Translations under genes and position numbers: made by a program | Shown here: positions 1 to 64,000 of the stretch, piece by piece | How positions within the stretch are numbered: the first letter of the stretch is position 1 | Layout: every line of letters begins with the position of its first letter | Source: an uncultured delta proteobacterium | GTDB taxonomy: Bacteria; Desulfobacterota; Binatia; UBA9968 | NCBI GenBank assembly: GCA_963804165.1 | Contig: CAWDPO010000045.1 | Location: forward strand, 64,001 to 128,000 | Reading direction: 5' to 3' | DNA: 64,000 nt | Notes under the pieces: model-generated | Database searches by the model: none | What the model saw: the letters and a program-made list of their open reading frames with translations, nothing else | Told to the model about the DNA's origin: nothing

Positions 1-1169
<1,169 letters not shown>

Positions 1170-1177
1170 GGTGAACG

Positions 1178-2521
1178 ATGCATAAACATCTATGGAACGG
1201 AACCGTCGCGCTATCCCTGGCTTTGTCGGCCTGTAGTTTGGCGCCCAATTATCAGCGGCCCGAGATGGCGCTGCCCACCGGCTGGAGCAACGTCGCCGGC
1301 GTCGGCGCCACGCAACAGAACACGACGTTGTTCTGGCAAGAGTTTGGCAGCGTTGATTTAAACCGGCTGATCGATAACGCATTGGCACAAAACCTTGACC
1401 TCGAAGCGGCGCTTCACCGCATCGATCAGGCGCGCGCCCAGGCAAAGATCGCCGGCGCGCCGCTTTACCCGAGTGTCAGCGCCAGCGGCTCGTCCTCGCG
1501 CACCTATCAAGATCCGAAAAACACCACCTCGGTGCGCGGCGGCGGCAGCGTCAGTTACGAAGTCGATCTCTGGGGCAAGAATCGTAACCAGAAAAAATCC
1601 GCCGACTACCAGGTCGATGCGAGCCAATTCGATCGCGAAGCGCTGCGCCTGGTCGTCACGTCCGATGCGACCAATTTCTACGCGCAGATTTTGAGTCTCA
1701 ACGACCGCGTCCACATCGCCGAATTCAATTTAAAAAATGCCGAGGAAATCCTCCGCATCATCGAAGCGCGCTTCGCCCAGGGCGGCGTTTCCGGCCTGGA
1801 AGTTTCCCAGCAGCGCGTTGAAGTCAACAGTTTTCGCACCGCGTTGGCGTCGCTCATGGAGCAGCGCAGCACCACCGCCAATGCCTTGGCGATCCTGCTC
1901 GGGCTGGCGCCGCAGAACTTTCCGGCACCCAGCGCGACGCTGGCCACGCTCTCTATGCCGCAGATTAGCTTGACGCCGCCGGCAACCCTCTTGACCGCGC
2001 GTCCGGACATCGAGAGCGCCGAAGCCGGTCTCCGCTCCGTCAATGCTGACATCGGCGTGGCGCGTGCGGCATTTTTCCCTTCTCTAACCTTGGGCGTCGA
2101 CACAGCAATTTCCGCCGGATTCGGCGGCCCGGCAGCGGCAGCGACGCAGATCGCCTCGAGTTTGCTCGCGCCGATCTTCACCGGAGGCCAACTCACCGGC
2201 AATCTGGAGAACGTCACCGCGCGCCAGAAAGAACTGGCGGCGCAATACCGTCAAACCGTGCTCGTGGCATTTCAAGAAGTCGAAGACGCCCTCGCCGCGC
2301 TCAAGAGCGCCAACGAACGCGCCGTGCTTTCACGCGCCACCGTCACCGAATCGCAGAACGCCTACGACATCGCCAAAGCGCGCTTCGACGCCGGCGCCAT
2401 CGACTACCTGACGCTGCTGGAAACTCAGCGCAGCCTCTACCAAGCGCAAGACGACCAGATCGCGATCAGGCAAGGCCAGCTCCAGTCGTTCGTCCAGCTA
2501 CGCAAAGCCCTGGGAGCGTGA
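1178..2521 (+). CDS. Efflux outer membrane lipoprotein, NodT/OprM/TolC family
   Basis: Lipobox LSAC, SYEVDLWG, RPDIESAE, AFQEVEDAL. Confidence 0.9.
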   Translation: MHKHLWNGTVALSLALSACSLAPNYQRPEMALPTGWSNVAGVGATQQNTTLFWQEFGSVDLNRLIDNALAQNLDLEAALHRIDQARAQAKIAGAPLYPSVSASGSSSRTYQDPKNTTSVRGGGSVSYEVDLWGKNRNQKKSADYQVDASQFDREALRLVVTSDATNFYAQILSLNDRVHIAEFNLKNAEEILRIIEARFAQGGVSGLEVSQQRVEVNSFRTALASLMEQRSTTANALAILLGLAPQNFPAPSATLATLSMPQISLTPPATLLTARPDIESAEAGLRSVNADIGVARAAFFPSLTLGVDTAISAGFGGPAAAATQIASSLLAPIFTGGQLTGNLENVTARQKELAAQYRQTVLVAFQEVEDALAALKSANERAVLSRATVTESQNAYDIAKARFDAGAIDYLTLLETQRSLYQAQDDQIAIRQGQLQSFVQLRKALGA

Positions 2522-2897
2522 GTAACTAAAGGAAACTCGACGCTCCATCCCTTAACCAAATCATTCCGACCTACATAAGGGCAATCCCATGGGATGCTCT
2601 TATGTATTCTTGGGTGACAGGAACTCCCGTCATCTAATGAAACCGCAGGGAATTCGTGAGAGAATTCGATTCGACGGTGATCTTCGGCGTCGGAATTTGC
2701 CCATGCAGGAAAATCATCGCTTCGTATTTCTCACGATGTGAAATATTTTGATTGACGACAAGCACGTTGCAAATCTCCGTGCTTGTCGTCAAATATGGGT
2801 TGGATCAGGGTGACAAAGACAAGAAACCTTGCCGAATCAGGCAGGTTAAACTCACGGGCTTTCTGAGGCAGGGGTTTTCAAAGAAAGGGGAAAATTC

Positions 2898-3134
2898 ATG
2901 AAGCTTGGATTATTCGCTATTCTGTTGCTCTTGACGGCGTGCGTCCCCCCGCGTCCCAACCCATCAGGCCAATATGACAGCAAGGGTGCGCCTTTATCCA
3001 ATGAAAGCAGACCCGCGAACACCCTCAGCCGGGACGCCTCCGACTGCGAGCGCCAAGCCGCAATATCTGCCGGCGTCGGCAATAGAGCGGAAGTTTTCAA
3101 TAACTGCATGAAAGCTAGACGTACTCCGAACTGA
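2898..3134 (+). CDS. Small lipoprotein, unknown function
   Basis: Signal peptide with lipobox LTAC; two further Cys; purine-rich RBS. Confidence 0.7.
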   Translation: MKLGLFAILLLLTACVPPRPNPSGQYDSKGAPLSNESRPANTLSRDASDCERQAAISAGVGNRAEVFNNCMKARRTPN

Positions 3135-3260
3135 TCCGCCTTCACGATAATCCACGCACTATGAATCAATACAGAGAGATGAAGTTAGACAGTCTGGGGC
3201 CCCGCTTTGGTGACGAACTCTTGGTTGCGCCGCGCCTTTTTCGGACTGAAGCAACCCTGA

Positions 3261-3488
3261 TCAGTGCTCGTCGATCCACGTCTGCGCCATGAGCACAGCA
3301 AACTCATCCGCTTCACGTTGCGTGCAATAAGCGTGATTGAATTGATATTGATGCGAGGGGTATTCCATCTTTTGGGTCGCGGCTTCCTGATGTGTCACGG
3401 TATATTGTGGCACCCAGGTGCCATTTTTTTCGCGCTGGAACGATTCGCTGCGAATCACATAGTCTTTGTACGAAGTATCCTGTTTCAT
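3261..3488 (-). CDS. Small hypothetical protein, CV_2116-like family (copy 1)
   Basis: YKDYVIRSESFQ..W.PQY...EADEFA..WID; clear paralog at 59321. Confidence 0.65.
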   Translation of the reverse strand: MKQDTSYKDYVIRSESFQREKNGTWVPQYTVTHQEAATQKMEYPSHQYQFNHAYCTQREADEFAVLMAQTWIDEH

Positions 3489-3574
3489 GTTCGCCGACAC
3501 TCTGACTTTGTTCAAGCAGGGCAGTCACCCATCGGCACGCGCCTATTGGAGAGTTATCTGATTTCCTCAATACG

Positions 3575-3748
3575 TTATAAAATCGGAAGCGCCGAGCGAA
3601 TTTCCGACTCCGCCGTCGGCTGATTGCCTTCTTGCGAGCTGTCGGGAGATTTCGCCTTTTCGTTACGCCGCTCAATTTTGCGTGCCGCCTTTTTCTGTTG
3701 CTTTTCCTTGCGCGCCCAAGCCTTTTGGCGCTTCTTAAAGGTTTCCAT
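3575..3748 (-). CDS. Small basic protein, 57 aa (METFKKRQKAWARKEKQQKKAARK...)
   Basis: Translated by hand, not in ORF track; GGAGGAGA RBS; K/R-rich helix. Confidence 0.65.
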   Translation of the reverse strand: METFKKRQKAWARKEKQQKKAARKIERRNEKAKSPDSSQEGNQPTAESEIRSALPIL

Positions 3749-4196
3749 AATCTCCTCCTACGGCTAAAGGTTTGTTGAAGACACCGAGAGGCGATACCCG
3801 CTGGAACCACCTCTTAAAACTCAATCAAGTTTGGCCCGAAGATGCGTTAGTCGGACTTTGGAATGAGGACGGTTAGTCCATAAGAGTATAGCAGAGTATG
3901 TGGGTAAAGATAGCCCGCGCGGACTTTGGCTGGAGTCCCCTCGTCCCGTGGTGTAAAGCGTGACCTGCGATTTCCTCTAGTTCATCGCCTTGCCCTACAA
4001 TCGGATCGCAAACTACGTGTATTAAATAATTCCATCGGCAAGTAATGCTTGGGCAGTGACATACCGCGAGGGCGCTCGACTATTACAACCCGCCGGTGTC
4101 CTGATGGGCGTCATAGTTCTTAAAAGAATACGAACTCGGCGGGATATCTCGTTCGGGCCGTCTCGTGCTCTCACGTGGACCTGGACCTCAGCGGTA

Positions 4197-4427
4197 TTAG
4201 GGCGACGTTTTGACACCAACTACTACCAACACGATCCCACTTACCAGCGCCAATCCGCCCAAGAACGGCGAGACCGCAAGAGTCTGCTTGGCATCGGTAC
4301 GAGTTTGAAGGCCCGTGGTGTCGACGGTCTTCTCGTAGCTTGTGTCGCTGCCCCCTTGATAAGAAAAAGCCACGATGCCGAGAAGGATGAGGGCGATACC
4401 GACGTGTATTATTGGTTTAGTATTCAC
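4197..4427 (-). CDS. DUF3185-like small membrane protein
   Basis: Two TM segments; paralog of 28994-29224; GTG start. Confidence 0.6.
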   Translation of the reverse strand: MNTKPIIHVGIALILLGIVAFSYQGGSDTSYEKTVDTTGLQTRTDAKQTLAVSPFLGGLALVSGIVLVVVGVKTSP

Positions 4428-4704
4428 AAAAACCTCTCTCTCTTTCAGCAAAACCGAAACGGCTGAACAACTCTGGACTGCCGAATACGATTGATCCCTA
4501 TCTCCGGGAGAGCGCAAGCCACAATTACATGAATCATCCCGATAACCAACGTATAGGAACCAAAAATTTAGAGCCCCATGACCAAAGGCTTCGCGAAGAT
4601 CGCCCAAGACACGACACCAATTTCAACCAGTCTTTTCTGAAGGACCTAGGATTCTATCCAGGTTCAGAACCCCTCTTACGATCCGCTGAATCGAAAGGAA
4701 TTGC

Positions 4705-4720
4705 CGTCCAAAACTAGACA
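4705..4720 (-). promoter_or_regulatory. Crp-type palindromic box 1 (CGTCCAAAACTAGACA)
   Basis: Degenerate match to TGTCYAATATTRGACA with the shared A/T-rich distal flank. Confidence 0.6.
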
Positions 4721-4765
4721 ATTTTGAAAAGAAATGTCGCGCTGCGTGCGAGCGGCTTCCGTGCT

Positions 4766-5455
4766 CTACGCAATCTGCGCCAAGTAATCGGTGAGTTTCT
4801 TTTCTTTGATGATGAGAAAACGATCCTTGTTGGTCTCGATCAGACCAAGGTTATGGAAGCGCTGCATGAACAAGCTGATCCTTGGCCGCGTCGTGCCCAC
4901 CATCTCGGAGAGTTCTTCATGGGAAATCTTCAGCTCAATGCGGATGCTACGCGGGTCCTTCTTGCCCATGGAGCGGGCCAACTGCAACAACGTCCGGCCC
5001 AGCCGCTGTTCGCTATCCACCGTCACGAGATTAGCGATCACCTGCTGCTGGTCGGCAATCCGCACCGCCAGGTAGCGCACGAAACCCTCGAACAACGAGT
5101 CGCGGCTTAGACGCCCCAAGAATTGAGAGCAAGGAATCTGCTTCAGCATCGTTTGCTTCATCGCCGTCGCCGTTTCGAGGCGCGTGCCTAAGCCGGACAG
5201 GCATAGCTCACCGAAAACGTCTCCCGGACCCTGAATGGCCAGCAGGCACTCTTTGCCGTCGGACGACAGCATGAGCAGCTTGATCTGGCCGCTTTCAACA
5301 AAATAGACCATCTCGTCTTGATCGCCGCACGTATATACGTTCGCGTGTCGAGCGATCTTGACGGCGCGAGTATTCAGGGTCTCGCGCACTAGCGAATCAC
5401 GTAGTTGTTGTTTGAACTCGTCGGCTTGAGGAGTCTGTTGAATCGCCATCATCAT
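4766..5455 (-). CDS. Crp/Fnr family transcriptional regulator (paralog 1)
   Basis: cNMP-binding fold (GDVFGELCL) plus HTH SHEELSEMVGTTRPRIS; AGGAGA RBS before ATG 5455. Confidence 0.92.
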   Translation of the reverse strand: MMMAIQQTPQADEFKQQLRDSLVRETLNTRAVKIARHANVYTCGDQDEMVYFVESGQIKLLMLSSDGKECLLAIQGPGDVFGELCLSGLGTRLETATAMKQTMLKQIPCSQFLGRLSRDSLFEGFVRYLAVRIADQQQVIANLVTVDSEQRLGRTLLQLARSMGKKDPRSIRIELKISHEELSEMVGTTRPRISLFMQRFHNLGLIETNKDRFLIIKEKKLTDYLAQIA

Positions 5456-5746
5456 GTCTCCTATCGATGCCCACGATGAAAACAACGACGGTCGACTTTC
5501 CTGGGGCGCTCGTTCGGTTATCCTTCGGCGAAGAACCTCCGCGGTTGACGGGCACCTATGAGACTATCGCGCGGCTGGCGCCGTGTCCAGGGGGGATGCT
5601 GTCCAATGCTTGAGCTGTTTCCGTATGTACCACAGCAAACTAAGCTGGTTAATCTAAGCTGGTCAATCCAAATTGCGGTGACCAAATTAGATTTGAGAGG
5701 AGTGAGCACGCTCCACAAGAGAGCCCTCCAACTGTTTTTGAACTAT

Positions 5747-7210
5747 TTATGACTCCTTTGGTTCGTAGGCAACGACGCGGTCACCGCCGGCCTGCTTGGC
5801 CGCATACATGGCATTGTCAGCCGCGTGGAGTAATTCAGCAGCCGTGGAACCGTGTTCAGGCGCATCGGCAACGCCAGCCGATACAGTGATCGCGCCTGGC
5901 GTCGAGAACCCGTGCCGAATCTGCTTTTCTTTAACCAGCACGCGGATTTGTTCCACGCGTTGATGGGTGTCCGCGAGCGATGAATCGGGCAGCACGAGGA
6001 CAAACTCATCGCCGCCATAGCGGCACGAGATATCGCTCTTGCGCAGCTTTTCACGCAGCGCTTGCGCCAACTCGCGTAACATCGAGTCGCCGGCGTCGTG
6101 GCCGAAGGTATCGTTGAACGGCTTAAAGTTATCGAGGTCGAGCATCACGACGCAGAGCGGCGAGTTGCCACGCCGCGCTCGATGCAGCTCGCGCGCTAGA
6201 TTCTCTTCCAAATAGCGCCGATTGCATAGCCCGGTCAGAGGATCATGGGTAGCCTGTTCGCGCAGCTCCTCCCGTAGTTTCAAATTATACAAAGACAGCT
6301 TGATCGTTTCGCCCACCGCCACGGCCAGTTGTTGCCTCGTGACCGAACCGATAAGTTTTCCTGCCGCGCCGGTGAGACACAACAGTCCGGTTGCTCCGCT
6401 CTTGACTATCAAAGGTACACACAAATAGCCGGCCTGGGGTTGATGGACAAAGTGATGACACAGCAAATCCACCCGGGGATCGATGACTTCATGCAATTGA
6501 CCGCGCCGTATCGCCCAACAGTCCTCCAATGAAAAGGGGGACTTTAGCGGTGACTCGTTGCCCCAATGGGCAACCTTCTCCAAGTGTTGATTCCGGCCGC
6601 CCGAAATAGCTAATCCGCCACTGTCCTCGGTAAATAATTCATTCGCCATCAGGCCAACCACCTGGTAGGCCTCGGCCTGGGTGGTGCACGATTGAAGCAG
6701 ATCGTTTAGGCGGATGAGCGACTTCATTTCCTCGTCACGCCTTTGTAGTTCAGCCACCGAAGCCCTCAACTCGTCATTGACCTTCCGTATACCCTCCTCG
6801 GCCTGTTTGCGGGCAGTAATGTCGCGGACGTTGCACTGGATCACGCGCCAGCCGTCGACCAGGTAGACATTGCTGACGAACTCCACCTGGATTTGTTGTC
6901 CGGCTTTGGTTTCCAACGGCAGGTTCTCGTAACGGATGTATTCCTTTTTCTGCAAGTCGCGCATGGCGTCCTGGCTCGCGGCAATATCTTTGACTGGACC
7001 GATCTCCCAGAGCGCCTTGCCGATTAACTCGGTGTGAGAATATCCCAGCATGTCTTGCAGGAACGGGTTGACGTCGGTGACCCGTCCCGTGTCCGCATCC
7101 AGGAGGAGAATACCGTCCTTAGCCGTCTCGAAGAGGCGCCGGTAGCGAAGTTCGGAAGCTCGCGACTGCTCCCGCGTGAGCGTGGCGCCATTGTCGGTGT
7201 TATCATCCAT
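5747..7210 (-). CDS. Diguanylate cyclase PAS-GAF-GGDEF (paralog 1)
   Basis: PAS (DITARK), GAF, HDPLTGL, RKSD I-site, RYGGDEF. Confidence 0.92.
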   Translation of the reverse strand: MDDNTDNGATLTREQSRASELRYRRLFETAKDGILLLDADTGRVTDVNPFLQDMLGYSHTELIGKALWEIGPVKDIAASQDAMRDLQKKEYIRYENLPLETKAGQQIQVEFVSNVYLVDGWRVIQCNVRDITARKQAEEGIRKVNDELRASVAELQRRDEEMKSLIRLNDLLQSCTTQAEAYQVVGLMANELFTEDSGGLAISGGRNQHLEKVAHWGNESPLKSPFSLEDCWAIRRGQLHEVIDPRVDLLCHHFVHQPQAGYLCVPLIVKSGATGLLCLTGAAGKLIGSVTRQQLAVAVGETIKLSLYNLKLREELREQATHDPLTGLCNRRYLEENLARELHRARRGNSPLCVVMLDLDNFKPFNDTFGHDAGDSMLRELAQALREKLRKSDISCRYGGDEFVLVLPDSSLADTHQRVEQIRVLVKEKQIRHGFSTPGAITVSAGVADAPEHGSTAAELLHAADNAMYAAKQAGGDRVVAYEPKES

Positions 7211-7318
7211 TTCAGCACCCCTTTCCCCGCTGGCACGCTGCTTAACGAAAGGAAACCAAATCGATGTACCGACGAGACAGTTTATGGGTTATTATCTTGC
7301 GCTCATCGGCAAGAGTTC

Positions 7319-7334
7319 TGTCTAATATTGGACA
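7319..7334 (-). promoter_or_regulatory. Crp-type box 2 (TGTCTAATATTGGACA) upstream of cyclase 1
   Basis: Near-perfect palindrome; GATAAT 22 nt downstream on the minus strand. Confidence 0.75.
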
Positions 7335-7439
7335 ATCTTGAATGAAGTTATAACGAGGGCGGCGGGCTCGCGCGGCGTGTGGCGCGCTGCCATTCAGTTA
7401 AACGATGACATGGAAGCGGTCGCTAAAATGACAGAGATC

Positions 7440-7682
7440 CTAGCTGAAGTGGCCATTCTGGACATGGTTATCCACCCACACTCGCGCGGTCTCGATGGCG
7501 GAAATCTCAGCCTCGGAGGCATATACAAAGCGGTCTTGCGGACGACCTTTAAGAGAGGCCACGTGCTTTCTTTCACCCTCACTCCAACAAACACTGGCCA
7601 CGGGGAGCCAAAAGCAATCTCCAGCATCGCGCTGAGTCGCGACAAAGATCAGATGTTCCTTGTAAGTCATTCGCGCTTCCAT
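7440..7682 (-). CDS. Small hypothetical protein, CV_2116-like family (copy 2)
   Basis: YKEHLIFV...W.PVASV.W...EAE..A...ARVWVD. Confidence 0.6.
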   Translation of the reverse strand: MEARMTYKEHLIFVATQRDAGDCFWLPVASVCWSEGERKHVASLKGRPQDRFVYASEAEISAIETARVWVDNHVQNGHFS

Positions 7683-7699
7683 CCGACATCTTGACTAAT

Positions 7700-9157
7700 C
7701 TAGCCCACGCTGCCTTCGAGACTGACGCCTAGAAGCTTCTGGGCCTCCACGGCAAACTCCATCGGCAGCTCGCGAAACACCTGCTTGCAGAAACCATTGA
7801 CGATCAGCGTTACCGCATCCTCCGGCGAAATACCGCGCTGTCTGCAATAAAAAAGCTGATCTTCGCCGATCTTCGAGGTCGAAGCCTCGTGCTCCACCTG
7901 CGAGGAACTGTTCATGACTTCGAGATAAGGGAAAGTATGCGCGCCGCACTTATCGCCCAGCAGCAACGAGTCACACTGAGAATAATTGCGTGCGCCGGTA
8001 GCGCCCTTCATCACTTTCACGAGCCCCCGATAGGTGTTTTGCCCGTGTCCCGCGGAGATTCCCTTCGAAATGATCGTGCTCTTGGTATTTTTCCCGATGT
8101 GGATCATCTTGGTGCCCGTATCCGCCTGCTGATAGTTGTTGGTGAGTGCCACCGAGTAAAACTCCCCAACCGAGTTGTCACCCCGCAGGATGCAGCTCGG
8201 ATATTTCCAGGTGATCGCCGAGCCGGTCTCTACCTGCGTCCAAGAAATCTTGGAGTTGATTCCCACACACTTGCCCCGCTTGGTGACAAAATTGTAGATC
8301 CCGCCCTTGCCGTCCTTGTCGCCGGGATACCAGTTCTGCACCGTCGAGTACTTGATCTGTGCGTTGTCGAGAGCAACAAGTTCCACGACCGCGGCATGCA
8401 GCTGGTTCTCATCCCGCATCGGCGCGGTGCAGCCTTCGAGATAACTTACGTAGCTACCCTCATCGGCAACGATCAACGTGCGCTCAAATTGGCCTGTCTC
8501 GGCGGCATTGATGCGAAAGTAAGTCGATAGCTCCATCGGGCATCGCACACCTTTGGGGACGTAAACGAAGGAACCGTCACTGAAGACAGCTGCGTTCAAG
8601 GCCGCGAAGAAGTTGTCGCTGTAGGGCACCACCGAGCCGAGATATTTTTTCACCAGCACGGGATGTTTCTGCAGCGCCTCGGAAAAGGAACAAAAGATGA
8701 TCCCCAACGCTCCCAGCTTTTCCTTGAACGTCGTCGCCACCGACACGCTGTCGAAGACCGCATCGACCGCCACGCCGGTGAGCCACTTTTGCTCGGACAA
8801 TGGAATACCGAGCTTCTCATAAGTTTCGAGCAGCTTGGGGTCGACCTCGTCGAGGCTTTTTAGCCCCGCGTTTGTCTTCGGCGCCGAATAGTAGATGAGG
8901 TCCTGGTAGTCGATCGGCGGATAGTGAACGTTGGCCCACTTGGGTTCTGCCTGCGACTTTGCCAGCTTCTCCCAGTGCCGGTAGGCCTTCAGGCGCCAGT
9001 CCAGCATGAAGTTCGGCTCGTTCTTCTTGCCGGAAATCAAGCGAACGATTTCCTTGTTGAGCCCGCGAGGCACCGTGTCGGTCTCGATGTCGGTGACAAA
9101 CCCGTACTTATACTCCCGGCTGAGAAGCTCCTGCGGGTTGTATGTGGAAGTGTTCAT
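7700..9157 (-). CDS. sufB: Fe-S cluster assembly protein SufB (stand-alone)
   Basis: [42 protein letters not shown]; true start likely ATG 9157, not 9415. Confidence 0.95.
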
Positions 9158-9329
9158 GGCTTTACCTTTGCCTTCCTCTGAGAACAGATTCTTGATTGGC
9201 TCAATTCGGCGAGAATTCACTCGTCCATCTCCAAAAAATGACCTGGCCGAAGTGTTCTCTGTGTAAGATCGAGCCCAGCGCCTCCGGGCAGTTAGCAGAA
9301 GACCCTTCTCGCCTCCGAATTGGGAAGAA

Positions 9330-9656
9330 TCAACTAGAACCAACCGCGCTGGCAGCGATCTGGTGCGAGGTCGAATTGCCGACCTCAAAGATCTCCACTT
9401 TGGGAGTGCCTTCAATCACCCTCGACAGGGCGCGCAAAATCTCAGGATAGGTCTTCTGGTTGTAGACTTCCGCGTCCTCTTTTTTATTCCAGAGACTGAT
9501 CGTCAATGCCTCATTACGATCCGCAGCGACAAAACTAATCGCATCGTCAAATCCTCTTTGCCTTCTGAGCAAGGGAATGACCTCTCCCTCAAGAATCTTC
9601 GTAAACTCCACCGCGCTCTTCGCCTTGAGTTTAAAACTCACGTTTCGGCTATACAT
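9330..9656 (-). CDS. ABM-like (antibiotic biosynthesis monooxygenase fold) protein (copy 1)
   Basis: [21 protein letters not shown]; paralogs at 58168 and 60102. Confidence 0.7.
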
Positions 9657-9745
9657 TTCAGCCTCCCTAATTGGACCGGTTGGAGGGTTAGGACGGCAGG
9701 CCTAGAACAAATCTAGGTAACCGTCGAACGTAACCCCATGCCATA
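9657..9745 (-). ncRNA. Conserved 5' leader element, copy L1
   Basis: GGGGUUAC-N7-GGUUAC, hairpin CCUAGA/UCUAGG closed by GACGG/CCGUC, UAACCCUCC, then SD GGGAGG. Confidence 0.5.
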
Positions 9746-9782
9746 ATTTTATAAAACCTATCCTGACCATGACGGATTGCTC

Positions 9783-10085
9783 TTAGTTGCTCGTTTGATG
9801 CGCGGCAAATTCGAGAGCTTTGAGACGATATTCCAGCTGTTCCTGAAACCATGTATCCCTGGGCCAGTGCCACTGCGCATGCGGCAGAGACTCGCCGCTA
9901 TAGGAGCAGCCATTCACCTTGCTCTGCAAGAAAATGAGCTGCCAGTAGCTCAGCTTGTCCTTTCCCGCACCATCAACACGAGTTCTGGTAAAAAGTTCTT
10001 TCACCAGTTCTGTAATCCCGCTCAAGGACTCTTGCGCCAGGAGTCCAACCGGAAATGATAGATTGTCCAGATGACCCACCTTCAT
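9783..10085 (-). CDS. Hypothetical protein, 100 aa
   Basis: GGAGG RBS before ATG 10085; downstream of Crp box 3. Confidence 0.5.
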   Translation of the reverse strand: MKVGHLDNLSFPVGLLAQESLSGITELVKELFTRTRVDGAGKDKLSYWQLIFLQSKVNGCSYSGESLPHAQWHWPRDTWFQEQLEYRLKALEFAAHQTSN

Positions 10086-10343
10086 TGCGACCTCCGCGAT
10101 AATTTTTTTCTTCAGACCAAAAGCAGTCCGCGCGCACGACTCGGGCCGGTTGCAGCGCGATGGTTCCTGTCCGCTCTTTTGCCGGTGTTTTAGTCCTGGC
10201 CCGGCCGGTATTATGGACAGATCGAGCGCAGCACAAATGGAGAGCGGAGAAAGCCATGCGAGTCGTCGCTTAACAACCACTACTCGGCCTCCTCGTCTAA
10301 ACCGTCTATTGGATTCAATCTATGCCGACTCGACAGAAGTTTC

Positions 10344-10359
10344 CGTCTAATATTGGACA
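10344..10359 (-). promoter_or_regulatory. Crp-type box 3 (CGTCTAATATTGGACA)
   Basis: TAGATT exactly 21 nt downstream on the minus strand. Confidence 0.75.
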
Positions 10360-10478
10360 GGAATTGAAAAGAATTATCACACCCAGCTTCCAATCACTAA
10401 AAAATGCTCCGGGACACGTTTTCATTGCGTAATATCAACGAATTTTGGCAAACGATGCAGAAACATCGGCTGATTTCT

Positions 10479-10507
10479 TTGACAAAGGTCCTGGCCATCC
10501 TTACCTT
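10479..10507 (+). promoter_or_regulatory. Sigma70-type promoter of hsp20-lon
   Basis: TTGACA-N17-TACCTT. Confidence 0.6.
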
Positions 10508-10554
10508 TATTTATTAGCGCTTGCGTTAGCGAATGGCCTGGAGGCCCATAAAAT

Positions 10555-10986
10555 ATGGCGTCGCACGATTGGGATTTCTTGATTTGGCATCGAGCTAACG
10601 ATCTGCTGCAGCAAGCAGGGCGGATCCATAGGAACTTTTTGCAAATAGCAGCCGGCGCTCACTATCGGGCATCTCCTGGTAGATCGCCAAGTTGGGAACC
10701 TCCCGTTAACGTCGTTGAGACTGATGAGAGCCTTTGGGTGATTTCGGCCATCGCGGGAATGGCAGCCGAGCGAGTAGATGTACGGCTGGAGGGACGCGAA
10801 CTTATCATTGCGGGCGTACGCCCGCTGCCAGATTGCTGCTCTGACGGGGAATTAAAGGTATGGGAAATCCCGCTCGGCCGCTTTGAGCGGCGACTCAGGC
10901 TCGTGCCAAGCGAACAAGCTCTATCGGTAGGAGAAATTTCTTTTCGAGACGGCCTGCTGATCATCGAGCTAAGGAAACATGCATGA
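10555..10986 (+). CDS. Hsp20/alpha-crystallin family protein
   Basis: WEPPVNVVET, EIPLGRFERRLRL, DGLLII; ATGA overlap with lon. Confidence 0.88.
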   Translation: MASHDWDFLIWHRANDLLQQAGRIHRNFLQIAAGAHYRASPGRSPSWEPPVNVVETDESLWVISAIAGMAAERVDVRLEGRELIIAGVRPLPDCCSDGELKVWEIPLGRFERRLRLVPSEQALSVGEISFRDGLLIIELRKHA

Positions 10987-13397
10987 ACACCGAAGAAGAA
11001 GAAAAGGAATCCTCTAAATCCAAGCAGCGTCTCAATATTCCCGAAGGAGCCTTGGTCATCATACCGATGCGCAATCGGGTGCTGTTCCCCGCCATGATGA
11101 TGCCGCTTTCGGTCCGTAGCCCGGCCAGGCGCCGCGCTGTCGAGGAGGCGGTTCGACAACAAGTGCCGATTGGATTTGTTGTCCAACGCGATCCGAATAT
11201 AGAAGTTCCAGAGCCCAAGGACCTCTACGCGGTCGGCACCGCCGCGGATGTTGTAAGGATGTTTACCCTGCCGGACGGTCAGCGTCAGGTTCTCCTGCAA
11301 GGCCGCCGCCGCTTTGAGATCGGCGAATTCCTCGAGACCGATCCGGTTCTTATCGCGCGCGTCACGATGGTGGAAGAAAAGATACCGCAGACCAAGGACT
11401 TCGAGGCGAGAATCTTACATCTACGTCAAGAAGCAGCCCGGGCCTTGTCGTTATTCTCTGAGCCCATGAACGAACTAAGATCGATGATCGATAGGATTGA
11501 AGATCCCTTATCGGTTATCGATATGATCGCTTCCACCTTGGACCTTCCGACCGCCGAGAAACAAGAAATCCTCGGAATACTCGACCCGGAGGCGCGCGCC
11601 CAAAGGGTTTCAGAAAAGTTGGCGCGGCAGATTGAACTGCTGGAACTGAGCAAGAAAATCGGCACTGAAACCAAGGAATCCATGGACAAGTCGCAGCGCC
11701 AATATTTCCTGCGCGAACAATTGAAGGCAATCCAGAAAGAGCTGGGTGAGGCGGATGGGAAAGGTGTCGAGGTTGAGGAACTAAGAAAAAAACTTTACGA
11801 CGCTAAAATGCCTCCTGAGGTGGAAAAAGAAGCGCTTAAAGAGCTGGCTCGTTTAGAGCGCATTCCCGAGGCGGCGCCGGAACACTCGCTGTTGCGGACT
11901 TATTTCGATTGGTTGGTGGAGTTGCCCTGGAGCATTTTTACCGAGGAAGAGATCGACCTGCCGAAGGCGCGCCAGATTCTTGACGCCGACCATTACGGTC
12001 TGGAAAAAGTGAAAAAGCGGATCATTGAATTTCTCGCTGTTCGTAAACTCATGCCGCATGGAAAGAGCCCGATTCTCTGCTTGGTCGGACCGCCGGGTGT
12101 CGGAAAAACCTCCCTTGGACAAAGCATTGCTCGGTCGATGAATCGTAAGTTCGTACGCCAAAGTCTGGGCGGCGTCCATGATGAAGCCGATATTCGCGGG
12201 CATCGGCGTACCTATGTCGGCGCGCTTCCGGGCAATATCATTCAAGGAATCCGCAAGGCAGGCAGTCGAAATCCTGTCTTCATGCTCGATGAAGTGGACA
12301 AACTCAGCGCGAGTTTTCATGGCGACCCGTCCGCGGCGTTATTGGAGGTCCTCGATCCCGCTCAAAATGCCACCTTTCAAGACCACTACATCGCGCTGCC
12401 CTTCGATCTCAGCCAGGTGCTGTTCATCGCTACGGCGAACGTGCTCGATACCGTTCCCGGCCCGCTGCGCGATCGCATGGAAATCTTGGAATTGCCGGGA
12501 TACATCGAGGAAGATAAATTGGCCATCGCCAAGGGCTACCTCGTTCCTCGGCAGACCGCCGAAAATGGCCTGAAGCCGGAAAACATTAGTTTCACCGACG
12601 AGGCGATTCGAGAAATTATCCGGTCCTACACGCGCGAGGCCGGGGTTCGGCAACTCGAGCGTGAGCTGGGAGCAGTTTGCCGGAGCGTGGCCACGCGTAT
12701 CGCGGAAGGGTTCAATGAAACGATCACAGTCAAGCCGGAATCTATTCCTACCTACTTGGGCCCGCAAAAGTTCTTCAACGAGATCGCTCTGCGCACCAGT
12801 TTGCCCGGTGTAGCCACCGGCTTGGCCTGGACGCCGTTCGGCGGGGACATTTTGTTTGTCGAAGCGACAAAGATGGCGGGAGATGGAAGGTTACTATTAA
12901 CCGGCCAGCTCGGCGATGTCATGAAAGAAAGCGCGCAGGCCGCTTTGAGCCTGGTCAAATCTCGCGCGGAATCGTTGGGAATCGATTCCGATATCTTCAA
13001 GAAAATCGATTTACACATTCATCTCCCGGCGGGCGCGATCCCGAAAGACGGTCCGAGCGCTGGAATCACGCTCTTTGTCGCGCTCGTTTCACTGCTGACC
13101 GGGCGACGAATCAGCAAAGATGTCGCCATGACCGGTGAGATCAGTTTGCGTGGTTTGGTGCTCCCGGTAGGAGGAATCAAAGAGAAAATGCTCGCGGCAA
13201 AGAGAGCCGGGATTTCCACGGTTCTGCTGCCTGAGTTAAACCGGAGAGACCTTGAAGAAATACCCCCGGCAGGCCGCGACGGGATCCGCTTCGAATTTTT
13301 AAAAACCGCGGACGAAGCTTTGCGGCTTGCGCTCAAGGCCGACGCCCCGAGCGGTTATTCTCCTGGTGAAAGACTGGCGGCTCAATTTCTTTCATAA
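10983..13397 (+). CDS. lon: ATP-dependent protease La
   Basis: LON N-domain, GPPGVGKT, HRRTYVGALPG, PKDGPSAG (catalytic Ser), VGGIKEK. Confidence 0.96.
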   Translation: MNTEEEEKESSKSKQRLNIPEGALVIIPMRNRVLFPAMMMPLSVRSPARRRAVEEAVRQQVPIGFVVQRDPNIEVPEPKDLYAVGTAADVVRMFTLPDGQRQVLLQGRRRFEIGEFLETDPVLIARVTMVEEKIPQTKDFEARILHLRQEAARALSLFSEPMNELRSMIDRIEDPLSVIDMIASTLDLPTAEKQEILGILDPEARAQRVSEKLARQIELLELSKKIGTETKESMDKSQRQYFLREQLKAIQKELGEADGKGVEVEELRKKLYDAKMPPEVEKEALKELARLERIPEAAPEHSLLRTYFDWLVELPWSIFTEEEIDLPKARQILDADHYGLEKVKKRIIEFLAVRKLMPHGKSPILCLVGPPGVGKTSLGQSIARSMNRKFVRQSLGGVHDEADIRGHRRTYVGALPGNIIQGIRKAGSRNPVFMLDEVDKLSASFHGDPSAALLEVLDPAQNATFQDHYIALPFDLSQVLFIATANVLDTVPGPLRDRMEILELPGYIEEDKLAIAKGYLVPRQTAENGLKPENISFTDEAIREIIRSYTREAGVRQLERELGAVCRSVATRIAEGFNETITVKPESIPTYLGPQKFFNEIALRTSLPGVATGLAWTPFGGDILFVEATKMAGDGRLLLTGQLGDVMKESAQAALSLVKSRAESLGIDSDIFKKIDLHIHLPAGAIPKDGPSAGITLFVALVSLLTGRRISKDVAMTGEISLRGLVLPVGGIKEKMLAAKRAGISTVLLPELNRRDLEEIPPAGRDGIRFEFLKTADEALRLALKADAPSGYSPGERLAAQFLS

Positions 13398-13429
13398 AAT
13401 AGATTGGCTCGCATAACCGACAACGGAGC

Positions 13430-13668
13430 CGCCAGTTTATAGGAACTTGTGGTGCGATCGAGCGTAAGTGTGACAACACATCAATTCCCTGGAGGCGAGG
13501 CGGGTGAAGATCGGAAAGCACGAGATCAAATCGAAACTTGTCTAGCAAGTCCAGAGCCTCATCGCCGTCTCTTGCCTCTTTGACCTGGTAACCCGCTGCG
13601 CACAAAAACAGCCTGACACTTTGTCGAATGAGAGGGTCAGCTTCGATAACTAGAAATTTTTTTGTCAC
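13430..13668 (-). pseudogene. Truncated response regulator receiver domain
   Basis: FLVIEAD...DLVLSD...PQVPI, then similarity is lost where it meets the 3' region of lon. Confidence 0.55.
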
Positions 13669-13875
13669 GATGAGAGCCGAAGACGGCTGTGCAGCAGCCC
13701 CTACTTTTGGCCGCCACTTATCGAAGCACCGCTCCGCCCCGTTTAAGACTGCCTGTCGAAAGGCGAACCGGAATTGTCTAGCAACATAGCCGAGTCGTTG
13801 GTTAAGTGGAGCGCCTGATGAGGTTTCTGAGATCGCGTTGATCGTTTCGTTAGCTGCTCAATATTCTATTTTGAT

Positions 13876-14310
13876 TTAGACCGCCCTGCGCTGCTCGGCC
13901 GTCGTCTCATGAGCAGATTGCTTGTGTGACGATATCCGGTCGCCGTCGTGCCAGCGCCGGAGCCCTTGGCGGATATACTGCGGGCATAGCTCGAGCACAT
14001 TGCAAATGGAGACAAACGAGAAGGGCCAATGAGGATCATCGCTGAACAACCAATGCTCGGCTTCCCGACCTAAATGTTTGGCGCGCCGGGTAGCGCGGCT
14101 AAACTGCTTCTGAAAGCAATCCACGGCATCTTCAAGCACGGCGCACATCAACGCCGCTTCTGCATAGCTAACGGCGCGGCTGGGTCGAGCATTGAACGCC
14201 TCGTCTGCGAGCATGTCCTTCCCGGGCCCGCGTTCGGATACGGGCTTTCGGTCAGCGGCCACGGCCTGCGGTAATTTGCTTTGCCGAGATTGGATGTGCG
14301 TAGCATGCAT
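13876..14310 (-). CDS. Conserved hypothetical protein
   Basis: LMCAVLEDAVDCF..EAEHWL.SDD..WPFSFVSIC..L motif; GAGGAGG RBS. Confidence 0.7.
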   Translation of the reverse strand: MHATHIQSRQSKLPQAVAADRKPVSERGPGKDMLADEAFNARPSRAVSYAEAALMCAVLEDAVDCFQKQFSRATRRAKHLGREAEHWLFSDDPHWPFSFVSICNVLELCPQYIRQGLRRWHDGDRISSHKQSAHETTAEQRRAV

Positions 14311-14468
14311 ATTGCCCCTCCCTCCTCTAAGAAATGCCAAAAAAGTGCAGCGCGACCCCTACTATGACGGGACCAAGTTGCGCGTTGCTTGGAGCCAGCT
14401 CAAGCCCAGCGCCAAAACTGAGCGAAAAAATTCTAATAAAGTTTACGAGATTCCTGTTGGCTGTAAAT

Positions 14469-14669
14469 TCAGGTCTCGTTCTGCCTCTCCAGCGGCAAAT
14501 GCGCTTCCCCACATCGTCGTTGCCGATCACGCGCGTCTCGGTGTGAGAGCCCTTGCCTCAACGAGATGATTTCATCTCGAGTTTCCCCTAGTACTGGATT
14601 GCTTTCACGGTCGCTTCTGCCTCGGTGTGGGGGTCGTCGACCCTCAGCACGGCGGTTGTCGGTAGCCAT
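14469..14669 (-). CDS. Possible small protein or decayed gene
   Basis: GGAGG RBS and Crp box 4 directly upstream; product not recognisable. Confidence 0.3.
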   Translation of the reverse strand: MATDNRRAEGRRPPHRGRSDRESNPVLGETRDEIISLRQGLSHRDARDRQRRCGEAHLPLERQNET

Positions 14670-14722
14670 GGGACACCTCCGTCTCTTTCGGAGTTACCCT
14701 AAGCCGACGCGATAAGGGTTTC

Positions 14723-14738
14723 TGTCTAATATTGGACG
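14723..14738 (-). promoter_or_regulatory. Crp-type box 4 (TGTCTAATATTGGACG)
   Basis: TAGGGT 21 nt downstream. Confidence 0.75.
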
Positions 14739-14922
14739 AAAAGGAAGAGGAAATAATGAGAGCCCCAAGAAATGGGCGGGGCTTATCACCAGCGCCGGAG
14801 CGGCGACTCAAAGTTCGGACTAGATTACTCTTTCGCGGTGAAAACGCAGTGATTTGACGCGTAAATACCAAATTTGCTGTCTTCGAAATTTGCGCTTAGA
14901 CGTCGTTTAAACGGCCGTCGTC

Positions 14923-15411
14923 CTAAGCGAGCGAGAAAGCAAACGGATCGCTTCGCATCAGCATCTCTCTGATTTCATCCCGATGTTTTTTCTGCTCTCG
15001 GGAAATCTGCTGCAGAAATTTGGCGATGTCGGGGTCTTCGGATTCCATACTCCGGAGTTGCTCCGGTAGGCGATCCGCCGAGCGATACTCTTCGTCGAGA
15101 GCCATGGACAAAGATTGCCAACTGTTTTCGTCCGTTGAGGGACGCTCCGCCACTTCCGGCGGCTTGCCCCCGAGCGCGACGATTTTTTCGCCGATCCGCT
15201 CGGCATGTTGACTTTTTTCCTTCGCCATCCGCAGGAATTTCTCGCGATACTGCCGATAGTGCATCGTCTCGGCATGCTGTTTAAACCGCTCGATCCGCTG
15301 CATCTCTTCGACATAGCGCCGGCATAAAAGGTCGACGGCGTCGGGAGCTTTGTCGGGAGCAAGATCGAGCAAACGGCGCCACCATTCCGACCAGGTTTTG
15401 CTAAAGGGCAT
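14923..15411 (-). CDS. Ferritin-like domain protein
   Basis: EE..., EKSQHAERI..KIVALGG, DEE, EQKKH four-helix pattern. Confidence 0.7.
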   Translation of the reverse strand: MPFSKTWSEWWRRLLDLAPDKAPDAVDLLCRRYVEEMQRIERFKQHAETMHYRQYREKFLRMAKEKSQHAERIGEKIVALGGKPPEVAERPSTDENSWQSLSMALDEEYRSADRLPEQLRSMESEDPDIAKFLQQISREQKKHRDEIREMLMRSDPFAFSLA

Positions 15412-15721
15412 ATTGATTATTCCTTTTTTGAAAAGCCGCTCATACTCTCGAGCAATCAATCGATGCTAAGCGAGAGTTTCGACTCGCAGGCTTTTTCTTT
15501 TGTGTTTCGGTTCGATCATTCTTCACCGACTTACATAATCGCGGCCCGGCAGGAATTGCTGTCCAGAGAGGCCGAGTTGAAGCGTGGTGAAGGCGAGTTC
15601 GGGAATCTTTCTTCACCGCAGAGAGCTAGCGCGACAGGGCGGCAATCAAAGAAGAAAGGATGGTTTCCACCACAAAGAGCTTAAGCGGCATAGAAATGTC
15701 ACCGATTCACGATCAAGCAAA

Positions 15722-17143
15722 TTACTCACTACCACTTTGTCCCCGGGATTGCGCTTCCTCTGGATTGGTATCAGGAATCGAGGCTTCTTCTCGAAAGCCG
15801 TATTTAATCAATTTATAACGCAGCGCCCGCTCGCTCATTCCCAGCAACTCTGCGGCGCGGGTTTGGACGCCATCGGATCGGGCCAGGGCGTCCCTGATCA
15901 TGCGCCGCTCCAGCGCTTCCACCGCGACCGTGAGATTAGTTTCCGTGTCGCGGTCCGATATTTCTGGCTCCTGAACCGTCAATGGTAGATCACCGCTGCC
16001 GATCACATCATCCCTGGTGAGAACCACTGCGCGCTCGATAATATTTTCCAGCTCGCGGACATTTCCCGGATAGTCGTAGCGTAACAGAATATCCCGGGCT
16101 TCATGGGTAAGACCGCGGATCGTCTTGCCGTTTTTATCAGCGAAATGGCGCAGGAAGTGGTCCATCAGCAGTGCAACATCGGAGCGCCTTTCCCGCAGCG
16201 GTGGAATTAGGATCGTGACTACATTGAGCCGAAAGTAGAGATCTTCCCGCAGCTGTCCCGCTTTGATGAGATCCTCGAGCGGCCGATGGCTGGCCGCCAT
16301 GATCCTGACGTTGACCTTGACCGGACGACTGGAGCCCACCTTCTCGTATTCGCGCTCTTGAAGCACGCGCAGCAGCTTCGCTTGCAGATGCAAGGGAAGG
16401 TCGCCGATTTCGTCGAGAAAGATCGTCCCACCATTGGCTAATTCAAAGCGCCCCTGGCGCGAACCTATCGCGCCCGTAAAAGCGCCTTTTTCATGGCCGA
16501 ATAATTCCGATTCGAGCAGCGCTTCCGGAAGTGCCGCGCAGTTTACCTTGACGAGAGGACCCGAGGCTCTTGGGCTGGCAAAGTGGATGGCCCTGGCAAT
16601 CAGCTCTTTTCCCGTGCCGCTCTCGCCACGGATCAAGACCGTCGCTTCGCTCGGCGCCACCCGACGCACCAAAGAAAGGACTTCAAGCATCTGGCCGCTC
16701 TCGCCGATGATTCCTTCGATGCGATGGCGTTCCCGTAAGGCTTCCCGCAGCTCGCGGTTCTCGTTGATAATTCGATAGCGGTCGCTGACCTGTCGAATGC
16801 GGTAAAGCAGCTCATCCAAATTCAGCGGCTTGGTCAGGTAGTCGGTCGCTCCTCCCCGGATAGCGGAAACGGCCGCTTCGATGCTGCCGAAGGCGGTCAT
16901 CAAAATGACCGGGATTTCAGGGTTGATGGCGCGAACGGCCTGCAACAGATCCAAACCCGACATGTGGGGCATCTTTTGATCCGTGAGAATCAGATCGATG
17001 GAGTCCTGCCGAAAAAGCTCCAAGGCCCTTGCGCCGGTTTCGGCTGCGACGACGTCAAAGGCCTGCTTTTTGAGGAAACCCGAGACCATCTCGCGCTGGA
17101 CCGGTTCGTCGTCGACTACGAGAATACGGAAACGATTGGGCAT
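15722..17143 (-). CDS. Sigma54-dependent response regulator (NtrC/ZraR/AtoC family)
   Basis: REC (VVDD, TDQKMP), GESGTGKE, ESELFGHEKGAFTGA, Fis-type HTH. Confidence 0.95.
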   Translation of the reverse strand: MPNRFRILVVDDEPVQREMVSGFLKKQAFDVVAAETGARALELFRQDSIDLILTDQKMPHMSGLDLLQAVRAINPEIPVILMTAFGSIEAAVSAIRGGATDYLTKPLNLDELLYRIRQVSDRYRIINENRELREALRERHRIEGIIGESGQMLEVLSLVRRVAPSEATVLIRGESGTGKELIARAIHFASPRASGPLVKVNCAALPEALLESELFGHEKGAFTGAIGSRQGRFELANGGTIFLDEIGDLPLHLQAKLLRVLQEREYEKVGSSRPVKVNVRIMAASHRPLEDLIKAGQLREDLYFRLNVVTILIPPLRERRSDVALLMDHFLRHFADKNGKTIRGLTHEARDILLRYDYPGNVRELENIIERAVVLTRDDVIGSGDLPLTVQEPEISDRDTETNLTVAVEALERRMIRDALARSDGVQTRAAELLGMSERALRYKLIKYGFREEASIPDTNPEEAQSRGQSGSE

Positions 17144-18894
17144 TTACACCTCCACACCGTAATGGGAAGGGAAATTTGGAAGCGGGCCCCGTGGCCAGCT
17201 TCGCTGGAAACACTGATCGTTCCGCCGTGGGCCTCTATAATCCTGCGGGAGATCGCCAGACCCAGCCCGGTACCCTTCGCCTTAGTCGTGAAGTAAGGCT
17301 CGAAGATACGCGGGTAGTTTTCCGGCGCAATCCCGGTTCCAGTGTCGGTGACGCTGATCAAACAATTGTCCTTTGACGTTTTCGCCTCCAGCGTCAAGGT
17401 TCCACCTTCGGGCATCGCTTGCAGACCGTTAAGAATAAGATTCAAGAGCGTTTGTCTGAAATATTCACGGTCCGCCTTGAGCGGCGGCAGAGTCAGCGGA
17501 GTAACAACTCGGATGTGCACCTTCGATTGCTGAGCTTCGCCTTCCACCAATATGGCTAATTCATTAAGGACATCCTGCACTGACAACTCCTCACGTTTGA
17601 TTTCGAGAGGGCGCGCCAGCGAGAGGAATTGCTCCACTATCGAGTTGAGGCGGTGCACTTCGCCGAGCATGAGTCCAGTAAGGCGAGAGTAGTCCTCCGG
17701 ATCATCGGTTGGGTAAAATTCCACCTTGAGACGTTGCAGTCCCATCGAAATGGCGTTGAGCGGATTTCTGACCTCGTGCGCGACCGCCGCAGCCAGGTTT
17801 CCTAGTGCTGAAAGGCGCTCTCTCTGTAACACTTCAGCCTCCAGGGCTTTGACCTCGAGCATATGAGTATGCTGGTTATGAAAAATCGCCGCCATGCCCA
17901 AAATCCCCGCGCCTAGGATCGCCAAGCCGAGAATAAGGATGGCGCGCACGCTATTGCGCCAGGCGATCACCATCGTTCCCAGTGACAGACCGATCTTGAG
18001 GAAACCCAAATTGGCTTCATCCAGTGCCACAGGTTGCACCACCTCAAGGTACCGTTTTCCGCCATCGCTCTCGACGATTTGGCTGAAAAGCTGACGGTCG
18101 ACTTTGGCTTTCAATACCAGCGGCTCTTTTTCCTGCTGCCCGATCCGGCGCCGGTCAGTATGCGCTATAACATTCAGGTCGCTATCGAGAAAAGCGACGA
18201 ACTCACTGTCCGATTGGCGGCCAAGATCCTCGATCTGGCGTTGCACTCCGATCGCTTTCTCGAAGTTGAAAATATAATCCGCGTTGGCATGGATCGCGAT
18301 GATGCCTGGAAAACTACTCGCGCCCACGGCGACGCCGAAGGCGCTGCCTTTCCAGAATTCTTTATCCTTGAAGCCCGGCGGCGGTTGCCCCGTCTTTTCC
18401 TCGGCTTTTTCCGTGGGCAGCCGCCAGCGCTTTCCCCACGCGTAGCTTATCGTTGGGCGCTGCGGCTGAAAGGTTTCTTCTCGCGCTTTTTGCCGTGCTA
18501 TCATCGCCGGCAGCGCGGCAAGTTTCCAGGGCCGGCCCTGCTCATCGAGGAGATCGATTTTTTGCAGGCGGTTCATCGCACTGATCTCTTTAAGCAGTGC
18601 CTCGTCGACATGACGGGAGAGCAGCAGTTGATCGATCAGCCGGGCATTATCCACCAAACGCTGCCGGATCAGATCCTCCAACAGGGCGTTGCCGACAATG
18701 GCATTTTTAACACTGGTCTCCATGGCCTTTGCCAATGCCGTCCCCTTGTCCTCAGTCTGGCGCAAGAGTTCTTGCTGAAGCCGCCGGGCTTCAAAAAAAA
18801 CATAGAGGGATGCCAAGATGAGAAGTAGCAGACCCGATGCGAGAAAGTGGCGTGGTAGAAAAACCCTTCGCATGGATGAAATGATTATAGTCAC
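17116..18894 (-). CDS. Membrane sensor histidine kinase
   Basis: Two TM segments around a periplasmic domain; AHEVRNPL H-box; N, G1, F, G2 boxes; overlaps the regulator; start may be 18873. Confidence 0.93.
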   Translation of the reverse strand: MTIIISSMRRVFLPRHFLASGLLLLILASLYVFFEARRLQQELLRQTEDKGTALAKAMETSVKNAIVGNALLEDLIRQRLVDNARLIDQLLLSRHVDEALLKEISAMNRLQKIDLLDEQGRPWKLAALPAMIARQKAREETFQPQRPTISYAWGKRWRLPTEKAEEKTGQPPPGFKDKEFWKGSAFGVAVGASSFPGIIAIHANADYIFNFEKAIGVQRQIEDLGRQSDSEFVAFLDSDLNVIAHTDRRRIGQQEKEPLVLKAKVDRQLFSQIVESDGGKRYLEVVQPVALDEANLGFLKIGLSLGTMVIAWRNSVRAILILGLAILGAGILGMAAIFHNQHTHMLEVKALEAEVLQRERLSALGNLAAAVAHEVRNPLNAISMGLQRLKVEFYPTDDPEDYSRLTGLMLGEVHRLNSIVEQFLSLARPLEIKREELSVQDVLNELAILVEGEAQQSKVHIRVVTPLTLPPLKADREYFRQTLLNLILNGLQAMPEGGTLTLEAKTSKDNCLISVTDTGTGIAPENYPRIFEPYFTTKAKGTGLGLAISRRIIEAHGGTISVSSEAGHGARFQISLPITVWRCKCPIVSVFS

Positions 18895-18914
18895 GATTGC
18901 TTGCTAATATGCAA

Positions 18915-18946
18915 CGACCCCCAGGGCCGGTTGGTCCCAGGGGTCG
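18915..18946. terminator. GC-rich stem-loop between ompA-like gene and kinase
   Basis: CGACCCC...GGGGTCG inverted repeat; no strong U-tract, so possibly a partial terminator or mRNA stabiliser. Confidence 0.35.
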
Positions 18947-19006
18947 TTCGTTACTTTACTTCTCTGGCTTTAAGATTTGCTCTGCCAGAATGATCGATCT
19001 TGCCCG

Positions 19007-19909
19007 TTATCGGCTCGCTGTGTCCGTGCGGAATCCCACGTCGACGCGGCGGTCGCGCTGCCAGCAAGCGTCAGTCGATTCGTTGCACAGCGGTTTTTTC
19101 TCACCGAAGGCGCTGGTCTGGATCTTATCGCCCGCAACGCCGGCCTTAACCAGCGCGTCACGAATGGCGTTCACACGACGTTCGCTCAGACCCTGGTTGT
19201 GTTGGTCGGTGCCGCGCGCATCCGCGTAGCCGCCGATACCCACATTCATAGGCGCATTCTGCTTGACGTGCGCCGCGATGTCGGTGATCTTGCTCATTTC
19301 ATTCGAGCGGATGTCCGACTTATCGGTGTCGAACAGGATATCCTTGAACGCCGCCGTATTGTTTCCCGTACCGAACGAGAACATACGATTCTCCGAAACA
19401 GCCATGGCTTGAGGGCCTATCGGTCCGGCTGGACCTTGCGCGCCCGTGGCGCCGGCTGGGCCGCGTTCACCTGCTAGGTTAAACGGGCCGGCGAACTCGG
19501 TCACGTAACCGAACTGATCGACGCGAAGGTTGCGCGTCTCAGACGCCGAGTTTTTCGCGTCGATGGAATACTCCACCGAATAGAAGGATTGATGCCTTCC
19601 GGTGGCCGGGCTGTCGATCTTGTAGCATACGGTGCTATACCCGCCGCCGTAGCCAAGCGGCCGCACTACTTTGAAGCCGGCCAGGTTCTTATCCGCATAC
19701 TGTTGCGCCAAATCCCGCGCTTGATCCTCGCTTATCTTCTCCTTGGTAACCCGGAGCTGGGGACAATTCGAACTGGCGACCAATTCATGGCTCATGCCGC
19801 CCATCCAACCCTTTGCGTCACCTTCCCTTTGAGCCGTGGCCACACCGGACAGCGCCAAGATGCCCGCTGCCGTGACCATCGGCGCTAAAACAAATCTTAA
19901 TCTCTTCAT
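19007..19909 (-). CDS. Secreted OmpA-family peptidoglycan-binding protein with collagen-like linker
   Basis: Signal peptide; GERGPAGATGAQGPAGPIGPQ; ILFDTDKS..GYADARG..N..LSERR..DRRVD. Confidence 0.85.
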   Translation of the reverse strand: MKRLRFVLAPMVTAAGILALSGVATAQREGDAKGWMGGMSHELVASSNCPQLRVTKEKISEDQARDLAQQYADKNLAGFKVVRPLGYGGGYSTVCYKIDSPATGRHQSFYSVEYSIDAKNSASETRNLRVDQFGYVTEFAGPFNLAGERGPAGATGAQGPAGPIGPQAMAVSENRMFSFGTGNNTAAFKDILFDTDKSDIRSNEMSKITDIAAHVKQNAPMNVGIGGYADARGTDQHNQGLSERRVNAIRDALVKAGVAGDKIQTSAFGEKKPLCNESTDACWQRDRRVDVGFRTDTASR

Positions 19910-19952
19910 AACTTTTTTCCTCCACTAAAATTTTTGCTAAACGATCTCCAGC

Positions 19953-20075
19953 GCAACTGTTGTGCCGCGCCTTGGCACCAGACAAAGGTGACTTTCTCTA
20001 AACATTCCGAGACAAACTGCGGAGAATCGAAGAGCAGCGACGGCGCAAGCGTCGAAAACTTCGACCAAACGGTCG
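19953..20075 (-). promoter_or_regulatory. Sigma54 promoter A plus enhancer
   Basis: Minus strand CGGCACAACAGTTGC (19967-19953); enhancer GTCGAAAACTTCGACCAAACGGTCG at 20051-20075. Confidence 0.8.
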
Positions 20076-20126
20076 TTCCGTCGATTTACGAACTCGACGT
20101 TCTTTCCTGGCTTAATCATCGGCTGT

Positions 20127-20342
20127 TCAAGCCGGCTGATCTTCAAGCCGAAAGCCGAGCTTGACAGTAACCTGAAATTCCTTGACTTTGTCCTTATCAA
20201 CCAGCCCGCGCATTTCAGTCACCTCGAACCAGTCGACATGGCGTAGTGACTGACAAGCCTTCGCCACGGCGTTTTGGGTGGCTTCGCCAAAGCTGGTCTC
20301 AGAGATGCCGACGATTTCAATTTTCTTGTAAGTCCGTTCCAT
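20127..20342 (-). CDS. Dodecin (flavin-binding)
   Basis: TYKKIEIVGIS..A..NAV..WFEVTEMRG..FQVTVKLGFRLE. Confidence 0.92.
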   Translation of the reverse strand: MERTYKKIEIVGISETSFGEATQNAVAKACQSLRHVDWFEVTEMRGLVDKDKVKEFQVTVKLGFRLEDQPA

Positions 20343-20372
20343 GTGGCTTTCCTCCTCAGGCTTGTTTTTTTA

Positions 20373-20963
20373 TCATCGCGCTGCTACGCGCTTCTCTTCG
20401 ATGATAACTTGCCTCGGCTCCTTTACCTCAAGCAGTTCATCGAAGAGGGCGCGGTAATGCACAACCGCCTTGCGCAGCTCTTCGGTGTCCGCCGAGCCCC
20501 GCTGATCGGCCACAGCGATGGCCTGCGCCGCTCGGTAATTGGCCACAACGTCCGGGTGATCGACTGAAATGTCGCCCGCACGGCGCTCAAAATCACCCAT
20601 GGGGTAACCTCGCTTTTCCATCAATTCCCGAACCAACTGTTCGGCTTGGACGACCACTCCCTTGGGGTTGTCGACGAATCGGCTCTGTAATGCTTGCCAG
20701 GCCTCAGTGAATCTGGCGGCTTCCGGCGGCGCCAGAGGGAGAATCTCCAGCCGCTCGACGCGCTTTTCGCGCGCCTTGAGCTCCGATTCGCCCTTGGTTC
20801 GACCGCCTAATTCATTCACGGTTCGGCCGTATTCCGGGCCGAAGCGTTCTTGGAGCTTATGGGATTGCTTTTTTTGGTAGAAGAACGCGGCCCCAAGTGC
20901 AACCAACCCTAGGACCACAACGGCCGCAATTATAATCCACGTTTGTGTGTCTAACGTTTCCAT
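20373..20963 (-). CDS. Conserved membrane-anchored hypothetical protein
   Basis: N-terminal TM; RFGPEY, FVDNP, RGYP, TEELRKAVVHYRALF. Confidence 0.8.
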   Translation of the reverse strand: METLDTQTWIIIAAVVVLGLVALGAAFFYQKKQSHKLQERFGPEYGRTVNELGGRTKGESELKAREKRVERLEILPLAPPEAARFTEAWQALQSRFVDNPKGVVVQAEQLVRELMEKRGYPMGDFERRAGDISVDHPDVVANYRAAQAIAVADQRGSADTEELRKAVVHYRALFDELLEVKEPRQVIIEEKRVAAR

Positions 20964-21054
20964 CTGTACCTCCGTTTTTGATTTGATCGCTCGCTATCTT
21001 TGAATTAGTTGTCTCTATCTTGCTTCTTTTAATTCATGGTAATCATCAAACCCT

Positions 21055-21729
21055 TCACGCCAATTTCCTCAAAGCGTTGATTCTCTCTTCGGTTCCCGGG
21101 TGTGTAGATAAGAAACCACCACCACTGTCCCCTCCCGAGGTCCGCGTCAGCCAGGTCAGCGTGTCGATCATTACCTCTTTGGAATGACCGGCTCGACGCA
21201 AGATCTCGACACCGTGACGGTCCGCTTCCAACTCCTCTGAGCGGCTGTAGCTGTTTGCAATGAGCGCCCCCGCGATCGGGGTCACCGCGCTACTGCCCGG
21301 TATGAGCTGTTCGAGCAGAATTACGCCGATGTTGAGACCTGTACCCAAAGTCTGTGCTCTGGCCACGTGGCCAAGATCATCGTGAGCAATCTCGTGCGCC
21401 AGCACGCCTCTCAATTGCTCGTCGTTGGCCTTTGCAAGCAGCCCGGTCGTGACTTGAAACTCGCCGCCTCCCGCATTGGCGGCGTTGATGTTTGGATCGT
21501 CAATTACCCGAACTCGTATTTCATTTGAACGGCGCGGGTTAGTCGTCGCGCGCAGCAGCGGCAGCATGATCCGCTGCACTCGCTCCGTCTGCCTCGGATC
21601 GAGCGGACGGCCGGCCGAAGAGCGCGGTGTTTGTTGTGGGGCTGGCCCTCGCGATGAACTGGTCTCCAGCACGCAACCCGTTGTCGCCGTGGCGAGAATC
21701 AAAACTGCTATCATTCGAAGGAATCTCAT
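21055..21729 (-). CDS. M48 family metallopeptidase lipoprotein
   Basis: Lipobox TTGC; INA; VLAHEIAH; YSRSEELEAD; STHP. Confidence 0.9.
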   Translation of the reverse strand: MRFLRMIAVLILATATTGCVLETSSSRGPAPQQTPRSSAGRPLDPRQTERVQRIMLPLLRATTNPRRSNEIRVRVIDDPNINAANAGGGEFQVTTGLLAKANDEQLRGVLAHEIAHDDLGHVARAQTLGTGLNIGVILLEQLIPGSSAVTPIAGALIANSYSRSEELEADRHGVEILRRAGHSKEVMIDTLTWLTRTSGGDSGGGFLSTHPGTEERINALRKLA

Positions 21730-21912
21730 CGCTTCCCCGTCATCGGATCAAGCAACCCCGAAGGTAAATCGGTCAACGGTTGTCCCGAAGAAAACTGTCC
21801 ACCTCAAATCGTTCGCGATCGAGGAATCTTCCCTCGACTCCGACGTAATCCCCGAACCGAAGCGCCGGCGTTCTATTGAATTGGAAACCTATCCTGACTC
21901 CCGAGGGATTGC

Positions 21913-21928
21913 CGTCCAGTATTAGACA
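21913..21928 (-). promoter_or_regulatory. Crp-type box 5 (CGTCCAGTATTAGACA)
   Basis: TAGGTT 21 nt downstream. Confidence 0.72.
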
Positions 21929-21974
21929 GGATTGAAAAAATATCGGAGAAGTCCCCCTCGCGAGGCTCCGGGGG

Positions 21975-22049
21975 CTACCTCAGTCCCAAATAACCGGCGA
22001 CGAAAAGCACCACCACGATAACTCCTACAATGTAGAAAATATTATTCAT
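21975..22049 (-). CDS. 24-aa membrane microprotein (MNNIFYIVGVIVVVLFVAGYLGLR)
   Basis: Hand-translated; AGGAGG RBS; single TM helix. Confidence 0.7.
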   Translation of the reverse strand: MNNIFYIVGVIVVVLFVAGYLGLR

Positions 22050-22149
22050 GTCAGTTTCCTCCTTTCTTTGCGTGATCGGATTTTACCGTTGAGCCAGATG
22101 CCCATAGCATCACTCCGAGAAAGGGCAGTCGAGATCATCGCTCGATGTC

Positions 22150-22290
22150 TTACTGTCCGCTGAGACTCAATGGAATTTCAAGTTGAGTGATATTATTCGG
22201 AACGGGGTCCTGTTTCCTTGGAGGTACGTGGCCACAGTTTATGCAATAAAACTCTGGAACAATATAATTTTGGCAACGCGGACACTTCAT
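22150..22290 (-). CDS. 46-aa zinc-ribbon microprotein (MKCPRC...CINCG...)
   Basis: Hand-translated; two CxxC pairs; first ORF after sigma54 promoter B. Confidence 0.6.
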   Translation of the reverse strand: MKCPRCQNYIVPEFYCINCGHVPPRKQDPVPNNITQLEIPLSLSGQ

Positions 22291-22349
22291 AGTTTTATTT
22301 CCGTTTCCGTCTTATTTCGTTCTTTACGCTATGTGTGCTCTATCGAAGA

Positions 22350-22471
22350 GCAGGTTGTGTGCCAGACCGGTGGTAAGCAAAAGAGTGGATTTCGATTGAA
22401 TTTTTTAGGCTTTCAGGATGGAGAAGAGATGAGGCTCGTCAAGACCGTCGAGACCTTCGACCAAAAGGTCG
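22350..22471 (-). promoter_or_regulatory. Sigma54 promoter B plus enhancer
   Basis: TGGCACACAACCTGC (22364-22350); enhancer 22447-22471. Confidence 0.8.
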
Positions 22472-22944
22472 GACTCGACTATTTCGTTCTGCGACTGTTT
22501 TTTCTTTCACGATGCGAGGTGATGTAGATCTCCAGTCTTCGCCAACCGGGTGTAGTAGTTCGTAATTGATTGATAGACACATAATCAGCCACTTCGCCTT
22601 TTTAGATGGAAGGCATCATCAGGGAAGGTCTCACGTGGCGTCGGGCAAGAAAAAAGATGAGCTACGACACAATCGAGAATCTCGCTTAGTTCTGTAGGGA
22701 GAACGAGGGCGTCGCCTTCCTTTTCTCATTCGTGCCCGACCGGATCGCGCAGTTCATCAAATCGAGATCTATCAGCCCGCCGGATCGTTCAATGCCGACC
22801 AGCCTATGCCAGACCTCTCTGGAAGACGTTCGCAGTCCGACATTCGTATAGTAAACTGCAGACAAGCCCCTGCTTCACTGTTTTTTTTAACGCGGCCGGC
22901 GCAGTCTTGGAAAAGAGGCGATCAGCGTCGAGGCCAGCTTGGAA

Positions 22945-23295
22945 TTACGCCAGTGTATGGTGCGGAATTTCCGACGGAGAAGGGTGTGTGGTCTTGAATA
23001 GCGCCTTTTCCGCTTCGAGTTCTTGGACCCGGTGTTCGAGATCCGCTACCGTATGTTTGGTTTTTTTCATCGCGCGATCTTTTCCGTAGATGGTGAGCGT
23101 GGAGGAAACCGACCTAGCAAAATAGAGAATCCATGCCATGAAGAGCCCAACAAACAACGACCCCACGATAACCAGATACAAGGGGACATCATCCCAGACA
23201 TATTCATTGAGTCGGATCGTAACCGGGCTAATGTTTTGCATTCCAAAGTAAGCGATCGCGACGCCGGAAATAACTGCAACAAGTAATACCAACAT
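22945..23295 (-). CDS. LapA/DUF1049-family membrane protein
   Basis: FGMQN..PVTI..VPLYLVI; two TM segments plus coiled coil. Confidence 0.75.
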   Translation of the reverse strand: MLVLLVAVISGVAIAYFGMQNISPVTIRLNEYVWDDVPLYLVIVGSLFVGLFMAWILYFARSVSSTLTIYGKDRAMKKTKHTVADLEHRVQELEAEKALFKTTHPSPSEIPHHTLA

Positions 23296-23375
23296 ATTTT
23301 TCTAACCTTCTTTCTTTTGCCTCAGAGTCTATCGATATTCGGCATTTTATTGCGAAGGGCTCAGCGGTCCTTCTC

Positions 23376-23549
23376 TCAGGACTGTGGATCCTTTTGTCGG
23401 GTCGCGGTCACGCCATGGACGATCGCCAGGCCGATCAGACAGAGAATGCCCACCCCGATCCACTGCATCGGCACGTGGAGCAGATTGGCTCCGATCGCCA
23501 GGCCGGCGATCAGTATGATGTATCCGACCAGGTAAATTCCAAATGACAT
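23376..23549 (-). CDS. 57-aa two-TM small protein (MSFGIYLVGYIILIAGLAIGA...TRQKDPQS)
   Basis: Hand-translated; AAGGAGA RBS. Confidence 0.7.
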   Translation of the reverse strand: MSFGIYLVGYIILIAGLAIGANLLHVPMQWIGVGILCLIGLAIVHGVTATRQKDPQS

Positions 23550-23681
23550 GGGTATTTCTCCTTGACTACTACTTTTATTGAATTTTCTTCCCGTAAGCCC
23601 CTTTTTTCCTGACCCGAGAATAAAGCGACTCGGCAGGATTTCTTGCAGGTAAATGCGATAGGGTTGGGCGGCACGGCCATC

Positions 23682-24362
23682 CTAGGCAATCTGCGCGAGG
23701 TAATCGGTGAGTTTGTTTTCCTTGATGATGAGAAAATGATCGCTATTGGTTTCGATCAATCCCAGGTTGCGAAATCGCTGCATGAAGAAGCTGATCCGAG
23801 GCCGTGTCGTGCCCACCATCGCGGATAATTCTTCATGGGAAATCTTCAGCTCGATGCGAATACTGCGCGGATCTTTCTTGCCCATGGTGCGGGCCAATTG
23901 CAGCAACGTCTGACCCAGCCGTTGCTCGCTGTCCGCCGTCACCAGATTGGCGATGACGTGCTGTTGGTCGGCGATACGAACGGCCAGGTAGCGCACGAAT
24001 CCCTCAGACAAGGAGTCGCGGTTTAAGCGCGCAAAGAACTGGGCACAGGGTATTTGTTTTAACGTCGTTGGTTTCATCGCCACCGCAGTTTCGTGCCGCG
24101 CCCCTAACCCGGATAAGCACAGCTCGCCGAAAACATCTCCGCTGCTATGGATGGCCAGCAGACATTCTTTACCTTCGGGCGAGAGCAGAAGCAGCTTGAT
24201 CTGGCCGGTCTCGATGAAATAGACCATCTCGTCCTGGTCGCCGCAGGTGTAAACATTCGCGTGCCGTGCGAACGTCACAGGACGAGAGTTCAGCGTCTCG
24301 TGCTGCAACGAATCGCGCATTTGCTCTTTGAAGCGTTCCGCTTCGGGAGTCTGTTGAATCAT
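23682..24362 (-). CDS. Crp/Fnr family transcriptional regulator (paralog 2)
   Basis: Closely similar to 4766-5455; HTH SHEELSAMVGTTRPRIS. Confidence 0.92.
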   Translation of the reverse strand: MIQQTPEAERFKEQMRDSLQHETLNSRPVTFARHANVYTCGDQDEMVYFIETGQIKLLLLSPEGKECLLAIHSSGDVFGELCLSGLGARHETAVAMKPTTLKQIPCAQFFARLNRDSLSEGFVRYLAVRIADQQHVIANLVTADSEQRLGQTLLQLARTMGKKDPRSIRIELKISHEELSAMVGTTRPRISFFMQRFRNLGLIETNSDHFLIIKENKLTDYLAQIA

Positions 24363-24407
24363 GGGTCGCGTTTCCGACTAATGGCGCTGAGCCCAATCTC
24401 CGGCGCT

Positions 24408-24450
24408 CTTTTGAACAAGTAACCTCAGGAGTGAAACCCTATGCCTTAAA
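24408..24450 (-). ncRNA. Conserved leader element, copy L2 (partial)
   Basis: UUAAGGCAUAGGGUUUCACUCCUGAGGUUACUUG, nearly identical to the 5' part of L3. Confidence 0.45.
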
Positions 24451-24484
24451 TTCCTCTAACCTTTCTTGCATGCTTGCGACCCCT

Positions 24485-24634
24485 TTAAAGCCGGCCGGTC
24501 AAGAGCAGAACAACCACGATCAGCAGAACGACACCAGCGAGACCCGAGGGCGCAAAGCCAAATTTGTGAAAACCCCAGTTCGGTAGACCTCCCACCAGAA
24601 ACAGAAGCAATACGATCAACAGTATCAGGCTCAT
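24485..24634 (-). CDS. DUF3309 family small protein, 49 aa
   Basis: Hand-translated MSLILLIVLLLFLVGGLPNWGFHKFGFAPSGLAGVVLLIVVVLLLTGRL. Confidence 0.8.
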   Translation of the reverse strand: MSLILLIVLLLFLVGGLPNWGFHKFGFAPSGLAGVVLLIVVVLLLTGRL

Positions 24635-24680
24635 AGTCAGTTACCTTCTTTCGATTTTTCTTTTCTCAATGACGATAGGA

Positions 24681-24803
24681 GCAGCTTACGTGCCAGTTCC
24701 CACGGTCAGGAAGAGACTGCATTTCGCGAGGGATTATTTAACGCTCCGGGGAAATCGGAGGGACGGTTCGGCGAAAGAGTCGAAACGATCGACCAAATGG
24801 TCG
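24681..24803 (-). promoter_or_regulatory. Sigma54 promoter C plus enhancer
   Basis: TGGCACGTAAGCTGC (24695-24681); enhancer 24779-24803. Confidence 0.8.
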
Positions 24804-25176
24804 AGTTACCTAGCGCGGCAGGGCTGCAACCAAAAAAACAGGGGATTCACCATGAAGGCACCAAGGACGCGAAGGGTTTGAATCATTTAAGTTTCAAGCT
24901 TCGTGCTCTTTCGTTGGGCACGGAAAATTGCGCAAACCGCGTAAACCTCCAATTAGGGTAGTACGGCAAACTACTGTGGTCAACGCGACAGCAGCGTAGG
25001 TCCGGAAAGTGGCGGCCGAGAATTTTGCTCGTTGGGAAAAAAACGACGAGCTCGATAGATTCTTAGTAAAGAGACGAATCAAATCAGAATCAGCGTCCCC
25101 GCCGTATGCGTTTCGATATACGACGGGAACGCTGATCCATGGGGCGTTGTTTGTTTAGCGCGCTAACCTCTCGTCG

Positions 25177-26346
25177 TCAGCGAAGATCCTGAAAATTGAG
25201 GATTTGTGACAAAATGGTTTCCAAGATGGAAGGGTTTCCATCAGCAAAGCGGCCGTATTGATATCGGCTATTGTAGCCATCTTCATAACCACGGCGGAAG
25301 CCCTGACGGAAGTAGTAATTGTAGTCGCGCCGGTCTACGTAATAGCCACTGTAACCGTAGTTTGCGTCCCGATAGGCATAAGAGTCCTTGTAGTTGGAAC
25401 CCCAACGGTCGTCCCGGTCTGCCCTTCCGGCGCGGAAGCCTTCTTCATAGCCATAGTTCACCGCCTGCCGCAGCGTCTTCGCGCCGTATTCGTTCGTTTC
25501 GTAGTAGTTGCTGCCGCCACGATTGTAACGATAGATCGGCGCCGTGTAGAAGTACGGGTCATGATCGTAATCGAACCGATTGTCCCGGAGATGGATCTGC
25601 TGCTGACGCACGCGCTCTAAATACTGTTCCTGAAAACGATACTGCGCGACGCGCTTTTGTTGCTTTAGCAGCGCTGCACGCTGTCGTGCGAGACGCTCCT
25701 GCTGTTCCAGATGCTGACGGTACTGCGCCACCCGTTGTTGCTGTTGATCAATAAGCTTTTGTTGCTGCTGCTGTGACAGACGCTCTTGTTGTCTCTGTTG
25801 TTGAATTTGGTCTTGCCTCTGCTGTTGCTGCGCGCGCTGTTGTTTCTGGATTTGCTCGGATTGACGCTCAACCCGCTCTTGCTGCTGCTGTTGTCGCGCT
25901 TGCTGTCTTTTGTTCTCTGCTGATTTTTGCTGAACGCGCTGTTGCTGCTGCTTCTGGTCCTGTTTCTGCTTTTTGCTGCTCCGCTCTTGCTGCTGTTGTT
26001 GCTGCTGAACGCGATGTTGCTGTTGCTTCTGGTCCTGCTCTGATTTTCGCTGCGCGCGCTCCTGCTGCTGGTCTTGTTTCTGCTTTTGCTCTTGCTGGTG
26101 CTGTTTTTGCTCAACGCGCTGTTGCTGTTGCTTCTGGTCCTGCACTGATTTTCGTTGCACGCGCTCTTGCTGCTGCTGGTTTTGTTTCTGTTTTTGTTCT
26201 TGCTGCTTTTCATGCTGATCGCGCTTTTGCTCTTTTTGCTCTTCCTGCGCTTCTCGTTGTCCATCGGCCGCTGTACTGATTCCCGCCAATGACAGGGTGC
26301 TGATGACAAGCGCCATCACCATCCGATCTAAGATATTAATTTTCAC
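25177..26346 (-). CDS. Secreted Gln-rich protein with Tyr/Gly/Arg-rich C-terminal domain
   Basis: Signal peptide; about 200 aa Q/K/E/R repeats; GYEEGFRAGRADR and FRQGFRRGYEDGY. Confidence 0.8.
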   Translation of the reverse strand: MKINILDRMVMALVISTLSLAGISTAADGQREAQEEQKEQKRDQHEKQQEQKQKQNQQQQERVQRKSVQDQKQQQQRVEQKQHQQEQKQKQDQQQERAQRKSEQDQKQQQHRVQQQQQQQERSSKKQKQDQKQQQQRVQQKSAENKRQQARQQQQQERVERQSEQIQKQQRAQQQQRQDQIQQQRQQERLSQQQQQKLIDQQQQRVAQYRQHLEQQERLARQRAALLKQQKRVAQYRFQEQYLERVRQQQIHLRDNRFDYDHDPYFYTAPIYRYNRGGSNYYETNEYGAKTLRQAVNYGYEEGFRAGRADRDDRWGSNYKDSYAYRDANYGYSGYYVDRRDYNYYFRQGFRRGYEDGYNSRYQYGRFADGNPSILETILSQILNFQDLR

Positions 26347-26468
26347 GGTACTCCTCCTGGTGTTTCGGGCATGTAAATTTGAGATAAAGCGTAAGTATGA
26401 TTATTTCTGCGAGTCGCTAAACCTCGATGCCTTTATTTCTATAGGATACGTCTTCTTAGAAGACTCAC

Positions 26469-26484
26469 AGTTCATTATTGGACA
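26469..26484 (-). promoter_or_regulatory. Crp-type box 6 (AGTTCATTATTGGACA)
   Basis: TATCCT 20 nt downstream; shared distal flank. Confidence 0.6.
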
Positions 26485-26537
26485 AAGTGCTAAAGAATTA
26501 TGCTGATTAGACTCTCCATATGATCCGTTCAAACCTA

Positions 26538-26744
26538 TCAATGCAGTAGCACAGTTCCGGGAAAGTGCCGGTCGGTGATTTCCCTTTCGAGGGAAGCCCC
26601 GTTCAGCAACTCAACTAAAATCACACGGGCGAGATGATAGGCCTCTCTTGTATCGGCGGAATATTCAAAGGCGAACTCGCTGACCGTCGCCATAAGGTCT
26701 TCCAACCTAGGGTTGATACTGTTATCGCTACGGTTTGTTTTCAC
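26538..26744 (-). CDS. Small hypothetical protein (paralog of 46080-46274)
   Basis: L.DLMA.VSE.A.E.SAD.REAY.LAR..LVELL.G; GAAAGGA RBS, GTG start. Confidence 0.6.
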   Translation of the reverse strand: MKTNRSDNSINPRLEDLMATVSEFAFEYSADTREAYHLARVILVELLNGASLEREITDRHFPGTVLLH

Positions 26745-26799
26745 GGCGATTATCCTTTCACGCAAAAAGCTATTGATCGTCGTTCAGTTTGCGACCCGG

Positions 26800-27459
26800 C
26801 TAACCCGTGATGATGTAGTCGAACTGTTCCTGGACTTTCTTCCAGTTCACCACGTGCCACCAATGAGTAATGTATTCGGGTCGCTTGTTGTGGTACTTGA
26901 GATAATACGCGTGTTCCCAAACATCGAGACCTAAAATGGGCAGCTGGCCGTTTGATAACGGATTATTCTGGTTCGCCGTTGAGCCAATCTCCAAGTCCCC
27001 CGTGGACGTCACGGAAAGCCACGCCCATCCGCTGCCCGAGCGATTTTTGGCAGCGGTGTCGAACTCTTCTTTGAATTTAGCGAATCCGCCAAACGTCTTT
27101 GTAATCGCCCGTGCCAGCTTGCCCTCGGGCTCATCGCCGCCCCGTGGCGTCATGTATTCCCAGAATAACGCGTGATTGAGGTGTCCGCCGCCGTTGCGTT
27201 GCAATGGCGTCCTGATATCGGCAGGCAACTCGTTAAGATGAGCCAATAGGGTCACGAGATCTGTTTTCTGCAGCTCAGGATATTTGCCGACCGCTTCGTT
27301 GGCTTGATCGACATAAGTCTGATGATGCTTGTCATGATGCAAATGCATCGTTTGTTCGTCGATGTGCGGCTCGAGCGCATCATACGCATAATCGAGCGCT
27401 GGCAGGGTATACGGATAATCCATATGCGCCGTTTGATAGAGCAAGAGTTTGTTGTTCAT
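26800..27459 (-). CDS. sodA: Superoxide dismutase, Mn/Fe family (Mn-type signatures)
   Basis: HHDKHH, NGGGHLNH, TANQ, DVWEHAYY. Confidence 0.92.
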   Translation of the reverse strand: MNNKLLLYQTAHMDYPYTLPALDYAYDALEPHIDEQTMHLHHDKHHQTYVDQANEAVGKYPELQKTDLVTLLAHLNELPADIRTPLQRNGGGHLNHALFWEYMTPRGGDEPEGKLARAITKTFGGFAKFKEEFDTAAKNRSGSGWAWLSVTSTGDLEIGSTANQNNPLSNGQLPILGLDVWEHAYYLKYHNKRPEYITHWWHVVNWKKVQEQFDYIITG

Positions 27460-27574
27460 GGCGTAAACCTCCTGTGTCGCTTTAGCCGATCCGAGTTAGT
27501 TTCCCGACTGAGAAAAACGTCGGCGACTCTCCAATGTCTGTCTCCTGTTGCATCGGCGCGCCTCGCCACGTCCC

Positions 27575-28807
27575 TTACGTTGAAACATGGCGAGCTCGAA
27601 CCGGTAGTTCCCGGCTAACCCGCGGCACTGATGGCTCTCGACTGCATGCCCGGTCGAAGCTCTGCAGGTAGCGGCGCGCGACCGCGGGCCAGACCATGCT
27701 GCGGCCGTGAGCGGCGGCGCGTGCGCAGAGGGCCGATCGTTTGGCATCATCGCTCAGGAGATCCACGACCTCGCGTGCGATGGTTTGGGAGTCTCTCCAC
27801 GGCACGAGGATACCGCGCCCGTCGGCGAGGAGTTCGCGCGCATAAAGATAAGGCGTGGAGATGACGGCTTTGCCGGATCCTACCGCGTAGGCCAACGTCC
27901 CGGACGTGCTCTGCTCAGGCTTGAGGTACGGCGTTACATAGATATCGGCGGCGGAGAGAAACTTGACGAGTTCGCCGCGGCTCACGAAACGATTGTGAAA
28001 GATCATGCTGGATTCCACGCCGAGCCCTTGAGCCCGACGCTCCAGACTTTCGCGGTAGTTTTCGCCGTATTGCTCTTTGATATGTGGATGGGTAGCTCCG
28101 AGCACGACGTAGACCGTGTCCGGGTATTGCGCAAGAATCGCGGGCAGCGCGTCGATGACATGCTCGATACCTTTGTCCGGCGATAGCAGGCCGAATGTAA
28201 AAATCACCGACTTGCCTTCGATCCCGAGCTCTTTCTTAGTGCTTGAAGCGAACGGCACGCTCGGAATCCCGTGCGGGATGATATCGATTTTCTGCTCGGG
28301 TACGCCGTGAACATTATGGAGGAGAGCGGCGCCGTGGGCGCTCATGACGACGAGCCGCCGCGAAAGTCGGGCGATCTCATTCATCGCTCGACGCTGCATG
28401 GAATCCGGCTCGCCGAGGATGGTGTGCACGGTGGTCACGATCGGCATGCGCAATCTGCGCAGGAGCGTGAGCAGGTAGCTACCGGCGTTGCCGCCGAAGA
28501 TACCGTACTCGTGCTGCACGGACACGACATCGATCTTGTTGGCGTTCAAATAATCCGCTGCGACGCGGTACGACGCAATATCACTCTCGGCCACCTCGAA
28601 GCGGACCCGCGGCGGATACGCATAACGTTTGCCGGCGTCGTTCATCGCGACCACGAAGCAATCGGCATTCGAGACCTCCGCCGCCACCGCTCTGCTGAGA
28701 TCGGTGGTAAAAGTAGCGATGCCGCATTGGCGCGGCAAGTGATTGCCAAGGATCGCGATTCGACGAACCGTTCCCGCGATGGTTCCGTGGTTCATGATTC
28801 CTCCCAC
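27575..28807 (-). CDS. GT4 glycosyltransferase (lacks the C-terminal domain of paralog 62024)
   Basis: PRQCGIATFT, QHEYGIFGG, IPHG, KGIE, SGTLAYA. Confidence 0.88.
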   Translation of the reverse strand: MGGIMNHGTIAGTVRRIAILGNHLPRQCGIATFTTDLSRAVAAEVSNADCFVVAMNDAGKRYAYPPRVRFEVAESDIASYRVAADYLNANKIDVVSVQHEYGIFGGNAGSYLLTLLRRLRMPIVTTVHTILGEPDSMQRRAMNEIARLSRRLVVMSAHGAALLHNVHGVPEQKIDIIPHGIPSVPFASSTKKELGIEGKSVIFTFGLLSPDKGIEHVIDALPAILAQYPDTVYVVLGATHPHIKEQYGENYRESLERRAQGLGVESSMIFHNRFVSRGELVKFLSAADIYVTPYLKPEQSTSGTLAYAVGSGKAVISTPYLYARELLADGRGILVPWRDSQTIAREVVDLLSDDAKRSALCARAAAHGRSMVWPAVARRYLQSFDRACSREPSVPRVSRELPVRARHVST

Positions 28808-28823
28808 CGGAGAAGTCTCGCGA

Positions 28824-28904
28824 TCAGATCCGTCCCCTGATCATCTGTATTCCAAGCAAAATCGCGACGAGTACGACTCCGAGTATTAAAAACAAGCTCG
28901 CCAT
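28824..28904 (-). CDS. 26-aa membrane microprotein (MASLFLILGVVLVAILLGIQMIRGRI)
   Basis: Hand-translated; AGGAGG RBS. Confidence 0.6.
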   Translation of the reverse strand: MASLFLILGVVLVAILLGIQMIRGRI

Positions 28905-28993
28905 ATCAATTTCCTCCTAACCCACTTATTAGAAATTGATCCGCGGTCATTTTCACCACGACATTGCGGTGCTGTGCGGCCTCTCAAGCGCCG

Positions 28994-29224
28994 CTAGAAT
29001 GACTTCCTGGAGCCAACCGCGACCAGCGCGGCGCCACTCACGAGCGCCAACCCTATCAACAGCGGTGACATCGGGATGGTCTTCTGGGTGTCAACGGTGG
29101 CTTTTAGGGGACCGATGTCGATGACCTTCTCGCGGCTCGTGTAAGGGATTCCGCGGTAGGCAAACGCGACAATGCTGAGAACGATGAGAGCGATTCCCAC
29201 AAGCGTTATTGCACTGATACGCAT
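28994..29224 (-). CDS. DUF3185-like small membrane protein
   Basis: YTSREKVIDIGPL..KTIP..P..G. Confidence 0.75.
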   Translation of the reverse strand: MRISAITLVGIALIVLSIVAFAYRGIPYTSREKVIDIGPLKATVDTQKTIPMSPLLIGLALVSGAALVAVGSRKSF

Positions 29225-29256
29225 AATATTTCTCCTTCGTCTTTAAAGCCGAAACG

Positions 29257-29409
29257 CTAATCAACTCGATACCGCTGCATGTGATGGATCCCGAGCGCCA
29301 CCAGAGCGCCGATCAGCGTAATTTGGATGAATCCGCCGATCATTGTAGGGGAATCGAGTATTCCCACTACGCCCAGGACCGAAAGCATCGCAAAGATAAG
29401 CCAAAGCAT
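29257..29409 (-). CDS. lmo0937-family small membrane protein, 50 aa
   Basis: Hand-translated MLWLIFAML..LG...IGGFIQITLIGALVAL. Confidence 0.55.
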   Translation of the reverse strand: MLWLIFAMLSVLGVVGILDSPTMIGGFIQITLIGALVALGIHHMQRYRVD

Positions 29410-29452
29410 GGTTCAGCTCCTCAATCTTCTGGAAAGCCCGCTGTTGAAATTC

Positions 29453-29755
29453 CTAGCCCCCCAGGTTTTCTCGCCTGTTTTCCTGATAGCCCTGCTTTTC
29501 GGCTTCCGTTGAGTGATCGACCGAATCGGAGCTCTTGCAATCCATGAGCTTCTTTCCCTGTTGCACGATCACGTCGGCAGTCTCGCGCAGCTTGCCTGCC
29601 TGCTGATTCAGGTAGTCCAGACTTTTACCGCCGCGTTCACGGAGCACCTCGCGCGTCTCTTTACGGCCGAGAATCGCGGCCATTAACCCGCCGACGGCTC
29701 CCAGACCTAGACCGATAAGTAAGTACGAAAATTTCGATTCGCCGTTCGTTGCCAT
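29453..29755 (-). CDS. YtxH-like general stress protein
   Basis: LLIGLGLGAVGGL..GRKETRE followed by amphipathic helices. Confidence 0.75.
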   Translation of the reverse strand: MATNGESKFSYLLIGLGLGAVGGLMAAILGRKETREVLRERGGKSLDYLNQQAGKLRETADVIVQQGKKLMDCKSSDSVDHSTEAEKQGYQENRRENLGG

Positions 29756-29799
29756 AAATTTCTCCTCTTAGAAAACTCTCGCGTTGGAACAGTCCGTCT

Positions 29800-30111
29800 C
29801 TAACGCTTGATAACTTGCAGATTGTTGACTACCCGTTTGACGCCGCTCACCTGCGACGAAACCGATCCGATGTGGGACTTCTGCTCGCCGGTCTCGACTT
29901 CGCCGGTGAGATAGACAATGCCGTTATTGGTCTCGACTCCCACTCGCGACAGGGTGACAAGCTTGTCTGTAGCAAGTTTAGTCTTTACGGACGAAGTAAG
30001 AGCTCCATCATCGAGGTTTTGTCCCATGGTCTCGCCGGTCATCGCCTGGCAACCGCTCATGAAAAAAAGAACTACCAACGTACCTGCCAACATTTTAAAT
30101 TTCCGGATCAT
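29800..30111 (-). CDS. BON domain lipoprotein
   Basis: Lipobox MSGC; DD..LTSSVK..L; VET.NGIVYLTG; VSGVKRVVNNL. Confidence 0.9.
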   Translation of the reverse strand: MIRKFKMLAGTLVVLFFMSGCQAMTGETMGQNLDDGALTSSVKTKLATDKLVTLSRVGVETNNGIVYLTGEVETGEQKSHIGSVSSQVSGVKRVVNNLQVIKR

Positions 30112-30178
30112 AAATATCTCCTCACTAGTTTTGAAATGTTTGTTTTCTTGCTCAGCGCGTATAGTGACTCTCTGTCAA

Positions 30179-30397
30179 TTAATTTCTTTCCCAGTCCGAG
30201 TCCCTCCGATCCGGTCGCGAGTAACCCGCGCCGCGGTAAGGATCTCCATCCCAGCGGCGATCGTTCTTGTCATAGCTGCTCCCGACCCTGTCGTATCCGC
30301 TGTAATCGCCACGACGATTCCACTCGTAACATCCACTCGAAGCCAGCACGAAGCTGGCCGCGACAATTCCGTACATGGCCATTCCGAATGTGTTCAT
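30179..30397 (-). CDS. Small lipoprotein, D/R-rich
   Basis: AAGGAG RBS; lipobox SSGC. Confidence 0.6.
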   Translation of the reverse strand: MNTFGMAMYGIVAASFVLASSGCYEWNRRGDYSGYDRVGSSYDKNDRRWDGDPYRGAGYSRPDRRDSDWERN

Positions 30398-30462
30398 CGA
30401 ACTCTCCTTTTGCCGCAACGCTTCCCTGTGGATCGGCTCGAGCATCCCGATCAGCAAACCCG

Positions 30463-31089
30463 CTAGCGATTGTCCCGGAGAAAACTCTCTAGCTCGAATC
30501 GGTCGCGACTCGTGAACCGCCCTTCGACTCTGATGTAGTCACCGGCCCGCAGCGCGCGAAAACGATCCACGTCCGACCGCCGCGCATTGTTTGGCAAAGA
30601 AACAAAAAGACTCTGTCTGGACTGATCGCTCAATTCGAACGAGCTCTGCTGAAAGTTTACATGCTCCACTCTGCCATCGAGTGTTTGCATCGCCGTTGGC
30701 GGTTGACCGGCAGCGCCACGATCCGGATTCCGATCCCTTATACTTTCGTGGACGCGCACGAGATCCGTATACGAGTTGCCGCGTGAGTCCTGCCTCAGCT
30801 GCATGGAGACCTTATCGCCGCTCTCCAATTGGGCGACCGGATAGTCTCGGCCGCGATAAAGCGCACGGGCCTCAGTGCTATAACCGACCACCCGCTTGCG
30901 GCTGTCGTTCGGTCGCAAATGAATCTCCCGAGACGAAGTATCTATTCGGTCGATCTCTGCGAAGAGCTCGTCTTGATCCAATTGCAGCGTAGGTCTGCCC
31001 ACCAGGGCGATGTTGTCGCTGCAACCTGCGCTCATCGTCAACGCCAAACCGAGAATCACACAGGACGCCGCACGATTGAATGGATTCAT
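30463..31089 (-). CDS. Lipoprotein with two OB-fold-like repeats
   Basis: Lipobox SAGC; L..GD.V.V repeated twice. Confidence 0.7.
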   Translation of the reverse strand: MNPFNRAASCVILGLALTMSAGCSDNIALVGRPTLQLDQDELFAEIDRIDTSSREIHLRPNDSRKRVVGYSTEARALYRGRDYPVAQLESGDKVSMQLRQDSRGNSYTDLVRVHESIRDRNPDRGAAGQPPTAMQTLDGRVEHVNFQQSSFELSDQSRQSLFVSLPNNARRSDVDRFRALRAGDYIRVEGRFTSRDRFELESFLRDNR

Positions 31090-31099
31090 AATTTTGCTC

Positions 31100-31327
31100 C
31101 TAATAAAGGATCGACCCTTTTTCTAGCTGCGATTTACGAGTTTCGTATTCTTTGCGGGATATTCTCTCGGCTTTGTAATCATCCTCGAGCTGGTTCATCT
31201 TGCTATGGGCGTTGATTTCGTAACCAGCGCTTGTGCCCAGGGCTCCCACCGCCGCTCCGCCCAAGAACGCACAGCCGCTTTGACTGACACCGATCAAAAG
31301 CACTAACACCAACATTAACTTTTTCAT
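31100..31327 (-). CDS. Small lipoprotein with glycine zipper
   Basis: Lipobox QSGC; GGAAVGALG; AAGGAGG RBS. Confidence 0.75.
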   Translation of the reverse strand: MKKLMLVLVLLIGVSQSGCAFLGGAAVGALGTSAGYEINAHSKMNQLEDDYKAERISRKEYETRKSQLEKGSILY

Positions 31328-31420
31328 CGCAACCTCCTTGGGTTGGACTGAGTAGGAGGGTTAAGTCAGGCTTACTTGAAGAATTTCAAGCGACCTCAGG
31401 TGTGAAACCCTATGCCTTAA
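31328..31420 (-). ncRNA. Conserved leader element, copy L3
   Basis: AGGGUU...GCUUGAA/UUCAAGU hairpin...AACCCUCCU...AAGGAGG; begins at the start site predicted from box 15. Confidence 0.55.
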
Positions 31421-31456
31421 ACATCTTGAACGATACGCTGACGAGTTAGAGAGTAC

Positions 31457-31472
31457 TGTCTAAAAAGAGACC
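31457..31472 (-). promoter_or_regulatory. Crp-type box 15, degenerate (TGTCTAAAAAGAGACC)
   Basis: TATCGT 21 nt downstream; A-rich distal flank. Confidence 0.5.
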
Positions 31473-31547
31473 AATTAAAAAAGAAATGTCTTGAGGCCGG
31501 GACTTTTGCTCAAGGGGCTTTTCCACCGATATCTCTGGCCATATTTG

Positions 31548-31694
31548 CTACAATTTCTTCTTCACGGCCTCGGCCGCGTCCTGAGTCTTTTCGCCCGCCC
31601 GCTCAACGTCCTGGCCGAAACCGCGCACCGTGTTGCAAGCCACGTTCGTGCCTAACAGGACCAACATCAGTGTTGCGAAGATTATCGGGCGCAT
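31548..31694 (-). CDS. Entericidin EcnA/B family lipoprotein
   Basis: ACNTVRGFGQDVERAGE. Confidence 0.88.
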   Translation of the reverse strand: MRPIIFATLMLVLLGTNVACNTVRGFGQDVERAGEKTQDAAEAVKKKL

Positions 31695-31741
31695 GGCGTA
31701 TCTCCTATTTGGATTCAACTTTCTAACACCAATCATGTGGA

Positions 31742-31864
31742 GCACTTTCTGTGCCTGATTTTGCGATGAGGAAAAGGCTGTGTTTCCGCTAGCTTCCCGA
31801 GACTGTCTGACGGAAACGAAGAAACGGCTCGTTAAAAGCGTCGAAACTCTCGACCAAAGGGTCG
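31742..31864 (-). promoter_or_regulatory. Sigma54 promoter D plus enhancer
   Basis: AGGCACAGAAAGTGC (31756-31742); enhancer 31840-31864. Confidence 0.75.
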
Positions 31865-32020
31865 GCCTAAACTACGTGAACGATGGATTGAAACGACAAG
31901 ATTACGGCTGCAACCATGACTGTGCGAGACTATTTTTCGAACGAACTTCTGAGATGCCACACGAGGGCAGGTACGGCTATGTCGGCTTTTAGCGGATCAA
32001 GACACGTTCCTAGTTTGTCT

Positions 32021-32245
32021 TCACCTTCTCGCGAGGCTCATTGGGATCTCAAGTTCGGCGATATTATTCGGATCGGGGTACTGCAGCCCATCTATGCGTT
32101 CAAATCTCTTTTGTAATTCCAAGCGCAGCGTCGTCTTCCTTTGTCCATAAGCAACGATCGATTGCGGGCTGCTCGACCAGGTACGGCCTTCGTCCAAACT
32201 GTAGAGTTGAACGCGCTGACCGTGGATTGCGATGTGCTTCGTCAT
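32021..32245 (-). CDS. Small hypothetical protein, 74 aa
   Basis: AGGAGA RBS; LYSLDEGRTWSS; C-terminal PNNIAELEIPMSL. Confidence 0.6.
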   Translation of the reverse strand: MTKHIAIHGQRVQLYSLDEGRTWSSSPQSIVAYGQRKTTLRLELQKRFERIDGLQYPDPNNIAELEIPMSLARR

Positions 32246-32521
32246 AAATTCTCCTAATCTCTCATCGCGGTTTGTTGCGACGTGATTTGTGCGCAAACCG
32301 AGTTGCGTTACCACGTTGGCCACCCTGAGAGCTGGATCAATGAACTATCCGCCACCAGCAGCTCGGTATCGAATCCTCTGACGAAGAGGGTTCGCAGCAT
32401 GCTGCTGGCAATGAACCCAACCGATTCAATTTTCGCCAAGTCCTCCAGAGCCCTTATTGTGGGCCCTTTCAGATCGGTTTGTTGTTCCGAGTGGGCAACT
32501 TATCGGGCAGGCCCGCGAGCG

Positions 32522-32602
32522 CTACCGGTGCCAACGAGAGTATCCCCAGCCCCCACCACCAATCAAAAGGAACACTAAAAGAACGATCAATAAAGTATCC
32601 AT
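32522..32602 (-). CDS. 26-aa membrane microprotein (MDTLLIVLLVFLLIGGGGWGYSRWHR)
   Basis: Hand-translated; AAGGAG RBS; first ORF after promoter E; DUF3309-like. Confidence 0.7.
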   Translation of the reverse strand: MDTLLIVLLVFLLIGGGGWGYSRWHR

Positions 32603-32645
32603 AGTCTCTCCTTTATTTGGGTTTCTATTCTCAACTCTTGTAGGA

Positions 32646-32769
32646 GCACGTTGTGTGCCAGAACTTGTTGTTCGAAAAAGACTATAGTTTCCGACTGCTT
32701 CTTTCGAGTTTTAGAGAAACAAGGATGAAAGAACCGTCGCGGCAGTCGAATCGCTCGACCAAAAGGTCG
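32646..32769 (-). promoter_or_regulatory. Sigma54 promoter E plus enhancer
   Basis: TGGCACACAACGTGC (32660-32646); enhancer 32745-32769. Confidence 0.8.
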
Positions 32770-32813
32770 AATTTGATTTGATTCGCGGACGGCCGTTAAC
32801 GAATCGGTGTGAT

Positions 32814-33236
32814 CTAATCTGGCCTGACTTCCGGGGTACCGGTGTCCAATTCGCCACGCCCCAGCGCTTCGCGTGCAGTGCGCGCGAGCTCTTCATAGCG
32901 CACGCGAAACCGCTCGAGGTCTGCTTCTTCGAGCCCCTCGAGATCGAGTAAGGCATTGTGCGCGCCACTCACGGCGCGAATCAGCTCGTCGAGTTTGAGT
33001 TGGACGGCGTGGCTATCGCGGTTCTGGGTATTCTGAATCAGAAATACCATCAGGAATGTGACGATCGTCGTGCCGGTGTTGATGACCAACTGCCATGTAT
33101 CACTGAACTTGAATATCGGCCCTGTGACGCACCACATCACGACGATCAAAGCCGCAGCCATGAACGCAGCCGGATGGCCGGTGGCTCGCGCCGTCCACTT
33201 GGCGAAGCGGGAAAAAGGCGATGAAGAATAAATCAC
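32814..33236 (-). CDS. Low-affinity iron permease family protein (Fet4-like)
   Basis: FSDTWQLVINTGTTIVTFLMVFLIQNTQNRD..QLKLDELIRA. Confidence 0.9.
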   Translation of the reverse strand: MIYSSSPFSRFAKWTARATGHPAAFMAAALIVVMWCVTGPIFKFSDTWQLVINTGTTIVTFLMVFLIQNTQNRDSHAVQLKLDELIRAVSGAHNALLDLEGLEEADLERFRVRYEELARTAREALGRGELDTGTPEVRPD

Positions 33237-33255
33237 GGTGGCATGGGCTTTCGAA

Positions 33256-33286
33256 TTTCAGATCTGTTGTTCATTGCCGGGCGGCA
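33256..33286. repeat. 31-bp direct repeat (copy at 34297-34327)
   Basis: TTTCAGAT(C/A)TGT(T/C)GTTCATTGCCGGGCGGCA, 29/31 identical. Confidence 0.7.
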
Positions 33287-33354
33287 GAGAGTTATTTAAA
33301 TAACGTTCCCTCTGCCACCAACCATTGTCTCTAGCCAGTCGGGAGACTCCGGGA

Positions 33355-33567
33355 CTAAAATTTGCCGGCTATAGCTTTGGCCGCAGTCACTACCGCGGCA
33401 CCGGTTTTTCGGCGCGCCTTGCCGACTTTCTCTTGAATTTTACCTGCTACGCGTTCAGCTTTGCCTTTGGCTTGCAGTCTAGGATTGCCGATCAATTTTC
33501 CGGCTTTCTCCTTAATTGCTCCCTCGATTTGTTGGCCCTTGCCTTTGATCTCAGCTTTATTCCACAT
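33355..33567 (-). CDS. csbD: CsbD family general stress protein (copy 1)
   Basis: WNK.EIKGK..QI.G.IKE..GKL.G..L.A.G.AE...GKIQE. Confidence 0.88.
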   Translation of the reverse strand: MWNKAEIKGKGQQIEGAIKEKAGKLIGNPRLQAKGKAERVAGKIQEKVGKARRKTGAAVVTAAKAIAGKF

Positions 33568-33629
33568 TCCTGTCTCCTTCCAAAGCTCAGATGACGGTCT
33601 TAAAATAAATCAAAACTTTATTGGTCTTC

Positions 33630-34244
33630 GACTAATCGTCAGTCTTCTGTTTTCTCTCGATCTTCTCTTCTTTAGTCTCAGTGGATTTTCCCTTGCTGGC
33701 AAGTTCTGCTTTCTTGGCCTTCTTTTCTTCCTGTGATTCCTTCTGTTCCACCACAGTCTGCTTGCCGCCTTTTGTTTCACCGTTCCCCTCTGGGCCCCTG
33801 GCCAGACCCGCTCCTGGTTTTTCCTTTGGGTCAGTACCTGTTTGTCTGCCGCCTTTCCTCTCGATTGTCTCGGGAGCTTTGATCGGCGTTGCAGGGACTT
33901 GTGGACTTCTCCTCAGCCTTTGCTCTGGGGCTCTCCACTGACCAGGGAAACAAAGGGCCTTCCGCAGTCAAGCCCTGAACAGGCGCTGAATTTTGGTCCA
34001 GCCTCACCGAGGTCCCGGTGTTGAGTTGGAACTCCATCTTTCCTCCCTCCGGCACCCACAGCTCGTCCCCTTCATTCAGAAGCGTGTTTACAGCAGCAGG
34101 GACCCAGTCACCCGCCTCGGTCGTCCTCATTTGAACATCGCCTTCCAAAAAGCTGATGCGCACGGAACCGAGGTCCAATGCATGGGCGAATCTGGGCAGC
34201 AGAAGTACCGCCATCGCCCATAAAATAACTTTTACTGTCTTCAT
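33630..34244 (-). pseudogene. Internally deleted FecR-domain secreted protein
   Basis: RISFLEGDV..WVPAAVN.LL.EGD.LW..G..VRL, then abrupt join to an out-of-frame K/E-rich tail. Confidence 0.6.
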
Positions 34245-34410
34245 CTGGAGACTCCTTTTGAAATGCCGCTAAAGCACGCTGTCATCGGCTTTTGGGTTTC
34301 AGATATGTCGTTCATTGCCGGGCGGCACGGAGGTTAAAGCGAGAGCGAGACTTCTCGAAGTAACGCTACCGAGTCACTCAGCCCTGTGTCGTTATCGAAT
34401 TTTCTACAGA

Positions 34411-34534
34411 GCAGGTTGCGTGCCAGGGCCGGAGATAGGAAATACGCTGCAATTCTCTGAGCTTGTTGTAGCGCGCCGCAGACAAACGAAAAGCGACTCG
34501 TTGAATGCGTCGATGGGCGTCGACCAAAAGGTCG
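34411..34534 (-). promoter_or_regulatory. Sigma54 promoter F plus enhancer
   Basis: TGGCACGCAACCTGC (34425-34411); enhancer 34509-34534. Confidence 0.8.
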
Positions 34535-34574
34535 ACTGAGACGGATAACTTGGAGAATTGAAAAAACCCGCCAC

Positions 34575-34816
34575 TGCCTCAGTCGTGAATTGCTCCCCGG
34601 CGATGCATTTGTGAGCTTGCGTGGTCGGCTAGTAAGTCCCTGCCGGAATCGAGACCAAAGCACGTGGCTTGCTTCGACTCGCGGTCAAATGACGGCATGA
34701 AAAACACTGCGTTGAAGTTATTCGTACAGGCGCTCTAGTTCTTCTTTGTGTCGCTCTTCATCCTTAAGGATATCTTCAATTGTTTCATAAAGAATTGCGC
34801 CGTCATTTCCGACCGA
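34575..34816. repeat. Diverged ~245-bp direct repeat of 37750-37996, including a 3' remnant of the ferritin-like gene
   Basis: 34718-34819 (minus) encodes ESVGNDGAILYETIEDILKDEERHKEELERLYE, versus DSVGNDGAILYETIEDIVKDEQQHKEELQRLQE in the intact gene. Confidence 0.85.
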
Positions 34817-34901
34817 CTCTGGGATGCAGGCGAACATGAAAAGACTGCAATCCCACCAATTCCCCTAGTCGCCCAGACTCACTGCGAATTATTTTCGAAA
34901 C

Positions 34902-34917
34902 TGTCTAACATTGGACA
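34902..34917 (+). promoter_or_regulatory. Crp-type box 7 (TGTCTAACATTGGACA) facing the Anbu operon
   Basis: A/T-rich flank lies on the left, matching a plus-strand target. Confidence 0.7.
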
Positions 34918-35114
34918 GAAATTCTCCCGCGTAGCGCATTATGTAGATCAGACGATACTTGAATCCCAAGTTTCAGCTAAGAAGTAGGGTCAAATCTTTT
35001 TCTCCGACAATTGAACGCCAGTGCGTTGGGTAAAATCGAAAGTCCGCTCACAATGTCAATAGTACAACTGGCCCCTAAGTTATTCTGGTCTCGACCGATC
35101 GGAGAGAAGCAGCC

Positions 35115-35843
35115 ATGACCTACTGTGTAGGCATCATGCTCGACACCGGGCTGATTTTTGCGTCGGACTCGCGTACTCATGCCGAAGTCGACAATTTTGC
35201 GCGTTTCTGCAAGATGACCGTGTTCGAGCGCGCTGCTGACCGGGTCATCGTACTATTGAGCTCGGGCAACCTGGCCGGGACACAGGCCGTCATCAGCTTG
35301 CTGAAGCAGCGAGGGGGCGCTAAGGACGGGGTGCCCAATCTATGGAGCGCGGAGTCCATGTTCGATGCCGCGATGCTGGTGTCGGACGCAATGCGCGACG
35401 TCGATCGGCGCGACGGCGAGCACCTGGCAGAAAGTGATATCGGCTTCAACGCCTCCTTCATATTCGGCGGCCAGATTAGAGGCGAGCCGCCGCGCCTTTT
35501 CCGAATCTATGCGGAGGGCAACTTCATCGAGGCAAGCCTAGAGACGCCCTATCTCCAGACCGGTGAAACCAAATACGGGAGGCCGATCATCGATTGGGTA
35601 ATTACCCGTTCGACCTCGCTGAACGACGCGGCAAAATGTGTCCTCGTTTCGTTCGATTCGACGATGCGCAGCAATTTGTCCGTCGGCATGCCGATCGATC
35701 TGATCTGCTACGAATTGGACAGTCTTGAAGTGCGAATGCGTCGCCGCTTCGACGAGGGGGATGCGTATTTCAGCGCGCTCGGCAAACACTGGAGTGAAGG
35801 CACGCGACAGGTGTTCAGCCGACTGCCCAACCTGGACTGGTAA
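35115..35843 (+). CDS. Proteasome-type protease Anbu (Ntn hydrolase)
   Basis: MTYCVG..SDSRT, SGNLA.TQ, GNFIE, QTGETKYG.PI, SFDSTMRSNLSVG.P. Confidence 0.9.
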   Translation: MTYCVGIMLDTGLIFASDSRTHAEVDNFARFCKMTVFERAADRVIVLLSSGNLAGTQAVISLLKQRGGAKDGVPNLWSAESMFDAAMLVSDAMRDVDRRDGEHLAESDIGFNASFIFGGQIRGEPPRLFRIYAEGNFIEASLETPYLQTGETKYGRPIIDWVITRSTSLNDAAKCVLVSFDSTMRSNLSVGMPIDLICYELDSLEVRMRRRFDEGDAYFSALGKHWSEGTRQVFSRLPNLDW

Positions 35844-35854
35844 GGCCACCGAAC

Positions 35855-36631
35855 ATGCTGTCGGAGACCGCAGCGATGGATGGACGCGCAGCCGACTGTG
35901 GCGGCCTGGCTAGCGATGGCCTCGTGATCACCTGCGAGCATGGCGGCAACCGGATTCCCGCGCCGTATCGCGAGCTGTTTCACGCCCATCAGGCGCTGCT
36001 GGACTCCCACCGCGGCTACGATCCCGGCGCGCTCGTCATGGCAAGAGCGTTGGCAACGGCATTTGCAGCGCCGCTGGTGGCCTCCACCGTCAGCCGTCTG
36101 CTCGTTGATCTGAATCGATCCGTCGGCCATCCGCGTCTCCATTCCGAGGCGACGCGCAAAGTGTCTGTCGAGCTGCGTCAACGGATATTGAAGCGCTATT
36201 ACCAGCCTTATCGCGCGCAAGCCGAGCGTTTTGTCAGGCAGGCGATCACGGATCACGGCTTGGTGATCCATCTCTCTTCCCACAGCTTTACGCCCGAGTT
36301 GAACGGCAGGTTACGCGACGCCGATATCGGCCTGCTCTATGACCCGGCTCGACCGGGTGAGGCGGATCTGTGCGAGCACTGGAAGACTTCCCTCAAGACT
36401 TGTGCTCGCGATCTCACCGTCCGCCGCAATTACCCGTATGCGGGAAAAGGCGATGGCCTGACCGCCTGGTTTCGTCGGCGACTACCGCCCGGCGCCTACG
36501 TGGGCATCGAGCTGGAGATCAACCAGAAGCACGTTGTCAGAGCAAGTCGACATTGGACCGCAATGCGCAAAGTGATCGTAGAATCGCTGCGCAGGGTGCT
36601 CGCGACCCACAGTGCGAGGAATTTCGCATAG
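35855..36631 (+). CDS. N-formylglutamate amidohydrolase family protein
   Basis: TCEHGG, HRGYDPGA, SRLLVDLNR, HSFTP, NYPY, ELEINQ. Confidence 0.88.
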   Translation: MLSETAAMDGRAADCGGLASDGLVITCEHGGNRIPAPYRELFHAHQALLDSHRGYDPGALVMARALATAFAAPLVASTVSRLLVDLNRSVGHPRLHSEATRKVSVELRQRILKRYYQPYRAQAERFVRQAITDHGLVIHLSSHSFTPELNGRLRDADIGLLYDPARPGEADLCEHWKTSLKTCARDLTVRRNYPYAGKGDGLTAWFRRRLPPGAYVGIELEINQKHVVRASRHWTAMRKVIVESLRRVLATHSARNFA

Positions 36632-36693
36632 CCGACCCCGATAACCAAGACCGCGAGCCCCGAGCTGCGCTGGCGGTCAGCAGGAGCCCGACA

Positions 36694-37503
36694 ATGAAGA
36701 TCCGCATAGGTTACGAACTGATTTACGACTGCCCGCAGCCGACCCCGATGATCCTGACCTTGAGCGTACACTACACGCGCGTCTCCGACATCATCATTCC
36801 CGATCACTTGATCTCTGATCCGCCCGTTCCGCTCACCGCCTATCGCGATAGCTTCGGCAACTGGTGCAGCCGTATCGTCGCGCCCAGGGGCCTGGTCAGG
36901 CTGTCCACCGATGCGCTCGTGAAGGATACGGGCCAGCCGGACGTGGTTGTCTCGTCAGCAATACAGACGCCGGTGGAGGAACTGCCCGACGAGACCCTGC
37001 TGTTCCTGTTGGGGAGCCGATATTGTGAGACCGATCGCCTGTCCGAGACAGCCTGGCAACTCTTCGACAAGTCACCGACCGGATGGGGCCGCGTCCAGGC
37101 GATCTGCGACCACGTCCACCGGCACATCACATTTGGCTACGATCACGCGCGCTCCACCAGGACGGCCTGGGAGGCTTTCCAAGAGAGGACCGGCGTTTGC
37201 CGTGATTACGCGCACCTCGCCATCGCCTTTTGTCGCTGCATGAACATCCCCGCCCGTTACTGCACCGGCTACCTGGGCGACATCGGCGTACCGCCGCCCT
37301 ATGGCCCGATGGATTTCGCCGCCTGGTTCGAGGCCTACCTTGACGGCCATTGGTACACCTTCGACGCCCGCAACAATACCCCGCGCATCGGACGCGTGTT
37401 GATCGCCCGCGGTCGGGACGCCGCCGACGCCGCCATCAGCAGCACCTTCGGTCCCAATACCCTGAAGAGTTTCAACATTCGGACCGATGAAGTGAGCGAA
37501 TAG
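36694..37503 (+). CDS. Transglutaminase-like protein
   Basis: YRDSFGN, SRYC, GVCRDYAHL, ARYCTGY, DFAAWFE, GRDAAD; start ATG 36694. Confidence 0.9.
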   Translation: MKIRIGYELIYDCPQPTPMILTLSVHYTRVSDIIIPDHLISDPPVPLTAYRDSFGNWCSRIVAPRGLVRLSTDALVKDTGQPDVVVSSAIQTPVEELPDETLLFLLGSRYCETDRLSETAWQLFDKSPTGWGRVQAICDHVHRHITFGYDHARSTRTAWEAFQERTGVCRDYAHLAIAFCRCMNIPARYCTGYLGDIGVPPPYGPMDFAAWFEAYLDGHWYTFDARNNTPRIGRVLIARGRDAADAAISSTFGPNTLKSFNIRTDEVSE

Positions 37504-37897
37504 TGAACCGGCTGAGGATCGGTAGGGCGATTACGCGTAAAGCGCAAACCGCCGCGCTTCGTGAATGGTATCAGGCTTGAGAGAGTGGTGTGTCCAGATG
37601 AATTGGGCCCCTCTTATCGTGGCGAGAGAAGTCTCACAGCGGTAACGCCGGCTTGAGTAGAGCAGCAAGAGCAATCGACATCCTGAATGCCAACAAAGCA
37701 AAGTCAGCGCAGGCCAACCAAGATCCGCACCAGACTCGCGCGCGCACGTTGCCTCAGTCGTGAATTGCTCCCCCGGCGATGCACGCCGTGAGCCTTGCGT
37801 GATCGGTCAGTAAGTCCCATCCGGATCGAGATCAAAGCAGGCGCGGGGCCTGCTTTGACTCGCATCAAGTGACGGGACGAAAAACACCGCGTTGAAG

Positions 37898-38317
37898 TTA
37901 TTCTTGTAAGCGCTGTAATTCTTCTTTGTGTTGCTGTTCATCTTTAACGATATCTTCAATGGTTTCGTAAAGAATTGCGCCGTCATTTCCGACCGAATCA
38001 AGTATCGACCGGTACATTTTAATAGCTGCTTCTTCCTCGGCGATGTTCACCCGCAGAATATCTTTCAAGGTCGTGGCCGGAATGAGATCTTTGGTGGCAA
38101 TCTCCATCGTCGGAGTTCCGGCTAAGGCCGTGATTCGGTCGCGCAGCTGAGCCGCATGAGTCTTTTCGTCTTCGGCTATTTCCTTGAGTCGAGTAGACAC
38201 CGCTTCCGCATAAGGCCCGGTGATAACCGCTGCATGGGTAAGATAACGAATCTGACATGCGTGCTCCTGAGCTAGAGCGTCATTAAGCATTTTGAGTATC
38301 TTGTCTTGGTTTTCCAT
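37898..38317 (-). CDS. Ferritin-like (bacterioferritin/Dps superfamily) protein
   Basis: QE..Y..H, EDEKTH, EE.A...Y, DEQQH di-iron pattern. Confidence 0.85.
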   Translation of the reverse strand: MENQDKILKMLNDALAQEHACQIRYLTHAAVITGPYAEAVSTRLKEIAEDEKTHAAQLRDRITALAGTPTMEIATKDLIPATTLKDILRVNIAEEEAAIKMYRSILDSVGNDGAILYETIEDIVKDEQQHKEELQRLQE

Positions 38318-38501
38318 TTTAGAGTATTTCCCCTTGTCCGATTAGAACTCGCACTTCTCACAATCCTTGTCGCCGATGGCCAAGCCGAAGTCACCGCTAG
38401 AAACGGTAACGAATTCTCCGGCGGGCGGCAGACAGTCGACTAAAAATTGTTTCCTCGCCGCCACCGGAGAAACCAGGCAAAGCCGTCGCAAGAATCGTTA
38501 A

Positions 38502-38714
38502 CTAAAGTTTGCCGGCAATCGCCTTGCCGACCTTCTGCACCGCTTCAGCGGTTTTTCGGCGCGCTTTTCCGCCCTTCTCCTGAATTTTACCTGCTACGCG
38601 TTCAGCCTCGCCTTTGGCTTCGAGTTTGGGATCCTTGATCAATTCCCCAGTCTTGTCCTTGATCGCGCCGGAAATTTGTTTGCCCTTACCTTTGATCTCG
38701 TCTTTGTTCCACAT
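38502..38714 (-). CDS. csbD: CsbD family general stress protein (copy 2)
   Basis: Close paralog of 33355-33567. Confidence 0.88.
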   Translation of the reverse strand: MWNKDEIKGKGKQISGAIKDKTGELIKDPKLEAKGEAERVAGKIQEKGGKARRKTAEAVQKVGKAIAGKL

Positions 38715-38902
38715 ACCTGTCTCCTTTTAAGTGTTTGGATCCTTACGCAAGGATCGGGTTGTTAAGTACCGATTAAACTTTCCAAACCTCAGTCGGGCTA
38801 AATCAAATTGCTTAGATGCTGGGTCATTTTTTCGTTTCTCGGTTCTAACCGAGCGAGGACGGAAGGGAGCGTGCGCTAATTCGCGATGTGCGAACTGTTC
38901 AG

Positions 38903-39085
38903 TCATCGAGTCGAAGAGCTGTACAAGAATAGGCGACAACCGACAGTGGCGCCAACAATTCCCAGTATGATCTCAAGCGCGCTAGGGTCGGCCCCTAAGA
39001 TCTGCGCGTATTGATGCTGTCCTGCCACGTTTCCTATCGACCAACCGACAAGTCCGATCAGTAAAAGCCAAATGATTGCGTACAT
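38903..39085 (-). CDS. GlsB/YeaQ/YmgE-like small membrane protein (possibly truncated)
   Basis: IIWLLLIGLVGW..G...IILGIVGATVG; GGAGAGG RBS. Confidence 0.55.
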   Translation of the reverse strand: MYAIIWLLLIGLVGWSIGNVAGQHQYAQILGADPSALEIILGIVGATVGCRLFLYSSSTR

Positions 39086-39132
39086 GAAACCTCTCCGTCT
39101 TTGCAGTCGCAAAACTAGCAACGCTTTAATGA

Positions 39133-39256
39133 GCAACTTATATGCCGTACCGTCTCGTCGGGGAAAGACCGAATTTGCCTATGGATTTCTTAAGGTCGAA
39201 AAATAAAATCATTGAAGCCTCGTCGAGAGCGTCGAGACCTTTCGACCAAAGAGTCG
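39133..39256 (-). promoter_or_regulatory. Sigma54 promoter G plus enhancer
   Basis: CGGCATATAAGTTGC (39147-39133); enhancer 39231-39256. Confidence 0.78.
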
Positions 39257-39282
39257 GGTCGCTCGAGGCGTTTTTCGGTTTC

Positions 39283-39576
39283 CTAATAAACTGGCGTGCG
39301 GTATTGGCCTAGACTCATCATGAGCAGAAACACCAACTTCAATCGCTTCACTTCAACCTCGTCAGTCGGACCGGCGCGAAGCAGTCTTTTTTCGTTGCGA
39401 AGATTCTTTTCGGCGAGCGCGTTGACCTGCTGTGCGGTGCCATGTTTGTACCCGGGTCGCGCATCAAGGTGCTCTCTGGGAGCGCCGGAGGCAGCTTCTT
39501 TAGAAGATGCAACCCGTCCGTCCGCATTGAGACCAAGAGCCATCATGAGAACTGACAGCAACATTAATTTTTTCAT
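39283..39576 (-). CDS. Exported hypothetical protein
   Basis: Signal peptide MKKLMLL; downstream of box 8. Confidence 0.6.
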   Translation of the reverse strand: MKKLMLLSVLMMALGLNADGRVASSKEAASGAPREHLDARPGYKHGTAQQVNALAEKNLRNEKRLLRAGPTDEVEVKRLKLVFLLMMSLGQYRTPVY

Positions 39577-39619
39577 CGCGTCATCCTTCGTTGGGAGTGA
39601 CTAGCGTTTGAGCCAAGGT

Positions 39620-39660
39620 GCTTTGCACATTTTCAAGTAACCCGCGCGGCTGAAACTTAA
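39620..39660 (-). ncRNA. Conserved leader element, copy L4 (degenerate)
   Basis: AGUUUC-N9-GGUUACUUGAAA. Confidence 0.3.
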
Positions 39661-39704
39661 TGGTTTTAATGGAAGGAAGCTTAGGTCGGCTCAAAAGGGG
39701 GCGC

Positions 39705-39720
39705 AGTCCAATATTAGACA
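39705..39720 (-). promoter_or_regulatory. Crp-type box 8 (AGTCCAATATTAGACA)
   Basis: TAAGCT 21 nt downstream. Confidence 0.75.
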
Positions 39721-39888
39721 ATTTTGCAAGGAATTATCCCACGCCGCCTTCATGCCGAAATCAAGTGTCGCTGAGTCACATACGCCAAAAGCAGAGCTTA
39801 AGTTATTTGTCCTCACCGGCATCGGCCACCGCGGAGCGATTCAAGGGCAGGACAAACGGGAGGAGCTTAGGGACGCTTGCGGAAGATC

Positions 39889-40119
39889 CTAACTGCAATG
39901 ATGGATCGTCAACGCGAGCGCTTCTCCGATTGTGTTGCGTCGGGATGGGTCGTCGAGCCACTCATCGGGGATTGAAACCTCCCCCATTTTTTTCTCCTTA
40001 GGATTGAATACGAGGCAGCTTTCAGGATTTAACTTATTCGGCTCGATCACATACCAGCCGGAATACCCGTACTCGGTTAGAACGCTCTGGAGGATGTCCC
40101 GCTTCTTCAATGTTTCCAT
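39889..40119 (-). CDS. Small hypothetical protein
   Basis: AAGGAG RBS; downstream of box 9. Confidence 0.6.
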   Translation of the reverse strand: METLKKRDILQSVLTEYGYSGWYVIEPNKLNPESCLVFNPKEKKMGEVSIPDEWLDDPSRRNTIGEALALTIHHCS

Positions 40120-40317
40120 AAACTCTCCTTGCTTTAGCCGCGAGTTACCGTGACGGCCTATGATGGCGATTCTCTATGGGCATCGTGGAGCTTTTCTCGG
40201 CGCCGTGGTTGCCATACCGATCATTGCTCCCAGTAAAATCCAAACTGTGGCGGCACAGGTACTATTCCCTTCTATTGGGTGAATTGCTCTAACGATAGGC
40301 CGGCTAGGAAAGATTGC

Positions 40318-40333
40318 TGTCCAATATTGGACA
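40318..40333 (-). promoter_or_regulatory. Crp-type box 9 (perfect TGTCCAATATTGGACA)
   Basis: 18-bp perfect palindrome including flanks; TATCGT 20 nt downstream. Confidence 0.8.
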
Positions 40334-40387
40334 GTCTCGCAAAGACTTATCACAAGGCCAGGGAAGGGAGAGCCGCCCGAGACGATT

Positions 40388-42808
40388 CTACGGCCGTTCT
40401 TGAATCGCCTCACCATGATGCGTGTAGCGCACTGAAAGCGGCGCGTGCGGATTTGAAGGGTTAAGTGCAGTTAAGGATTCGCCCTTCGCGATCGAGCCGC
40501 CTGCGAGATAAGCATTGATGTTTCTTTCCATTTGCGCCGGAAACTCCGGCGCGGGGCCTACCAGCTTTTCGCGGTACACTCGGAGCATGAGTTCTTTGAA
40601 CACCGGCAGCGCTAGCCTGCCGCCGGTTTCTCGGGGTCCGAGGGAACGGTTGTCGTCGAAGCCTACACGGACGGCGACGGTGATTCCTTCGGGACCGTAA
40701 GTCGAGCCGACAAAGAGCGCGTCTCTGAACTCGTTTGTCGTCCCTGTCTTGCCCATAACCGCGATCGGGAAAAAGCCAGAGTCAAGTGTATGAGCCGAGC
40801 CGGTGGGAATACGCACGACACCACGCAGGCCTTCCTGAATGAGCGCGAGTGCGGAGTCGTTGACATCGATCGTATGCCGCTCTCTCTCGTTATCAGCCGC
40901 AACCTCACCCGTACCGCGGACGATTTTGCGGATCAGATACGGCTCTGCGAGGATACCCGACGCCATGGTGCGGTAGGCATTGGCCAGCTCAAGCAAATTC
41001 ACTTCGGACGCGCCCAACGCCGTCGTGGCATAGGGCTGCAATCGCGTCTTAACCCCTAGACTCCGCGACGTTCCCAGGACGCTGTCAATCCCAATCTGCC
41101 CTGTAAGCCAAATCGCTACGGTGTTTCTGGATTCCGCGAGCGCCTCACGGACCGGGATCATGCCTCGGAATTGTTCATCATAGTTTGAGATCCACTTCGT
41201 ACTTAGTTTCTCTGCATCCGGAACACCGATGGGTTCGTCGGGAACCACGGTCTCAAGATTAAAAGTTCCCTGCCGAAAAGCAGCGAGGTAGGCAAACGGT
41301 TTCATTGTCGACCCGGGTTGCCGCAGGGACTTGGTGACGCGGTTAAAGTCGCTGTATACGGCGGAGCGGTCCTGGTAAAATTGACGACCGCCCGTCTCGG
41401 CGAGGATGCTCGCGTCGCGGTTTCTCAACACGACGACAGAACCTTGGATTATCCCTTTGGCACTCGGGTGTCGTTTCTCGTAAAACTCGAGGCCGCGCTC
41501 CAGCGCCTCGTTGGCAATTTGCTGCACCCGGAGATCCACCGTCGAGTAAACCTGGATGCGTCCCTGCAAAAGATCGTTAACGCTGAAGTCGCCACGGCCT
41601 TTGAGCGCCTGCAGGATAGCTCCGAAGACCGCGGGCGCTTGAAGCATCTTGTCTTTGCGTCGCGCGATCGCTTGAAGCGGCCGCTGCTCGGCTGAATTCA
41701 CAATGTCCCGGGAAATGAAACCGTTTGCCGCCATCAGCGCCAGAGTTTGGTTTCTGCGGCGCAACACCCTTGAGGTGTCCTTCGCATTGGGGGCGTAGTC
41801 GCGCGGCGACTTCGCGATGCCTGCGAGCAGCGCTGCCTTGTCGGCGTCATCGGCGTTGAACGTGGCGAGAGACCGGCCAAAATAGTATTCCGCCGCCGTG
41901 GCAAACCCGTACCGGCTGTTTCCCATGTAAATGAAGCTGGCGTAGCGGGCCAGAATTTCTTGCTTAGCGCTGCGTTTCGAACCGAAACGCTTCTGCATCT
42001 CTCTTTCGATCCACAACGACAGGCGAATCTCCTCCACCTTGCGACCTAACATGTTGACGGTCCGCGCGCCGATCAGGGTAGACAGCGTGCGAGGGAAGAT
42101 TCCGGCAGACAGGAGCTGGTTGCTGTTTTCTTTCGCCGTTAAGTTTTTGAGAAAATGACCCCGAACGAGCTGTTGAGTGATCGTCGATCCGCCTTGCGGG
42201 AGAAACGCCGGACTCTCAACTTCGTCTTGCGCTCCGAGTCCTATGAGGCGTGCCCCCAGAGCCCGAATCCTGACTTTGCTCAGCACGCGAGGAATTACCG
42301 AATAGTCAACGCCGCTATGAGAGAAGAAGCGTTTGTCTTCGGTCGCGATGATGGCATCACGAACAATCGGCGGGATGTCCGTATACTTGGTGATCTTCCG
42401 ATACTCTTTTGCCGTTTCAATGAGCGGCTGGCCGCCGGCATCATAGACGGTGCCGATGGTAGGAAACTCAAAGCGGGCGAAGGCTTCTATGTCAGGCAAG
42501 TCACGTCGGTCAAAATAGACGTGATAAAATCCAATTGATACGACAGCGGCTAAAATCGGCGTCGTGCAAACTACAAGGTTAAAAACGCTTTTCTGCCAAT
42601 GTCGTTTGGCGAAGCGGCTACTGAAGATTCTCCGAGCCTCCCCCGGAGCACTCACGCGCATACGTCTGAGCCAGTCCCAGCGAGTCTGTGGATCGGGCGC
42701 CGGCAAAATCTTTCGCGCGCCGCCGGCCGCGGTGGAAGCTATGACCCCTAAGCCCACCAGTCCGGCGGTTAGAGCAATGAGAAGAAACATCAGCGACCAA
42801 TACAACAT
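40388..42808 (-). CDS. Class A penicillin-binding protein (GT51 plus transpeptidase) with DUF1328-like N-terminus
   Basis: EDKRFFSH.GVD, GGSTITQQL, RKVEE; STMK, SRN, KTGT. Confidence 0.88.
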   Translation of the reverse strand: MLYWSLMFLLIALTAGLVGLGVIASTAAGGARKILPAPDPQTRWDWLRRMRVSAPGEARRIFSSRFAKRHWQKSVFNLVVCTTPILAAVVSIGFYHVYFDRRDLPDIEAFARFEFPTIGTVYDAGGQPLIETAKEYRKITKYTDIPPIVRDAIIATEDKRFFSHSGVDYSVIPRVLSKVRIRALGARLIGLGAQDEVESPAFLPQGGSTITQQLVRGHFLKNLTAKENSNQLLSAGIFPRTLSTLIGARTVNMLGRKVEEIRLSLWIEREMQKRFGSKRSAKQEILARYASFIYMGNSRYGFATAAEYYFGRSLATFNADDADKAALLAGIAKSPRDYAPNAKDTSRVLRRRNQTLALMAANGFISRDIVNSAEQRPLQAIARRKDKMLQAPAVFGAILQALKGRGDFSVNDLLQGRIQVYSTVDLRVQQIANEALERGLEFYEKRHPSAKGIIQGSVVVLRNRDASILAETGGRQFYQDRSAVYSDFNRVTKSLRQPGSTMKPFAYLAAFRQGTFNLETVVPDEPIGVPDAEKLSTKWISNYDEQFRGMIPVREALAESRNTVAIWLTGQIGIDSVLGTSRSLGVKTRLQPYATTALGASEVNLLELANAYRTMASGILAEPYLIRKIVRGTGEVAADNERERHTIDVNDSALALIQEGLRGVVRIPTGSAHTLDSGFFPIAVMGKTGTTNEFRDALFVGSTYGPEGITVAVRVGFDDNRSLGPRETGGRLALPVFKELMLRVYREKLVGPAPEFPAQMERNINAYLAGGSIAKGESLTALNPSNPHAPLSVRYTHHGEAIQERP

Positions 42809-42908
42809 AGCCTGTACTCTATGATCTCTGATTATCTGTCGCAGTTCAGTTAGCCTGGAAACCCATCGGGACTCGTCTTCGCCGCGACTACACCCCGTTC
42901 GGGCCGAG

Positions 42909-43106
42909 TTAAGACAACTTCCCCACATGGATCGCGGAGAGCGAGCTGATAAGTCCAAAAACATTCAGCAGCCACAGAACTACGCCGATGACCACGACCC
43001 CATTCAGGATCGACTTGATAGATCCTGCCATCGGTATGTAGCGATTAACGAGCCCGAGCAGAACACCGATTACGATCAAGATCACTACGAGTTGAACTAA
43101 AGGCAT
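42909..43106 (-). CDS. Thivi_2564-family small membrane protein
   Basis: LIVIGVLL.LVN.YIPM..SIK.ILN.VVVI.VVLWLL. Confidence 0.8.
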   Translation of the reverse strand: MPLVQLVVILIVIGVLLGLVNRYIPMAGSIKSILNGVVVIGVVLWLLNVFGLISSLSAIHVGKLS

Positions 43107-43162
43107 AAACCACCCCCTATGTCCGGACCAGCGGCTTTAGGGCTGTTCCCGGTTATGTATTG

Positions 43163-43288
43163 TTAGTGAGCCGATTTGCGGTTCAACCTCATCGCCGCGG
43201 TAATCAACCGACGATCGGCCATGAGGCCGAGTGATAATGCGCCCGTCTGCAGCAAAATCATGATGACGACTAAAATGGTTGCGAGCAT
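43163..43288 (-). pseudogene. Frameshifted DUF3309-like gene
   Basis: MLATILVVIMILLQTGAL, then TRPHGRS in another frame; first ORF after promoter H. Confidence 0.45.
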
Positions 43289-43325
43289 ACCGCTTCCCCG
43301 TAAAGACTTTAGAAGCTAAGTGTGC

Positions 43326-43450
43326 GCAAGCCTCGTGCCGCAACTCTTTTTGAGGGAAAGGCTAAATGTTCCGATAGATTTCCTAAGCAGTCAGGATAAG
43401 CAACTCGAGAAAGCTCGTCGGTAGCGTCGAGACTTTCGACCAAACGGTCG
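43326..43450 (-). promoter_or_regulatory. Sigma54 promoter H plus enhancer
   Basis: CGGCACGAGGCTTGC (43340-43326); enhancer 43426-43450. Confidence 0.8.
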
Positions 43451-43710
43451 TGTTAGACTAGGCCGAGGGCGCGGTGAGGCAATGTTGGTACGGCGTCAAT
43501 AACAACCATGGTGTATTCTTGAATCCATTCCTATCCTATAGCGTTGCCGCAAAAATGAGACATTCACGAAGCGAAAAAGGAGAGGGGATGGATGTTTCTC
43601 CCGCTCTGTGTGTGAACTCGATTCGCAGATTTTCAAAAAAGGAACTGGCATATCTTCAAGGCCGAAGGGAGGTTTTAATTTACCAGCATCTCCTTACCAC
43701 TGTTTGATCG

Positions 43711-44706
43711 CTAGCTCTTCTTCGCTATTAAAATCGAATCAGGATCAAAAGGAAGCGGGCTGCTACGGAAGGGGCCTCTTATACGTGAGAACCCGGCTTG
43801 GCGCAGCCATCCGAGAATCTCGTCCGAAGCGTAACAACGTCCTTGGGGCGTGTGCAAAAAAAGCGAAACGGAAAAGAGCGTCCCCCACTCGGGCGCGGTC
43901 CTATCCCGACTCATGAAAACATCGCGCAGGATCAAATGCCCCCGAGGGTTCAGACAGCGATGGAGTTGAGCAAGTAGGGAGCGATTTTCAGCGACCCCAT
44001 GGGCGTGTAAGACATTGGAGACAAATACCGTATCGAATCCTCGTGGCAGAGCATCCCGTGAAAAATCCCGTCCGATGAGCCGCACTCTTTTCGCCATGCC
44101 CGAGTCCCCGACAGCCCGACGCGCCAGAGGAAGAATATTAGGATGCTCAACAAGAGTTGCGCGAATGCGCGGATAACGACGACAAAAAGCTGCGGCAAAG
44201 CTTCCAAGCCCGCCGCCGACATCCAGCAGAGTCCGGCAGCTGATCAGGGGTAATTTCTCGATCAGATAGGGCGCGATCTGCTGCGCATGGAGATCCAGAG
44301 CGCAAAGTAAGCGCTTAGCCTGGGCGCGATCCGAGATGAAAGGTTTCTGGGTCCTTGGTCTATTTCCGGTTATGAGGTTGGAAGCGAGCCCACTCCAACT
44401 GTTCCAAGCGTCATAATTGGGCAGCAGCAAAGTTGCTCCGGCCCCACTAAGATGACGCGAAGAAAAAGGGGAGTTGCTAAATTTTGCTCCGCGTTTCCGC
44501 ATCAAGCCCATACCGCAGAGCGCATTGAGAAACATCTCCCACCCCACCGCATGGCCACCAAAATGAGCCGCCAGCGCTCGTGGACTTTTTTCCAGCTTGC
44601 CCATCCAACCGAACAAATCCAGATGGGCCGCGGTGATAAGAATGCACGAACGCCAATAGCTGCTTTCGCCTCGAAGTCTTTCAAGATTCCATTTTTTACT
44701 CGCCAT
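43711..44706 (-). CDS. SAM-dependent O-methyltransferase (dimerisation domain plus Methyltransf_2)
   Basis: LLDVGGGLG, DTVFVSNVLH. Confidence 0.85.
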   Translation of the reverse strand: MASKKWNLERLRGESSYWRSCILITAAHLDLFGWMGKLEKSPRALAAHFGGHAVGWEMFLNALCGMGLMRKRGAKFSNSPFSSRHLSGAGATLLLPNYDAWNSWSGLASNLITGNRPRTQKPFISDRAQAKRLLCALDLHAQQIAPYLIEKLPLISCRTLLDVGGGLGSFAAAFCRRYPRIRATLVEHPNILPLARRAVGDSGMAKRVRLIGRDFSRDALPRGFDTVFVSNVLHAHGVAENRSLLAQLHRCLNPRGHLILRDVFMSRDRTAPEWGTLFSVSLFLHTPQGRCYASDEILGWLRQAGFSRIRGPFRSSPLPFDPDSILIAKKS

Positions 44707-44721
44707 TGCTTGCCGTTGACC

Positions 44722-45771
44722 TCACGTTCCGGTCCAACGCCCGCTCGCGGCCATTTGATAGAGCCCCTCATACCCATCGACCATCTGCTCCACAGAGAAA
44801 TGTTCCTCGACCCACTCCCTGCAGCGCGCGCGATCCAGGGTCGCGATCCGATCCATCATCTCAACCATCTCATCCTCAATGTCGAGCAGATAGCCGGTCT
44901 CGCCGTGCTTGATCAACTCAGGCATGGAGCCACGCCGGTAGGCCACCACCGGAGTTCCCGCAGCCATGGCTTCGATTACGACCATGCCGAACGGCTCATC
45001 CCACTGCAGTGGGAAAAGGAACCCTTTGGCCTTGCCCATCAGTTGAACGATCTCGTGATAAGGTAGCTTTTCGATGTAGCGGATCTTATCGCCGTCAATA
45101 TGCGGCTTCACCTCCTTGAGAAAGTACTCCTCGCTCCACGGCAGGTGAGTGGTGACATGGCCGACGATGAGTAGCCTCGCGCCAGCCTTCTTAGCGATGC
45201 GGATCGCCTCGGCTATCCCCTTTCCCGGCGTCATGCGGCCGACGATGATGAAGAAATTTTCCGGTTTATCGTTAAAAAGTATCTCGTTCATATCGATACC
45301 GTTATAAACAACCGGGATCGAATCGTCTCCTAACATTTTCCTTTGAGCCTGGCTTACACATATCGGAAGGCACTGCGGGAAGTGTGTTCGATAGTATTCG
45401 TGGAGTTCTTTTTCTATATAACCGTAAGTGACCAACGTCGGCGTTGTAGTGAATGCAGAAAAATAAGGAACCAGCGTAGGCCAGTGAGCATGAATGAGGT
45501 CGAAACGTTCGGCCTGGCGATAGAGGTGGTAGGTGTGTCGCGTCTCAAACTCCTTTTCCAGATAAAAGGTCGAAAGGGGATCATCCTGGCAGGCGATGGG
45601 CAAGACCGACTGGAGGGTGCAGTCAACCTTCGAATCCCCCGAAGCAAAAAGTTCAACCTCATGTCCGCGCCGGCTGAGCTGCTGGCAAAGATGATAGACG
45701 ATACGCTCCGTTCCTCCATGCGTCTTCGGCGGAACGGAGATGTAAACACTTGTAATTTGAGCGATCTTCAT
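44722..45771 (-). CDS. GT4 glycosyltransferase
   Basis: VPP..GGTE, YNGID, KG, EPFGMVVIEAMA.GTPV. Confidence 0.9.
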   Translation of the reverse strand: MKIAQITSVYISVPPKTHGGTERIVYHLCQQLSRRGHEVELFASGDSKVDCTLQSVLPIACQDDPLSTFYLEKEFETRHTYHLYRQAERFDLIHAHWPTLVPYFSAFTTTPTLVTYGYIEKELHEYYRTHFPQCLPICVSQAQRKMLGDDSIPVVYNGIDMNEILFNDKPENFFIIVGRMTPGKGIAEAIRIAKKAGARLLIVGHVTTHLPWSEEYFLKEVKPHIDGDKIRYIEKLPYHEIVQLMGKAKGFLFPLQWDEPFGMVVIEAMAAGTPVVAYRRGSMPELIKHGETGYLLDIEDEMVEMMDRIATLDRARCREWVEEHFSVEQMVDGYEGLYQMAASGRWTGT

Positions 45772-46079
45772 GCCGAAACCTTGGTATATATGACAAAACG
45801 CAGCGCGAGAAGACCTTTAGAAATGCCTGGCCGAAAATGCGTGCCTCGAATCGATGTTGGCAATTCAAGCAGCGAGAACGTTGTTGCGCAAGCCGAACTG
45901 CGTCGGAGTGAAAGCGGAAGTTGAAACGAGGTTCAAGCGAAACGGTAAAGCTGGGGAAAAAACTAAGTCCGGCAAAAAAGAGTGCGACCAGGTTCCAGAT
46001 CAGGTTAACGACGAGGACCAGAAGGGACGACCGAGCTGGCGCGCCCCCCTCAGATTACCGATATTCGTTCGAACCTGAC

Positions 46080-46274
46080 TTAATTCCAGAAATAAGGGCG
46101 GTTAATGATTTTACCGCTAAACGATACGCCTTTTAAAATTTCCATCAAAACCAGACGGGTGAGCTCATAGGCCTCTTTTGGGTCTGCAGAATTTTCCAAG
46201 GCGACGTCACTGATGGCCGCTATGAGATCTCCCAAGGTGGTATCGATTCTGTTTCGGTTATGCCTTAATTTCAT
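46080..46274 (-). CDS. Small hypothetical protein (paralog of 26538-26744)
   Basis: TTLGDLIAAISD.A.E.SAD..EAY.L. Confidence 0.6.
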   Translation of the reverse strand: MKLRHNRNRIDTTLGDLIAAISDVALENSADPKEAYELTRLVLMEILKGVSFSGKIINRPYFWN

Positions 46275-46410
46275 GGCGCTTCCTTTCGCTTCATAGAACA
46301 GAAACGAATTGATGTTGTTTTTGAGACACGAGCGCTAACACGATTAATCAACCCCTTGTTCCGACGGCCGGCATCCCTCGAACGTCGTTCCTACCGATTG
46401 GATGACCGAT

Positions 46411-46812
46411 TCACAGGACCGCTGCCGCTATTGCTTTTGGTCTTTCTCCGGACACGAGATTGGTGAGACTCGTTTGGAGCGCGGCAATCGCGAAAGGCTT
46501 GGAAATGAAATCATCGCAGCCTGCCGCAAGACACCGCTGCCGGGCGATATGGTCGGGAAACGCGGTCGCTGCAAGGATGGGGATGCTCTTGTAGACACGA
46601 TGGTTTTTTAGAATCGTGGCGAGCTCGAAGCCGTTCATCTCCGGCATCCGCATGTCCATGAGAATGATTCCCGGTGTTTCGCGCTCGAGTTTGTCCAGCG
46701 CTTTTCGGCCACTCTCGGCAAGGATTGGGTTCCATCCGGATGCGGCCAGAACCGATCCGAGCATTTCGCGCAGATCACAATTATCTTCGACAATCAAAAT
46801 CTTCCTTGACAT
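46411..46812 (-). CDS. Single-domain response regulator (CheY/DivK-like)
   Basis: IVEDN, ILMDMRMP..NG, ATA, SKPF. Confidence 0.88.
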   Translation of the reverse strand: MSRKILIVEDNCDLREMLGSVLAASGWNPILAESGRKALDKLERETPGIILMDMRMPEMNGFELATILKNHRVYKSIPILAATAFPDHIARQRCLAAGCDDFISKPFAIAALQTSLTNLVSGERPKAIAAAVL

Positions 46813-46909
46813 CAACAGCTCTCCTCTAACAAGGCGTTACCCATCGTGATGATGAGGATGGAGCGGACCTTTTTTATGTGGCAACTTACTCTGACTCTGA
46901 TGTTATTTC

Positions 46910-46925
46910 CGTCTAATATTGAACC
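46910..46925 (-). promoter_or_regulatory. Crp-type box 10 (CGTCTAATATTGAACC)
   Basis: TAAGTT 21 nt downstream. Confidence 0.7.
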
Positions 46926-47100
46926 ATTTTAAAAAAAGATTGTGCGGCTGACGGCGCCGGTCTCGGCGATCGGAGCCACAATCAGTGTGAACATCGACAT
47001 ATCTCGAAACCAACATCTGGTTAATCGATGGCCCACCATCGAGTAAGATTTTGCAGGCCGAGGTCATGCTCCCTGAGTGAAGGATCTCTCGAAGGGGATT

Positions 47101-48594
47101 TTAAGCCAGTGGCTGCAGCTGTTTTCGAATTGTGACGTGCTGCGCCTGATAGGCAATCACGCGGTCACCGCCGGCCTGCTTGGCGGCGTACATGGCATTG
47201 TCAGCCGCTTGGAGCAATTCAGCAGCCGTGGAACCGTGTTCAGGCGCACCTGCAACGCCGGCCGATATGGTGATCGGGCCTAACACTGGGCCACCGTGGC
47301 GAATCGGTGATTCTTTGACCAGAGCGCGGATTTGTTCCACGCGTTGCTGGGTGTCCGCCAGCGATGAATCGGGCAGCACGAGGACAAACTCATCCCCGCC
47401 ATAGCGGCACGAGATATCGCTCTTACGCAGCTTCTCACGCAGCACTTCCGCCAACTCGCGTAATCGATCGTCGCCGGCATCATGGCCGAAAGTGTCGTTG
47501 TACGGCTTTAAGTTATCGAGGTCGAGCATCGCGACACAGAGTGGAGAATTTCGGCGCTTTGCACGATGCAGCTCGCGTGACAGACTCTCGTCCAAATAGC
47601 GTCGGTTGAACAGCCCGGTCAGCGGATCGTGGATGGCCTCCTCCCGCAGTTTCTCTCGCAGTTTCAAATTGGACAAGGACATCTTGATCGTTTCGCCCAC
47701 TTCCACGGCCAGTTGTTGCCTCGTGACTGAACCTCGAGCTTTTTCCGCCGCGCCGGTGAGACACAACAGTCCGGTTGTTCCGCTCTGGACTATCAATGGC
47801 ACACACAAATCGCCGGCCTGGGGTTGATCGACAAAGTGATGACACAGCAAATCCGTCCGGGGATCGCTAACTTCATGCAATTTACCGCGGCGTAACGCCC
47901 AACAGTCCTCCAATGAAAAACTGGACTTTAGTATTGTCTCATCGCCCCATCGCGCGACCGTCTCCAAATGTCGATCCGGGCCAGACAAAATGGCTAAACA
48001 ACCACTCTGCCCCGCGAATAATTCGATGGCCACGTGAGCAACCACCTGGTAGGCCTCGGCCTGGCTTGTGCAGGATTGAAGCAGATCGTTCAGGCGGATG
48101 AGCGACTTCATTTCCTCGTCACGCCTTTGCAGTTCAACCACAGAAGCCACTAACTGACCATTTACCGCCCGCATACCCTCCTCGGCCTGTTTGCGCGCGG
48201 TGATATCGCGGACGTTGCACTGGATCACGCGCCAGCCGTCGACCAGGTAGACATTGCTGACGAACTCCACCTGGATTTGCTTTCCGCTCTTGGTTTCCAA
48301 CGGCAGATTCTCGTAACGGACGTATTCCTTTTTCTGCAAGTGGCGCATGGCGTCCTGGCTCGCGGCAATATCTTTGACCGACCCGATCTCCCAGAGTGCT
48401 TTGCCAATCAACTCGGTGTGAGAATATCCCAGCAGGTCTTGCAGGAACGGGTTGACGTCGGTGATCCGCGCCGTGTCCGCATCCAGGAGAAGTATGCCAT
48501 CCTTAGCCGTCTCGAAGAGGCGCCGATAGCGAACTTCAGAAGTCCGCACTTGCTCCGGCGTAGGCATGGCACCATTGTCGAGCTGATCGTCCAT
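47101..48594 (-). CDS. Diguanylate cyclase PAS-GAF-GGDEF (paralog 2)
   Basis: Close paralog of 5747-7210; RKSD, GGDEF. Confidence 0.92.
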   Translation of the reverse strand: MDDQLDNGAMPTPEQVRTSEVRYRRLFETAKDGILLLDADTARITDVNPFLQDLLGYSHTELIGKALWEIGSVKDIAASQDAMRHLQKKEYVRYENLPLETKSGKQIQVEFVSNVYLVDGWRVIQCNVRDITARKQAEEGMRAVNGQLVASVVELQRRDEEMKSLIRLNDLLQSCTSQAEAYQVVAHVAIELFAGQSGCLAILSGPDRHLETVARWGDETILKSSFSLEDCWALRRGKLHEVSDPRTDLLCHHFVDQPQAGDLCVPLIVQSGTTGLLCLTGAAEKARGSVTRQQLAVEVGETIKMSLSNLKLREKLREEAIHDPLTGLFNRRYLDESLSRELHRAKRRNSPLCVAMLDLDNLKPYNDTFGHDAGDDRLRELAEVLREKLRKSDISCRYGGDEFVLVLPDSSLADTQQRVEQIRALVKESPIRHGGPVLGPITISAGVAGAPEHGSTAAELLQAADNAMYAAKQAGGDRVIAYQAQHVTIRKQLQPLA

Positions 48595-48795
48595 AGCAAA
48601 ACCCCTTTCCCGGCCAGTACGCTGCTCGCCCCGTTGGTTAGTATTTGTGCGGGGCGGTTTGATCATATGTCCACCGATATTAAGAAACTCCGATCGTCAA
48701 CTATTCTCGAACGCAGTTTATTTGATTGAATGGTACGCCCTTTCAGGACAAGTTATGTCTAAGCGTAACCAGGAACAGCCGCTCTTTACCGAATC

Positions 48796-49461
48796 CTACG
48801 GCTGCTTTTCTTTCATCGTACGCACGAGCTCGGCGAAAGAAGATCGCGCGATGACGCGATCGAACTGGGATCGGTAGTTGTTGACTACACTGATGTCTGC
48901 GATCACCAGATCGTAGACTTTCCATTCCTTGTCGACGCGATGGAGTTTGTAGTTGATCGCCAAAGGGGGCTGGTTATCGCCGACGATCTTGGTGTCCACC
49001 TGCGCATAGTTCTGATCCTCGCTCTCGCGCGTGTAGAGGACATCTTGACTGGTATAGGATTCAATGTTTTCGGCGTACGATCTTCCCATCAGCGCGGCGA
49101 AAATTCCTATGAATTCCCGCTGCTCCTCCGGGGTCCGGCGTGTCCAGTTCGGCCCGAGAGAGCGTTTGGCCATCTCCGGGAAATCAAACCTGGGATGAAT
49201 GACCTCAATCAATTTAGCCCGCTGCTCGTCCATTTGTGGCTTCGATTTTGAGTTTGAACTTCTGACGATAGTCAGCACCTTGTCCACGGTGGCGCGCACT
49301 TGTTCCGTCGGACTGCCGGCTCTTGACGCTGCGGGAAGGGCAAGACAGCACAGCAAAAACAAGAGGCTTACAATGATGAATCGAGCCAGTAGAATTGCTT
49401 TCATCGCTGCGTTTATTACAACGTGCTTGATCTTACTCACCCCCCTCGCCACCGTGCTCAT
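48796..49461 (-). CDS. mlaC: MlaC/Ttg2D-family phospholipid-binding protein
   Basis: FDFPEMAKRSLG.W, WKVYDLVI..SVV.NYRSQF; start 49461 or 49404. Confidence 0.82.
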   Translation of the reverse strand: MSTVARGVSKIKHVVINAAMKAILLARFIIVSLLFLLCCLALPAASRAGSPTEQVRATVDKVLTIVRSSNSKSKPQMDEQRAKLIEVIHPRFDFPEMAKRSLGPNWTRRTPEEQREFIGIFAALMGRSYAENIESYTSQDVLYTRESEDQNYAQVDTKIVGDNQPPLAINYKLHRVDKEWKVYDLVIADISVVNNYRSQFDRVIARSSFAELVRTMKEKQP

Positions 49462-49738
49462 GACCTTGCCCTTGATGGGATCGACTTTTCCCTCCCTCTG
49501 GTGCTGGTCATTACAAGTGAGTGTTCCCGCCACTTCTTGAATCCGCCACTTATTCTGTTCGGTTTTGCTAATCATTGCCGTTTTCCTTTCTTTGACGAAG
49601 CACGACGCGCAATCTAGTTGGACGCCGGTTAGAGCCAGCCGGTTAGTAACCGTGAATAAGCACCACTCCGTCGGCGCCAAGGCGCATATTCTGTTGTCTT
49701 CGTTTGCAGTGAGCTTAGGCTGGGTCAGGCGAGATTGC

Positions 49739-49754
49739 GGTCTAATATTGAACC
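49739..49754 (-). promoter_or_regulatory. Crp-type box 11 (GGTCTAATATTGAACC)
   Basis: TAAGCT 21 nt downstream. Confidence 0.7.
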
Positions 49755-49923
49755 CTTTTGAAAAGAATCGACCCGAGCCCAAACGCCGGCACGGCGGCCT
49801 CCAGGAAGGTTGTGAGGCCCCGAATGCTTCACGTTCGAATCTCGACTTTCTGGGCCATGACCCGGATCAGCGCTATTTCCGCGGACGTCTACCTGTGAGC
49901 CTGGCAATAATTCTTTTCGATAC

Positions 49924-49939
49924 TGTCCAATATTGGACA
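49924..49939 (+). promoter_or_regulatory. Crp-type box 12 (perfect palindrome) facing plus-strand genes
   Basis: CTGTCCAATATTGGACAG; A/T flank on the left; CAGCAT 21 nt downstream. Confidence 0.78.
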
Positions 49940-50035
49940 GCAACTGTCGCTGAGTAAGCCCAGCATGAAGATCAAAAGACTCCCATGGCAGGCTCGAGCA
50001 CAATGCTCGGGTGCCAGTGCCAGAAGGAAGGGAAC

Positions 50036-50359
50036 ATGGCTTGGTATGCGGTTGATGTGCGAGACGGAGTGGTGCGGCGTGTGACTGCGGAATCCACGGA
50101 ATCCACCGAGGCGGACAACCAGGGCCGTGTTCTGGTCGAAGCCGGTTCCGCGAAACAGGCGCGGACCAAAGCCAACCGCTCATCGGGTGGGATTGCTACT
50201 GCCGAATGCGACTGCTGCCGCCATCGTTTTTGCAGTGTTTGTGAAGAATGCTCCGTCACAAAACAATACTCGGACTATTGGATTTGTCACCACTGTGGGG
50301 AATTAAATCGGCGTGTTCCAAACTTGTACTTAAAGGAGGTATCTCATGGATTGGGATAA
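50036..50359 (+). CDS. Cys-rich putative zinc-finger protein
   Basis: CDCC...C..C..C...C..C; purine-rich RBS. Confidence 0.55.
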   Translation: MAWYAVDVRDGVVRRVTAESTESTEADNQGRVLVEAGSAKQARTKANRSSGGIATAECDCCRHRFCSVCEECSVTKQYSDYWICHHCGELNRRVPNLYLKEVSHGLG

Positions 50360-50693
50360 AATTAAGCTAGGTGGGTGGAGCGCCCTCGGTGGCGCGGCGG
50401 TATTAGCCCTCGTCGGCTTCAACTATGGCGGATGGGTCACCAGCGGTACCGCTGCGGCAATGGCGAAGGAGATCGCTGCCGATGCTGTCGCCGAGCGCCT
50501 GGGTACGATCTGTGTCGCACAATTTAACCGCGATTCGGATAAGGGCGATAAGGTCAAGGAAATGAAAGGAAAGGATTCCTGGGACAAAGGCCGCTATATA
50601 GAAAAGCAGAGTTGGGCGATCATGCCGGGTGAGGACAAGCCCGATAGCAAAGTTGCTGACGCGTGCGCCAAGCATCTTGCGGACAAAGCGTAA
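50346..50693 (+). CDS. Conserved hypothetical membrane protein
   Basis: GGA...LVGF.YGGWVT.GTA; ICVAQF; VADACA; AAGGAGG RBS. Confidence 0.75.
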   Translation: MDWDKIKLGGWSALGGAAVLALVGFNYGGWVTSGTAAAMAKEIAADAVAERLGTICVAQFNRDSDKGDKVKEMKGKDSWDKGRYIEKQSWAIMPGEDKPDSKVADACAKHLADKA

Positions 50694-50946
50694 AAGAAGT
50701 GGGCAGCGATCGCCGGCGAGTTGCCGGTGGATTCGTCACTGTTAAAACAGTCATTCCCGTCTAAGCCGTCGCCATGCCTGTGGACGCGGGCATGGCGACG
50801 CTTTGGAATTCACGCATTCCACGTTGCGAGAGACGCAAAAAAATTATTCTTCGCTCTCGTGCCTTCGTTTTTCTTCTTCATTCCTGGTTCACGACGAGAC
50901 CTGCGACTTAGAGAATCCCGTCGCCTGAAGAGGCTCGGCGTTGGTT

Positions 50947-52812
50947 CTAACCGCGGTGAATTGCCCGCTTAATCGTAGCGAGAACTTCTTCTTCAGCGTA
51001 CGGCTTCTGAAACACTCCGTTCAGCTCTCCTTTTGCCAATAGCGACTCGACTTCGGCGGACACGTAACCGCTGGCAATGATTCCTTTCAGCTTTGGATTG
51101 ATTTTTCTCATCTGTTGAAAAGCTTCCCAGCCATTCAGTTTCGCCAAGCCCCAATCAAGAATCGCTATGGCGATCTCGTCTTTGTGTCGAGCATGCACTT
51201 CCACCGCTTCGGGTCCGTTTTGCGCGGTCAAGACTCTAAATCCTTCCCTTTCCAGTAAATCTCGCATCAAATCAGAGAGCCTTGCCTCGTCTTCCGCATA
51301 GAGAACCGTCTCACGACGCCGTGATCGATCCTCTATGTTGTTTTGCCCGGCAATTACCGCAACTGCCGCTCCCTCGTCTCCTGGAATCGGCAAATAAATA
51401 TGGAACGTCGAACCGCAACCTGGTTCACTGGTTACCTCGACGAAGCCGGCATGTACACTGACCATACCGTGAACTATTGAAAGGCCGAGACCCGTCCCTT
51501 GGTCCGGCTTCTTGGTGGTAAAATAGGATTCAAAGACCCGGCTCCTAACGTCTGCCTCCATTCCAATGCCGGTATCTGCGACGCTGATGTGTACGTATTG
51601 TTCTGCTTTGGCTTTGGAGAAGCGTTGGCGCAGAACGGCACCCAAGGTCGTTTGAGTCTGCAATAGAATTTTCCCGCCGTCCGGCATTGCGTCCCGCGCG
51701 TTAATGCAGAGATTGAGTATTATCTGATATATGAGACCGGCATCGATCATGATCATCGGCACGCGGGGATCGAAATCTGTCGCGATCACGATTGTCGTCG
51801 GAAACATCGGAGACAATAATTTAATCATTCGTTGAAGCAGGCCATTGATATCTGCAAGTTCGAAATCTGTCTCTGTCTTTCGCCCAGCCGCGAGGATCTG
51901 CCGCGTCAGCCCCACCCCCTCCTCGACGGTTGCCCTGATCACTTCCGCGTGCTCGACAACATTATTTGGTTCGGTCGGACTCGTCATAATCAGTGTTGCA
52001 TAGGCCCGGATGACATTTAAAACGTTATTGAAATCGTGAGCGATGCTGGCCGCGACGTTATTTACGTCGGTCTTTCTCCTAGTCAATTTCGCCGTGCTTT
52101 CCACGATCCGCGCCTGCAACTCGCCGTTTAGCTGCTGCAGCTTCTCTTCCACCCTCGTTTTGTTCTCAAGGTGCGCCTGCAATGCTGCGTTTGTGGCGGC
52201 TAAGTCCAACGCTTGTTGACGCTTGTCTCGGGCTACGGCTTCGTCGCCGGCCCGTGCTTGCCATAATTGCCAGGAGGCCGACGCGAATTGAGCTAGTGTC
52301 TTGATGATCCGTTCGTCTTCCCGATCGAATTTGCGGCGCTCGTCGTGGGCGACGACCCACACCGTGCCGATCGGTTTGTGCCCGACGTGAAACGGGATGA
52401 GCAAGGCCTCGACGACGGGCGGCTGCGATCTTAGCGCTGGGAAAATGCGCTCCGCCATGTACATGAGCTGAGCTGCGTTCCGGTCGATTGTGGTGCCACA
52501 AGGACTTGCGTCTCTGGGCATCGTGGCGTTACGGCGGTCGCTAAAGACTCCCGCCAGCGCCTCCCAACGGAACACCTCCGCGCCATCTTTTTCGTCTAAC
52601 AAGCTGATTCCGGCGGTATCAGCGCGGCAAAGTTGCAAGGCTGTTTCGGCGAGCCTTTGCAAGATCATATTGGGCGCATCCGCAAGGGTCTGCGCCAGAG
52701 CGATCAAAGCCTGATTTTCGGCTTTATAGTTGGGTGCTTTGGAGGGTCTGTTTAGGAGCTCGGAATTTATGACGACGTCTTCTAACCGCAATGGAGATTG
52801 GTGCACATTCAT
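50947..52812 (-). CDS. Hybrid histidine kinase GAF-HisKA-HATPase-REC
   Basis: AHDFNN, NLCINARDAMP, GTGLGLS, C-terminal REC; GGAGG RBS before ATG 52812. Confidence 0.9.
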   Translation of the reverse strand: MNVHQSPLRLEDVVINSELLNRPSKAPNYKAENQALIALAQTLADAPNMILQRLAETALQLCRADTAGISLLDEKDGAEVFRWEALAGVFSDRRNATMPRDASPCGTTIDRNAAQLMYMAERIFPALRSQPPVVEALLIPFHVGHKPIGTVWVVAHDERRKFDREDERIIKTLAQFASASWQLWQARAGDEAVARDKRQQALDLAATNAALQAHLENKTRVEEKLQQLNGELQARIVESTAKLTRRKTDVNNVAASIAHDFNNVLNVIRAYATLIMTSPTEPNNVVEHAEVIRATVEEGVGLTRQILAAGRKTETDFELADINGLLQRMIKLLSPMFPTTIVIATDFDPRVPMIMIDAGLIYQIILNLCINARDAMPDGGKILLQTQTTLGAVLRQRFSKAKAEQYVHISVADTGIGMEADVRSRVFESYFTTKKPDQGTGLGLSIVHGMVSVHAGFVEVTSEPGCGSTFHIYLPIPGDEGAAVAVIAGQNNIEDRSRRRETVLYAEDEARLSDLMRDLLEREGFRVLTAQNGPEAVEVHARHKDEIAIAILDWGLAKLNGWEAFQQMRKINPKLKGIIASGYVSAEVESLLAKGELNGVFQKPYAEEEVLATIKRAIHRG

Positions 52813-52892
52813 GTTGCCTCCACCTGGGATTTCTCCCTTGTAGGTCCTTTTCGTGAAAAAAACGCACCATATTATCCTTCTGGTTAACAATC

Positions 52893-52908
52893 TGTCTAAA
52901 ATTGGACA
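52893..52908 (-). promoter_or_regulatory. Crp-type box 13 (TGTCTAAAATTGGACA)
   Basis: TATGGT 21 nt downstream. Confidence 0.75.
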
Positions 52909-52934
52909 AATTGAAGAAAAAATGGCCACGCGGT

Positions 52935-53335
52935 TTGGCGCAAGTGGAGGTAACATCGGAGGAGGCGGCGCACCCGATCGAGTCGGGATTGCTAACCGGG
53001 GACTGAATCGGGTTGGCGAGCTGCGCAACCGGGACCGCAGACCGTGCGCCTTGTGTTTGACCAGCCGCTGAGAATCAAGCGTCTGCATTTGGATTTTCGC
53101 GAAGATGAATTGGAGCGCACTCAGCAGTTTGTGCTGCGGTGGTTCGTCAAACGGCGGGCAATCCTATCGGGAAATCGTGCATCAGCAGTATAATTTCAGC
53201 CCTCCCGCCACGAACAGTGAGTGCGAGGATTATCCTGTGGAACTTGACGGTGTCACCACGATCGAGCTGAGCATCGTTCCAGACATCAGTGGCGGACCGG
53301 CCCGCGCGTCGCTCGCGCAGTTTCGCCTTGCGTGA
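52935..53335 (+). pseudogene. 5'-truncated, twice-frameshifted putative carbohydrate-binding protein gene
   Basis: VEVTSE..HPIES / GWRAAQPGPQTVRLVFDQP..RTQQFVLRW / REIV.QQYNFSP..PDISGG.ARASL in three separate reading segments. Confidence 0.6.
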
Positions 53336-53379
53336 GCACTGCGAAGCCTTTGCATCATGACCGGCGCGGGGGGCTCGGT

Positions 53380-53730
53380 CTAACTCCTCTTGGTCATTTC
53401 AACCTTGGCAAAGCAGCGCTGAATAAAAGCTCCTAGCGGCCCCGCCGCTTGCCGTCGCAGAATCTCGCCGAGATCCCCCTTATTGAGCCAAATCCCTTCG
53501 CAACTTTCACAGCGCTCTACAACAAAGCCCTTAACAGCGTATTTCGCGAATTGTCCTGAACACTTCGGGCAAGTCGCCATCTGAACTTCCCGCCGGGCCG
53601 CTTCAGCCTTGTGAAATTCGAACTTCATATCTTCGACCAGCTCATGTTCTTTCCCGGCAAAATAACGATCTTCGTTGGCGTGCTCATCGAACTGCGGTTC
53701 ATCGCCGGGCCGCCGCGTTTCGCTCTTCAT
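53380..53730 (-). CDS. zf-TFIIB zinc-ribbon protein
   Basis: NEDRYF; CPKC..ERCESC.GIWL.KG.L. Confidence 0.8.
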   Translation of the reverse strand: MKSETRRPGDEPQFDEHANEDRYFAGKEHELVEDMKFEFHKAEAARREVQMATCPKCSGQFAKYAVKGFVVERCESCEGIWLNKGDLGEILRRQAAGPLGAFIQRCFAKVEMTKRS

Positions 53731-53795
53731 ATTTCGCTCTCCTGACTTCATTGAATCATCGCCGGTCGATGCACCCCTCATTGCCAATTCAGCGG

Positions 53796-55895
<2,100 letters not shown>

Positions 55896-56046
55896 GTGTA
55901 ACTCAGCTTTCTTTTTGAAAGACTCTTTGCCGGGTTCCGGCGGATTGATAAGAGCGATGGAAGTTAAATCCACCGCGGCGGGGAAAAACTATCGGCGCCG
56001 CCTCATTCCTGCTGTACTCATTGACGTCGGCTCGGTGTTCTTCGTG

Positions 56047-56617
56047 CTACACTTTTCGGTAAGGGTTGACGTACTCCTCGTAGAGCCCTTCCTTGCCTTT
56101 GGCTTGTAACTCGCGCGACCGGTCCGTGAGAACCTTTTTGTCTTCGACAAAAGCCTTCCTGGTAAATCCTAAATTACCGGGATGGGTGCCGGTGTCCATG
56201 CGAATCGCGTCGCACGGACAGGCTTCGACGCAAAAGCCGCAATAGATGCAGCGCAACGTATCGATTTCATAGCGCACCGCGTACTTCTCGACCGGATCAC
56301 GCGGGTCTTCTCCGGCCTCGATGTAGATACACTCAGCCGGGCAGGCAGTTGCGCACAAGAAAGCAAGCCGTGCAGTTGGCGGTGTCATCCGCGCCGAGAG
56401 TCAGACGGTGACGGCCGCGAAAGGTGTCCGGGTAAGAAGCTCTTTCCTCCGGATATTGCACCGTGACATCGGCTTGACGGGTTTTCGCCAAACCGAAGGC
56501 GTGCAAAATATGGATGCTCAGATTACGCCAAAAGCGGAACCCGGTTACGGAGAGACCGCGCACGATCTCCGGCACGTACGCTCTCTCCCAGAGCGACATG
56601 TGTTCAATTCTTTTCAT
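56047..56617 (-). pseudogene. nuoI: NuoI-like 2[4Fe-4S] subunit with a one-base frameshift
   Basis: TVQYPEE..FRGRH..CTACF | [19 protein letters not shown]; one extra A in the run at 56360-56362. Confidence 0.8.
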
Positions 56618-56637
56618 CGCTCACCCGTTGGGAAAAA

Positions 56638-57246
56638 TCATTTTGGTAGGCTGTCTTCGAGATTATCCGCCAACTCGCCGCCCATGTAGAGTTCAATTTG
56701 CTTTTTTTCCAGCCGTCGTTTTTCCTCGGCGTCCATGACGTACACGCCGTTCACCGCATCGATTTGCTTTGGCTCGTAAAAATTCCTGGACAGCTCGGCG
56801 CCCTCGTCGAATTCGTACATCTTTATCGCATCCCAGGGGCAGATTTTTTTATCGAGCCGATCGTCGGACTCCGTGCCAATCAGCTCCAGCTGAAATTTCT
56901 TCGGCAGCCTGTTCTCATCGACCGGCTTTTTGGAGCTGTCGTAATATCTCCCGGCATACTCGCGGAAGATTTCGCCGGTTTCCTTGTGCCGATGGATCTT
57001 GGTTAAATCATCACTGAAACACATCTGGCAGCCGATGCACTTGTCGTTGTCTACCCAGACTCGATAGGGCTTCAGTCCTCCGGCGGGGGTTTCCTCATAG
57101 AGTAAATTAATGCAGTTTTCCACCGGGCAGTGGAGTTCGCATAGCGGCGAGCCGGCACAGCTACTACAATTTTCGTCCATGACGGCGAGCAGCGCGGTGC
57201 CTTTTCGCTTCTTCTTCTCTTCAGGTTGTGCCGTCAGATCTGGCAT
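56638..57246 (-). CDS. Atypical 4Fe-4S ferredoxin-like protein
   Basis: CSSCAGSPLCELHCP; CIGCQMC...long insert...CPWDAI. Confidence 0.75.
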   Translation of the reverse strand: MPDLTAQPEEKKKRKGTALLAVMDENCSSCAGSPLCELHCPVENCINLLYEETPAGGLKPYRVWVDNDKCIGCQMCFSDDLTKIHRHKETGEIFREYAGRYYDSSKKPVDENRLPKKFQLELIGTESDDRLDKKICPWDAIKMYEFDEGAELSRNFYEPKQIDAVNGVYVMDAEEKRRLEKKQIELYMGGELADNLEDSLPK

Positions 57247-57510
57247 GCTTTCTCTCCAGTAGGTTACTGAACACCTCTTTTGACGCCTGTATTCATCCTG
57301 ATCGTGCCCGTGAGACTTGACCCGTGAATTAATCGAGCACAATCACATGCGCGCAGGCAGCGGTCTGGCAACTGGATCCAAGAACCTCTTGATTGTCTTT
57401 GACTAGGGACCATACGCAAAATCACGAATAGGCACACGCTAACCGCGTCAAACGGCTTGCCAAAAAAGAGCCTTTTCGATTTAAACTTACCTTGTGTGGG
57501 AAGGGGTTAC

Positions 57511-57526
57511 TGTCTAATATTGAACG
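57511..57526 (-). promoter_or_regulatory. Crp-type box 14 (TGTCTAATATTGAACG)
   Basis: TAAGTT 21 nt downstream. Confidence 0.72.
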
Positions 57527-57708
57527 AGTTTGCAAAGAAATTAGCGCCTCCCCAAATGTGCCTAAACAGCCGCGCTGAACGACCCATGGCAAGCCATCCC
57601 TTTCACAAGGAGTGACTCATTTTAAATCGAAGAGGACCGCAATTTTTTCAGCCGACCCAACATAATTGGACACTCTTACTTCCATCGCAGGGGGTTAGGC
57701 GTAACGAT

Positions 57709-57936
57709 TTATGACGGCGAGGGAGGGTCATCGATCCATGCTTCCGCCAAGCCTATCATGTGCTTTTCTGTTTCCCGCCAACTGTCGAAATTATAGAGAG
57801 GGCCAATTATCGTGTGTGATCCTCGCCGACCGTCAGCTTGCCAACTGATGTCAGCGATAGGAACCCAAGACCTAGTATTTTCGTCGAACCGAGCGGATAC
57901 AACGATGAGCGGATTTTTGTAGAACAAATTGGCCAT
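57709..57936 (-). CDS. Small hypothetical protein, CV_2116-like family (copy 3)
   Basis: YKNPLIVV..W.PIADISW...ETE....AEAWID; GGGAG RBS. Confidence 0.6.
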   Translation of the reverse strand: MANLFYKNPLIVVSARFDENTRSWVPIADISWQADGRRGSHTIIGPLYNFDSWRETEKHMIGLAEAWIDDPPSPS

Positions 57937-58117
57937 GCGGGCTCCCCTGCTCGGGCTTCCGGTCACCGCTGACCCGGTTTTTTTAAGCTCGGACAAATAT
58001 AGATTAGCTTCTGCATGTTGCTACCGGATGCAAGACAATGGCTTATTGTTAGCTACATGACAATTCAAAATGCGTCACGATCCTTTCAGTCTCGTACTTT
58101 TCCGCTGTTATTCAATA

Positions 58118-58152
58118 CGGTCCGGGAAAGGGGGTAGCCCCTTCCCGAACCG
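58118..58152 (-). terminator. Stem-loop downstream of ABM gene
   Basis: CGGT.CGGGAA.GGGG / CCCCTTCCCG.ACCG. Confidence 0.45.
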
Positions 58153-58167
58153 AAAGGCCTCTTTGGA

Positions 58168-58485
58168 CTAGGCCGCTTTCGCTGCGATCTGGTGGGAAGT
58201 CGAATTGGCGACCTCAAAGGACTCCACTTTCGGAGTGCCGTCAACCACCTTGGACAGGGTCTTCAAGACCTCGGGATATTTCTCGCGATTGTAAGCTTCC
58301 GCGTCTTCTTTCTTATCCCAGAAACTAATCGCTACCGCATCGTTACGTTCTGGGGCGACGAGGGTGATCTCGTCCTTAAATCCCTTTTGTTTGCGGAGCA
58401 CGGGAATTACCTCGTTCTCAAGAGTGCGGGCAAACTCCGTCGCGCTATTGGCCTTCAGCTTCATACTGACGTTGCGAGTATACAT
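58168..58485 (-). CDS. ABM-like protein (copy 2)
   Basis: MYTRNV..IPVLRKQKGF..ISFW..KEDAEAY. Confidence 0.72.
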   Translation of the reverse strand: MYTRNVSMKLKANSATEFARTLENEVIPVLRKQKGFKDEITLVAPERNDAVAISFWDKKEDAEAYNREKYPEVLKTLSKVVDGTPKVESFEVANSTSHQIAAKAA

Positions 58486-58578
58486 TTCAACCTCCTTGGT
58501 TGGACTGGTGGTAGGGTGGAGGATTTTGGGCTTACGTGAAGAATTTCAGGTAACCGAGGAAGGAAACCCTAGGACTAA
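58486..58578 (-). ncRNA. Conserved leader element, copy L5
   Basis: AGGGUUU/AAAUCCU pairing, GGUUAC hairpin, UCCUCC anti-SD, AAGGAGG. Confidence 0.55.
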
Positions 58579-58586
58579 CTTCTTTA

Positions 58587-58614
58587 ACAGTAGTCACTAA
58601 GCACCCGTTGTCAA
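58587..58614 (-). promoter_or_regulatory. Sigma70-type promoter
   Basis: TTGACA-N16-TACTGT immediately before L5. Confidence 0.5.
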
Positions 58615-58812
58615 GGTGAATCTCGAAGACGCCCCGAGCAAATCCACTTGTCCAGAAAAAGGAACGTCGATCTTACGGTTCGCTCGCCGCGCGCGGATCA
58701 TCTGCGTGATCGGTCGAAGGGCAATCCACCTACAACGGGAATAAAAATCGATCGGTGATAGTTATTTCTCCAGCCATAGCGGAAGATATCCTTATCCTGT
58801 GGCCGGCAGAGC

Positions 58813-59307
58813 TCAGGCTGAAACCTGGGCAGTTCTTACCAGCCATTTCTCCTGCATGATCTTGTCCTGGATTCTCAGAAGGCCCTCGGTCAAGGCTTCC
58901 GGCCGTGGCGGGCAGCCGGGAACATAAACGTCGACGGGAATGATTTTGTCCACGCCTTTGCAGACCGAATAGGCGAGCTGAAAAAGCCCGCCGCAGTTGG
59001 CGCAGCTGCCCATAGAAATGACGTACTTCGGATCAGGCATCTGATCGTAGAGGAGCTTGGTGCGCTTGGCCATTTTGTAGGTCAGTGTGCCGGCGACGAT
59101 CATCAGATCGGATTGTCGCGGCGTGGCGCGCGGCACTGCGCCGAAGCGATCGATATCGGCGCGCGGACCGCCCGTCTGCATCAACTCGATAGCGCAACAA
59201 GCCAAGCCGAACAACATGTACCATTGCGACGAGGCGCGGCCCCAGTTGAGCAGCTCGTCAACCTTTGTTGTAAAAACGGTTTCCGGTAACTGGTTCAATA
59301 ACGACGT
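58813..59307 (-). CDS. nuoB: NADH-quinone oxidoreductase subunit B (stand-alone)
   Basis: [29 protein letters not shown]; start is ACG 59307 or TTG 59298. Confidence 0.9.
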
Positions 59308-59320
59308 AAAAACCTCCTGG

Positions 59321-59581
59321 TCATCGTTTCTGCTCGATAACCGTCACTTCTTTATCGATCCAATGCATGGCGTCTTGCAGGGCAAACTCGTCGGCTTCGT
59401 TTTCACTCCAAAACGCTTTGTCGAGTTGAGCGTGATGCGATGAAACGCCACTGGTTTTGTTTTCGGCATCCTGACGCGTCACGGTATACTGTGGAATCCA
59501 GGTGCCTTTGGTTTCCCCCTGAAACGATTCACTGCGAATGAGACAGTTCTTGTATGAAATGCTGCTTTTCATTTTTTTCAC
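59321..59581 (-). CDS. Small hypothetical protein, CV_2116-like family (copy 4)
   Basis: Paralog of 3261-3488 (IRSESFQ, W.PQYTVT, EADEFA, WID). Confidence 0.65.
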
Positions 59582-59703
59582 TCCGTTGCCTCATCGTCGA
59601 TAAGGATCGTCTGGTGTTCGCTATTTACAATGTGAAACCTGTTCAATAGGATCCCAATGATTATCAAAGCCATAGGGATGGCGATAATGAATAAAGAACT
59701 CAA
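59578..59703 (-). CDS. 41-aa single-TM microprotein
   Basis: Hand-translated MSSLFIIAIPMALIIIGILL...; TTG start; GTGA overlap with the next gene. Confidence 0.45.
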   Translation of the reverse strand: MSSLFIIAIPMALIIIGILLNRFHIVNSEHQTILIDDEATE

Positions 59704-59810
59704 TCTATTTCCCTATTTGGCCGGAGCTGACGGCCCTTTGCTTGGAGGGGTGATGAAGAGAGGCTTACTTGAAGAATTTCAAGTAACCGCGGAGGCGAAC
59801 CCTACGACTG
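59704..59810 (-). ncRNA. Conserved leader element, copy L6
   Basis: Perfect UUACUUGAA/UUCAAGUAA hairpin; preceded by TTGCTA-N17-TAGGCT (59853-59825). Confidence 0.5.
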
Positions 59811-60101
59811 CGAGAAGAGAGTAAAGCCTAGGTGAATTAAGTCGTGATAGCAAGTCAAGCTGTGCAGACGTCAAGTGATGTCCGAGAATCCGTTATCTAC
59901 CTAATCTGCGCTGCAGCGACTTGCGAAAACGAGATACCAAAAACCGGATTCGGAGCATCGGATCATGTTCCGGTCAACTTCCCTTGCCGACCATCGCCAA
60001 CGAATGACAACTCACTGGTTTTTAATTTTTCTAGTGGTACAGGCCCAGTCGTAGTGGTCTGATACTTGTCGCGAATGTGATCGCTTTGACCGCCTGCAAA
60101 G

Positions 60102-60422
60102 TCATGCGGAAATTGCGCCGAGCAGCGGATCACTCGTCAAGTCTATGACTTCGAAGGCTTCCATGAAGGGCACGCTTTCAGTCACCATCGACAGAGTTCT
60201 CAAGACATCAAGATAGGCCACGTGATTGTAAGCGTCCGCATTCTCTTGGTTATCCCAGAAACTGATCGCGACTGCCTCGTTCCGCTGGGAAGTAACGAGG
60301 GTAATCTGATCCTGAAAGCCTTTTTGTGTGCGCAACAAAGGAATAATTCGCTCCTTCAGTAGCTGTCTAAACGCGTTTGCACTGTTGGCCCGGAGCTTAA
60401 TTCTGACGTTCCGCGTGTACAT
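60102..60422 (-). CDS. ABM-like protein (copy 3)
   Basis: MYTRNV..IPLLRTQKGF..ISFW..QENADAY. Confidence 0.72.
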   Translation of the reverse strand: MYTRNVRIKLRANSANAFRQLLKERIIPLLRTQKGFQDQITLVTSQRNEAVAISFWDNQENADAYNHVAYLDVLRTLSMVTESVPFMEAFEVIDLTSDPLLGAISA

Positions 60423-60505
60423 TGACCTCCCTGGTCAGTCTAGGTAGAGAGTTACTTTTTGTCAGTTCAATCTCTTGGGAAACCGTGAAGTGAAACCCGA
60501 TGCTG
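60423..60505 (-). ncRNA. Conserved leader element, copy L7 (diverged)
   Basis: GGGUUUC-N7-GGUUUC...UAACUCUCU...GGGAGG. Confidence 0.4.
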
Positions 60506-61036
60506 TCAGTTATGCGAACCCGACTCGGGTAATCCGTGGGTCTTTTCAGCCTCTTTGCGTGCGAGTGCTTTGTCGACCTGCTCTTCCGTCGCACCTCTTG
60601 TCTCTCCCAACACTTCGGAAAGCTCACAAATTAGGAACTTTTTCGCCTTATTCAGTGTTTGTCGATCGCGCAGAGAAAGCGCCCTGATTTCGTTCAGCAT
60701 CGTCAGGGACTCAACGATTTCTGCCAAGTCAAATGCCGAACCCGAGCTCAACAGTTTCAAGTTGTCGATCGCACGCTGCTTCCAGTTTTTGGCTGTCGTG
60801 ACTGCATTCTCCAAATAGCTCAGCAGTTTCGGAACTTCCGATTTGCCCATTAACTGCCGCATCCGCAGAGCCTTGACTTTATCTACTGGGACAAAAACTG
60901 CGTCGCCGCTATCGTCCAACAACGTCAGGCGGTAAACGCGTGTCGTCCGACCCGCAACAATCTTGTTTTCCACTGCATCGATCAGGCAGGGGCCCTGAGA
61001 AGGATAAACGACCTTATTCCCAATACTGAACGGCAT
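60506..61036 (-). CDS. carD: CarD/CdnL family RNA polymerase-binding regulator
   Basis: F.IG.KVVYP.QG, VPV, NWKQR, A...L..EL; GAGGAGG RBS. Confidence 0.85.
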   Translation of the reverse strand: MPFSIGNKVVYPSQGPCLIDAVENKIVAGRTTRVYRLTLLDDSGDAVFVPVDKVKALRMRQLMGKSEVPKLLSYLENAVTTAKNWKQRAIDNLKLLSSGSAFDLAEIVESLTMLNEIRALSLRDRQTLNKAKKFLICELSEVLGETRGATEEQVDKALARKEAEKTHGLPESGSHN

Positions 61037-61046
61037 TGGATCCTCC

Positions 61047-62024
61047 TCAAACATTCACATCCTCAAAACCTCTTTGGCTTCCCTCAGACATGTTCTCCAG
61101 CCGATGGAGCATGGCGCGAATACTGCCGGTGGCCATCGCAATGCTTGTGTCGGCAGCACCGTAGTAGAGACGCAGGGTGTCGCCATCGGGAGCGATCGTC
61201 GTGCCGCAAGGGAAAACGACATTGTCGACATCGCCGCGCTGCTCATAATCTTCTTCCGGACCAAAGACCCATTCATCGCTGCGTTTCAGACAACGCTCCG
61301 GCGCTGCCAAATCAAACAACGCAAGCCCCAAGCGGTAAATCGCGCCGGCGGCTGTCTGGCGCACGCCATGATAGATCACTAACCAGCCTTGAGGTGTTAG
61401 TAGCGGCGGCGGTGAGAGACCTATTTTGTTAGCGTCCCACCAAGCACCCCGCCGCGCCTGTAGCATCAGCTTGTGCTTGCCCCAGTGGCACAGGTTCTCT
61501 GAAAACGAGATCCACATATGCGCGCGCGGCGCGCTCACCGGCCGGTGAATCAAGGCCCACTGACCGCCGATCCGATGGGGAAGCAGCGCGGCATCTTTAT
61601 CTTCCGGCGGCATGATGACGCCGTAGCGCTCGAAATCGCGGAAATTCTCCGTGAGCGCCAGCGAGACGCCCGGGCCGTCGCGTGTGAACGCCGTGTAGAC
61701 GACGGCGTATTTTTTTAGTTCTTCAACGTAGGTGATGCGCGGATCCTCGATGCCCCATAATTCTTCCGGATAACGTTCCGGATCGGCCGCCATCGTCGGT
61801 TGGGACTCGATCTGCCAATGATCGACGCCGTTGACGGAGCGGGCGACAGACAAATGGGAATGGCCGCGGCGATCTTCAACGCGACAAAGCAGTAGCGTCG
61901 TGCCATCGGGCAGTAACGTCGCTCCCGGGTTAAACACGCTGTTCACGGGATAGGGCCAATCCGCGGCAGTTAAGATCGGATTGTGCGCGCAACGTTCAAA
62001 GAGCTCGACATGATGATTGGACAT
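61047..62024 (-). CDS. GH130-family glycosidase/phosphorylase
   Basis: VFNPGA, EDPR, KDAALLP, HRP, YHGV, VVFP, YYGAAD. Confidence 0.88.
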   Translation of the reverse strand: MSNHHVELFERCAHNPILTAADWPYPVNSVFNPGATLLPDGTTLLLCRVEDRRGHSHLSVARSVNGVDHWQIESQPTMAADPERYPEELWGIEDPRITYVEELKKYAVVYTAFTRDGPGVSLALTENFRDFERYGVIMPPEDKDAALLPHRIGGQWALIHRPVSAPRAHMWISFSENLCHWGKHKLMLQARRGAWWDANKIGLSPPPLLTPQGWLVIYHGVRQTAAGAIYRLGLALFDLAAPERCLKRSDEWVFGPEEDYEQRGDVDNVVFPCGTTIAPDGDTLRLYYGAADTSIAMATGSIRAMLHRLENMSEGSQRGFEDVNV

Positions 62025-64000
62025 TAAGATCCTGCCTCCACGGTCAGGAGTGTACTTTCAGCCAGACGCAGTTCCAGCACGGCCTGAAGAAAGGCCAGGG
62101 AAGACTCCGCGCCCTGATTTTCATTCGGGCGGTCGGGATGCAAGCCATCTCGACAACCTCCCGTCGTCGGATCGTAGATAGGAAGGTTAAGATCGTTGCG
62201 GCCGAGGAACCAGTCGAAAGCCATCCGCGCTTCCTTGTACCAGTTCTTGTCGCCCGTAATCCGATGCGCTTCGAGGCAGGCGGAAACCATCGCTTGGGCC
62301 TCCACCGGTTGCTGATCGAAGCGAGCTCGTTTACCGCCGCGCTGATAAAAACCGTTGGAGCCGATCGGCACAAAATGACCGCCGTTTGTCTTGTCTCGCT
62401 GAAGATCAGCGAGCCACGCGAGGGACTCGAGCGCGGCGTCATTCATGGTCCTGTTCGGTATCGATTGGCCGCACATCAGAAAAGCGTGGGGCAGCGCTGC
62501 GTTGCAGTAACTCAGACTTTCTTCAAACCAGCGCCATTCATCCGAGCGATTCGCTTGATACAACGTGAGCAGCCGCCCAGCCAGTTCCTCGCGCACCTGA
62601 CTTGCCCGGCGGTCGCCGTCGTAACGGCGCAGATATTCGTGAATGCCGATCAGTGCGAAGGCCCAGGCCCGAGGACTGGTGGTCGTGAGAATTGCGGGCA
62701 GTGCCTGCTCAAACAGCCGTCCCGCCATGCTCTGGAGCCCGGGTGTGTTAGAGCGTCCCAACAGTGTGCCCAACGCCCACAGGGTGCGGCCGTGGCTGTC
62801 GTCTGAACCGCTCGCCTCCAACCAATTGCGCTGGTAATCCATAAAATTGCGGAAGCGTTTGGTCTCGCCGTTGAAGGCGTAGCAGATGAAAGCGAGATAG
62901 CGCGAGACGGTCTCGGACGCTTCGGAGTGGCCCAATTCATCCGCTAAGACACTTACCATCAGGGCCCTGGCGTTATCGTCGACGGTGTAACCTTCGCGAT
63001 AGTTGGGCAAAGTAAAAAGCGCGTGCTGCAACATGCCGGTATCGTCGGTCATGCGCCGCAAGTGATCCAGTTTGAGCGGCGGCAGTTCCGCCGGCCGCTT
63101 GTCGAGCGGCTTCACCGCGAAAACACTTGGCGTGAAATTGCGTTTCTCGGCTCTGGCCCGAGCAAAACTCTCCATGTAACGGCGGGCGACGTGCGGCCAG
63201 ATCATCTCCCGTCCGAACATATAAGCGCGCTTGCGCATGGCGTGGCGCTTGGCCTCGTTGTCCAATAGGTCAATGACTTGCGCGGCCAAAGCCGGAGGAT
63301 CGCGGAACGGCACCAGCGCGCCGCGTTCGTCAGCGAGCATTTCTTCAGCGTACCAATAGGGCGTCGAAATCACCGCTTTGCCCGCCCCCAGAGTATATGC
63401 CAGCGTGCCCGACACAATCTGCGCTTGGTTCTGATAGGGGGTAATATAGATATCGGCCGCGCCGATGAATTCGACGAGTTCCTCCAATGTGACAAACTGG
63501 TTGTAAAAAATGACTTGGCCTTCGACGCCTTTTGCTTGCGCGAGCCGTTGCAAAGAGAGCCGATAGGTTTCACCGTCGTGCTGCTTGACGTGCGGATGGG
63601 TTGCGCCGACGATGAAGTACACCACGTTCGGATGCTTGGCGAGAATCGCCGGCAGAGCCGCGATGACATTTTCGATGCCTTTGTTCGCTGACAATAAACC
63701 GAAACTAAGTAAAACGATTTTGCCTTCGACGCCGAACAGATCCTTGTGAAACCCCGGGTCAACGAAAGGCAGATCGGGAATACCGTGCGGTATCATGTCA
63801 ATCTTCGCGGTCGGCACGCGATAGATCTCGTGCAAGAATTTTGCGCCGCGTTCGCTCATGACGACCAAGCGATCCGACAGCGCAGCCACTTCTTCCAAAA
63901 CCCGGCGCTCATGGGCATCGGGCTCACGTAAAATAGTATGCAGGGTCGTGACGATGGGCATGCGCAATTCGCGCAGCAACGCCAAAATATGGCTGCCGGC
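62024..64000 (-). CDS. GT4 glycosyltransferase with C-terminal helical domain (5' partial)
   Basis: IPHG, KGIE, SGTLAY; C-terminal TDD.G.LQHA, DDNARAL, FDQQP.E, NQGAES; TAATG coupling to GH130. Confidence 0.88.
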   Translation of the reverse strand, partial: AGSHILALLRELRMPIVTTLHTILREPDAHERRVLEEVAALSDRLVVMSERGAKFLHEIYRVPTAKIDMIPHGIPDLPFVDPGFHKDLFGVEGKIVLLSFGLLSANKGIENVIAALPAILAKHPNVVYFIVGATHPHVKQHDGETYRLSLQRLAQAKGVEGQVIFYNQFVTLEELVEFIGAADIYITPYQNQAQIVSGTLAYTLGAGKAVISTPYWYAEEMLADERGALVPFRDPPALAAQVIDLLDNEAKRHAMRKRAYMFGREMIWPHVARRYMESFARARAEKRNFTPSVFAVKPLDKRPAELPPLKLDHLRRMTDDTGMLQHALFTLPNYREGYTVDDNARALMVSVLADELGHSEASETVSRYLAFICYAFNGETKRFRNFMDYQRNWLEASGSDDSHGRTLWALGTLLGRSNTPGLQSMAGRLFEQALPAILTTTSPRAWAFALIGIHEYLRRYDGDRRASQVREELAGRLLTLYQANRSDEWRWFEESLSYCNAALPHAFLMCGQSIPNRTMNDAALESLAWLADLQRDKTNGGHFVPIGSNGFYQRGGKRARFDQQPVEAQAMVSACLEAHRITGDKNWYKEARMAFDWFLGRNDLNLPIYDPTTGGCRDGLHPDRPNENQGAESSLAFLQAVLELRLAESTLLTVEAGS

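Follow-up and report, generated by a model that had tools for sequence, protein, structure and literature searches.

A stress-protection island in an uncultured soil bacterium that appears to be wired in two layers, sigma-54 and then Crp

Introduction

The closest known system to the locus described here is MrpAB-MrpC of Myxococcus. The motif published for MrpC is TGTYN8RAC (PMC4320627). Sigma-54 has been linked with the cell exterior by a comparative study (PMC3162934). Among named protein models, ZraS scores best for the kinase of this locus and AtoC, followed by ZraR, for its activator, yet all of these scores lie under the model cut-offs.

The host is an uncultured soil bacterium in which many classic stress-survival genes are gathered in one island. 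The window is the whole stretch of 64,000 nucleotides that was analysed. An earlier note on this DNA had proposed a self-contained regulon in which a sigma-54 two-component system acts on Crp paralogs. Our comparison with the rest of the genome and with relatives suggests a stress-protection island with two regulatory layers, sigma-54 and then Crp, with a probability of roughly 0.6, and the sigma-54 two-component system appears to switch the island on.

Results

The island and its promoters

The island carries CsbD, BON, YtxH, entericidin, ferritin-like proteins, SOD, dodecin, an M48 protease and PBP1A. The cargo families named in the earlier note were borne out by Pfam, and the cargo is of the general-stress type. 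The motifs support two distinct promoter classes in the window (Table 1), and these are interleaved a few hundred bases apart, for example at 22363/21913 and 31755/31457. Consensus sigma-70 promoter matches between 19 and 39 kb number 4, versus 10.8 +/- 3.4 in shuffles. As had been claimed, the window holds no sigma factor gene: none of the 113 + 44 ORFs scanned in it matches a sigma-factor family. Candidate stress sigma factors do exist elsewhere in the genome, with two RpoD-like paralogs and 11 ECF-type matches in an assembly that is 81% complete with 5% contamination. One ECF-type gene is found 3.2 kb ahead of the window, and the RpoD-like factors might account for some of the stress response.

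Table 1. Regulatory genes, sigma-54 promoters and Crp boxes of the window
Position	Strand	Feature	Genes or Pfam families	Relatives
15722..17143	-	NtrC-type sigma-54 activator, 473 aa	Response_reg, Sigma54_activat, AAA_lid_14, HTH_8	
17116..18894	-	Sensor histidine kinase	HisKA, HATPase_c	
19007..19909	-	OmpA-family protein, signal peptide and Gly-x-x repeats	OmpA	
23682..24634	-	DUF3309 peptide (24485-24634), Crp/Fnr paralog 2 (23682-24362, 226 aa)	DUF3309; cNMP_binding, HTH_Crp_2	
19953..20075	-	Enhancer 20061-20075, sigma-54 -24/-12 19953-19966	OmpA-kinase-activator operon	Same order under enhancer in G029, G027, G014, G004, G019
22350..22471	-	Enhancer 22457-22471, sigma-54 promoter 22350-22363	46-aa Cys-rich peptide (22150-22290); terminator-like hairpin at 22015-21995	
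24681..24803	-	Enhancer 24789-24803, sigma-54 promoter 24681-24694	DUF3309, Crp paralog 2	
31742..31864	-	Enhancer 31850-31864, sigma-54 promoter 31742-31755	Entericidin (31548-31694)	Enhancer and promoter kept in G018, G014, G015
32646..32769	-	Enhancer 32755-32769, sigma-54 promoter 32646-32659	26-aa membrane peptide (32522-32602), 100-aa ORF (32021-32323)	
34411..34534	-	Enhancer 34520-34534, sigma-54 promoter 34411-34424	137-aa secreted protein, 40-aa ORF, CsbD (33355-33567, Pfam), low-affinity iron permease (32814-33236, Pfam)	
39133..39256	-	Enhancer 39242-39256, sigma-54 promoter 39133-39146	60-aa membrane protein (38903-39085), CsbD (38502-38714), ferritin-like (37898-38317)	
43326..43450	-	Enhancer 43436-43450, sigma-54 promoter 43326-43339	41-aa peptide, 65-aa membrane protein, class A PBP (40388-42964)	Same gene order in G015, G019
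4766..7334	-	Crp box 7319-7334	PAS-GGDEF cyclase (5747-7210), Crp paralog 1 (4766-5485)	Box upstream of Crp1 orthologs in G012, G019
4705..4720	-	Crp box directly past Crp1 stop codon	Towards small membrane-protein ORFs (3261-3515)	Equivalent position occupied in G012, G013
10344..10359	-	Crp box	165-aa ORF (9783-10280), 108-aa ORF, SufBD-like (7700-9415)	Before G018 ortholog
14723..14738	-	Crp box	66-aa and 154-aa ORFs, receiver protein (13333-13668)	G001, G018
21913..21928	-	Crp box	M48 peptidase (21055-21729), 196-aa ORF, dodecin (20127-20342)	
26469..26484	-	Crp box	389-aa secreted Gln/Glu/Lys-rich protein (25177-26346)	
31457..31472	-	Crp box	75-aa and 208-aa ORFs, BON (29800-30111), YtxH (29453-29755), GT4 (27575-28807), Fe/Mn SOD (26800-27459)	Before 208aa-BON-YtxH in G015, before 208-aa gene in G014
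34902..34917	+	Crp box	242-aa ORF (35115-35843), FGase-family, transglutaminase-core	
39705..39720	-	Crp box	97-aa secreted protein (39283-39576)	G004, G019
40318..40333	-	Crp box, perfect palindrome	76-aa ORF (39889-40119)	
46910..46925	-	Crp box	Single-domain response regulator (46411-46815), 64-aa ORF, GT4, O-methyltransferase	G014, G004, G015, G019
49739..49754	-	Crp box	CsbD-MlaC fusion (start ~49560, end 48796), second PAS-GGDEF (47101-48666)	G018
49924..49939	+	Crp box, perfect palindrome	115-aa ORF (50346-50693); its paralog on contig C6 also has a box	G018
52893..52908	-	Crp box	GAF hybrid histidine kinase (frame 50947-53088; real start ~52770)	G018
57511..57526	-	Crp box	4Fe-4S protein (56638-57342), ferredoxin (56047-56388), possibly FtsH (53796-55973)	

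The sigma-54 layer

Eight sigma-54 promoters with one common enhancer had been claimed, and eight were found. Their consensus is GGCAC-N5-nTGC (n=8, all on the minus strand), and each lies 108-111 nt below the enhancer CGACynTTTGGTCGA plus TCGAC. With at most one mismatch the enhancer core, CGACYNTTTGGTCGA, has eight matches in the window, all minus, versus 0.05 expected from 100 shuffles. Beyond every match, TCGAC comes after 6-7 nt and GGCA(C/T)-N5-nTGC follows at a spacing to the GG fixed at 108-111 nt, with columns that are invariant across the eight promoters. The enhancer may be a multi-element site, in which the palindrome TCGACC-N4-GGTCGA has one or two additional CGAC elements after it, at intervals of roughly one helical turn. 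A relaxed scan of all 46 contigs for enhancers with a -24/-12-like match 95-135 nt downstream gave 36 enhancer-like matches. Nine of these have such a downstream match, the eight window sites and one weak site at 99 nt, so the composite with the 108-111 nt spacing occurs in the window only. Three other exact core matches (contigs C10, C13 and C14) have neither the second element nor a promoter. As the earlier note had it, one of the eight promoters faces the kinase and regulator operon and another faces Crp paralog 2; a LapA-domain protein is encoded downstream of the latter.

The activator has a receiver, an AAA+ domain and an HTH_8 domain, with GAFTGA at residue 220, the Walker A sequence GESGTGK at 173 and the receiver Asp in LILTDQ. 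Its best NCBIfam matches are AtoC (540 bits, cut-off 714) and ZraR (443, cut-off 760), and since both scores are under the cut-offs it falls in no named equivalog. The kinase, which reaches 256 bits against the ZraS model (cut-off 479), has predicted membrane helices at residues 11-29 and 308-326, an extracytoplasmic domain of ~280 aa between them, and the H-box HEVRNP at 373. The OmpA gene is the first of an operon that carries its own enhancer. The locus was inspected in 11 relatives. In 9 of them, which cover all three families of the order, this operon also carries the enhancer with a sigma-54 promoter, and the local activator is therefore the leading candidate to act at the enhancer; the two loci that gave no match to the pattern are those of G025 and G018. 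The genome has one rpoN copy and at least 39 sigma-54 activator paralogs, so another paralog could use the enhancer.

Activator orthologs (67-88% identity, next-best matches at most 48%) occur in 25 of 40 relatives. In the class sample they are confined to the order, with 14 of 18 genomes (4/8, 2/2 and 8/8 in its families f1, f2 and f3) and 0 of 132 in the 16 other families. Sixteen enhancer-core matches were checked in relatives, and four are composite. These are in G017 and G003, where the activator gene was not found in either assembly and the G017 site is on a 4-kb contig, in G002, whose activator is partial, and in G033, the sister of G031. Five genomes that have no activator (G013, G023, G009, G012 and G020) have no composite enhancer. 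The conservation among relatives supports a function for the motifs, which precede orthologous genes there.

The sensor and the direct targets could also be those of a Zra/Psp/Cpx-like response to envelope stress instead of a general-stress or dormancy response, one that senses periplasmic or outer-membrane damage and repairs the envelope. The large extracytoplasmic domain of the kinase, the OmpA-family gene that begins the operon, direct sigma-54 targets dominated by small membrane peptides, entericidin and a PBP, the LapA-domain protein, the Zra and Ato models at the top of the matches and the link of sigma-54 to the cell exterior all fit this. However, the scores are under the Zra and Ato cut-offs, and cytoplasmic protectants are also present, both within the island (ferritin-like proteins, SOD, dodecin and CsbD) and at outside sites (Usp and a DNA ligase). 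We regard this reading as tentative and somewhat unlikely.

The Crp layer

The Crp box, TGTCyAATATTrGACa, is centred at -41.5 from a TAnnnT -10 at 15 window promoters. It is a 16-bp palindrome with 5-6-5 geometry, and the -10 has no evident -35. A palindrome centred at -41.5 from a -10 without a -35 is the classic layout of class II Crp/Fnr activators. The pattern GTCYAATATTRGAC, with at most two mismatches, has 14 window matches versus 0.30 expected, and a weight matrix adds a fifteenth at 31457, so the "about 15" of the earlier note was exact. Genome-wide the matrix finds 39 sites, 15 in the window and 24 on other contigs; since the window sites served as its training set, their high scores are circular, and independent evidence comes from the 24 outside sites only. 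At 29 of the 39 sites the box is followed within 17-27 nt by TAnnnT, which starts at offset 20-21 in 24 of these; random DNA gives 6.7%. The outside boxes mark about 24 promoters, including those of Usp, an ATP-dependent DNA ligase and another sigma-54 activator, and some of those on contigs C2 and C24 are near-duplicates. No ribosomal or other core housekeeping family was found in 20 downstream ORFs scanned at 14 of the 24 outside sites.

Crp2 is 83% identical to Crp1, and a third paralog is encoded on contig C43. With this paralog and 24 of the 39 matrix matches off the window, "self-contained" fails for the Crp tier and is only half correct. The exact 14-mer of the box is present in 18 of the 24 genus genomes and the Crp subfamily in 17 (unpublished G005 counted in both), each with 0 of 16 in other families; a reversed control pattern gave zero matches. 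Both are found only in the window's genus, where box-bearing promoters lie upstream of orthologs of the same genes.

It is possible, though in our view unlikely, that two independent regulons share the island, the sigma-54 promoter before Crp2 being a minor, recently added input and Crp1 or the third paralog mainly running the Crp-box regulon in answer to a second messenger. Crp1 shares a box-driven operon with a GGDEF cyclase, most box sites are off the island, and 10 exact boxes are present in G012, which lacks an activator ortholog. The Crp subfamily and boxes also occur in genus genomes that lack both the activator ortholog and the composite enhancer (G007, G021, G023, G013 and unpublished G005). 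The first four are near-complete, and in general, therefore, layer 2 is not dependent on layer 1. The two tiers are separable. However, the link from sigma-54 to DUF3309-Crp2 is kept in 6 of 9 genomes examined (G014, G010, G015, G002, G019 and G003), and the two promoter types are interleaved. The helix-turn-helix regions of Crp1 and Crp2 are also nearly identical, so the output of Crp2 should feed the same boxes.

It is rather improbable that another regulator reads the box or that the Crp proteins repress there. Box and Crp co-occur imperfectly: G001, G004, G011 and G024 have the exact box and no Crp match at E<=1e-30, and G007, G013 and G021 have Crp and no exact box, with counts close to the control at two mismatches. 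A conserved 17-nt A/T-rich stretch immediately upstream of the box might be bound by a different factor. Against this are the class II layout, the fit of the box to the MrpC motif (PMC4320627), the genus-only distribution that box and Crp subfamily share, and the boxes that flank the Crp genes themselves. It is very improbable that the similarity reflects copying of a mobile or duplicated promoter cassette and that the copies answer to no regulator in common. The box does sit inside a longer asymmetric cassette, similarity spans about 60-80 nt, and the sites on C2 and C24 are almost identical copies. However, conservation is found only at functional-element positions with varying sequence between them, the motifs precede orthologous genes in other species and their spacing to promoter elements is fixed.

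Discussion

In the two-layer reading that we prefer, the kinase would sense a signal outside the cytoplasm, probably envelope, osmotic or drying stress, and phosphorylate the NtrC-type activator. Bound at the enhancer ~110 nt upstream, the activator would open the eight sigma-54 promoters. Their output would include its own operon, which would make a positive feedback loop, together with small membrane peptides such as DUF3309 and entericidin, CsbD, a ferritin-like protein, the iron permease, the class A PBP and Crp paralog 2. In the second layer Crp2 and Crp1 would bind the box in class II activator geometry and switch on some 39 promoters of the sigma-70 type, of which the window has 15. The targets would be the GGDEF-Crp1 operon, as an amplifying feedback, a second GGDEF protein, a response regulator, a hybrid kinase and another sigma-54 activator, together with BON, YtxH, SOD, M48 protease, dodecin, Usp and the ATP-dependent DNA ligase as cargo. 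We infer both the assignment of proteins to motifs and the sign of regulation.

The analogy with Myxococcus MrpAB-MrpC that the earlier note had drawn is apt.

Predicted Sigma-54 Promoters and Their Enhancer

The source genome was assembled from a metagenome (7.5 Mb in 46 contigs, 81% complete, 5% contamination) and has a single rpoN gene, on contig C38 (Sigma54_DBD match, 210 bits). Nearly all genes called between about 14.6 kb and 50 kb of the window lie on the minus strand. Initial inspection of the window revealed several -24/-12 elements with one common palindrome upstream. The palindromic core, CGACYNTTTGGTCGA, has 8 matches in the window, all on the minus strand, where shuffled sequences give an expectation of 0.05. 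At all eight sites TCGAC is found 6-7 nt past the core, often with another CGAC about ten bases further, and GGCA(C/T)-N5-nTGC starts 108-111 nt downstream of the core. All eight have the GG and GC dinucleotides ten bases apart that characterize -24/-12 promoters, and the core lies where an upstream activator site common to co-regulated promoters is expected, about 80-150 nt from the promoter. The earlier note had proposed eight sigma-54 promoters that share one enhancer, with one promoter facing the kinase and regulator operon and another facing the Crp paralog Crp2, and both proposals hold. The genes behind each promoter are given in the table.

A relaxed scan of the whole genome for the composite enhancer, that is, the core plus the second TCGAC element, returned 36 enhancer-like matches. 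Nine of these have a -24/-12-like match 95-135 nt downstream, namely the eight window sites (108-111 nt) and one weak site (99 nt). Three further exact cores, on contigs C10, C13 and C14, have neither the second element nor a promoter and apparently lie within coding sequence. Since the composite is confined to the eight window sites, the predicted regulon in the assembled genome consists of eight promoters within 24 kb. The promoter at 19966 stands before the activator's own operon, a predicted case of autoregulation. In a crude test, the stretch from 19 to 39 kb had 4 consensus sigma-70 promoter matches versus 10.8 +/- 3.4 in shuffles, and this deficit is compatible with activator-dependent promoters.

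An Rfam search found no RNA families in the window. A REP-like palindromic repeat, GGGCGACC-N4-GGTCGCCC with flanks CTACA/TGTAG, is present on many contigs and is unrelated to the enhancer.

Features of the window, of other contigs of the source genome (G000) and of one relative (G014); bare positions refer to the window
Feature	Position (strand)	Genes or description
NtrC-type activator	15722..17143 (-)	
Sensor kinase	17116..18894 (-)	
OmpA-family gene	19007..19909 (-)	
Sigma-54 promoter	19966	OmpA-family protein, sensor kinase, NtrC-type activator
Sigma-54 promoter	22363	46-aa Cys-rich peptide
Sigma-54 promoter	24694	DUF3309 peptide, Crp2; then 57-aa ORF, LapA-domain protein
Sigma-54 promoter	31755	entericidin
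Sigma-54 promoter	32659	26-aa membrane peptide, 100-aa ORF
Sigma-54 promoter	34424	137-aa secreted protein, CsbD, low-affinity iron permease
Sigma-54 promoter	39146	60-aa membrane protein, CsbD, ferritin-like protein
Sigma-54 promoter	43339	41-aa peptide, 65-aa membrane protein, class A PBP
Untranslated leader	34245-34410 (-)	about 170-190 nt, between sigma-54 promoter 34424 and the 137-aa gene; no Rfam match
Crp1	4766-5485 (-)	Crp paralog 1
Crp2	23682-24362 (-)	Crp paralog 2
PAS-GGDEF cyclase	5747-7210 (-)	in a Crp-box operon, directly upstream of Crp1
PAS-GGDEF cyclase	47101-48666 (-)	paralog of the preceding; in a Crp-box operon
Box target	25177-26346 (-)	389-aa secreted protein, largely Gln/Glu/Lys-rich low-complexity, hydrophilin-like; no Pfam family
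Box operon, opposite strand	35115-37503 (+)	242-aa ORF without Pfam family, FGase-family protein, transglutaminase-core protein
Box added by weight matrix	31457	
Boxes in plus orientation	34902, 49924 (+)	
A/T-rich stretch beside box, examples	10360-10376, 39721-39737	17 nt upstream of each box
Outside box target	G000:C22:21524-23339	receiver ORF and Sigma54_activat ORF: another sigma-54 activator, possibly split by a frameshift
Crp-box clusters	G000:C2:245279-258338, G000:C24:84516-93577	near-identical tandem Usp and small lipoprotein genes
OmpA and collagen-repeat protein	G000:C12:54468-56084	preceded by a Crp box; DPBB lytic transglycosylase next
Second activator copy	G014:C4:419853-423746	
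REP-like repeat, examples	C6:58662, C6:159990, C30:88194, C43:288100, C45:46958	

The Activator and the Kinase

The activator belongs to the NtrC family. It has a receiver domain with the receiver Asp, an AAA+ domain with Walker A (residue 173) and GAFTGA (220), and a C-terminal Fis-type HTH (HTH_8), as found by Pfam and in the sequence. It scores 540 against the NCBIfam model of AtoC (cut-off 714) and 443 against that of ZraR (cut-off 760) and reaches neither equivalog cut-off. The kinase scores 256 against the ZraS model (cut-off 479) and has an extracytoplasmic domain of ~280 residues between two predicted membrane helices. A related-locus search with the activator returned paralog-level matches only (<=52% identity, many phyla) and was uninformative on orthologs. 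Two relatives, G014 and G015, have a second activator copy with 70% identity, and in G014 an enhancer core is found ~2.5 kb from it. A protein on contig C12 of the source genome shares its domain composition with the product of the first gene in the activator operon.

The Crp Box and the Crp Paralogs

Dyad counting recovered TGTC-N8-GACA, which was refined to TGTCyAATATTrGACa, as well as a CGACC-N4 dyad. Allowing <=2 mismatches, GTCYAATATTRGAC has 14 matches in the window versus 0.30 expected, and a weight matrix adds one more. The resulting 15 sites, 13 in minus and two in plus orientation, agree with the "about 15" promoters with a common Crp-geometry box that had been claimed. When the sites are oriented, the box is part of a longer asymmetric cassette with an A/T-rich stretch upstream and TAnnnT downstream. 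The A/T-rich stretch, which is conserved with a consensus near ATAATTCTTTTCAAAAT, directly adjoins the box on the side away from the promoter. It resembles an UP element and may act as one or be bound by a second factor. TAnnnT follows the box at 29 of the 39 sites in the genome, and in 24 cases it starts 20-21 nt after the box (6.7% in random DNA). This offset would place the centre of the box at -41.5, which by sequence is the class II position of a Crp/Fnr activator; Crp/Fnr factors recognize palindromes of 16-22 bp, and class II activation involves a site centred near -41.5.

The predicted box targets in the window include both regulators and cargo. The regulators are a PAS-GGDEF protein with Crp1, a second PAS-GGDEF protein behind a CsbD-MlaC fusion, a single-domain response regulator and a GAF hybrid kinase. 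The cargo includes an M48 peptidase with dodecin, a gene run with BON, YtxH, a GT4 transferase and SOD, 4Fe-4S proteins, several small secreted or membrane proteins, and the two loci listed in the table. The two GGDEF genes in box operons hint that c-di-GMP is coupled to the Crp paralogs.

Crp1 and Crp2 are 83% identical and have nearly identical helix-turn-helix segments, and thus they should read the same box. Both consist of a cNMP-binding-type effector domain (PF00027) and a C-terminal Crp-type HTH (PF13545). Neither reaches a named equivalog; the best NCBIfam model is NtcA for Crp2 (59 bits, cut-off 245) and PtrA for Crp1 (60 bits, cut-off 300), both below cut-off, and the CRP model gives 55-56 (cut-off 266). 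The closest solved structures are GlxR, mycobacterial Crp, CooA and NtcA (E 1e-16 to 1e-21), and the protein atlas returned generic Crp clusters only. A homolog with 89% identity to Crp2 carries the source name 'Candidatus Binatia bacterium' (P0104). A third paralog, on contig C43, has 75% identity and neither motif within 900 nt upstream.

The Crp Tier Outside the Window

The matrix scan of the genome gave 39 box sites, 24 of which are on other contigs. As the matrix was trained on the window sites, only these 24 are independent, and they indicate that the Crp tier reaches beyond the window. For this tier the description as self-contained must therefore be given up, as its sites are genome-wide. 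Downstream of 14 of the 24 sites, 20 ORFs were scanned with Pfam, after exclusion of near-duplicates and of ORFs that scored low for coding. The targets include tandem Usp, an ATP-dependent DNA ligase domain, OmpA with collagen repeats and a DPBB lytic transglycosylase, PG_binding_1, DUF445, an alpha/beta hydrolase, an XRE/Gp49 pair, a DTW-domain protein and a SNF2-related helicase. No ribosomal or other core housekeeping family was found among these 20 ORFs, 5 of which lack a Pfam match. Through the activator on contig C22, the Crp tier may in turn act on another sigma-54 regulon. Two box clusters, on contigs C2 and C24, carry near-copies of the same genes, which reflects either a genuine duplication or redundancy in the assembly (contamination 5%).

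Conservation in Relatives

Activator orthologs with 67-88% identity were found in 25 of 40 relatives, the next-best matches having <=48%. They are present in 10 of the 24 relatives of the window's genus, which belongs to family f1, and in 4/5 and 11/11 relatives of f2 and f3, the other two families of the order. Among 150 sampled genomes of the class, the orthologs are restricted to the window's order (14/18 genomes; f1 4/8, f2 2/2, f3 8/8), with 0/132 in the other 16 families. The enhancer and a sigma-54 promoter stand upstream of the kinase-activator operon, with or without the OmpA-family gene, in 9 of 11 genomes from all three families; at the activator loci of G025 and G018 they were not found with the search pattern used. 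The number of such promoters per locus is one in f3 and four to eight in the genus, in the stretches examined.

Of 16 exact enhancer cores checked in relatives, 4 are composite (G017, G003, G002 and G033). The activator gene was not found in the assemblies of G017 and G003, and the G017 site is on a 4-kb contig. G002 has a partial activator, and G033 is the sister of G031. Among the cores checked in five relatives that lack the activator (G013, G023, G009, G012 and G020) there is no composite enhancer.

The Crp tier has a different distribution. The exact 14-mer box is present in 18 of 24 genomes of the genus and in 0/16 of the other two families, a reversed control giving zero matches, and the Crp subfamily (E<=1e-30) is present in 17/24 and 0/16; both genus counts include the unpublished G005. 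Fourteen genomes have both, 4 the box only and 3 the Crp only. A matrix scan of loci from relatives, 374 kb in total, gave 40 sites, all of them in loci of the genus; some of these loci overlap. Many precede orthologs of window targets, including the response regulator, a 66-aa/154-aa pair, a 97-aa protein and a 208aa-BON-YtxH run, and further orthologs with an upstream box are CsbD-MlaC, the hybrid kinase, a 115-aa protein and Crp1. With mismatches allowed, the box count in five relatives was close to the control count.

Crp loci from 9 genomes were examined for a link between the tiers. In 6 of them (G014, G010, G015, G002, G019 and G003) the enhancer and sigma-54 promoter are followed by DUF3309, alone or with two small genes, and then by Crp2; no such link was found within the short flanks examined in G017, G012 and G007. 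The Crp subfamily also occurs where both the activator ortholog and a composite enhancer are lacking, namely in the near-complete genomes G007, G021, G023 and G013 of the genus and in the unpublished G005. The two tiers are evolutionarily separable. The simplest history begins with an old, order-wide, autoregulated two-component operon. A genus-wide Crp-box regulon would have a separate origin, and in some species, including the source, the sigma-54 regulon would then have grown and captured a Crp paralog.

Sigma Factors and Soil RNA Libraries

No sigma-factor gene was found in the window, as the earlier note had stated. The genome has 15 sigma-70-family matches, 14 of which were scanned against NCBIfam, leaving out a weak fifteenth. 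One passes the RpoD model, eleven are ECF-type, and two RpoD-like proteins (513 and 527 residues) fall short of every model, with RpoS scores of ~255 against cut-offs of 379-394. None of the 14 reaches the cut-offs for SigB/F/G or RpoS. The survey for a stress sigma factor in this 81% complete assembly thus left those models unmatched but found the two RpoD-like paralogs, which may play a role in the stress response. That the lineage has no stress sigma factor is not established because the assembly is incomplete and the scan consisted of SigB/F/G, RpoS and RpoD models.

Contigs from soil RNA libraries (four runs from two studies) align to positions 20001-40000, 235-366 per run and mostly with 90-95% likeness, so that they come from relatives. 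These contigs indicate the presence of related sequences only and are not evidence for co-regulation, gene ranking, starts or transcription.

Interpretation and Significance

The two-tier circuit in which a sigma-54 system controls a Crp paralog is supported by these predictions as a working model for the source genome and some relatives; of the original proposal, self-containment is lost for the Crp tier, and the tiers are separable. The results suggest that the usual stress cargo can be wired through sigma-54 and a Crp-family activator instead of a stress sigma factor. A broader reading is that, in place of an alternative sigma factor, an order-specific sigma-54 two-component system that senses the envelope governs the general stress or resting-state programme, and that this system has captured a genus-specific, MrpC-like Crp regulator coupled to c-di-GMP. 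This reading is tentative, with a probability of about 0.3. If it is true, it would be a parallel, by descent or convergence, to the switch of Myxococcus into spores, and it would be a hint that this widespread, uncultured soil lineage, a close relative of which carries the Candidatus Binatia label, undergoes a dormancy differentiation not yet described.

Little is known about how survival under drying or starvation is regulated in uncultured soil bacteria, and a literature search found nothing relevant on sigma-54/RpoN in Binatia, on the exact box, or on sigma-54 general stress with CsbD. The locus offers an unusually clean, fully specified and testable circuit with two short motifs, three candidate regulators and ~47 predicted promoters of defined geometry. 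It also points to stepwise growth of a regulon, from one autoregulated operon in the order, to up to eight promoters in the genus, to the capture of a second-tier regulator in some species. The motifs can be used now as markers of this lineage's stress-state transcription in soil metatranscriptomes.

Comparison with Known Systems

ZraSR, an envelope-stress system, and AtoSC have the same domain architecture as the kinase and activator and are the best-scoring named models. However, the scores are far under the curated cut-offs, and the enhancer and regulon differ. CsbD, YtxH, BON, entericidin, ferritin/Dps-like proteins, SOD and Usp are families of the regulons run by SigB in Bacillus, RpoS in Escherichia and EcfG in Alphaproteobacteria, and the cargo here is similar, but the switch is not an alternative sigma factor, as far as the SigB/F/G and RpoS models, all below cut-off, can tell. 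The envelope bias of the direct sigma-54 targets fits the view, put forward in a comparative study, that sigma-54 is tied to the cell exterior (PMC3162934).

In Borrelia burgdorferi, Rrp2, an NtrC-type activator, and sigma-54 are described as switching on RpoS, a second-tier global regulator of a large adaptive regulon (PMC2940757, PMC3037356). The two-tier logic is similar. In the present circuit, however, a Crp/Fnr activator takes the place of the Borrelia sigma factor in the second tier, and the sigma-54 tier would also control cargo of its own from several promoters.

The closest likeness in logic is to MrpAB-MrpC of Myxococcus xanthus. MrpB, an enhancer-binding protein, is described as acting through two sites upstream of mrpC to activate this gene's putative sigma-54 promoter, and MrpC, a Crp/Fnr protein that acts on many promoters of the starvation and dormancy programme, as competing for overlapping sites at mrpC (PMC10701913). 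Here too a sigma-54 activator would act on the promoter of a Crp-family gene whose product would act on many promoters, a likeness of arrangement predicted from sequence. MrpC is reported to bind TGTYN8RAC at hundreds of developmental promoters, a motif that the window box TGTC-N8-GACA matches (PMC4320627), and its reported link to c-di-GMP metabolism (PMC8844925) has a counterpart in the two box-driven GGDEF genes. There are also differences. In the window and 6 relatives, the region spanning -260 to +60 relative to the Crp2 promoter has no match to nGTY-N8-RACn; with no Crp-like box overlapping the enhancer or promoter in these 7 genomes, negative autoregulation by site competition in the MrpC style is not seen. 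Unlike MrpB, the activator is predicted to serve seven further promoters directly, its own operon included, and unlike in MrpAB the kinase has a large extracytoplasmic domain and is predicted to sense outside the cytoplasm. The type of circuit is thus already known from MrpAB-MrpC, and the wiring described here is a new variant of it.

Follow-up and report, generated by a model that had tools for sequence, protein, structure and literature searches.

The window analysed here is a 64,000-nt stretch of a Candidatus Binatia metagenome-assembled genome (MAG; 7.5 Mb, 81% complete), and its minus strand bears all seven sites at which a first-pass annotation had placed a repeated structured leader with the common motif GGGTTWC-N7/8-GGTTAC. 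The element is a conserved stretch of about 95 bases lying immediately 5′ of the coding region in numerous small stress genes of this Binatia family. The repeat is real: the exact motif occurs three times in the window and not once in 100 shuffles, and a covariance model of the leader (R1) recovers five of the seven sites. The motif itself is exact only at three of them (9736, 24439, and 58569). The other four deviate: 31410 has GGTCGC, 59800 has GGGTTCG, 60490 has GGTTTC, and at 39645 GGGTTAC stands alone, the first repeat being absent.

The full leader c5 (58483..58581, minus strand, as are all the copies below; R1 91.7 bits, E 1.3e-18; exact motif at 58550-58569) precedes an ABM-like gene at 58168-58485. 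In its sequence, GGGUU (58565..58569), the 5′ strand of a proposed helix P1 and itself nearly invariant in 101 leaders, is followed by the P2 hairpin GGUUACCUGAA-AUUC-UUCACGUAAGCC with a C.C mismatch and a bulged G (58529..58555; pattern match with one mismatch). Next come an anti-SD-like AUCCUCC and then ACCC, the presumed P1 3′ strand (58514..58524), whose pairing is suggested by minimum-free-energy (MFE) folds, and a mini-hairpin P3, CAACC-AAGGA-GGUUG (58488..58502), predicted by RNAalifold to hold the Shine–Dalgarno (SD) sequence. A second full leader, c3 (31325..31422; R1 86.5 bits), lies 5′ of the gene for a 75-aa lipoprotein (31100-31327), which is followed in its operon by a 208-aa ORF and then by an OsmY/BON-like ORF (29800-30111; BON/OsmY match). 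The third, c1 (9654..9748; R1 68.5 bits), precedes another ABM-like gene (9330-9656) and has a divergent P2; the hairpin contrast described in the first-pass annotation, ACUUGA/UCAAGU against CCUAGA/UCUAGG closed by GACGG/CCGUC, is indeed present and sets c1 apart from c3 and c6.

The remaining copies are incomplete. In c6 (59714..59814; R1 50.9 bits), P1 and P2 are intact and a GC hairpin, GGCCGUCAGCUCCGGCC, takes the place of the 3′ part; it lies 5′ of a 41-aa hydrophobic ORF with a TTG start (59584-59706) and belongs to a class of 11 loci that cluster together. The degenerate leader c7 (60418..60510; R1 27.6 bits, E 8.9e-4), 5′ of the ABM-like gene 60102-60422, keeps GGGUUUCAC and the SD region and lacks P2. 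Only the 5′ third (GGGUUUCACUCCUGAGGUUACUUG) is recognizable in c2 (24360..24448; exact motif at 24419-24439), which then diverges and gives no R1 match at E<=0.01; it starts 45 nt past the stop codon of a DUF3309 ORF (24488-24637) and precedes a Crp-family gene (23682-24362), the leader being complete in front of its ortholog from a different genus (L099). Finally, c4 (39574..39650; GGGUUACUUGAAAAUGUGCAAAG on reading the sequence), 5′ of a 97-aa ORF (39283-39576), is doubtful: R1 does not match it, nhmmer reaches only a non-significant E of 1.5, and it is treated as a remnant or a chance match. It was thus correctly noted that the element precedes all three ABM-like genes and one Crp paralog in the window. 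Elsewhere in the 7.5 Mb genome, the only other copies are an identical pair on contigs C2 and C24 and a P2-less copy at C24:91027. A search for transcripts turned up only contigs 90-95% alike, in which the upstream DNA is covered as well.

Within the family, R1 detects the element in 59 of 90 genomes at 1-7 copies each (55 of 86 without the unpublished G005, G035, G076, and G079, which contribute one match each) and in 20 of the 23 genera, with matches of up to 104 bits. All 108 aligned matches have one orientation and run into the SD and start region; the description of a repeated, oriented leader ending in an SD and a start codon holds. A class-wide sample of 151 genomes yielded the element in 5, confined to family f1 apart from a single occurrence in the sister family f2. 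The genes downstream encode ABM-like proteins (32, plus about 8 mis-framed), lipoproteins (26), peptides of 41-44 aa (11; the product of the 41-aa class is a membrane peptide), secreted proteins (8), sigma-70-family factors of the RpoD/RpoS-like type (5), and, one each, CarD, Crp, SOD, and a glycosyltransferase. This stress set, with regulators among its members (the sigma factor, Crp, CarD), is coherent, which suggests co-regulation, and the most likely identity of the element is that of a regulatory RNA leader, not described before, by which stress genes are joined in one regulon.

The DNA preceding the leaders falls into unrelated classes, each with its own -35/-10-like hexamers, one class lying only ~45 nt past a DUF3309 stop codon. 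Position-conserved TTGACA/TTGCTA and TAnnnT-like hexamers can be read that end 17-22 nt 5′ of GGGTT, and farther upstream than about -12 the classes have no conserved position in common, the information there being near 0. The earlier proposal of a start site about 10 nt away, served by promoters of differing types, survives only as such a hexamer reading; since a sigma-70 scan tool at its thresholds called no promoter 5′ of c1, c3, c5, and c6, the start site should be regarded as putative. The same tool reports a sigma-70-like site, CTGACA-17-TAGACT, within the c7 leader (60465..60437).

It could be supposed that GGGTTWC-N7/8-GGTTAC is a direct-repeat operator bound by a response-regulator-type protein, or a part of an alternative-sigma promoter with GGCAT(A/G) as the -10 or -24 box. 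The block WWGGCRYR-GGGTTTC is conserved and loosely resembles the sigma-54 -24/-12 layout; among the genes of the window are those for a sigma-54 activator and a histidine kinase. Against this, no -35 is conserved across the classes, the second "repeat" coincides with the 5′ strand of P2, and the spacer between the two is 7 to 13 nt long (8 nt in 12, 9 nt in 49, and 10 nt in 31 of 95 leaders). It is this varying length that weakens the direct-repeat alternative raised in the first-pass annotation, as a variable spacer is more readily accommodated by an RNA junction than by an operator with two sites at a fixed distance. Sigma-54 promoters have GG at -24 and GC at -12 with GG-N10-GC spacing. 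In GGCAT-AGGG-TTTCA, CA or TC stands where GC is required in all classes; the -12 dinucleotide is absent because the sequence reads TTTCA. Overall, a direct-repeat or promoter element appears very improbable.

A three-helix fold is proposed for the leaders (P1, GGGUU:AACCC; P2, the long hairpin; and P3, the SD mini-hairpin), with modest covariation support. For the three helices together, on an alignment of 101 sequences (A5) that was not fitted to the structure, 14 pairs changed on both sides versus 7.0+-1.7 in shuffles, 38 further pair types occurred versus 28.5+-1.9, and 88.5% of cells were paired versus 87.2+-0.2, each value being reached by 0 of 500 shuffles. Thus, the covariation seen in the first pass is borne out inasmuch as pair-preserving change exceeds that in shuffles, but it is modest, and most stem positions are invariant. 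The effect is small (score 0.127 versus 0.115 in shuffles, and 0.124 when partners are slid by +1). In the middle of P2, pair 40-54 is a C.A mismatch in 40 of 101 leaders, and the neighbouring pair is unpaired in 19. Sequence conservation, the loop included, lies far above covariation, the P2 loop AUUC being conserved as strongly as the stem; compared with the usual riboswitch aptamers, the stem covariation is weaker and the sequence conservation is stronger. In P3, A-U is replaced by G-C in Binatia (pair 104-118: GC in 5). A riboswitch would combine a ligand-binding aptamer, with covarying stems set around unpaired core nucleotides that are conserved, and an expression platform in which the SD or a terminator is paired alternatively. 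The alternative helix GGGUUUCA:UGAAAUUC received no support in the analysis, and the anti-SD:SD pairing gives no covariation signal in the leader alignment, since the SD never varies.

The main rival to an RNA leader is a DNA operator, in which the P2 inverted repeat TTAC(Y)TGAA-ATTC-TTCAAGTAA would be bound, downstream of the promoters, by a repressor of the stress regulon, with GGGTTTC and the flanks as auxiliary contacts. Stress regulons are classically under operator control of this kind (CIRCE/HrcA, HAIR/HspR), and the likeness extends to a conserved inverted repeat between the promoter and the start codon of stress genes, with various promoters and in many taxa. The 22-bp palindrome is near-invariant across 20 genera with few compensatory changes, and an inverted repeat whose primary sequence is kept so strictly is what a protein-bound operator looks like as well. 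Half-sites often change without compensation, TTGA giving way to CTGA in about 40 of 101 leaders. Moreover, the core TTGA-N6-TCAA resembles Crp/Fnr-type boxes, and a Crp-family gene itself carries the element (c2; L099), which would fit autoregulation.

Other features speak for RNA. The central 4 nt are conserved like the arms, and a conserved P2 loop would be unlike the spacer of a palindromic DNA site. Conservation continues for about 95 nt to the start codon, and the centre of the site would lie ~45 nt past the putative start site, while its distance from the promoter-like hexamers varies; the spacer lengths vary as well. Wobble is strand-specific: G.U exceeds A.C by 137 to 82 cells, and by 128 to 42, or 3:1, in 20 of 21 pairs when one polymorphic pair is left aside. 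GGGTT and AACCC, ~50 nt apart, are lost together in six leaders (L102, L073:201, L118, L105, L110:6072, and L115), three of which have GGAGGA...UCCUCC around P2 instead. The CIRCE consensus is the inverted repeat TTAGCACTC-N9-GAGTGCTAA; it has no match in the window at up to 3 mismatches, and the conserved repeat centre, the ~95-nt conserved span, and the strand-asymmetric variation distinguish the element from a CIRCE/HrcA operator. A Crp/Fnr-type site consists of TTGA/TCAA arms around a non-conserved 6-bp centre at a fixed promoter position (e.g., -41.5). Here, the centre AATTCT is conserved like the arms, the left arm begins with C instead of T in about 40 of 101 leaders, and no -10-like hexamer with a conserved final T lies ~30 nt downstream of the core. 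On balance, a DNA operator is considered unlikely, although it is the most probable of the rivals.

The leader has also been compared with known RNAs. The novelty claimed for it is upheld with respect to Rfam: cmscan with the 4227 models of Rfam 15 gave no gathering-threshold match in the whole window, and in 58400-60600 at E<=10 there were only four chance-level matches below threshold (13-15 bits), three of them off the element and one, WT1-AS_5 (13.2 bits), across c6 on the opposite strand. At 14 ABM loci of Binatia and Acidobacteriota, nothing matched at E<=0.1. In being a conserved intergenic motif of fixed orientation that recurs with a set of genes in uncultured soil phyla, the element is similar to the orphan RNA motifs of the Breaker/Weinberg type, such as Acido-1, which come from comparative genomics, but it falls outside all the Rfam 15 models.

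ROSE-type RNA thermometers lie 5′ of small heat-shock genes in Alpha- and Gammaproteobacteria; in them the 3′ hairpin, in which both the SD and the start codon are paired, melts as the temperature rises, and a U(U/C)GCU tract containing a bulged G and facing the SD is their hallmark. Like them, the element is a ~100-nt multi-hairpin 5′ leader, present in several copies per genome in front of small stress genes, with the last hairpin involving the SD; a related leader in Terriglobales (see below) even precedes Hsp20 genes. Unlike in ROSE, the SD is largely in a hairpin loop, there is no Rfam ROSE match, and none of the four strong Hsp20 genes of the host lies near an R1 match, each being either distant from one or on a different contig. 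The predicted mean unpaired probability of GGAGG in 57 leaders is nearly flat (0.385 at 15 C and 0.419 at 45 C), a prediction that lends no support to a thermometer. The P3 layout, with AAGGA predicted in a 5-nt loop closed by CAACC/GGUUG at the SD, recalls CsrA/RsmA sites, where a short hairpin over the SD displays A(N)GGA in its loop. Neither CsrA nor Hfq was found in the 81% complete host genome. CsrA occurs in 15 of 56 family genomes at least 90% complete and is not co-distributed with the element: G029, G077, G080, G101, G015, and G012 carry several copies without CsrA, while G004, G074, and G085 have CsrA without the element. These findings speak against a CsrA-regulated leader.

A leader that senses no signal was also envisaged: P1/P2 would guard the mRNA from 5′-end-dependent decay and the SD hairpin would give strong translation, the module having spread by duplication among highly expressed stress genes. 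Such a role would agree with a structure that starts near the putative 5′ end in every promoter class, with an SD that in MFE folds mostly lies in the P3 loop free of any long occluding helix, with the flat SD accessibility of about 0.4, and with P2-less variants (C24:91027, L114) that retain the 5′ block and the RBS block. Yet a stabiliser needs a stable hairpin of any sequence, whereas in these leaders conservation across genera extends to the loop, the bulge, and the unpaired blocks; besides, single sequences do not fold with exceptional stability (z -1.65 to +0.74), and the downstream stress set with its regulators is coherent. A purely constitutive module is accordingly thought improbable.

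The best reading, slightly more likely than not, is a new leader RNA that acts in cis and to which a trans-acting factor probably binds. The element would be the 5′ untranslated leader of a stress regulon: transcription would start from gene-specific promoters ~10-15 nt upstream, and the first ~95 nt would then fold. GGGUU would pair with AACCC ~50 nt downstream (P1), closing P2, a long imperfect hairpin GGUUAC(Y)UGAA-AUUC-UUCAAGUAAGCC; next would come a C/A-rich linker and P3, a 5-bp mini-hairpin CAACC/GGUUG with AAGGA of the SD in the loop and its last GG paired. As the CCUCC/CCUCU tract adjoins the P1 3′ strand, it could pair with the SD once P1 is open, and P1 and P2 may act as a module that controls how ribosomes gain access, how stable the mRNA is, or both. 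No terminator was found 3′ of the element, the sole terminator-like call near c6 being on the opposite strand. Since P2, with its loop and bulge, is near-invariant in 20 of 23 genera, the signal is more plausibly read by a protein or small RNA that acts in trans and recognizes the sequence than by a ligand pocket or by heat alone.

The related leader of Terriglobales is found 5′ of ABM-like, Hsp20, and DUF2934 genes at 8-12 copies per genome. The core similarity between the Binatia and Terriglobales leaders scores 26 versus 15.8+-3.0, a value reached by 18 of 2000 shuffles. The Terriglobales leader has the same SD hairpin with 6 double changes (in P3, C-G is replaced by A-U in 6 Acidobacteria leaders) and a long-range helix in which C-G occurs in 60 of 96 and A-U in 31 of 96; the C-G to A-U change in this long-range helix is confined essentially to one clade of ABM paralogs and so counts as about one event. 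Tentatively, the two leaders might form one undescribed cross-phylum family of a "general stress leader", whose core GGUUNCCUGAA...AAGUNAGCC would be read by one sequence-specific RNA-binding factor or small RNA controlling translation of a whole stress or dormancy regulon (alternative sigma, SOD, CarD, Hsp20, ABM-like, and small envelope proteins), in phyla largely devoid of the usual global RNA regulators; we consider this possible rather than probable.

Binatia and Terriglobales are abundant soil bacteria, and the former are known here from MAGs only. Should the RNA reading be true, one leader over 1-7 genes per genome in Binatia, and its relative over 8-12 in Terriglobales, would define a post-transcriptional stress regulon. 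Its members would include a sigma-70-family factor, a Crp-family regulator, CarD, SOD, OsmY-like operons, and many uncharacterised small proteins, the last of which would be grouped through common regulation. The highly conserved hairpin offers a bait for the factor that reads it. If the element were a DNA operator instead, it would still define the regulon, together with the site at which a new stress repressor binds.

The direct repeat GGGTTWC-N7/8-GGTTAC, by which a shared leader had been recognised at seven minus-strand sites, proved sound: it has three exact matches in the window (9736, 24439, and 58569) and none in 100 shuffled sequences. Alignment of the sites demonstrates that the similarity goes beyond this short motif and covers a stretch of about 95 nt reaching the start codon, with the consensus WWGGCRYR-GGGUUUC-(7-13 nt)-GGUUAC(Y)UGAAAUUCUUCAAGUAAGCC-(6-12 nt)-AACCCUC(Y)-AAYCAGUCCAACC-AAGGAGGUUGAA-AUG. 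Four of the seven sites are complete copies (c1, 9654-9748; c3, 31325-31422; c5, 58483-58581; and c6, 59714-59814, whose 3′ end is different; all on the minus strand). The other three are not: c7 (60418-60510, minus strand) is degenerate and lacks the central hairpin, c2 (24439, minus strand) retains the first third only, and c4 (39645, minus strand) is a doubtful remnant with an nhmmer E of 1.5. The repeat observation of the first-pass annotation is largely correct, and chance does not account for the element. Its interpretation as a direct-repeat or alternative-promoter element is very improbable; a common alternative-sigma promoter, suggested in the eight copies of the own genome by a -35 some 23 nt upstream, is gone when 93 upstream regions are compared.

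The own genome, a Candidatus Binatia MAG of 7.5 Mb in 46 contigs, has the window on contig C45. Elsewhere it contains only an identical pair of leaders, on contigs C2 and C24, and, also on C24, one copy that lacks the hairpin, so that the window carries nearly all copies. The identical leaders (C2:247733-247829 and C24:86970-87066; loci L001 and L002) also share 60 nt or more of upstream sequence, and both run into the start of the same lipoprotein gene. They may be a true duplication or, in a MAG with 5% contamination, redundancy of the assembly. In one relative (locus L018, genome G023, contig C3, about 4978-5012), a tandem run of at least five GGGTTAC heptamers before a gene matched the search pattern, yet it is unrelated to the leader.

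Promoters of different types had been proposed to precede the element, and unrelated promoter-like classes are indeed found upstream, although a sigma-70 scan with a threshold of 4/6 matches per hexamer picked up none. The c5-type class bears TTGACA-N16-TACTGT ending 17 nt before GGGTT, the c6-type class TTGCTA-N17-TAGGCT ending 21 nt before it, and a third class a TTGACA-N17-TAACGT-like sequence ending 22 nt before it; a further class carries the palindrome GTCCAATATTAGAC and GTCAGCGTA, and in the last one, which includes c2, a DUF3309 ORF lies about 45 nt ahead of the leader. Since nothing is conserved upstream of about -12 across all classes, the start site would lie about 10-15 nt before GGGTT, as we infer by reading the sequences. 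The scan calls one site within the c7 leader (CTGACA-17-TAGACT, 60437-60465, minus strand), at the place of the long hairpin, and the paralog downstream of c7, encoding an antibiotic biosynthesis monooxygenase-like (ABM-like) protein, may have a proximal promoter in place of the leader.

At about 31440-31490 on the minus strand, and before most lipoprotein-type leaders in relatives, the conserved palindrome GTCCAATATT(A/G)GAC followed by GTCAG(C/T)GTA is situated 35-65 nt ahead of GGGTT. This candidate operator and promoter would be specific to the lipoprotein gene class; its half-site GTCCAA recurs within the leader as CAGUCCAACC. The DUF3309 ORF before c2 (24488-24637, minus strand) encodes 50 aa, below the 60-aa listing, and ends 45 nt before the element. 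In relatives, about ten leaders come after the same ORF end, LLLTGRL*, suggesting that some elements lie between the cistrons of one operon. Among the sequencing runs listed, no RNA dataset carries the sampled words, and two soil runs contain 6% of them, with contigs 90-95% alike, but these contigs cover the DNA upstream of the leader too and are therefore uninformative on start sites or expression.

Minimum free energy and consensus folding predict three helices: P1 (GGGUU:AACCC), the long hairpin P2 with a bulged G, and P3, a CAACC/GGUUG mini-hairpin around the Shine-Dalgarno (SD) sequence. The fold stability of single sequences is unremarkable (z from -1.65 to +0.74). The claim that the hairpin covaries was examined for the three helices together, using 101 leaders aligned by MAFFT with no fitting to any structure; it gains modest support, although the effect is small. 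In this alignment, 88.5% of the cells are paired (87.2±0.2% in shuffled alignments), 14 pairs are changed on both sides (7.0±1.7), and 38 further pair types occur (28.5±1.9), each of the three measures being reached by 0/500 shuffles. The covariation score is 0.127 versus 0.115 in shuffles, and it becomes 0.124 when the partners are slid by +1. Against a clean helix speaks one P2 pair that is C.A in 40/101 sequences, with the adjacent pair unpaired in 19; pair 29-53 is often broken as well, although the C produced by a G-to-C change at this pair can find a partner in the bulged G. A palindromic DNA operator at P2 with CIRCE-like action is a rather unlikely explanation. Several features favour RNA. 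G.U cells outnumber A.C cells by 137 to 82, or by 128 to 42 without one polymorphic pair (sequences, not events, are counted); GGGUU and AACCC are absent together in six leaders, three of which carry GGAGGA...UCCUCC around P2; junction lengths differ between leaders (7-13, 6-12, and 5-23 nt); and the P2 loop is conserved as strongly as its stem.

Other pairings were considered as well. An alternative helix GGGUUUCA:UGAAAUUC, exclusive with P2, has no covariation support, with one pair changed on both sides versus 3.2 in shuffles. The small hairpin between the "repeats" (UCA/UGA, CGC/GCG) seemed to covary in the copies of the window and was rejected, since only 13-30 of 106 leaders pair per position. 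For a helix between the anti-SD (CCUC) and the SD, complementarity is 83% and the covariation signal is not above shuffles, because the SD is invariant, a result that speaks neither for nor against this helix. Mimicry of the 16S rRNA 3′ end beyond CCUCC was dropped: the own 16S ends with ...CCUGCGGCUGGAUCACCUCCUUUCU and has only short words in common with the leader.

A cis-acting leader RNA is the best-supported reading, and we hold it with moderate confidence. According to this model, P1 and P2 would form near the 5′ end, P3 would display the SD while pairing part of it, and the CCUCC tract adjoining P1 could occlude the SD once P1 opens. P2 would be read by a sequence-specific trans-acting factor, as its conservation, loop and bulge included, is far above the needs of pairing. 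CsrA, as a candidate for this factor, is not co-distributed with the element, and the ABM-like protein is not supported in the role either: 22/59 element-positive genomes lack an ABM homolog at E<=1e-10, and completeness is at least 95% in ten of the 22. A search of the own genome, at 81% completeness, yielded no Hfq. The earlier suggestion of an RNA thermometer finds no favour in the folding, where the predicted opening of the SD is flat with temperature.

Close relatives of the ABM-like gene of the window belong to Candidatus Binatia MAGs. A covariance model built from 14 leaders (R1) matches 59/90 genomes of the family and 20/23 genera, with 1-7 matches per genome. Four unpublished genomes (G005, G035, G076, and G079) contribute a single match apiece; the figure is 55/86 when they are set aside, and no alignment includes their sequences. 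When the whole class was sampled evenly, matches occurred in 5/151 genomes, all of the same family except one from the sister family, where a small membrane protein of GlsB/YmgE-like appearance, as judged by eye, follows the match. The novelty of the element withstood the Infernal check: Rfam 15 gives no match at the gathering threshold in the whole window, only four chance-level matches at E<=10 in 58400-60600, and none at E<=0.1 on 14 related loci. The sole Rfam match over the element, WT1-AS_5 (13.2 bits), runs across c6 on the opposite strand. No such motif was found in searches of article listings on Binatia/Binatota RNA motifs or riboswitches.

All 108 aligned R1 matches lead into an SD and start region. 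A constitutive stabiliser and RBS module is considered an improbable explanation of the element. When the first ORFs after each match are clustered, 32 encode ABM-like proteins of about 105 aa (about 8 more were mis-framed by the naive start-finder), 26 lipoproteins of 74-75 aa, 11 hydrophobic peptides of 41-44 aa, 8 a secreted protein, and 5 sigma-70-family factors, while CarD, a Crp-family regulator, Fe/Mn SOD, and a glycosyltransferase appear once each. A place for Hsp20 in the Binatia regulon was rejected, as none of 7 Hsp20-like places in the own genome adjoins an R1 match. A hydrophobic 41-aa ORF with a TTG start (MSSLFIIAIPMALIIIGILLNRF...) lies 3′ of c6 (59584-59706, minus strand); the same arrangement is found at eleven related loci, and the peptide family has no Pfam match. 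Stress and quality-control genes form an island in the window (7700-62024) that includes proteases (Lon, FtsH, and an M48 peptidase), genes related to oxidative stress, iron, and Fe-S (Fe/Mn SOD, a ferritin-like protein, SufBD), an OsmY/BON protein, CarD, DUF3309, signalling genes (a sigma-54 activator and its kinase, and a GGDEF protein), GH130, and glycosyltransferases.

Terriglobales homologs of the ABM-like gene (55-60% identity) are preceded by another leader, likewise conserved and about 105 nt long, at MAG loci L134-L242 (e.g., L213:1501-1607 and L237:1501-1599), with the core CUCUUUCAGGUUCCCUGAA-CUAAGUCAGCCCAUCUGAAGU. Its own covariance model (R2) gives 8-12 matches per genome in four Terriglobales genomes, before ABM-like, Hsp20, and DUF2934 genes and small unnamed genes of 52-67 aa. 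No Rfam family corresponds to it, and article listings gave nothing on an Acidobacteria RNA thermometer with Hsp20 or an ABM-linked RNA motif in Acidobacteria. On non-Binatia ABM loci, R1 matches the SD end only (E 0.018-0.88), so the relation between the two leaders is that of a 27-nt core alone: GGTTCCCTGAAA--CT--AAGTCAGCC aligns with GGTTACCTGAAATTCTTCAAGTAAGCC of the Binatia P2 region with a score of 26 versus 15.8±3.0, reached by 18/2000 shuffles. The CAACC/GGUUG hairpin that surrounds the SD in the Binatia leader recurs in the Terriglobales one, where 6/64 sequences show double changes from C-G to A-U. Among 96 sequences, the variable pair of its long-range helix N-UAAG...CUUA-N is C-G in 60 and A-U in 31, with 5 non-canonical cases; on the ABM protein tree the A-U sequences fall essentially into a single clade, so that they amount to about one event. 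The Binatia element is likely an undescribed member of the cis-regulatory leaders. Its regulon is of interest, and it probably has a relative in Acidobacteriota.

What the first reader, a model, noticed from the sequence alone, without database searches (positions are those of the whole stretch)
19953..43450. Eight sigma54 promoters with the same compound enhancer at fixed distance
Minus-strand GG-N10-GC elements (mostly YGGCAC...TGC) at 19953, 22350, 24681, 31742, 32646, 34411, 39133 and 43326. Each has GTCGA-N5/6-TCGAC-CAAAN-(G/A)GTCG at 20051, 22447, 24779, 31840, 32745, 34509, 39231 and 43426, i.e. 85, 84, 85, 85, 86, 85, 85 and 87 bp from the -24 GG. The element is two overlapping palindromes plus a further (T)CG(T/G)Y half-site about 10 bp promoter-proximal, consistent with tandem binding of an enhancer-binding protein on one helix face. 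The intervening DNA is not conserved, so spacing appears selected. I do not recognise this site.
Basis: seen in the sequence. Interest (0 to 1): 0.82.

Follow-up and report, generated by a model that had tools for sequence, protein, structure and literature searches.

The report
Sigma-54 stress regulon with fixed enhancer
Eight look-alike sigma-54 promoters, each with the same two-part enhancer at a fixed distance, appear to put a 23-kb island of small stress and envelope genes under one neighbouring two-component activator; this is a new example of a well-known kind of bacterial switch.

Summary
All eight GTCGA-N5/6-TCGAC sites and all eight GG-N10-GC boxes are where stated, 84-87 bp apart. 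The extended site scores 40-52 bits at these eight places and at most 22 bits elsewhere in the 7.5-Mb genome.

The enhancer is best read as two direct copies of a 15-bp unit (CGAC-N2-TTT-N-G-N-CGA), 21 bp apart. It travels with the adjacent histidine kinase/NtrC-type activator operon (15722-19909) across three families of the order. Family f3 has one copy per genome, always upstream of that operon, and f1 has up to eight.

The spacer is not unconserved. It carries A/T tracts locked in helical register with the promoter.

The promoters drive CsbD, DUF3309, entericidin, BON, YtxH, ferritin-like, OmpA-like and tiny membrane-peptide genes. The same families recur in relatives.

Best reading: an autoregulated, Cache-sensor two-component system that activates a stress/envelope regulon through sigma-54. 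The mechanism is of a known kind; the activator lineage, site and regulon are undescribed in the literature I searched. No transcription start or binding data exist.

The parts
20038..20076 (-). UAS 1 (two 15-bp units), upstream of P1
   Evidence: PWM 40.0 bits; sequence
19953..19966 (-). P1 sigma-54 box GGCACAACAGTTGC
   Evidence: 85 bp from the core site
19007..19909 (-). First gene of the P1 operon: secreted OmpA-domain protein. Its residues 59-143 are shared with the small periplasmic first gene of the f2 operons.
   Evidence: Pfam OmpA 1.2e-16; 36% identity, E 2e-15 to L056:3917-4348
17116..18894 (-). Sensor histidine kinase: TM1, ~275-aa periplasmic Cache-type domain, TM2, HisKA-HATPase
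15722..17143 (-). NtrC-family response regulator / enhancer-binding protein (REC, AAA+ with GAFTGA, HTH_8); proposed binder of the UAS
22434..22472 (-). UAS 2
   Evidence: PWM 51.8 bits
22350..22363 (-). P2 sigma-54 box
20373..22290 (-). P2 genes: 46-aa zinc-ribbon peptide (22150-22290), 24-aa TM peptide (21975-22049), M48 peptidase (21055-21729), 196-aa unknown (20373-20963)
24766..24804 (-). UAS 3
   Evidence: PWM 50.6 bits
24681..24694 (-). P3 sigma-54 box
22945..24634 (-). P3 genes: DUF3309 (24485-24634), Crp/Fnr-family regulator (23682-24362), LapA-domain protein (22945-23295)
31827..31865 (-). UAS 4
   Evidence: PWM 52.3 bits
31742..31755 (-). P4 sigma-54 box
29453..31694 (-). P4 genes: entericidin-domain lipoprotein (31548-31694), 75-aa lipoprotein (31100-31327), 208-aa lipoprotein (30463-31089), BON/OsmY-like (29800-30111), YtxH-like (29453-29755). 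How far the transcript runs beyond 29453 is unknown.
32732..32770 (-). UAS 5
   Evidence: PWM 40.4 bits
32646..32659 (-). P5 sigma-54 box
32021..32602 (-). P5 genes: 26-aa DUF3309-like TM peptide (32522-32602), 74-aa unknown family (32021-32245)
34496..34535 (-). UAS 6 (N6 spacer)
   Evidence: PWM 50.0 bits
34411..34424 (-). P6 sigma-54 box
32814..34244 (-). P6 genes: 137-aa secreted unknown (33831-34244), CsbD (33355-33567), low-affinity iron permease family (32814-33236)
39218..39257 (-). UAS 7 (N6 spacer)
   Evidence: PWM 48.3 bits
39133..39146 (-). P7 sigma-54 box (GGCAT variant)
37898..39085 (-). P7 genes: 60-aa TM protein (38903-39085), CsbD (38502-38714), ferritin-like (37898-38317)
43413..43451 (-). 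UAS 8
   Evidence: PWM 48.0 bits
43326..43339 (-). P8 sigma-54 box
40388..43288 (-). P8 genes: 41-aa TM peptide (43163-43288), Thivi_2564-family membrane protein (42909-43106), class A PBP (40388-42964)

Best explanation
The island is the regulon of one two-component system.

Proposed pathway:
1. The kinase (17116-18894) senses something outside the cytoplasm through a periplasmic Cache-type domain.
2. It phosphorylates the NtrC-family activator (15722-17143).
3. Two activator dimers bind side by side to the two 15-bp units of each enhancer. The distal unit is strong and the proximal unit weak, and they start 21 bp (two helical turns) apart, centred about 117 bp upstream of the predicted start.
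4. The dimers nucleate the ATPase ring.
5. A short DNA loop brings the ring to sigma-54 RNA polymerase waiting at the -24/-12 box. A-tracts and T-tracts fixed in helical register in the spacer help the loop form.
6. ATP hydrolysis opens the promoter.

Consequences. P1 drives the system's own operon, so the response amplifies itself. The other seven promoters drive small membrane peptides, CsbD, entericidin-type and other lipoproteins, BON, YtxH, ferritin-like, an M48 protease, a class A PBP and a Crp-family regulator. This is a stress and envelope protection set.

Shown by sequence: the sites, their spacing, their exclusivity, their conservation, and their linkage to this operon.

Inferred: binding by this protein, the stoichiometry, the bend, the signal and the physiological role.
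For: Exclusivity.
- Eight sites score 40-52 bits; the next best in 7.5 Mb scores 22.
- There are 8 perfect extended matches, all in the island.

Machinery.
- rpoN is present.
- The activator has REC, Sigma54_activat, AAA_lid and HTH_8 domains.
- GAFTGA and the receiver aspartate region align with ZraR.

Linkage of the site to this operon.
- In f2, the single site lies upstream of the periplasmic protein-kinase-activator operon in 3 of the 4 f2 loci read (L055-L057). The fourth, L058, has a degenerate site.
- In f3, a variant occurs exactly once per genome in 18 of 28 genomes. All 18 lie 3.6-5.0 kb upstream of the activator ortholog on the same strand. There are 0 hits in f1 and f2, and 0 hits with the reversed control.
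- In two genomes that hold a second 70%-identical copy of the system, that copy's operon carries a distinct variant (CAAATGG, N4).
- The HTH recognition helix SERALRYKL is nearly invariant in 21 orthologs, matching the invariant TCGAC half-site.

Conservation across the order.
- TTTGGTCGA-N5/6-TCGAC gives 114 matches in 40 of 123 genomes, against 11 matches for the reversed control.
- Several genomes carry clustered co-oriented copies: 8, 8, 7, 7, 6, 6, 5 and 5.

Geometry.
- GTCGA-to-GG distance is 98 (7), 99 (17), 100 (17), 101 (7) and 88 (1) bp in 49 promoters.
- Unconstrained spacer zones are 32-34% identical pairwise, against 26% expected.

Tandem units.
- Distal and proximal units agree at 11 of 15 consensus positions.
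- The proximal CG was outside my search pattern and is kept in 48 and 47 of 49 sites.

Spacer.
- Information peaks lie at about -60, -40, -30, -18 and -7 from GG.
- AA/TT power peaks at 10.5 bp, z = 13.5.

Regulon.
- The same families sit behind these promoters in 8 f1 genomes: 26-aa peptide 8 of 8; CsbD 7; 24-aa peptide 7; DUF3309 6; Crp-like 6; entericidin, BON and YtxH 5 each.

Sensor.
- The AlphaFold model has pLDDT 77.
- Foldseek matches Cache and dCache sensor domains at E 3e-7 to 1e-4.

Negative control.
- Of 123 motif-bearing loci from all taxa, 27 sites have a sigma-54-like box at 96-104 bp (2 of these boxes are poor).
- The 25 good ones lie in records titled delta proteobacterium or Deltaproteobacteria (19), Candidatus Binatia (3), Thermodesulfobacteriota (1), Pyrinomonadaceae (1) and 'bacterium' (1).
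- The other 96 loci have no box.
Against: - No experiment supports the reading: there is no mapped start, footprint or expression response.
- The genome encodes about 28 strong matches to this activator type, so another one could in principle read the site.
- The 49 promoters come from related genomes and from paralogous modules, so they are not independent. Part of the shared spacing could be inherited.
- Co-occurrence of the exact motif and the activator ortholog in f1+f2 is imperfect (my tally). The motif is in 27 of 42 genomes with the ortholog and in 13 of 53 without. Many of these are incomplete bins. Two of the 13 turned out to hold a truncated copy or a frameshifted copy.
- Six of 55 UAS-like hits (47 in the relatives' loci, plus the 8 in the window) lacked a box at the expected place. 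One of them is a perfect UAS at L044:2439.
- A/T-tract phasing is not special to this regulon. 48 other likely sigma-54 promoters of this genome also show it (z 7.6). Only the fixed register is special.
- The stress role rests on family names of small proteins whose functions are mostly untested.
Confidence: 0.8

Rival explanations
1. The enhancer is read by a different regulator: another of the genome's many sigma-54 activators, or a non-EBP protein. The neighbouring two-component system would then be merely one of its targets.
For: The genome has about 28 strong matches to this activator type. Fis-type HTH specificity cannot be predicted from sequence. The motif and the ortholog do not co-occur perfectly.
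Against: The site sits upstream of this particular operon in f1, f2 and f3, including 18 of 18 single-copy f3 cases. When the system is duplicated, the copy has its own site variant. The recognition helix is conserved along with the half-site.
Confidence: 0.07
2. The conserved A/T-tract element between enhancer and promoter is a binding site for a second protein rather than an intrinsic bend. Candidates are an IHF/HU-type bender with a lineage-specific consensus, or the Crp-family regulator encoded behind P3. The promoters would then integrate two inputs.
For: GRAA-N6-12-YTTYC lies at -45 to -8 in 21 of 49 promoters, against 0.22 in shuffles. Its positions are fixed relative to the box. The genome has three HU/IHF-family genes. 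A Crp-family gene is a conserved regulon member (6 of 8 f1 genomes).
Against: The E. coli IHF consensus (recalled motif) is not enriched: 2 of 49 promoters with at most 1 mismatch against 2.5 in shuffles, and 15 of 49 with at most 2 mismatches against 18.6. Similar tracts are seen by eye at the f2 and f3 autoregulatory promoters. I looked for a Crp-like gene only within 3 kb downstream of the three f2 promoters and found none, and I did not look in f3. The element reads as phased tracts more than as a dyad.
Confidence: 0.25
3. The eight modules look alike mainly because they are recent duplicates of one promoter cassette. The fixed spacing would be inherited rather than selected, and some copies may no longer function.
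For: Downstream genes include paralogs: two CsbD genes and two DUF3309-type genes. Operons are reshuffled between genomes, which implies that the modules move.
Against: Outside the named elements the spacers are close to random (32-34% identity against 26% expected), yet length stays at 83-86 bp in 48 of 49 promoters. Orthologous promoters in different genera and families keep the same distance. The one outlier is shorter by 11 bp, close to one helical turn.
Confidence: 0.05

Closest known systems
ZraPSR of E. coli (sigma-54-dependent envelope stress two-component system)
   Same: A sensor kinase with a periplasmic domain is paired with an NtrC-family response regulator. The system regulates its own operon. 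Targets are envelope and stress proteins. The ZraR site in the zraP-zraS intergenic DNA has the same 5-N5-5 dyad geometry and is also present twice.
   Different: The activator is 47% identical to ZraR, no closer than to its own paralogs in this genome. It scores 443 against the ZraR equivalog cutoff of 760, and the kinase scores 256 against 479. The kinases align only in the catalytic core. No ZraP-like protein was found. The half-sites differ (GAGTA/GACTC against GTCGA/TCGAC). There are eight promoters here rather than a divergent pair.
NtrC at glnAp2 and DctD at dctA (tandem activator sites upstream of a sigma-54 promoter; recalled from memory, not checked in a call)
   Same: Two dimer sites lie on one face of the helix about 100-140 bp upstream. 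They are of unequal strength and act cooperatively to build the active oligomer. Huo et al. 2009 (PMC2709558, passages read) give 100-140 bp as the usual enhancer distance and discuss intrinsic bends in IHF-independent promoters.
   Different: The units here are packed 21 bp apart and in direct orientation. The site sequence is unrelated. The same geometry is repeated at dozens of promoters.
NorR at norVW (three enhancer sites needed for ring assembly)
   Same: Multiple adjacent sites are needed together to assemble an active ATPase (PMC2831303, abstract read).
   Different: There are two units here, not three. The sensor is a separate kinase rather than an N-terminal GAF domain. There are many target promoters.
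Desulfovibrio vulgaris sigma-54 response regulators DVU3305 ('general stress response') and DVU3381, DVU1419 ('envelope stress response')
   Same: These are two-component EBPs assigned to stress operons, including their own (PMC4641369, passages read).
   Different: Those regulons have one to three operons. Neither TCGAC nor GTCGA occurs in that paper's main text. Orthology was not tested.
General stress regulons of RpoS, SigB and EcfG
   Same: The gene content is alike: CsbD, BON/OsmY-like, entericidin, ferritin/Dps-like and small membrane proteins. That these are hallmarks of those regulons is recalled from memory. PMC7083833 appeared only in a search listing.
   Different: Control here is by an activator of sigma-54, not by a dedicated sigma-70-family factor. 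The genes are clustered in one island.

Membership tests
Sigma-54 (RpoN) dependent promoter | GG and GC doublets 10 nt apart within a TGGCAC-N5-TTGC-like box, upstream of a gene | tested here: met
   8 of 8 boxes fit GGCAY-N6-TGC. The first start codon lies 37-47 nt past the box at 6 promoters and 60 nt past it at P2. At P6 it lies 166 nt past.
Sigma-54 (RpoN) dependent promoter | rpoN present in the genome | tested here: met
   Sigma54_DBD at 210 bits on contig C38
Sigma-54 (RpoN) dependent promoter | Transcription starts about 12 nt past the GC and depends on RpoN | not testable with these tools
   Only assembled RNA contigs of relatives were available, and these cannot show starts.
Bacterial enhancer-binding protein, response-regulator class (NtrC family) | Receiver domain, AAA+ sigma-54 interaction domain with GAFTGA, C-terminal Fis-type HTH | tested here: met
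   Pfam Response_reg 7.6e-31, Sigma54_activat 6.8e-72, HTH_8 8.9e-14. GAFTGA is visible in the alignment.
Bacterial enhancer-binding protein, response-regulator class (NtrC family) | Binds upstream activating sequences about 100-150 bp from the promoter | tested here: inconclusive
   A conserved site at the right place is linked to its operon. Binding itself was not tested.
ZraSR | Scores above the NCBIfam equivalog cutoffs for ZraR and ZraS | tested here: not met
   443 against 760, and 256 against 479
ZraSR | A ZraP (CpxP/Spy-type) partner gene under its control | tested here: not met
   The first genes of the operons have no Pfam family and no similarity to ZraP.
AtoSC | Scores above the AtoC equivalog cutoff | tested here: not met
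   540 against 714
Cache-type extracytoplasmic sensor kinase | Periplasmic alpha/beta PAS-like module(s) after a long N-terminal helix, between two TM segments | tested here: met
   TM segments near residues 15-37 and 314-340. Model pLDDT is 77. Foldseek hits Cache and dCache domains such as 9heh, 3lif, 5wbf and 4ywz. Pfam sCache_3_2 matches only weakly (5.5e-4, below its cutoff).
IHF-dependent sigma-54 promoter | A match to the IHF consensus between enhancer and promoter | tested here: not met
   2 of 49 promoters with at most 1 mismatch, against 2.5 in shuffles. The consensus is E. coli's, recalled from memory, and may not apply to this lineage.

The most novel reading that the evidence does not exclude
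In this uncultured lineage the general stress response is run by a sigma-54 activator instead of a dedicated stress sigma factor. An ancestral, purely self-regulating kinase/activator operon (one site per genome in f3 and f2) captured the classic stress toolkit in f1: CsbD, OsmY-like BON, entericidin, Dps-like and tiny membrane peptides. It did so by spreading a rigid enhancer-spacer-promoter cassette to as many as eight operons. The cassette works without IHF because its bend is built into the DNA.
Probability: 0.3. Interest if true: 0.65.

Novelty: new member of a known kind. Interest (0 to 1): 0.5.

Why it matters
- It assigns a cis-element, a regulator and a coherent gene set to each other in a soil lineage with no cultured member, using sequence alone. 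That gives a testable handle on how these bacteria meet stress.
- It offers a natural series of several dozen promoters. The enhancer, the promoter and the distance between them are held fixed while the rest of the spacer has drifted. This is useful material for the old question of how short DNA loops are made stereospecific at sigma-54 promoters.
- It shows a regulon growing from one operon to eight within one order.
- It puts many 24-60-residue membrane peptides, which gene callers usually miss, under a defined promoter.

Tried and rejected
RNA evidence. One search found only soil RNA libraries holding 5-7% of the sampled words. Laying four of them gave assembled contigs, mostly 90-95% identical, so they come from relatives. 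They cover several of the small genes but cannot show starts, strand or level. I draw nothing from them about transcription.

Other routes that led nowhere:
- Terminator and sigma-70 scans did not define operon ends. Terminator-like hits were 36 against 24.5 expected and 24 against 14.6 expected.
- ZraP identity of the f2 first gene was rejected.
- A Pfam scan of the shared N-terminal domain of the first operon gene at E up to 5 gave nothing.
- The protein atlas gave no usable hit for the 74-aa family.
- The E. coli-type IHF site was rejected.
- An RpoS equivalog was not found above cutoff (best 294 against 378.7). The genome is only 81% complete, so this is weak.
- Earlier notes of this scan held nothing for this place or these words.

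Literature. I searched for a sigma-54 / CsbD / entericidin / DUF3309 stress regulon, for EBP motif catalogues and for the ZraR regulon.
- No description of this site or regulon turned up.
- PMC12316311 has 0 occurrences of CsbD, entericidin, 'general stress' or 'envelope stress' in its main text.
- I read no supplements, and motif tables there could bear on this.

Full report
**What is there**

Shuffles expect 0.23, and none of 100 shuffles reached 8. Exactly eight GGCAY-N6-TGC boxes occur in the window, all on the minus strand and all next to one of those sites. That count alone is not unusual (4.44 expected), so the pairing is the signal. The distances of 85, 84, 85, 85, 86, 85, 85 and 87 bp are reproduced.

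Read on the minus strand, each module has four parts:
- a ~39-bp upstream element
- about 84 bp of spacer
- a TGGCAC-N5-TTGC-like box
- a start codon, 37-47 nt past the box at six promoters, 60 nt at P2 and 166 nt at P6

**Is it more than chance?**

The bare core is common in this 7.5-Mb, 55.8% GC genome: 96 hits, mostly inside genes. The extended form occurs without mismatch only eight times, all in this island. A two-block weight matrix scores the eight at 40.0-52.3 bits and the next best place in the genome at 22.2 bits. The matrix was trained on these sites and their relatives, so the eight match partly by construction.

In these loci, 27 sites have a sigma-54-like box 96-104 bp from the GTCGA, and two of those boxes are poor. 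The 25 good ones lie in records titled as follows:
- delta proteobacterium or Deltaproteobacteria: 19
- Candidatus Binatia: 3
- Thermodesulfobacteriota: 1
- Pyrinomonadaceae: 1
- 'bacterium': 1

The 96 other loci, from many phyla, have no box. That serves as a negative control and suggests which lineage this is.

**Anatomy of the enhancer**

I aligned 49 promoters: the 8 here and 41 from ten related genomes. The element resolves into two direct copies of one 15-bp unit:
- distal: CGACCnTTTGGTCGA, nearly invariant
- proximal: CGACGcTttcGaCGa, degenerate

The two agree at 11 of 15 consensus positions. They start 21 bp apart in 46 promoters and 22 bp apart in 3. The distal positions were part of my search pattern, so their invariance is partly by selection. 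The proximal CG was not in the pattern and is kept in 48 and 47 of 49 sites.

Two units two helical turns apart, in the same orientation, one strong and one weak, fit two activator dimers bound cooperatively on one face.

**The spacer**

Most positions are: pairwise identity is 32-34% against 26% expected from composition. Length, however, is held at 83-86 bp in 48 of 49 promoters. The one exception is 11 bp shorter, about one helical turn.

Anchored on the GG, information peaks appear:
- a T-tract at -62 to -59
- A-tracts at -43 to -39 and -31 to -28
- a T-tract at -20 to -18
- A at -7 and -6

AA/TT periodicity peaks at 10.5 bp, z = 13.5 against shuffles. The E. coli IHF consensus (recalled) is not enriched.

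Forty-eight other likely sigma-54 promoters of this genome also show 10.5-bp A/T phasing (z 7.6), but with no fixed positions. So phasing is general here, and only the locked register is special to this regulon. I read this as a built-in bend that makes a short loop stereospecific. A lineage-specific bending protein remains possible.

**Who binds the enhancer?**

The genes just downstream of P1 are:
- an OmpA-domain protein (19007-19909)
- a histidine kinase (17116-18894)
- an NtrC-family activator (15722-17143) with receiver, AAA+ and Fis-type HTH domains and GAFTGA

rpoN is present.

Orthologs of the activator (65-88% identity) stand clear of paralogs (48% or less). They occur in 69 of 123 genomes of the order: f1 37 of 89, f2 4 of 5, f3 27 of 28. 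The kinase travels with the activator.

The exact motif TTTGGTCGA-N5/6-TCGAC occurs 114 times in 40 of the 123 genomes, against 11 times for the reversed control. Copies are clustered and co-oriented in several f1 genomes.

| Family | State of the site |
|---|---|
| f2 | A single site precedes a small periplasmic protein-kinase-activator operon in 3 of the 4 loci read; the fourth (L058) has a degenerate site |
| f3 | A variant (GTCGA-N5-TTCGACYCTTTGG) occurs exactly once per genome in 18 of 28 genomes. All 18 lie 3.6-5.0 kb upstream of the activator ortholog on the same strand. None in f1 or f2; none with the reversed control |
| f1 genomes G014 and G015, which carry a second 70%-identical copy | That copy's operon has its own variant: CAAATGG and an N4 spacer |

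The HTH recognition helix is nearly invariant in 21 orthologs. No other regulator gene is linked to the site in this way. These tallies include two unpublished genomes (G005, G093); no other claim rests on them.

Co-occurrence is not perfect. By my tally, 27 of 42 f1+f2 genomes with the ortholog have the exact motif, and 13 of 53 without it do. Many of these are incomplete bins. Two of the 13 hold a truncated or frameshifted copy.

**What is controlled?**

The eight promoters drive these genes:

| Promoter | Genes |
|---|---|
| P1 | the system's own operon |
| P2 | 46-aa zinc-ribbon peptide, 24-aa membrane peptide, M48 protease, 196-aa unknown |
| P3 | DUF3309, a Crp/Fnr-family regulator, a LapA-domain protein |
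| P4 | entericidin-domain lipoprotein, two further lipoproteins, BON (OsmY-like), YtxH-like |
| P5 | 26-aa DUF3309-like peptide, 74-aa unknown |
| P6 | 137-aa secreted unknown, CsbD, a low-affinity iron permease family protein |
| P7 | 60-aa membrane protein, CsbD, ferritin-like |
| P8 | 41-aa peptide, Thivi_2564-family membrane protein, class A PBP |

The same families sit behind these promoters in the eight f1 genomes sampled, in different operon combinations:
- 26-aa peptide: 8 of 8
- CsbD: 7
- 24-aa peptide: 7
- DUF3309: 6
- Crp-like regulator: 6
- 74-aa family: 6
- entericidin, BON, YtxH and the two lipoproteins: 5 each

Only parts of those islands were fetched, so these are lower bounds.

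From memory, this set resembles the hallmark genes of RpoS, SigB and EcfG general stress regulons. No RpoS equivalog scores above cutoff here, but the genome is only 81% complete.

**The input**

The kinase has two membrane segments around a ~275-residue periplasmic domain. That domain is conserved across the order, with 64% mean column identity over 22 sequences. The model (pLDDT 77) shows a long helix followed by alpha/beta modules. Its best structural matches are Cache and dCache sensor domains of chemoreceptors and kinases.

Residues 59-143 of the first operon gene recur as a stand-alone periplasmic protein at the head of the f2 operons. They match no family. This protein may be an accessory to sensing. 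The signal itself is unknown.

**Comparison with known systems**

The mechanism proposed is the textbook one for sigma-54 activators.

- ZraPSR is the nearest named system by score. It has the same overall logic, and its own site has the same 5-N5-5 geometry, present twice. Membership fails on the equivalog cutoffs, on the lack of a ZraP-like partner, on the sensor domain and on the site sequence.
- AtoC also scores below its cutoff.
- Kazakov et al. 2015 (PMC4641369, passages read) list D. vulgaris sigma-54 response regulators for envelope and general stress with one to three operons. Their text holds neither half-site.
- Huo et al. 2009 (PMC2709558, passages read) give 100-140 bp as the usual enhancer distance and discuss intrinsic bends.
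- Tucker et al. 2010 (PMC2831303, abstract read) show that multiple adjacent sites can be jointly required for ring assembly.

Five literature searches found no description of this site or regulon. I read no supplementary tables.

**Verdict**

It is a new member of a known kind: an uncharacterised activator lineage with its site and an unusually large, island-confined, stress-type regulon in an uncultured soil lineage. Its growth from one operon to eight can be traced. Its interest lies in the clean natural series of fixed-geometry promoters and in the possibility that sigma-54 runs the general stress response here. All of this rests on sequence comparison. Starts, RpoN dependence, binding and the signal are untested.

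Noticed in passing
window 5747-7210 and 47101-48666 (both minus strand): Two PAS-GGDEF diguanylate cyclase genes, 82% identical over 485 residues, lie in the same orientation on either side of the island, about 41 kb apart. They may mark a duplication that frames the island.
   Followed up: partly
window 40388-42964: The class A PBP reading frame carries a DUF1328-like small membrane protein segment at residues 53-84, ahead of the transglycosylase domain. This is either a fusion or a separate small gene merged by my ORF call.
   Followed up: no
window 33275-37865: RNA contigs of relatives in two runs (X3, X7) join about 33275/33285 directly to 37865, skipping about 4.6 kb. In G083 the iron-permease gene follows the ferritin-like gene directly. 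This window therefore seems to hold an insertion there: the P6 module plus three plus-strand genes (unknown, FGase-family, transglutaminase-like).
   Followed up: partly
window 13500-46000: Sigma-70-type consensus promoters are fewer than in shuffles: 6 against 11.1 expected, and 0 against 6.0 expected. The consensus is E. coli's and may not fit this organism.
   Followed up: no
G014:C4 (L189) and G015:C5 (L188): A second, 70%-identical copy of the kinase/activator operon has its own enhancer variant, TCGACCAAATGG(T/G)CGA-N4-TCGAC. This looks like a natural case of paralog insulation by spacer length and linker sequence.
   Followed up: partly
window 10555-13397, 48796-49782, 53796-55973: Other proteostasis and envelope genes sit around the island without the enhancer: HSP20 plus Lon, an MlaC protein with a weak CsbD-like N-terminal match, and FtsH.
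   Followed up: no
L044:2439 (G015): A perfect enhancer has no recognisable sigma-54 box at the expected distance. It is either a diverged box or an orphan site.
   Followed up: no
L090 and L105 (named records): The full composite (enhancer plus box at 100 and 104 bp) also occurs in one record titled Pyrinomonadaceae and one titled only 'bacterium'. This could be mis-binning, transfer or a wider distribution.
   Followed up: no
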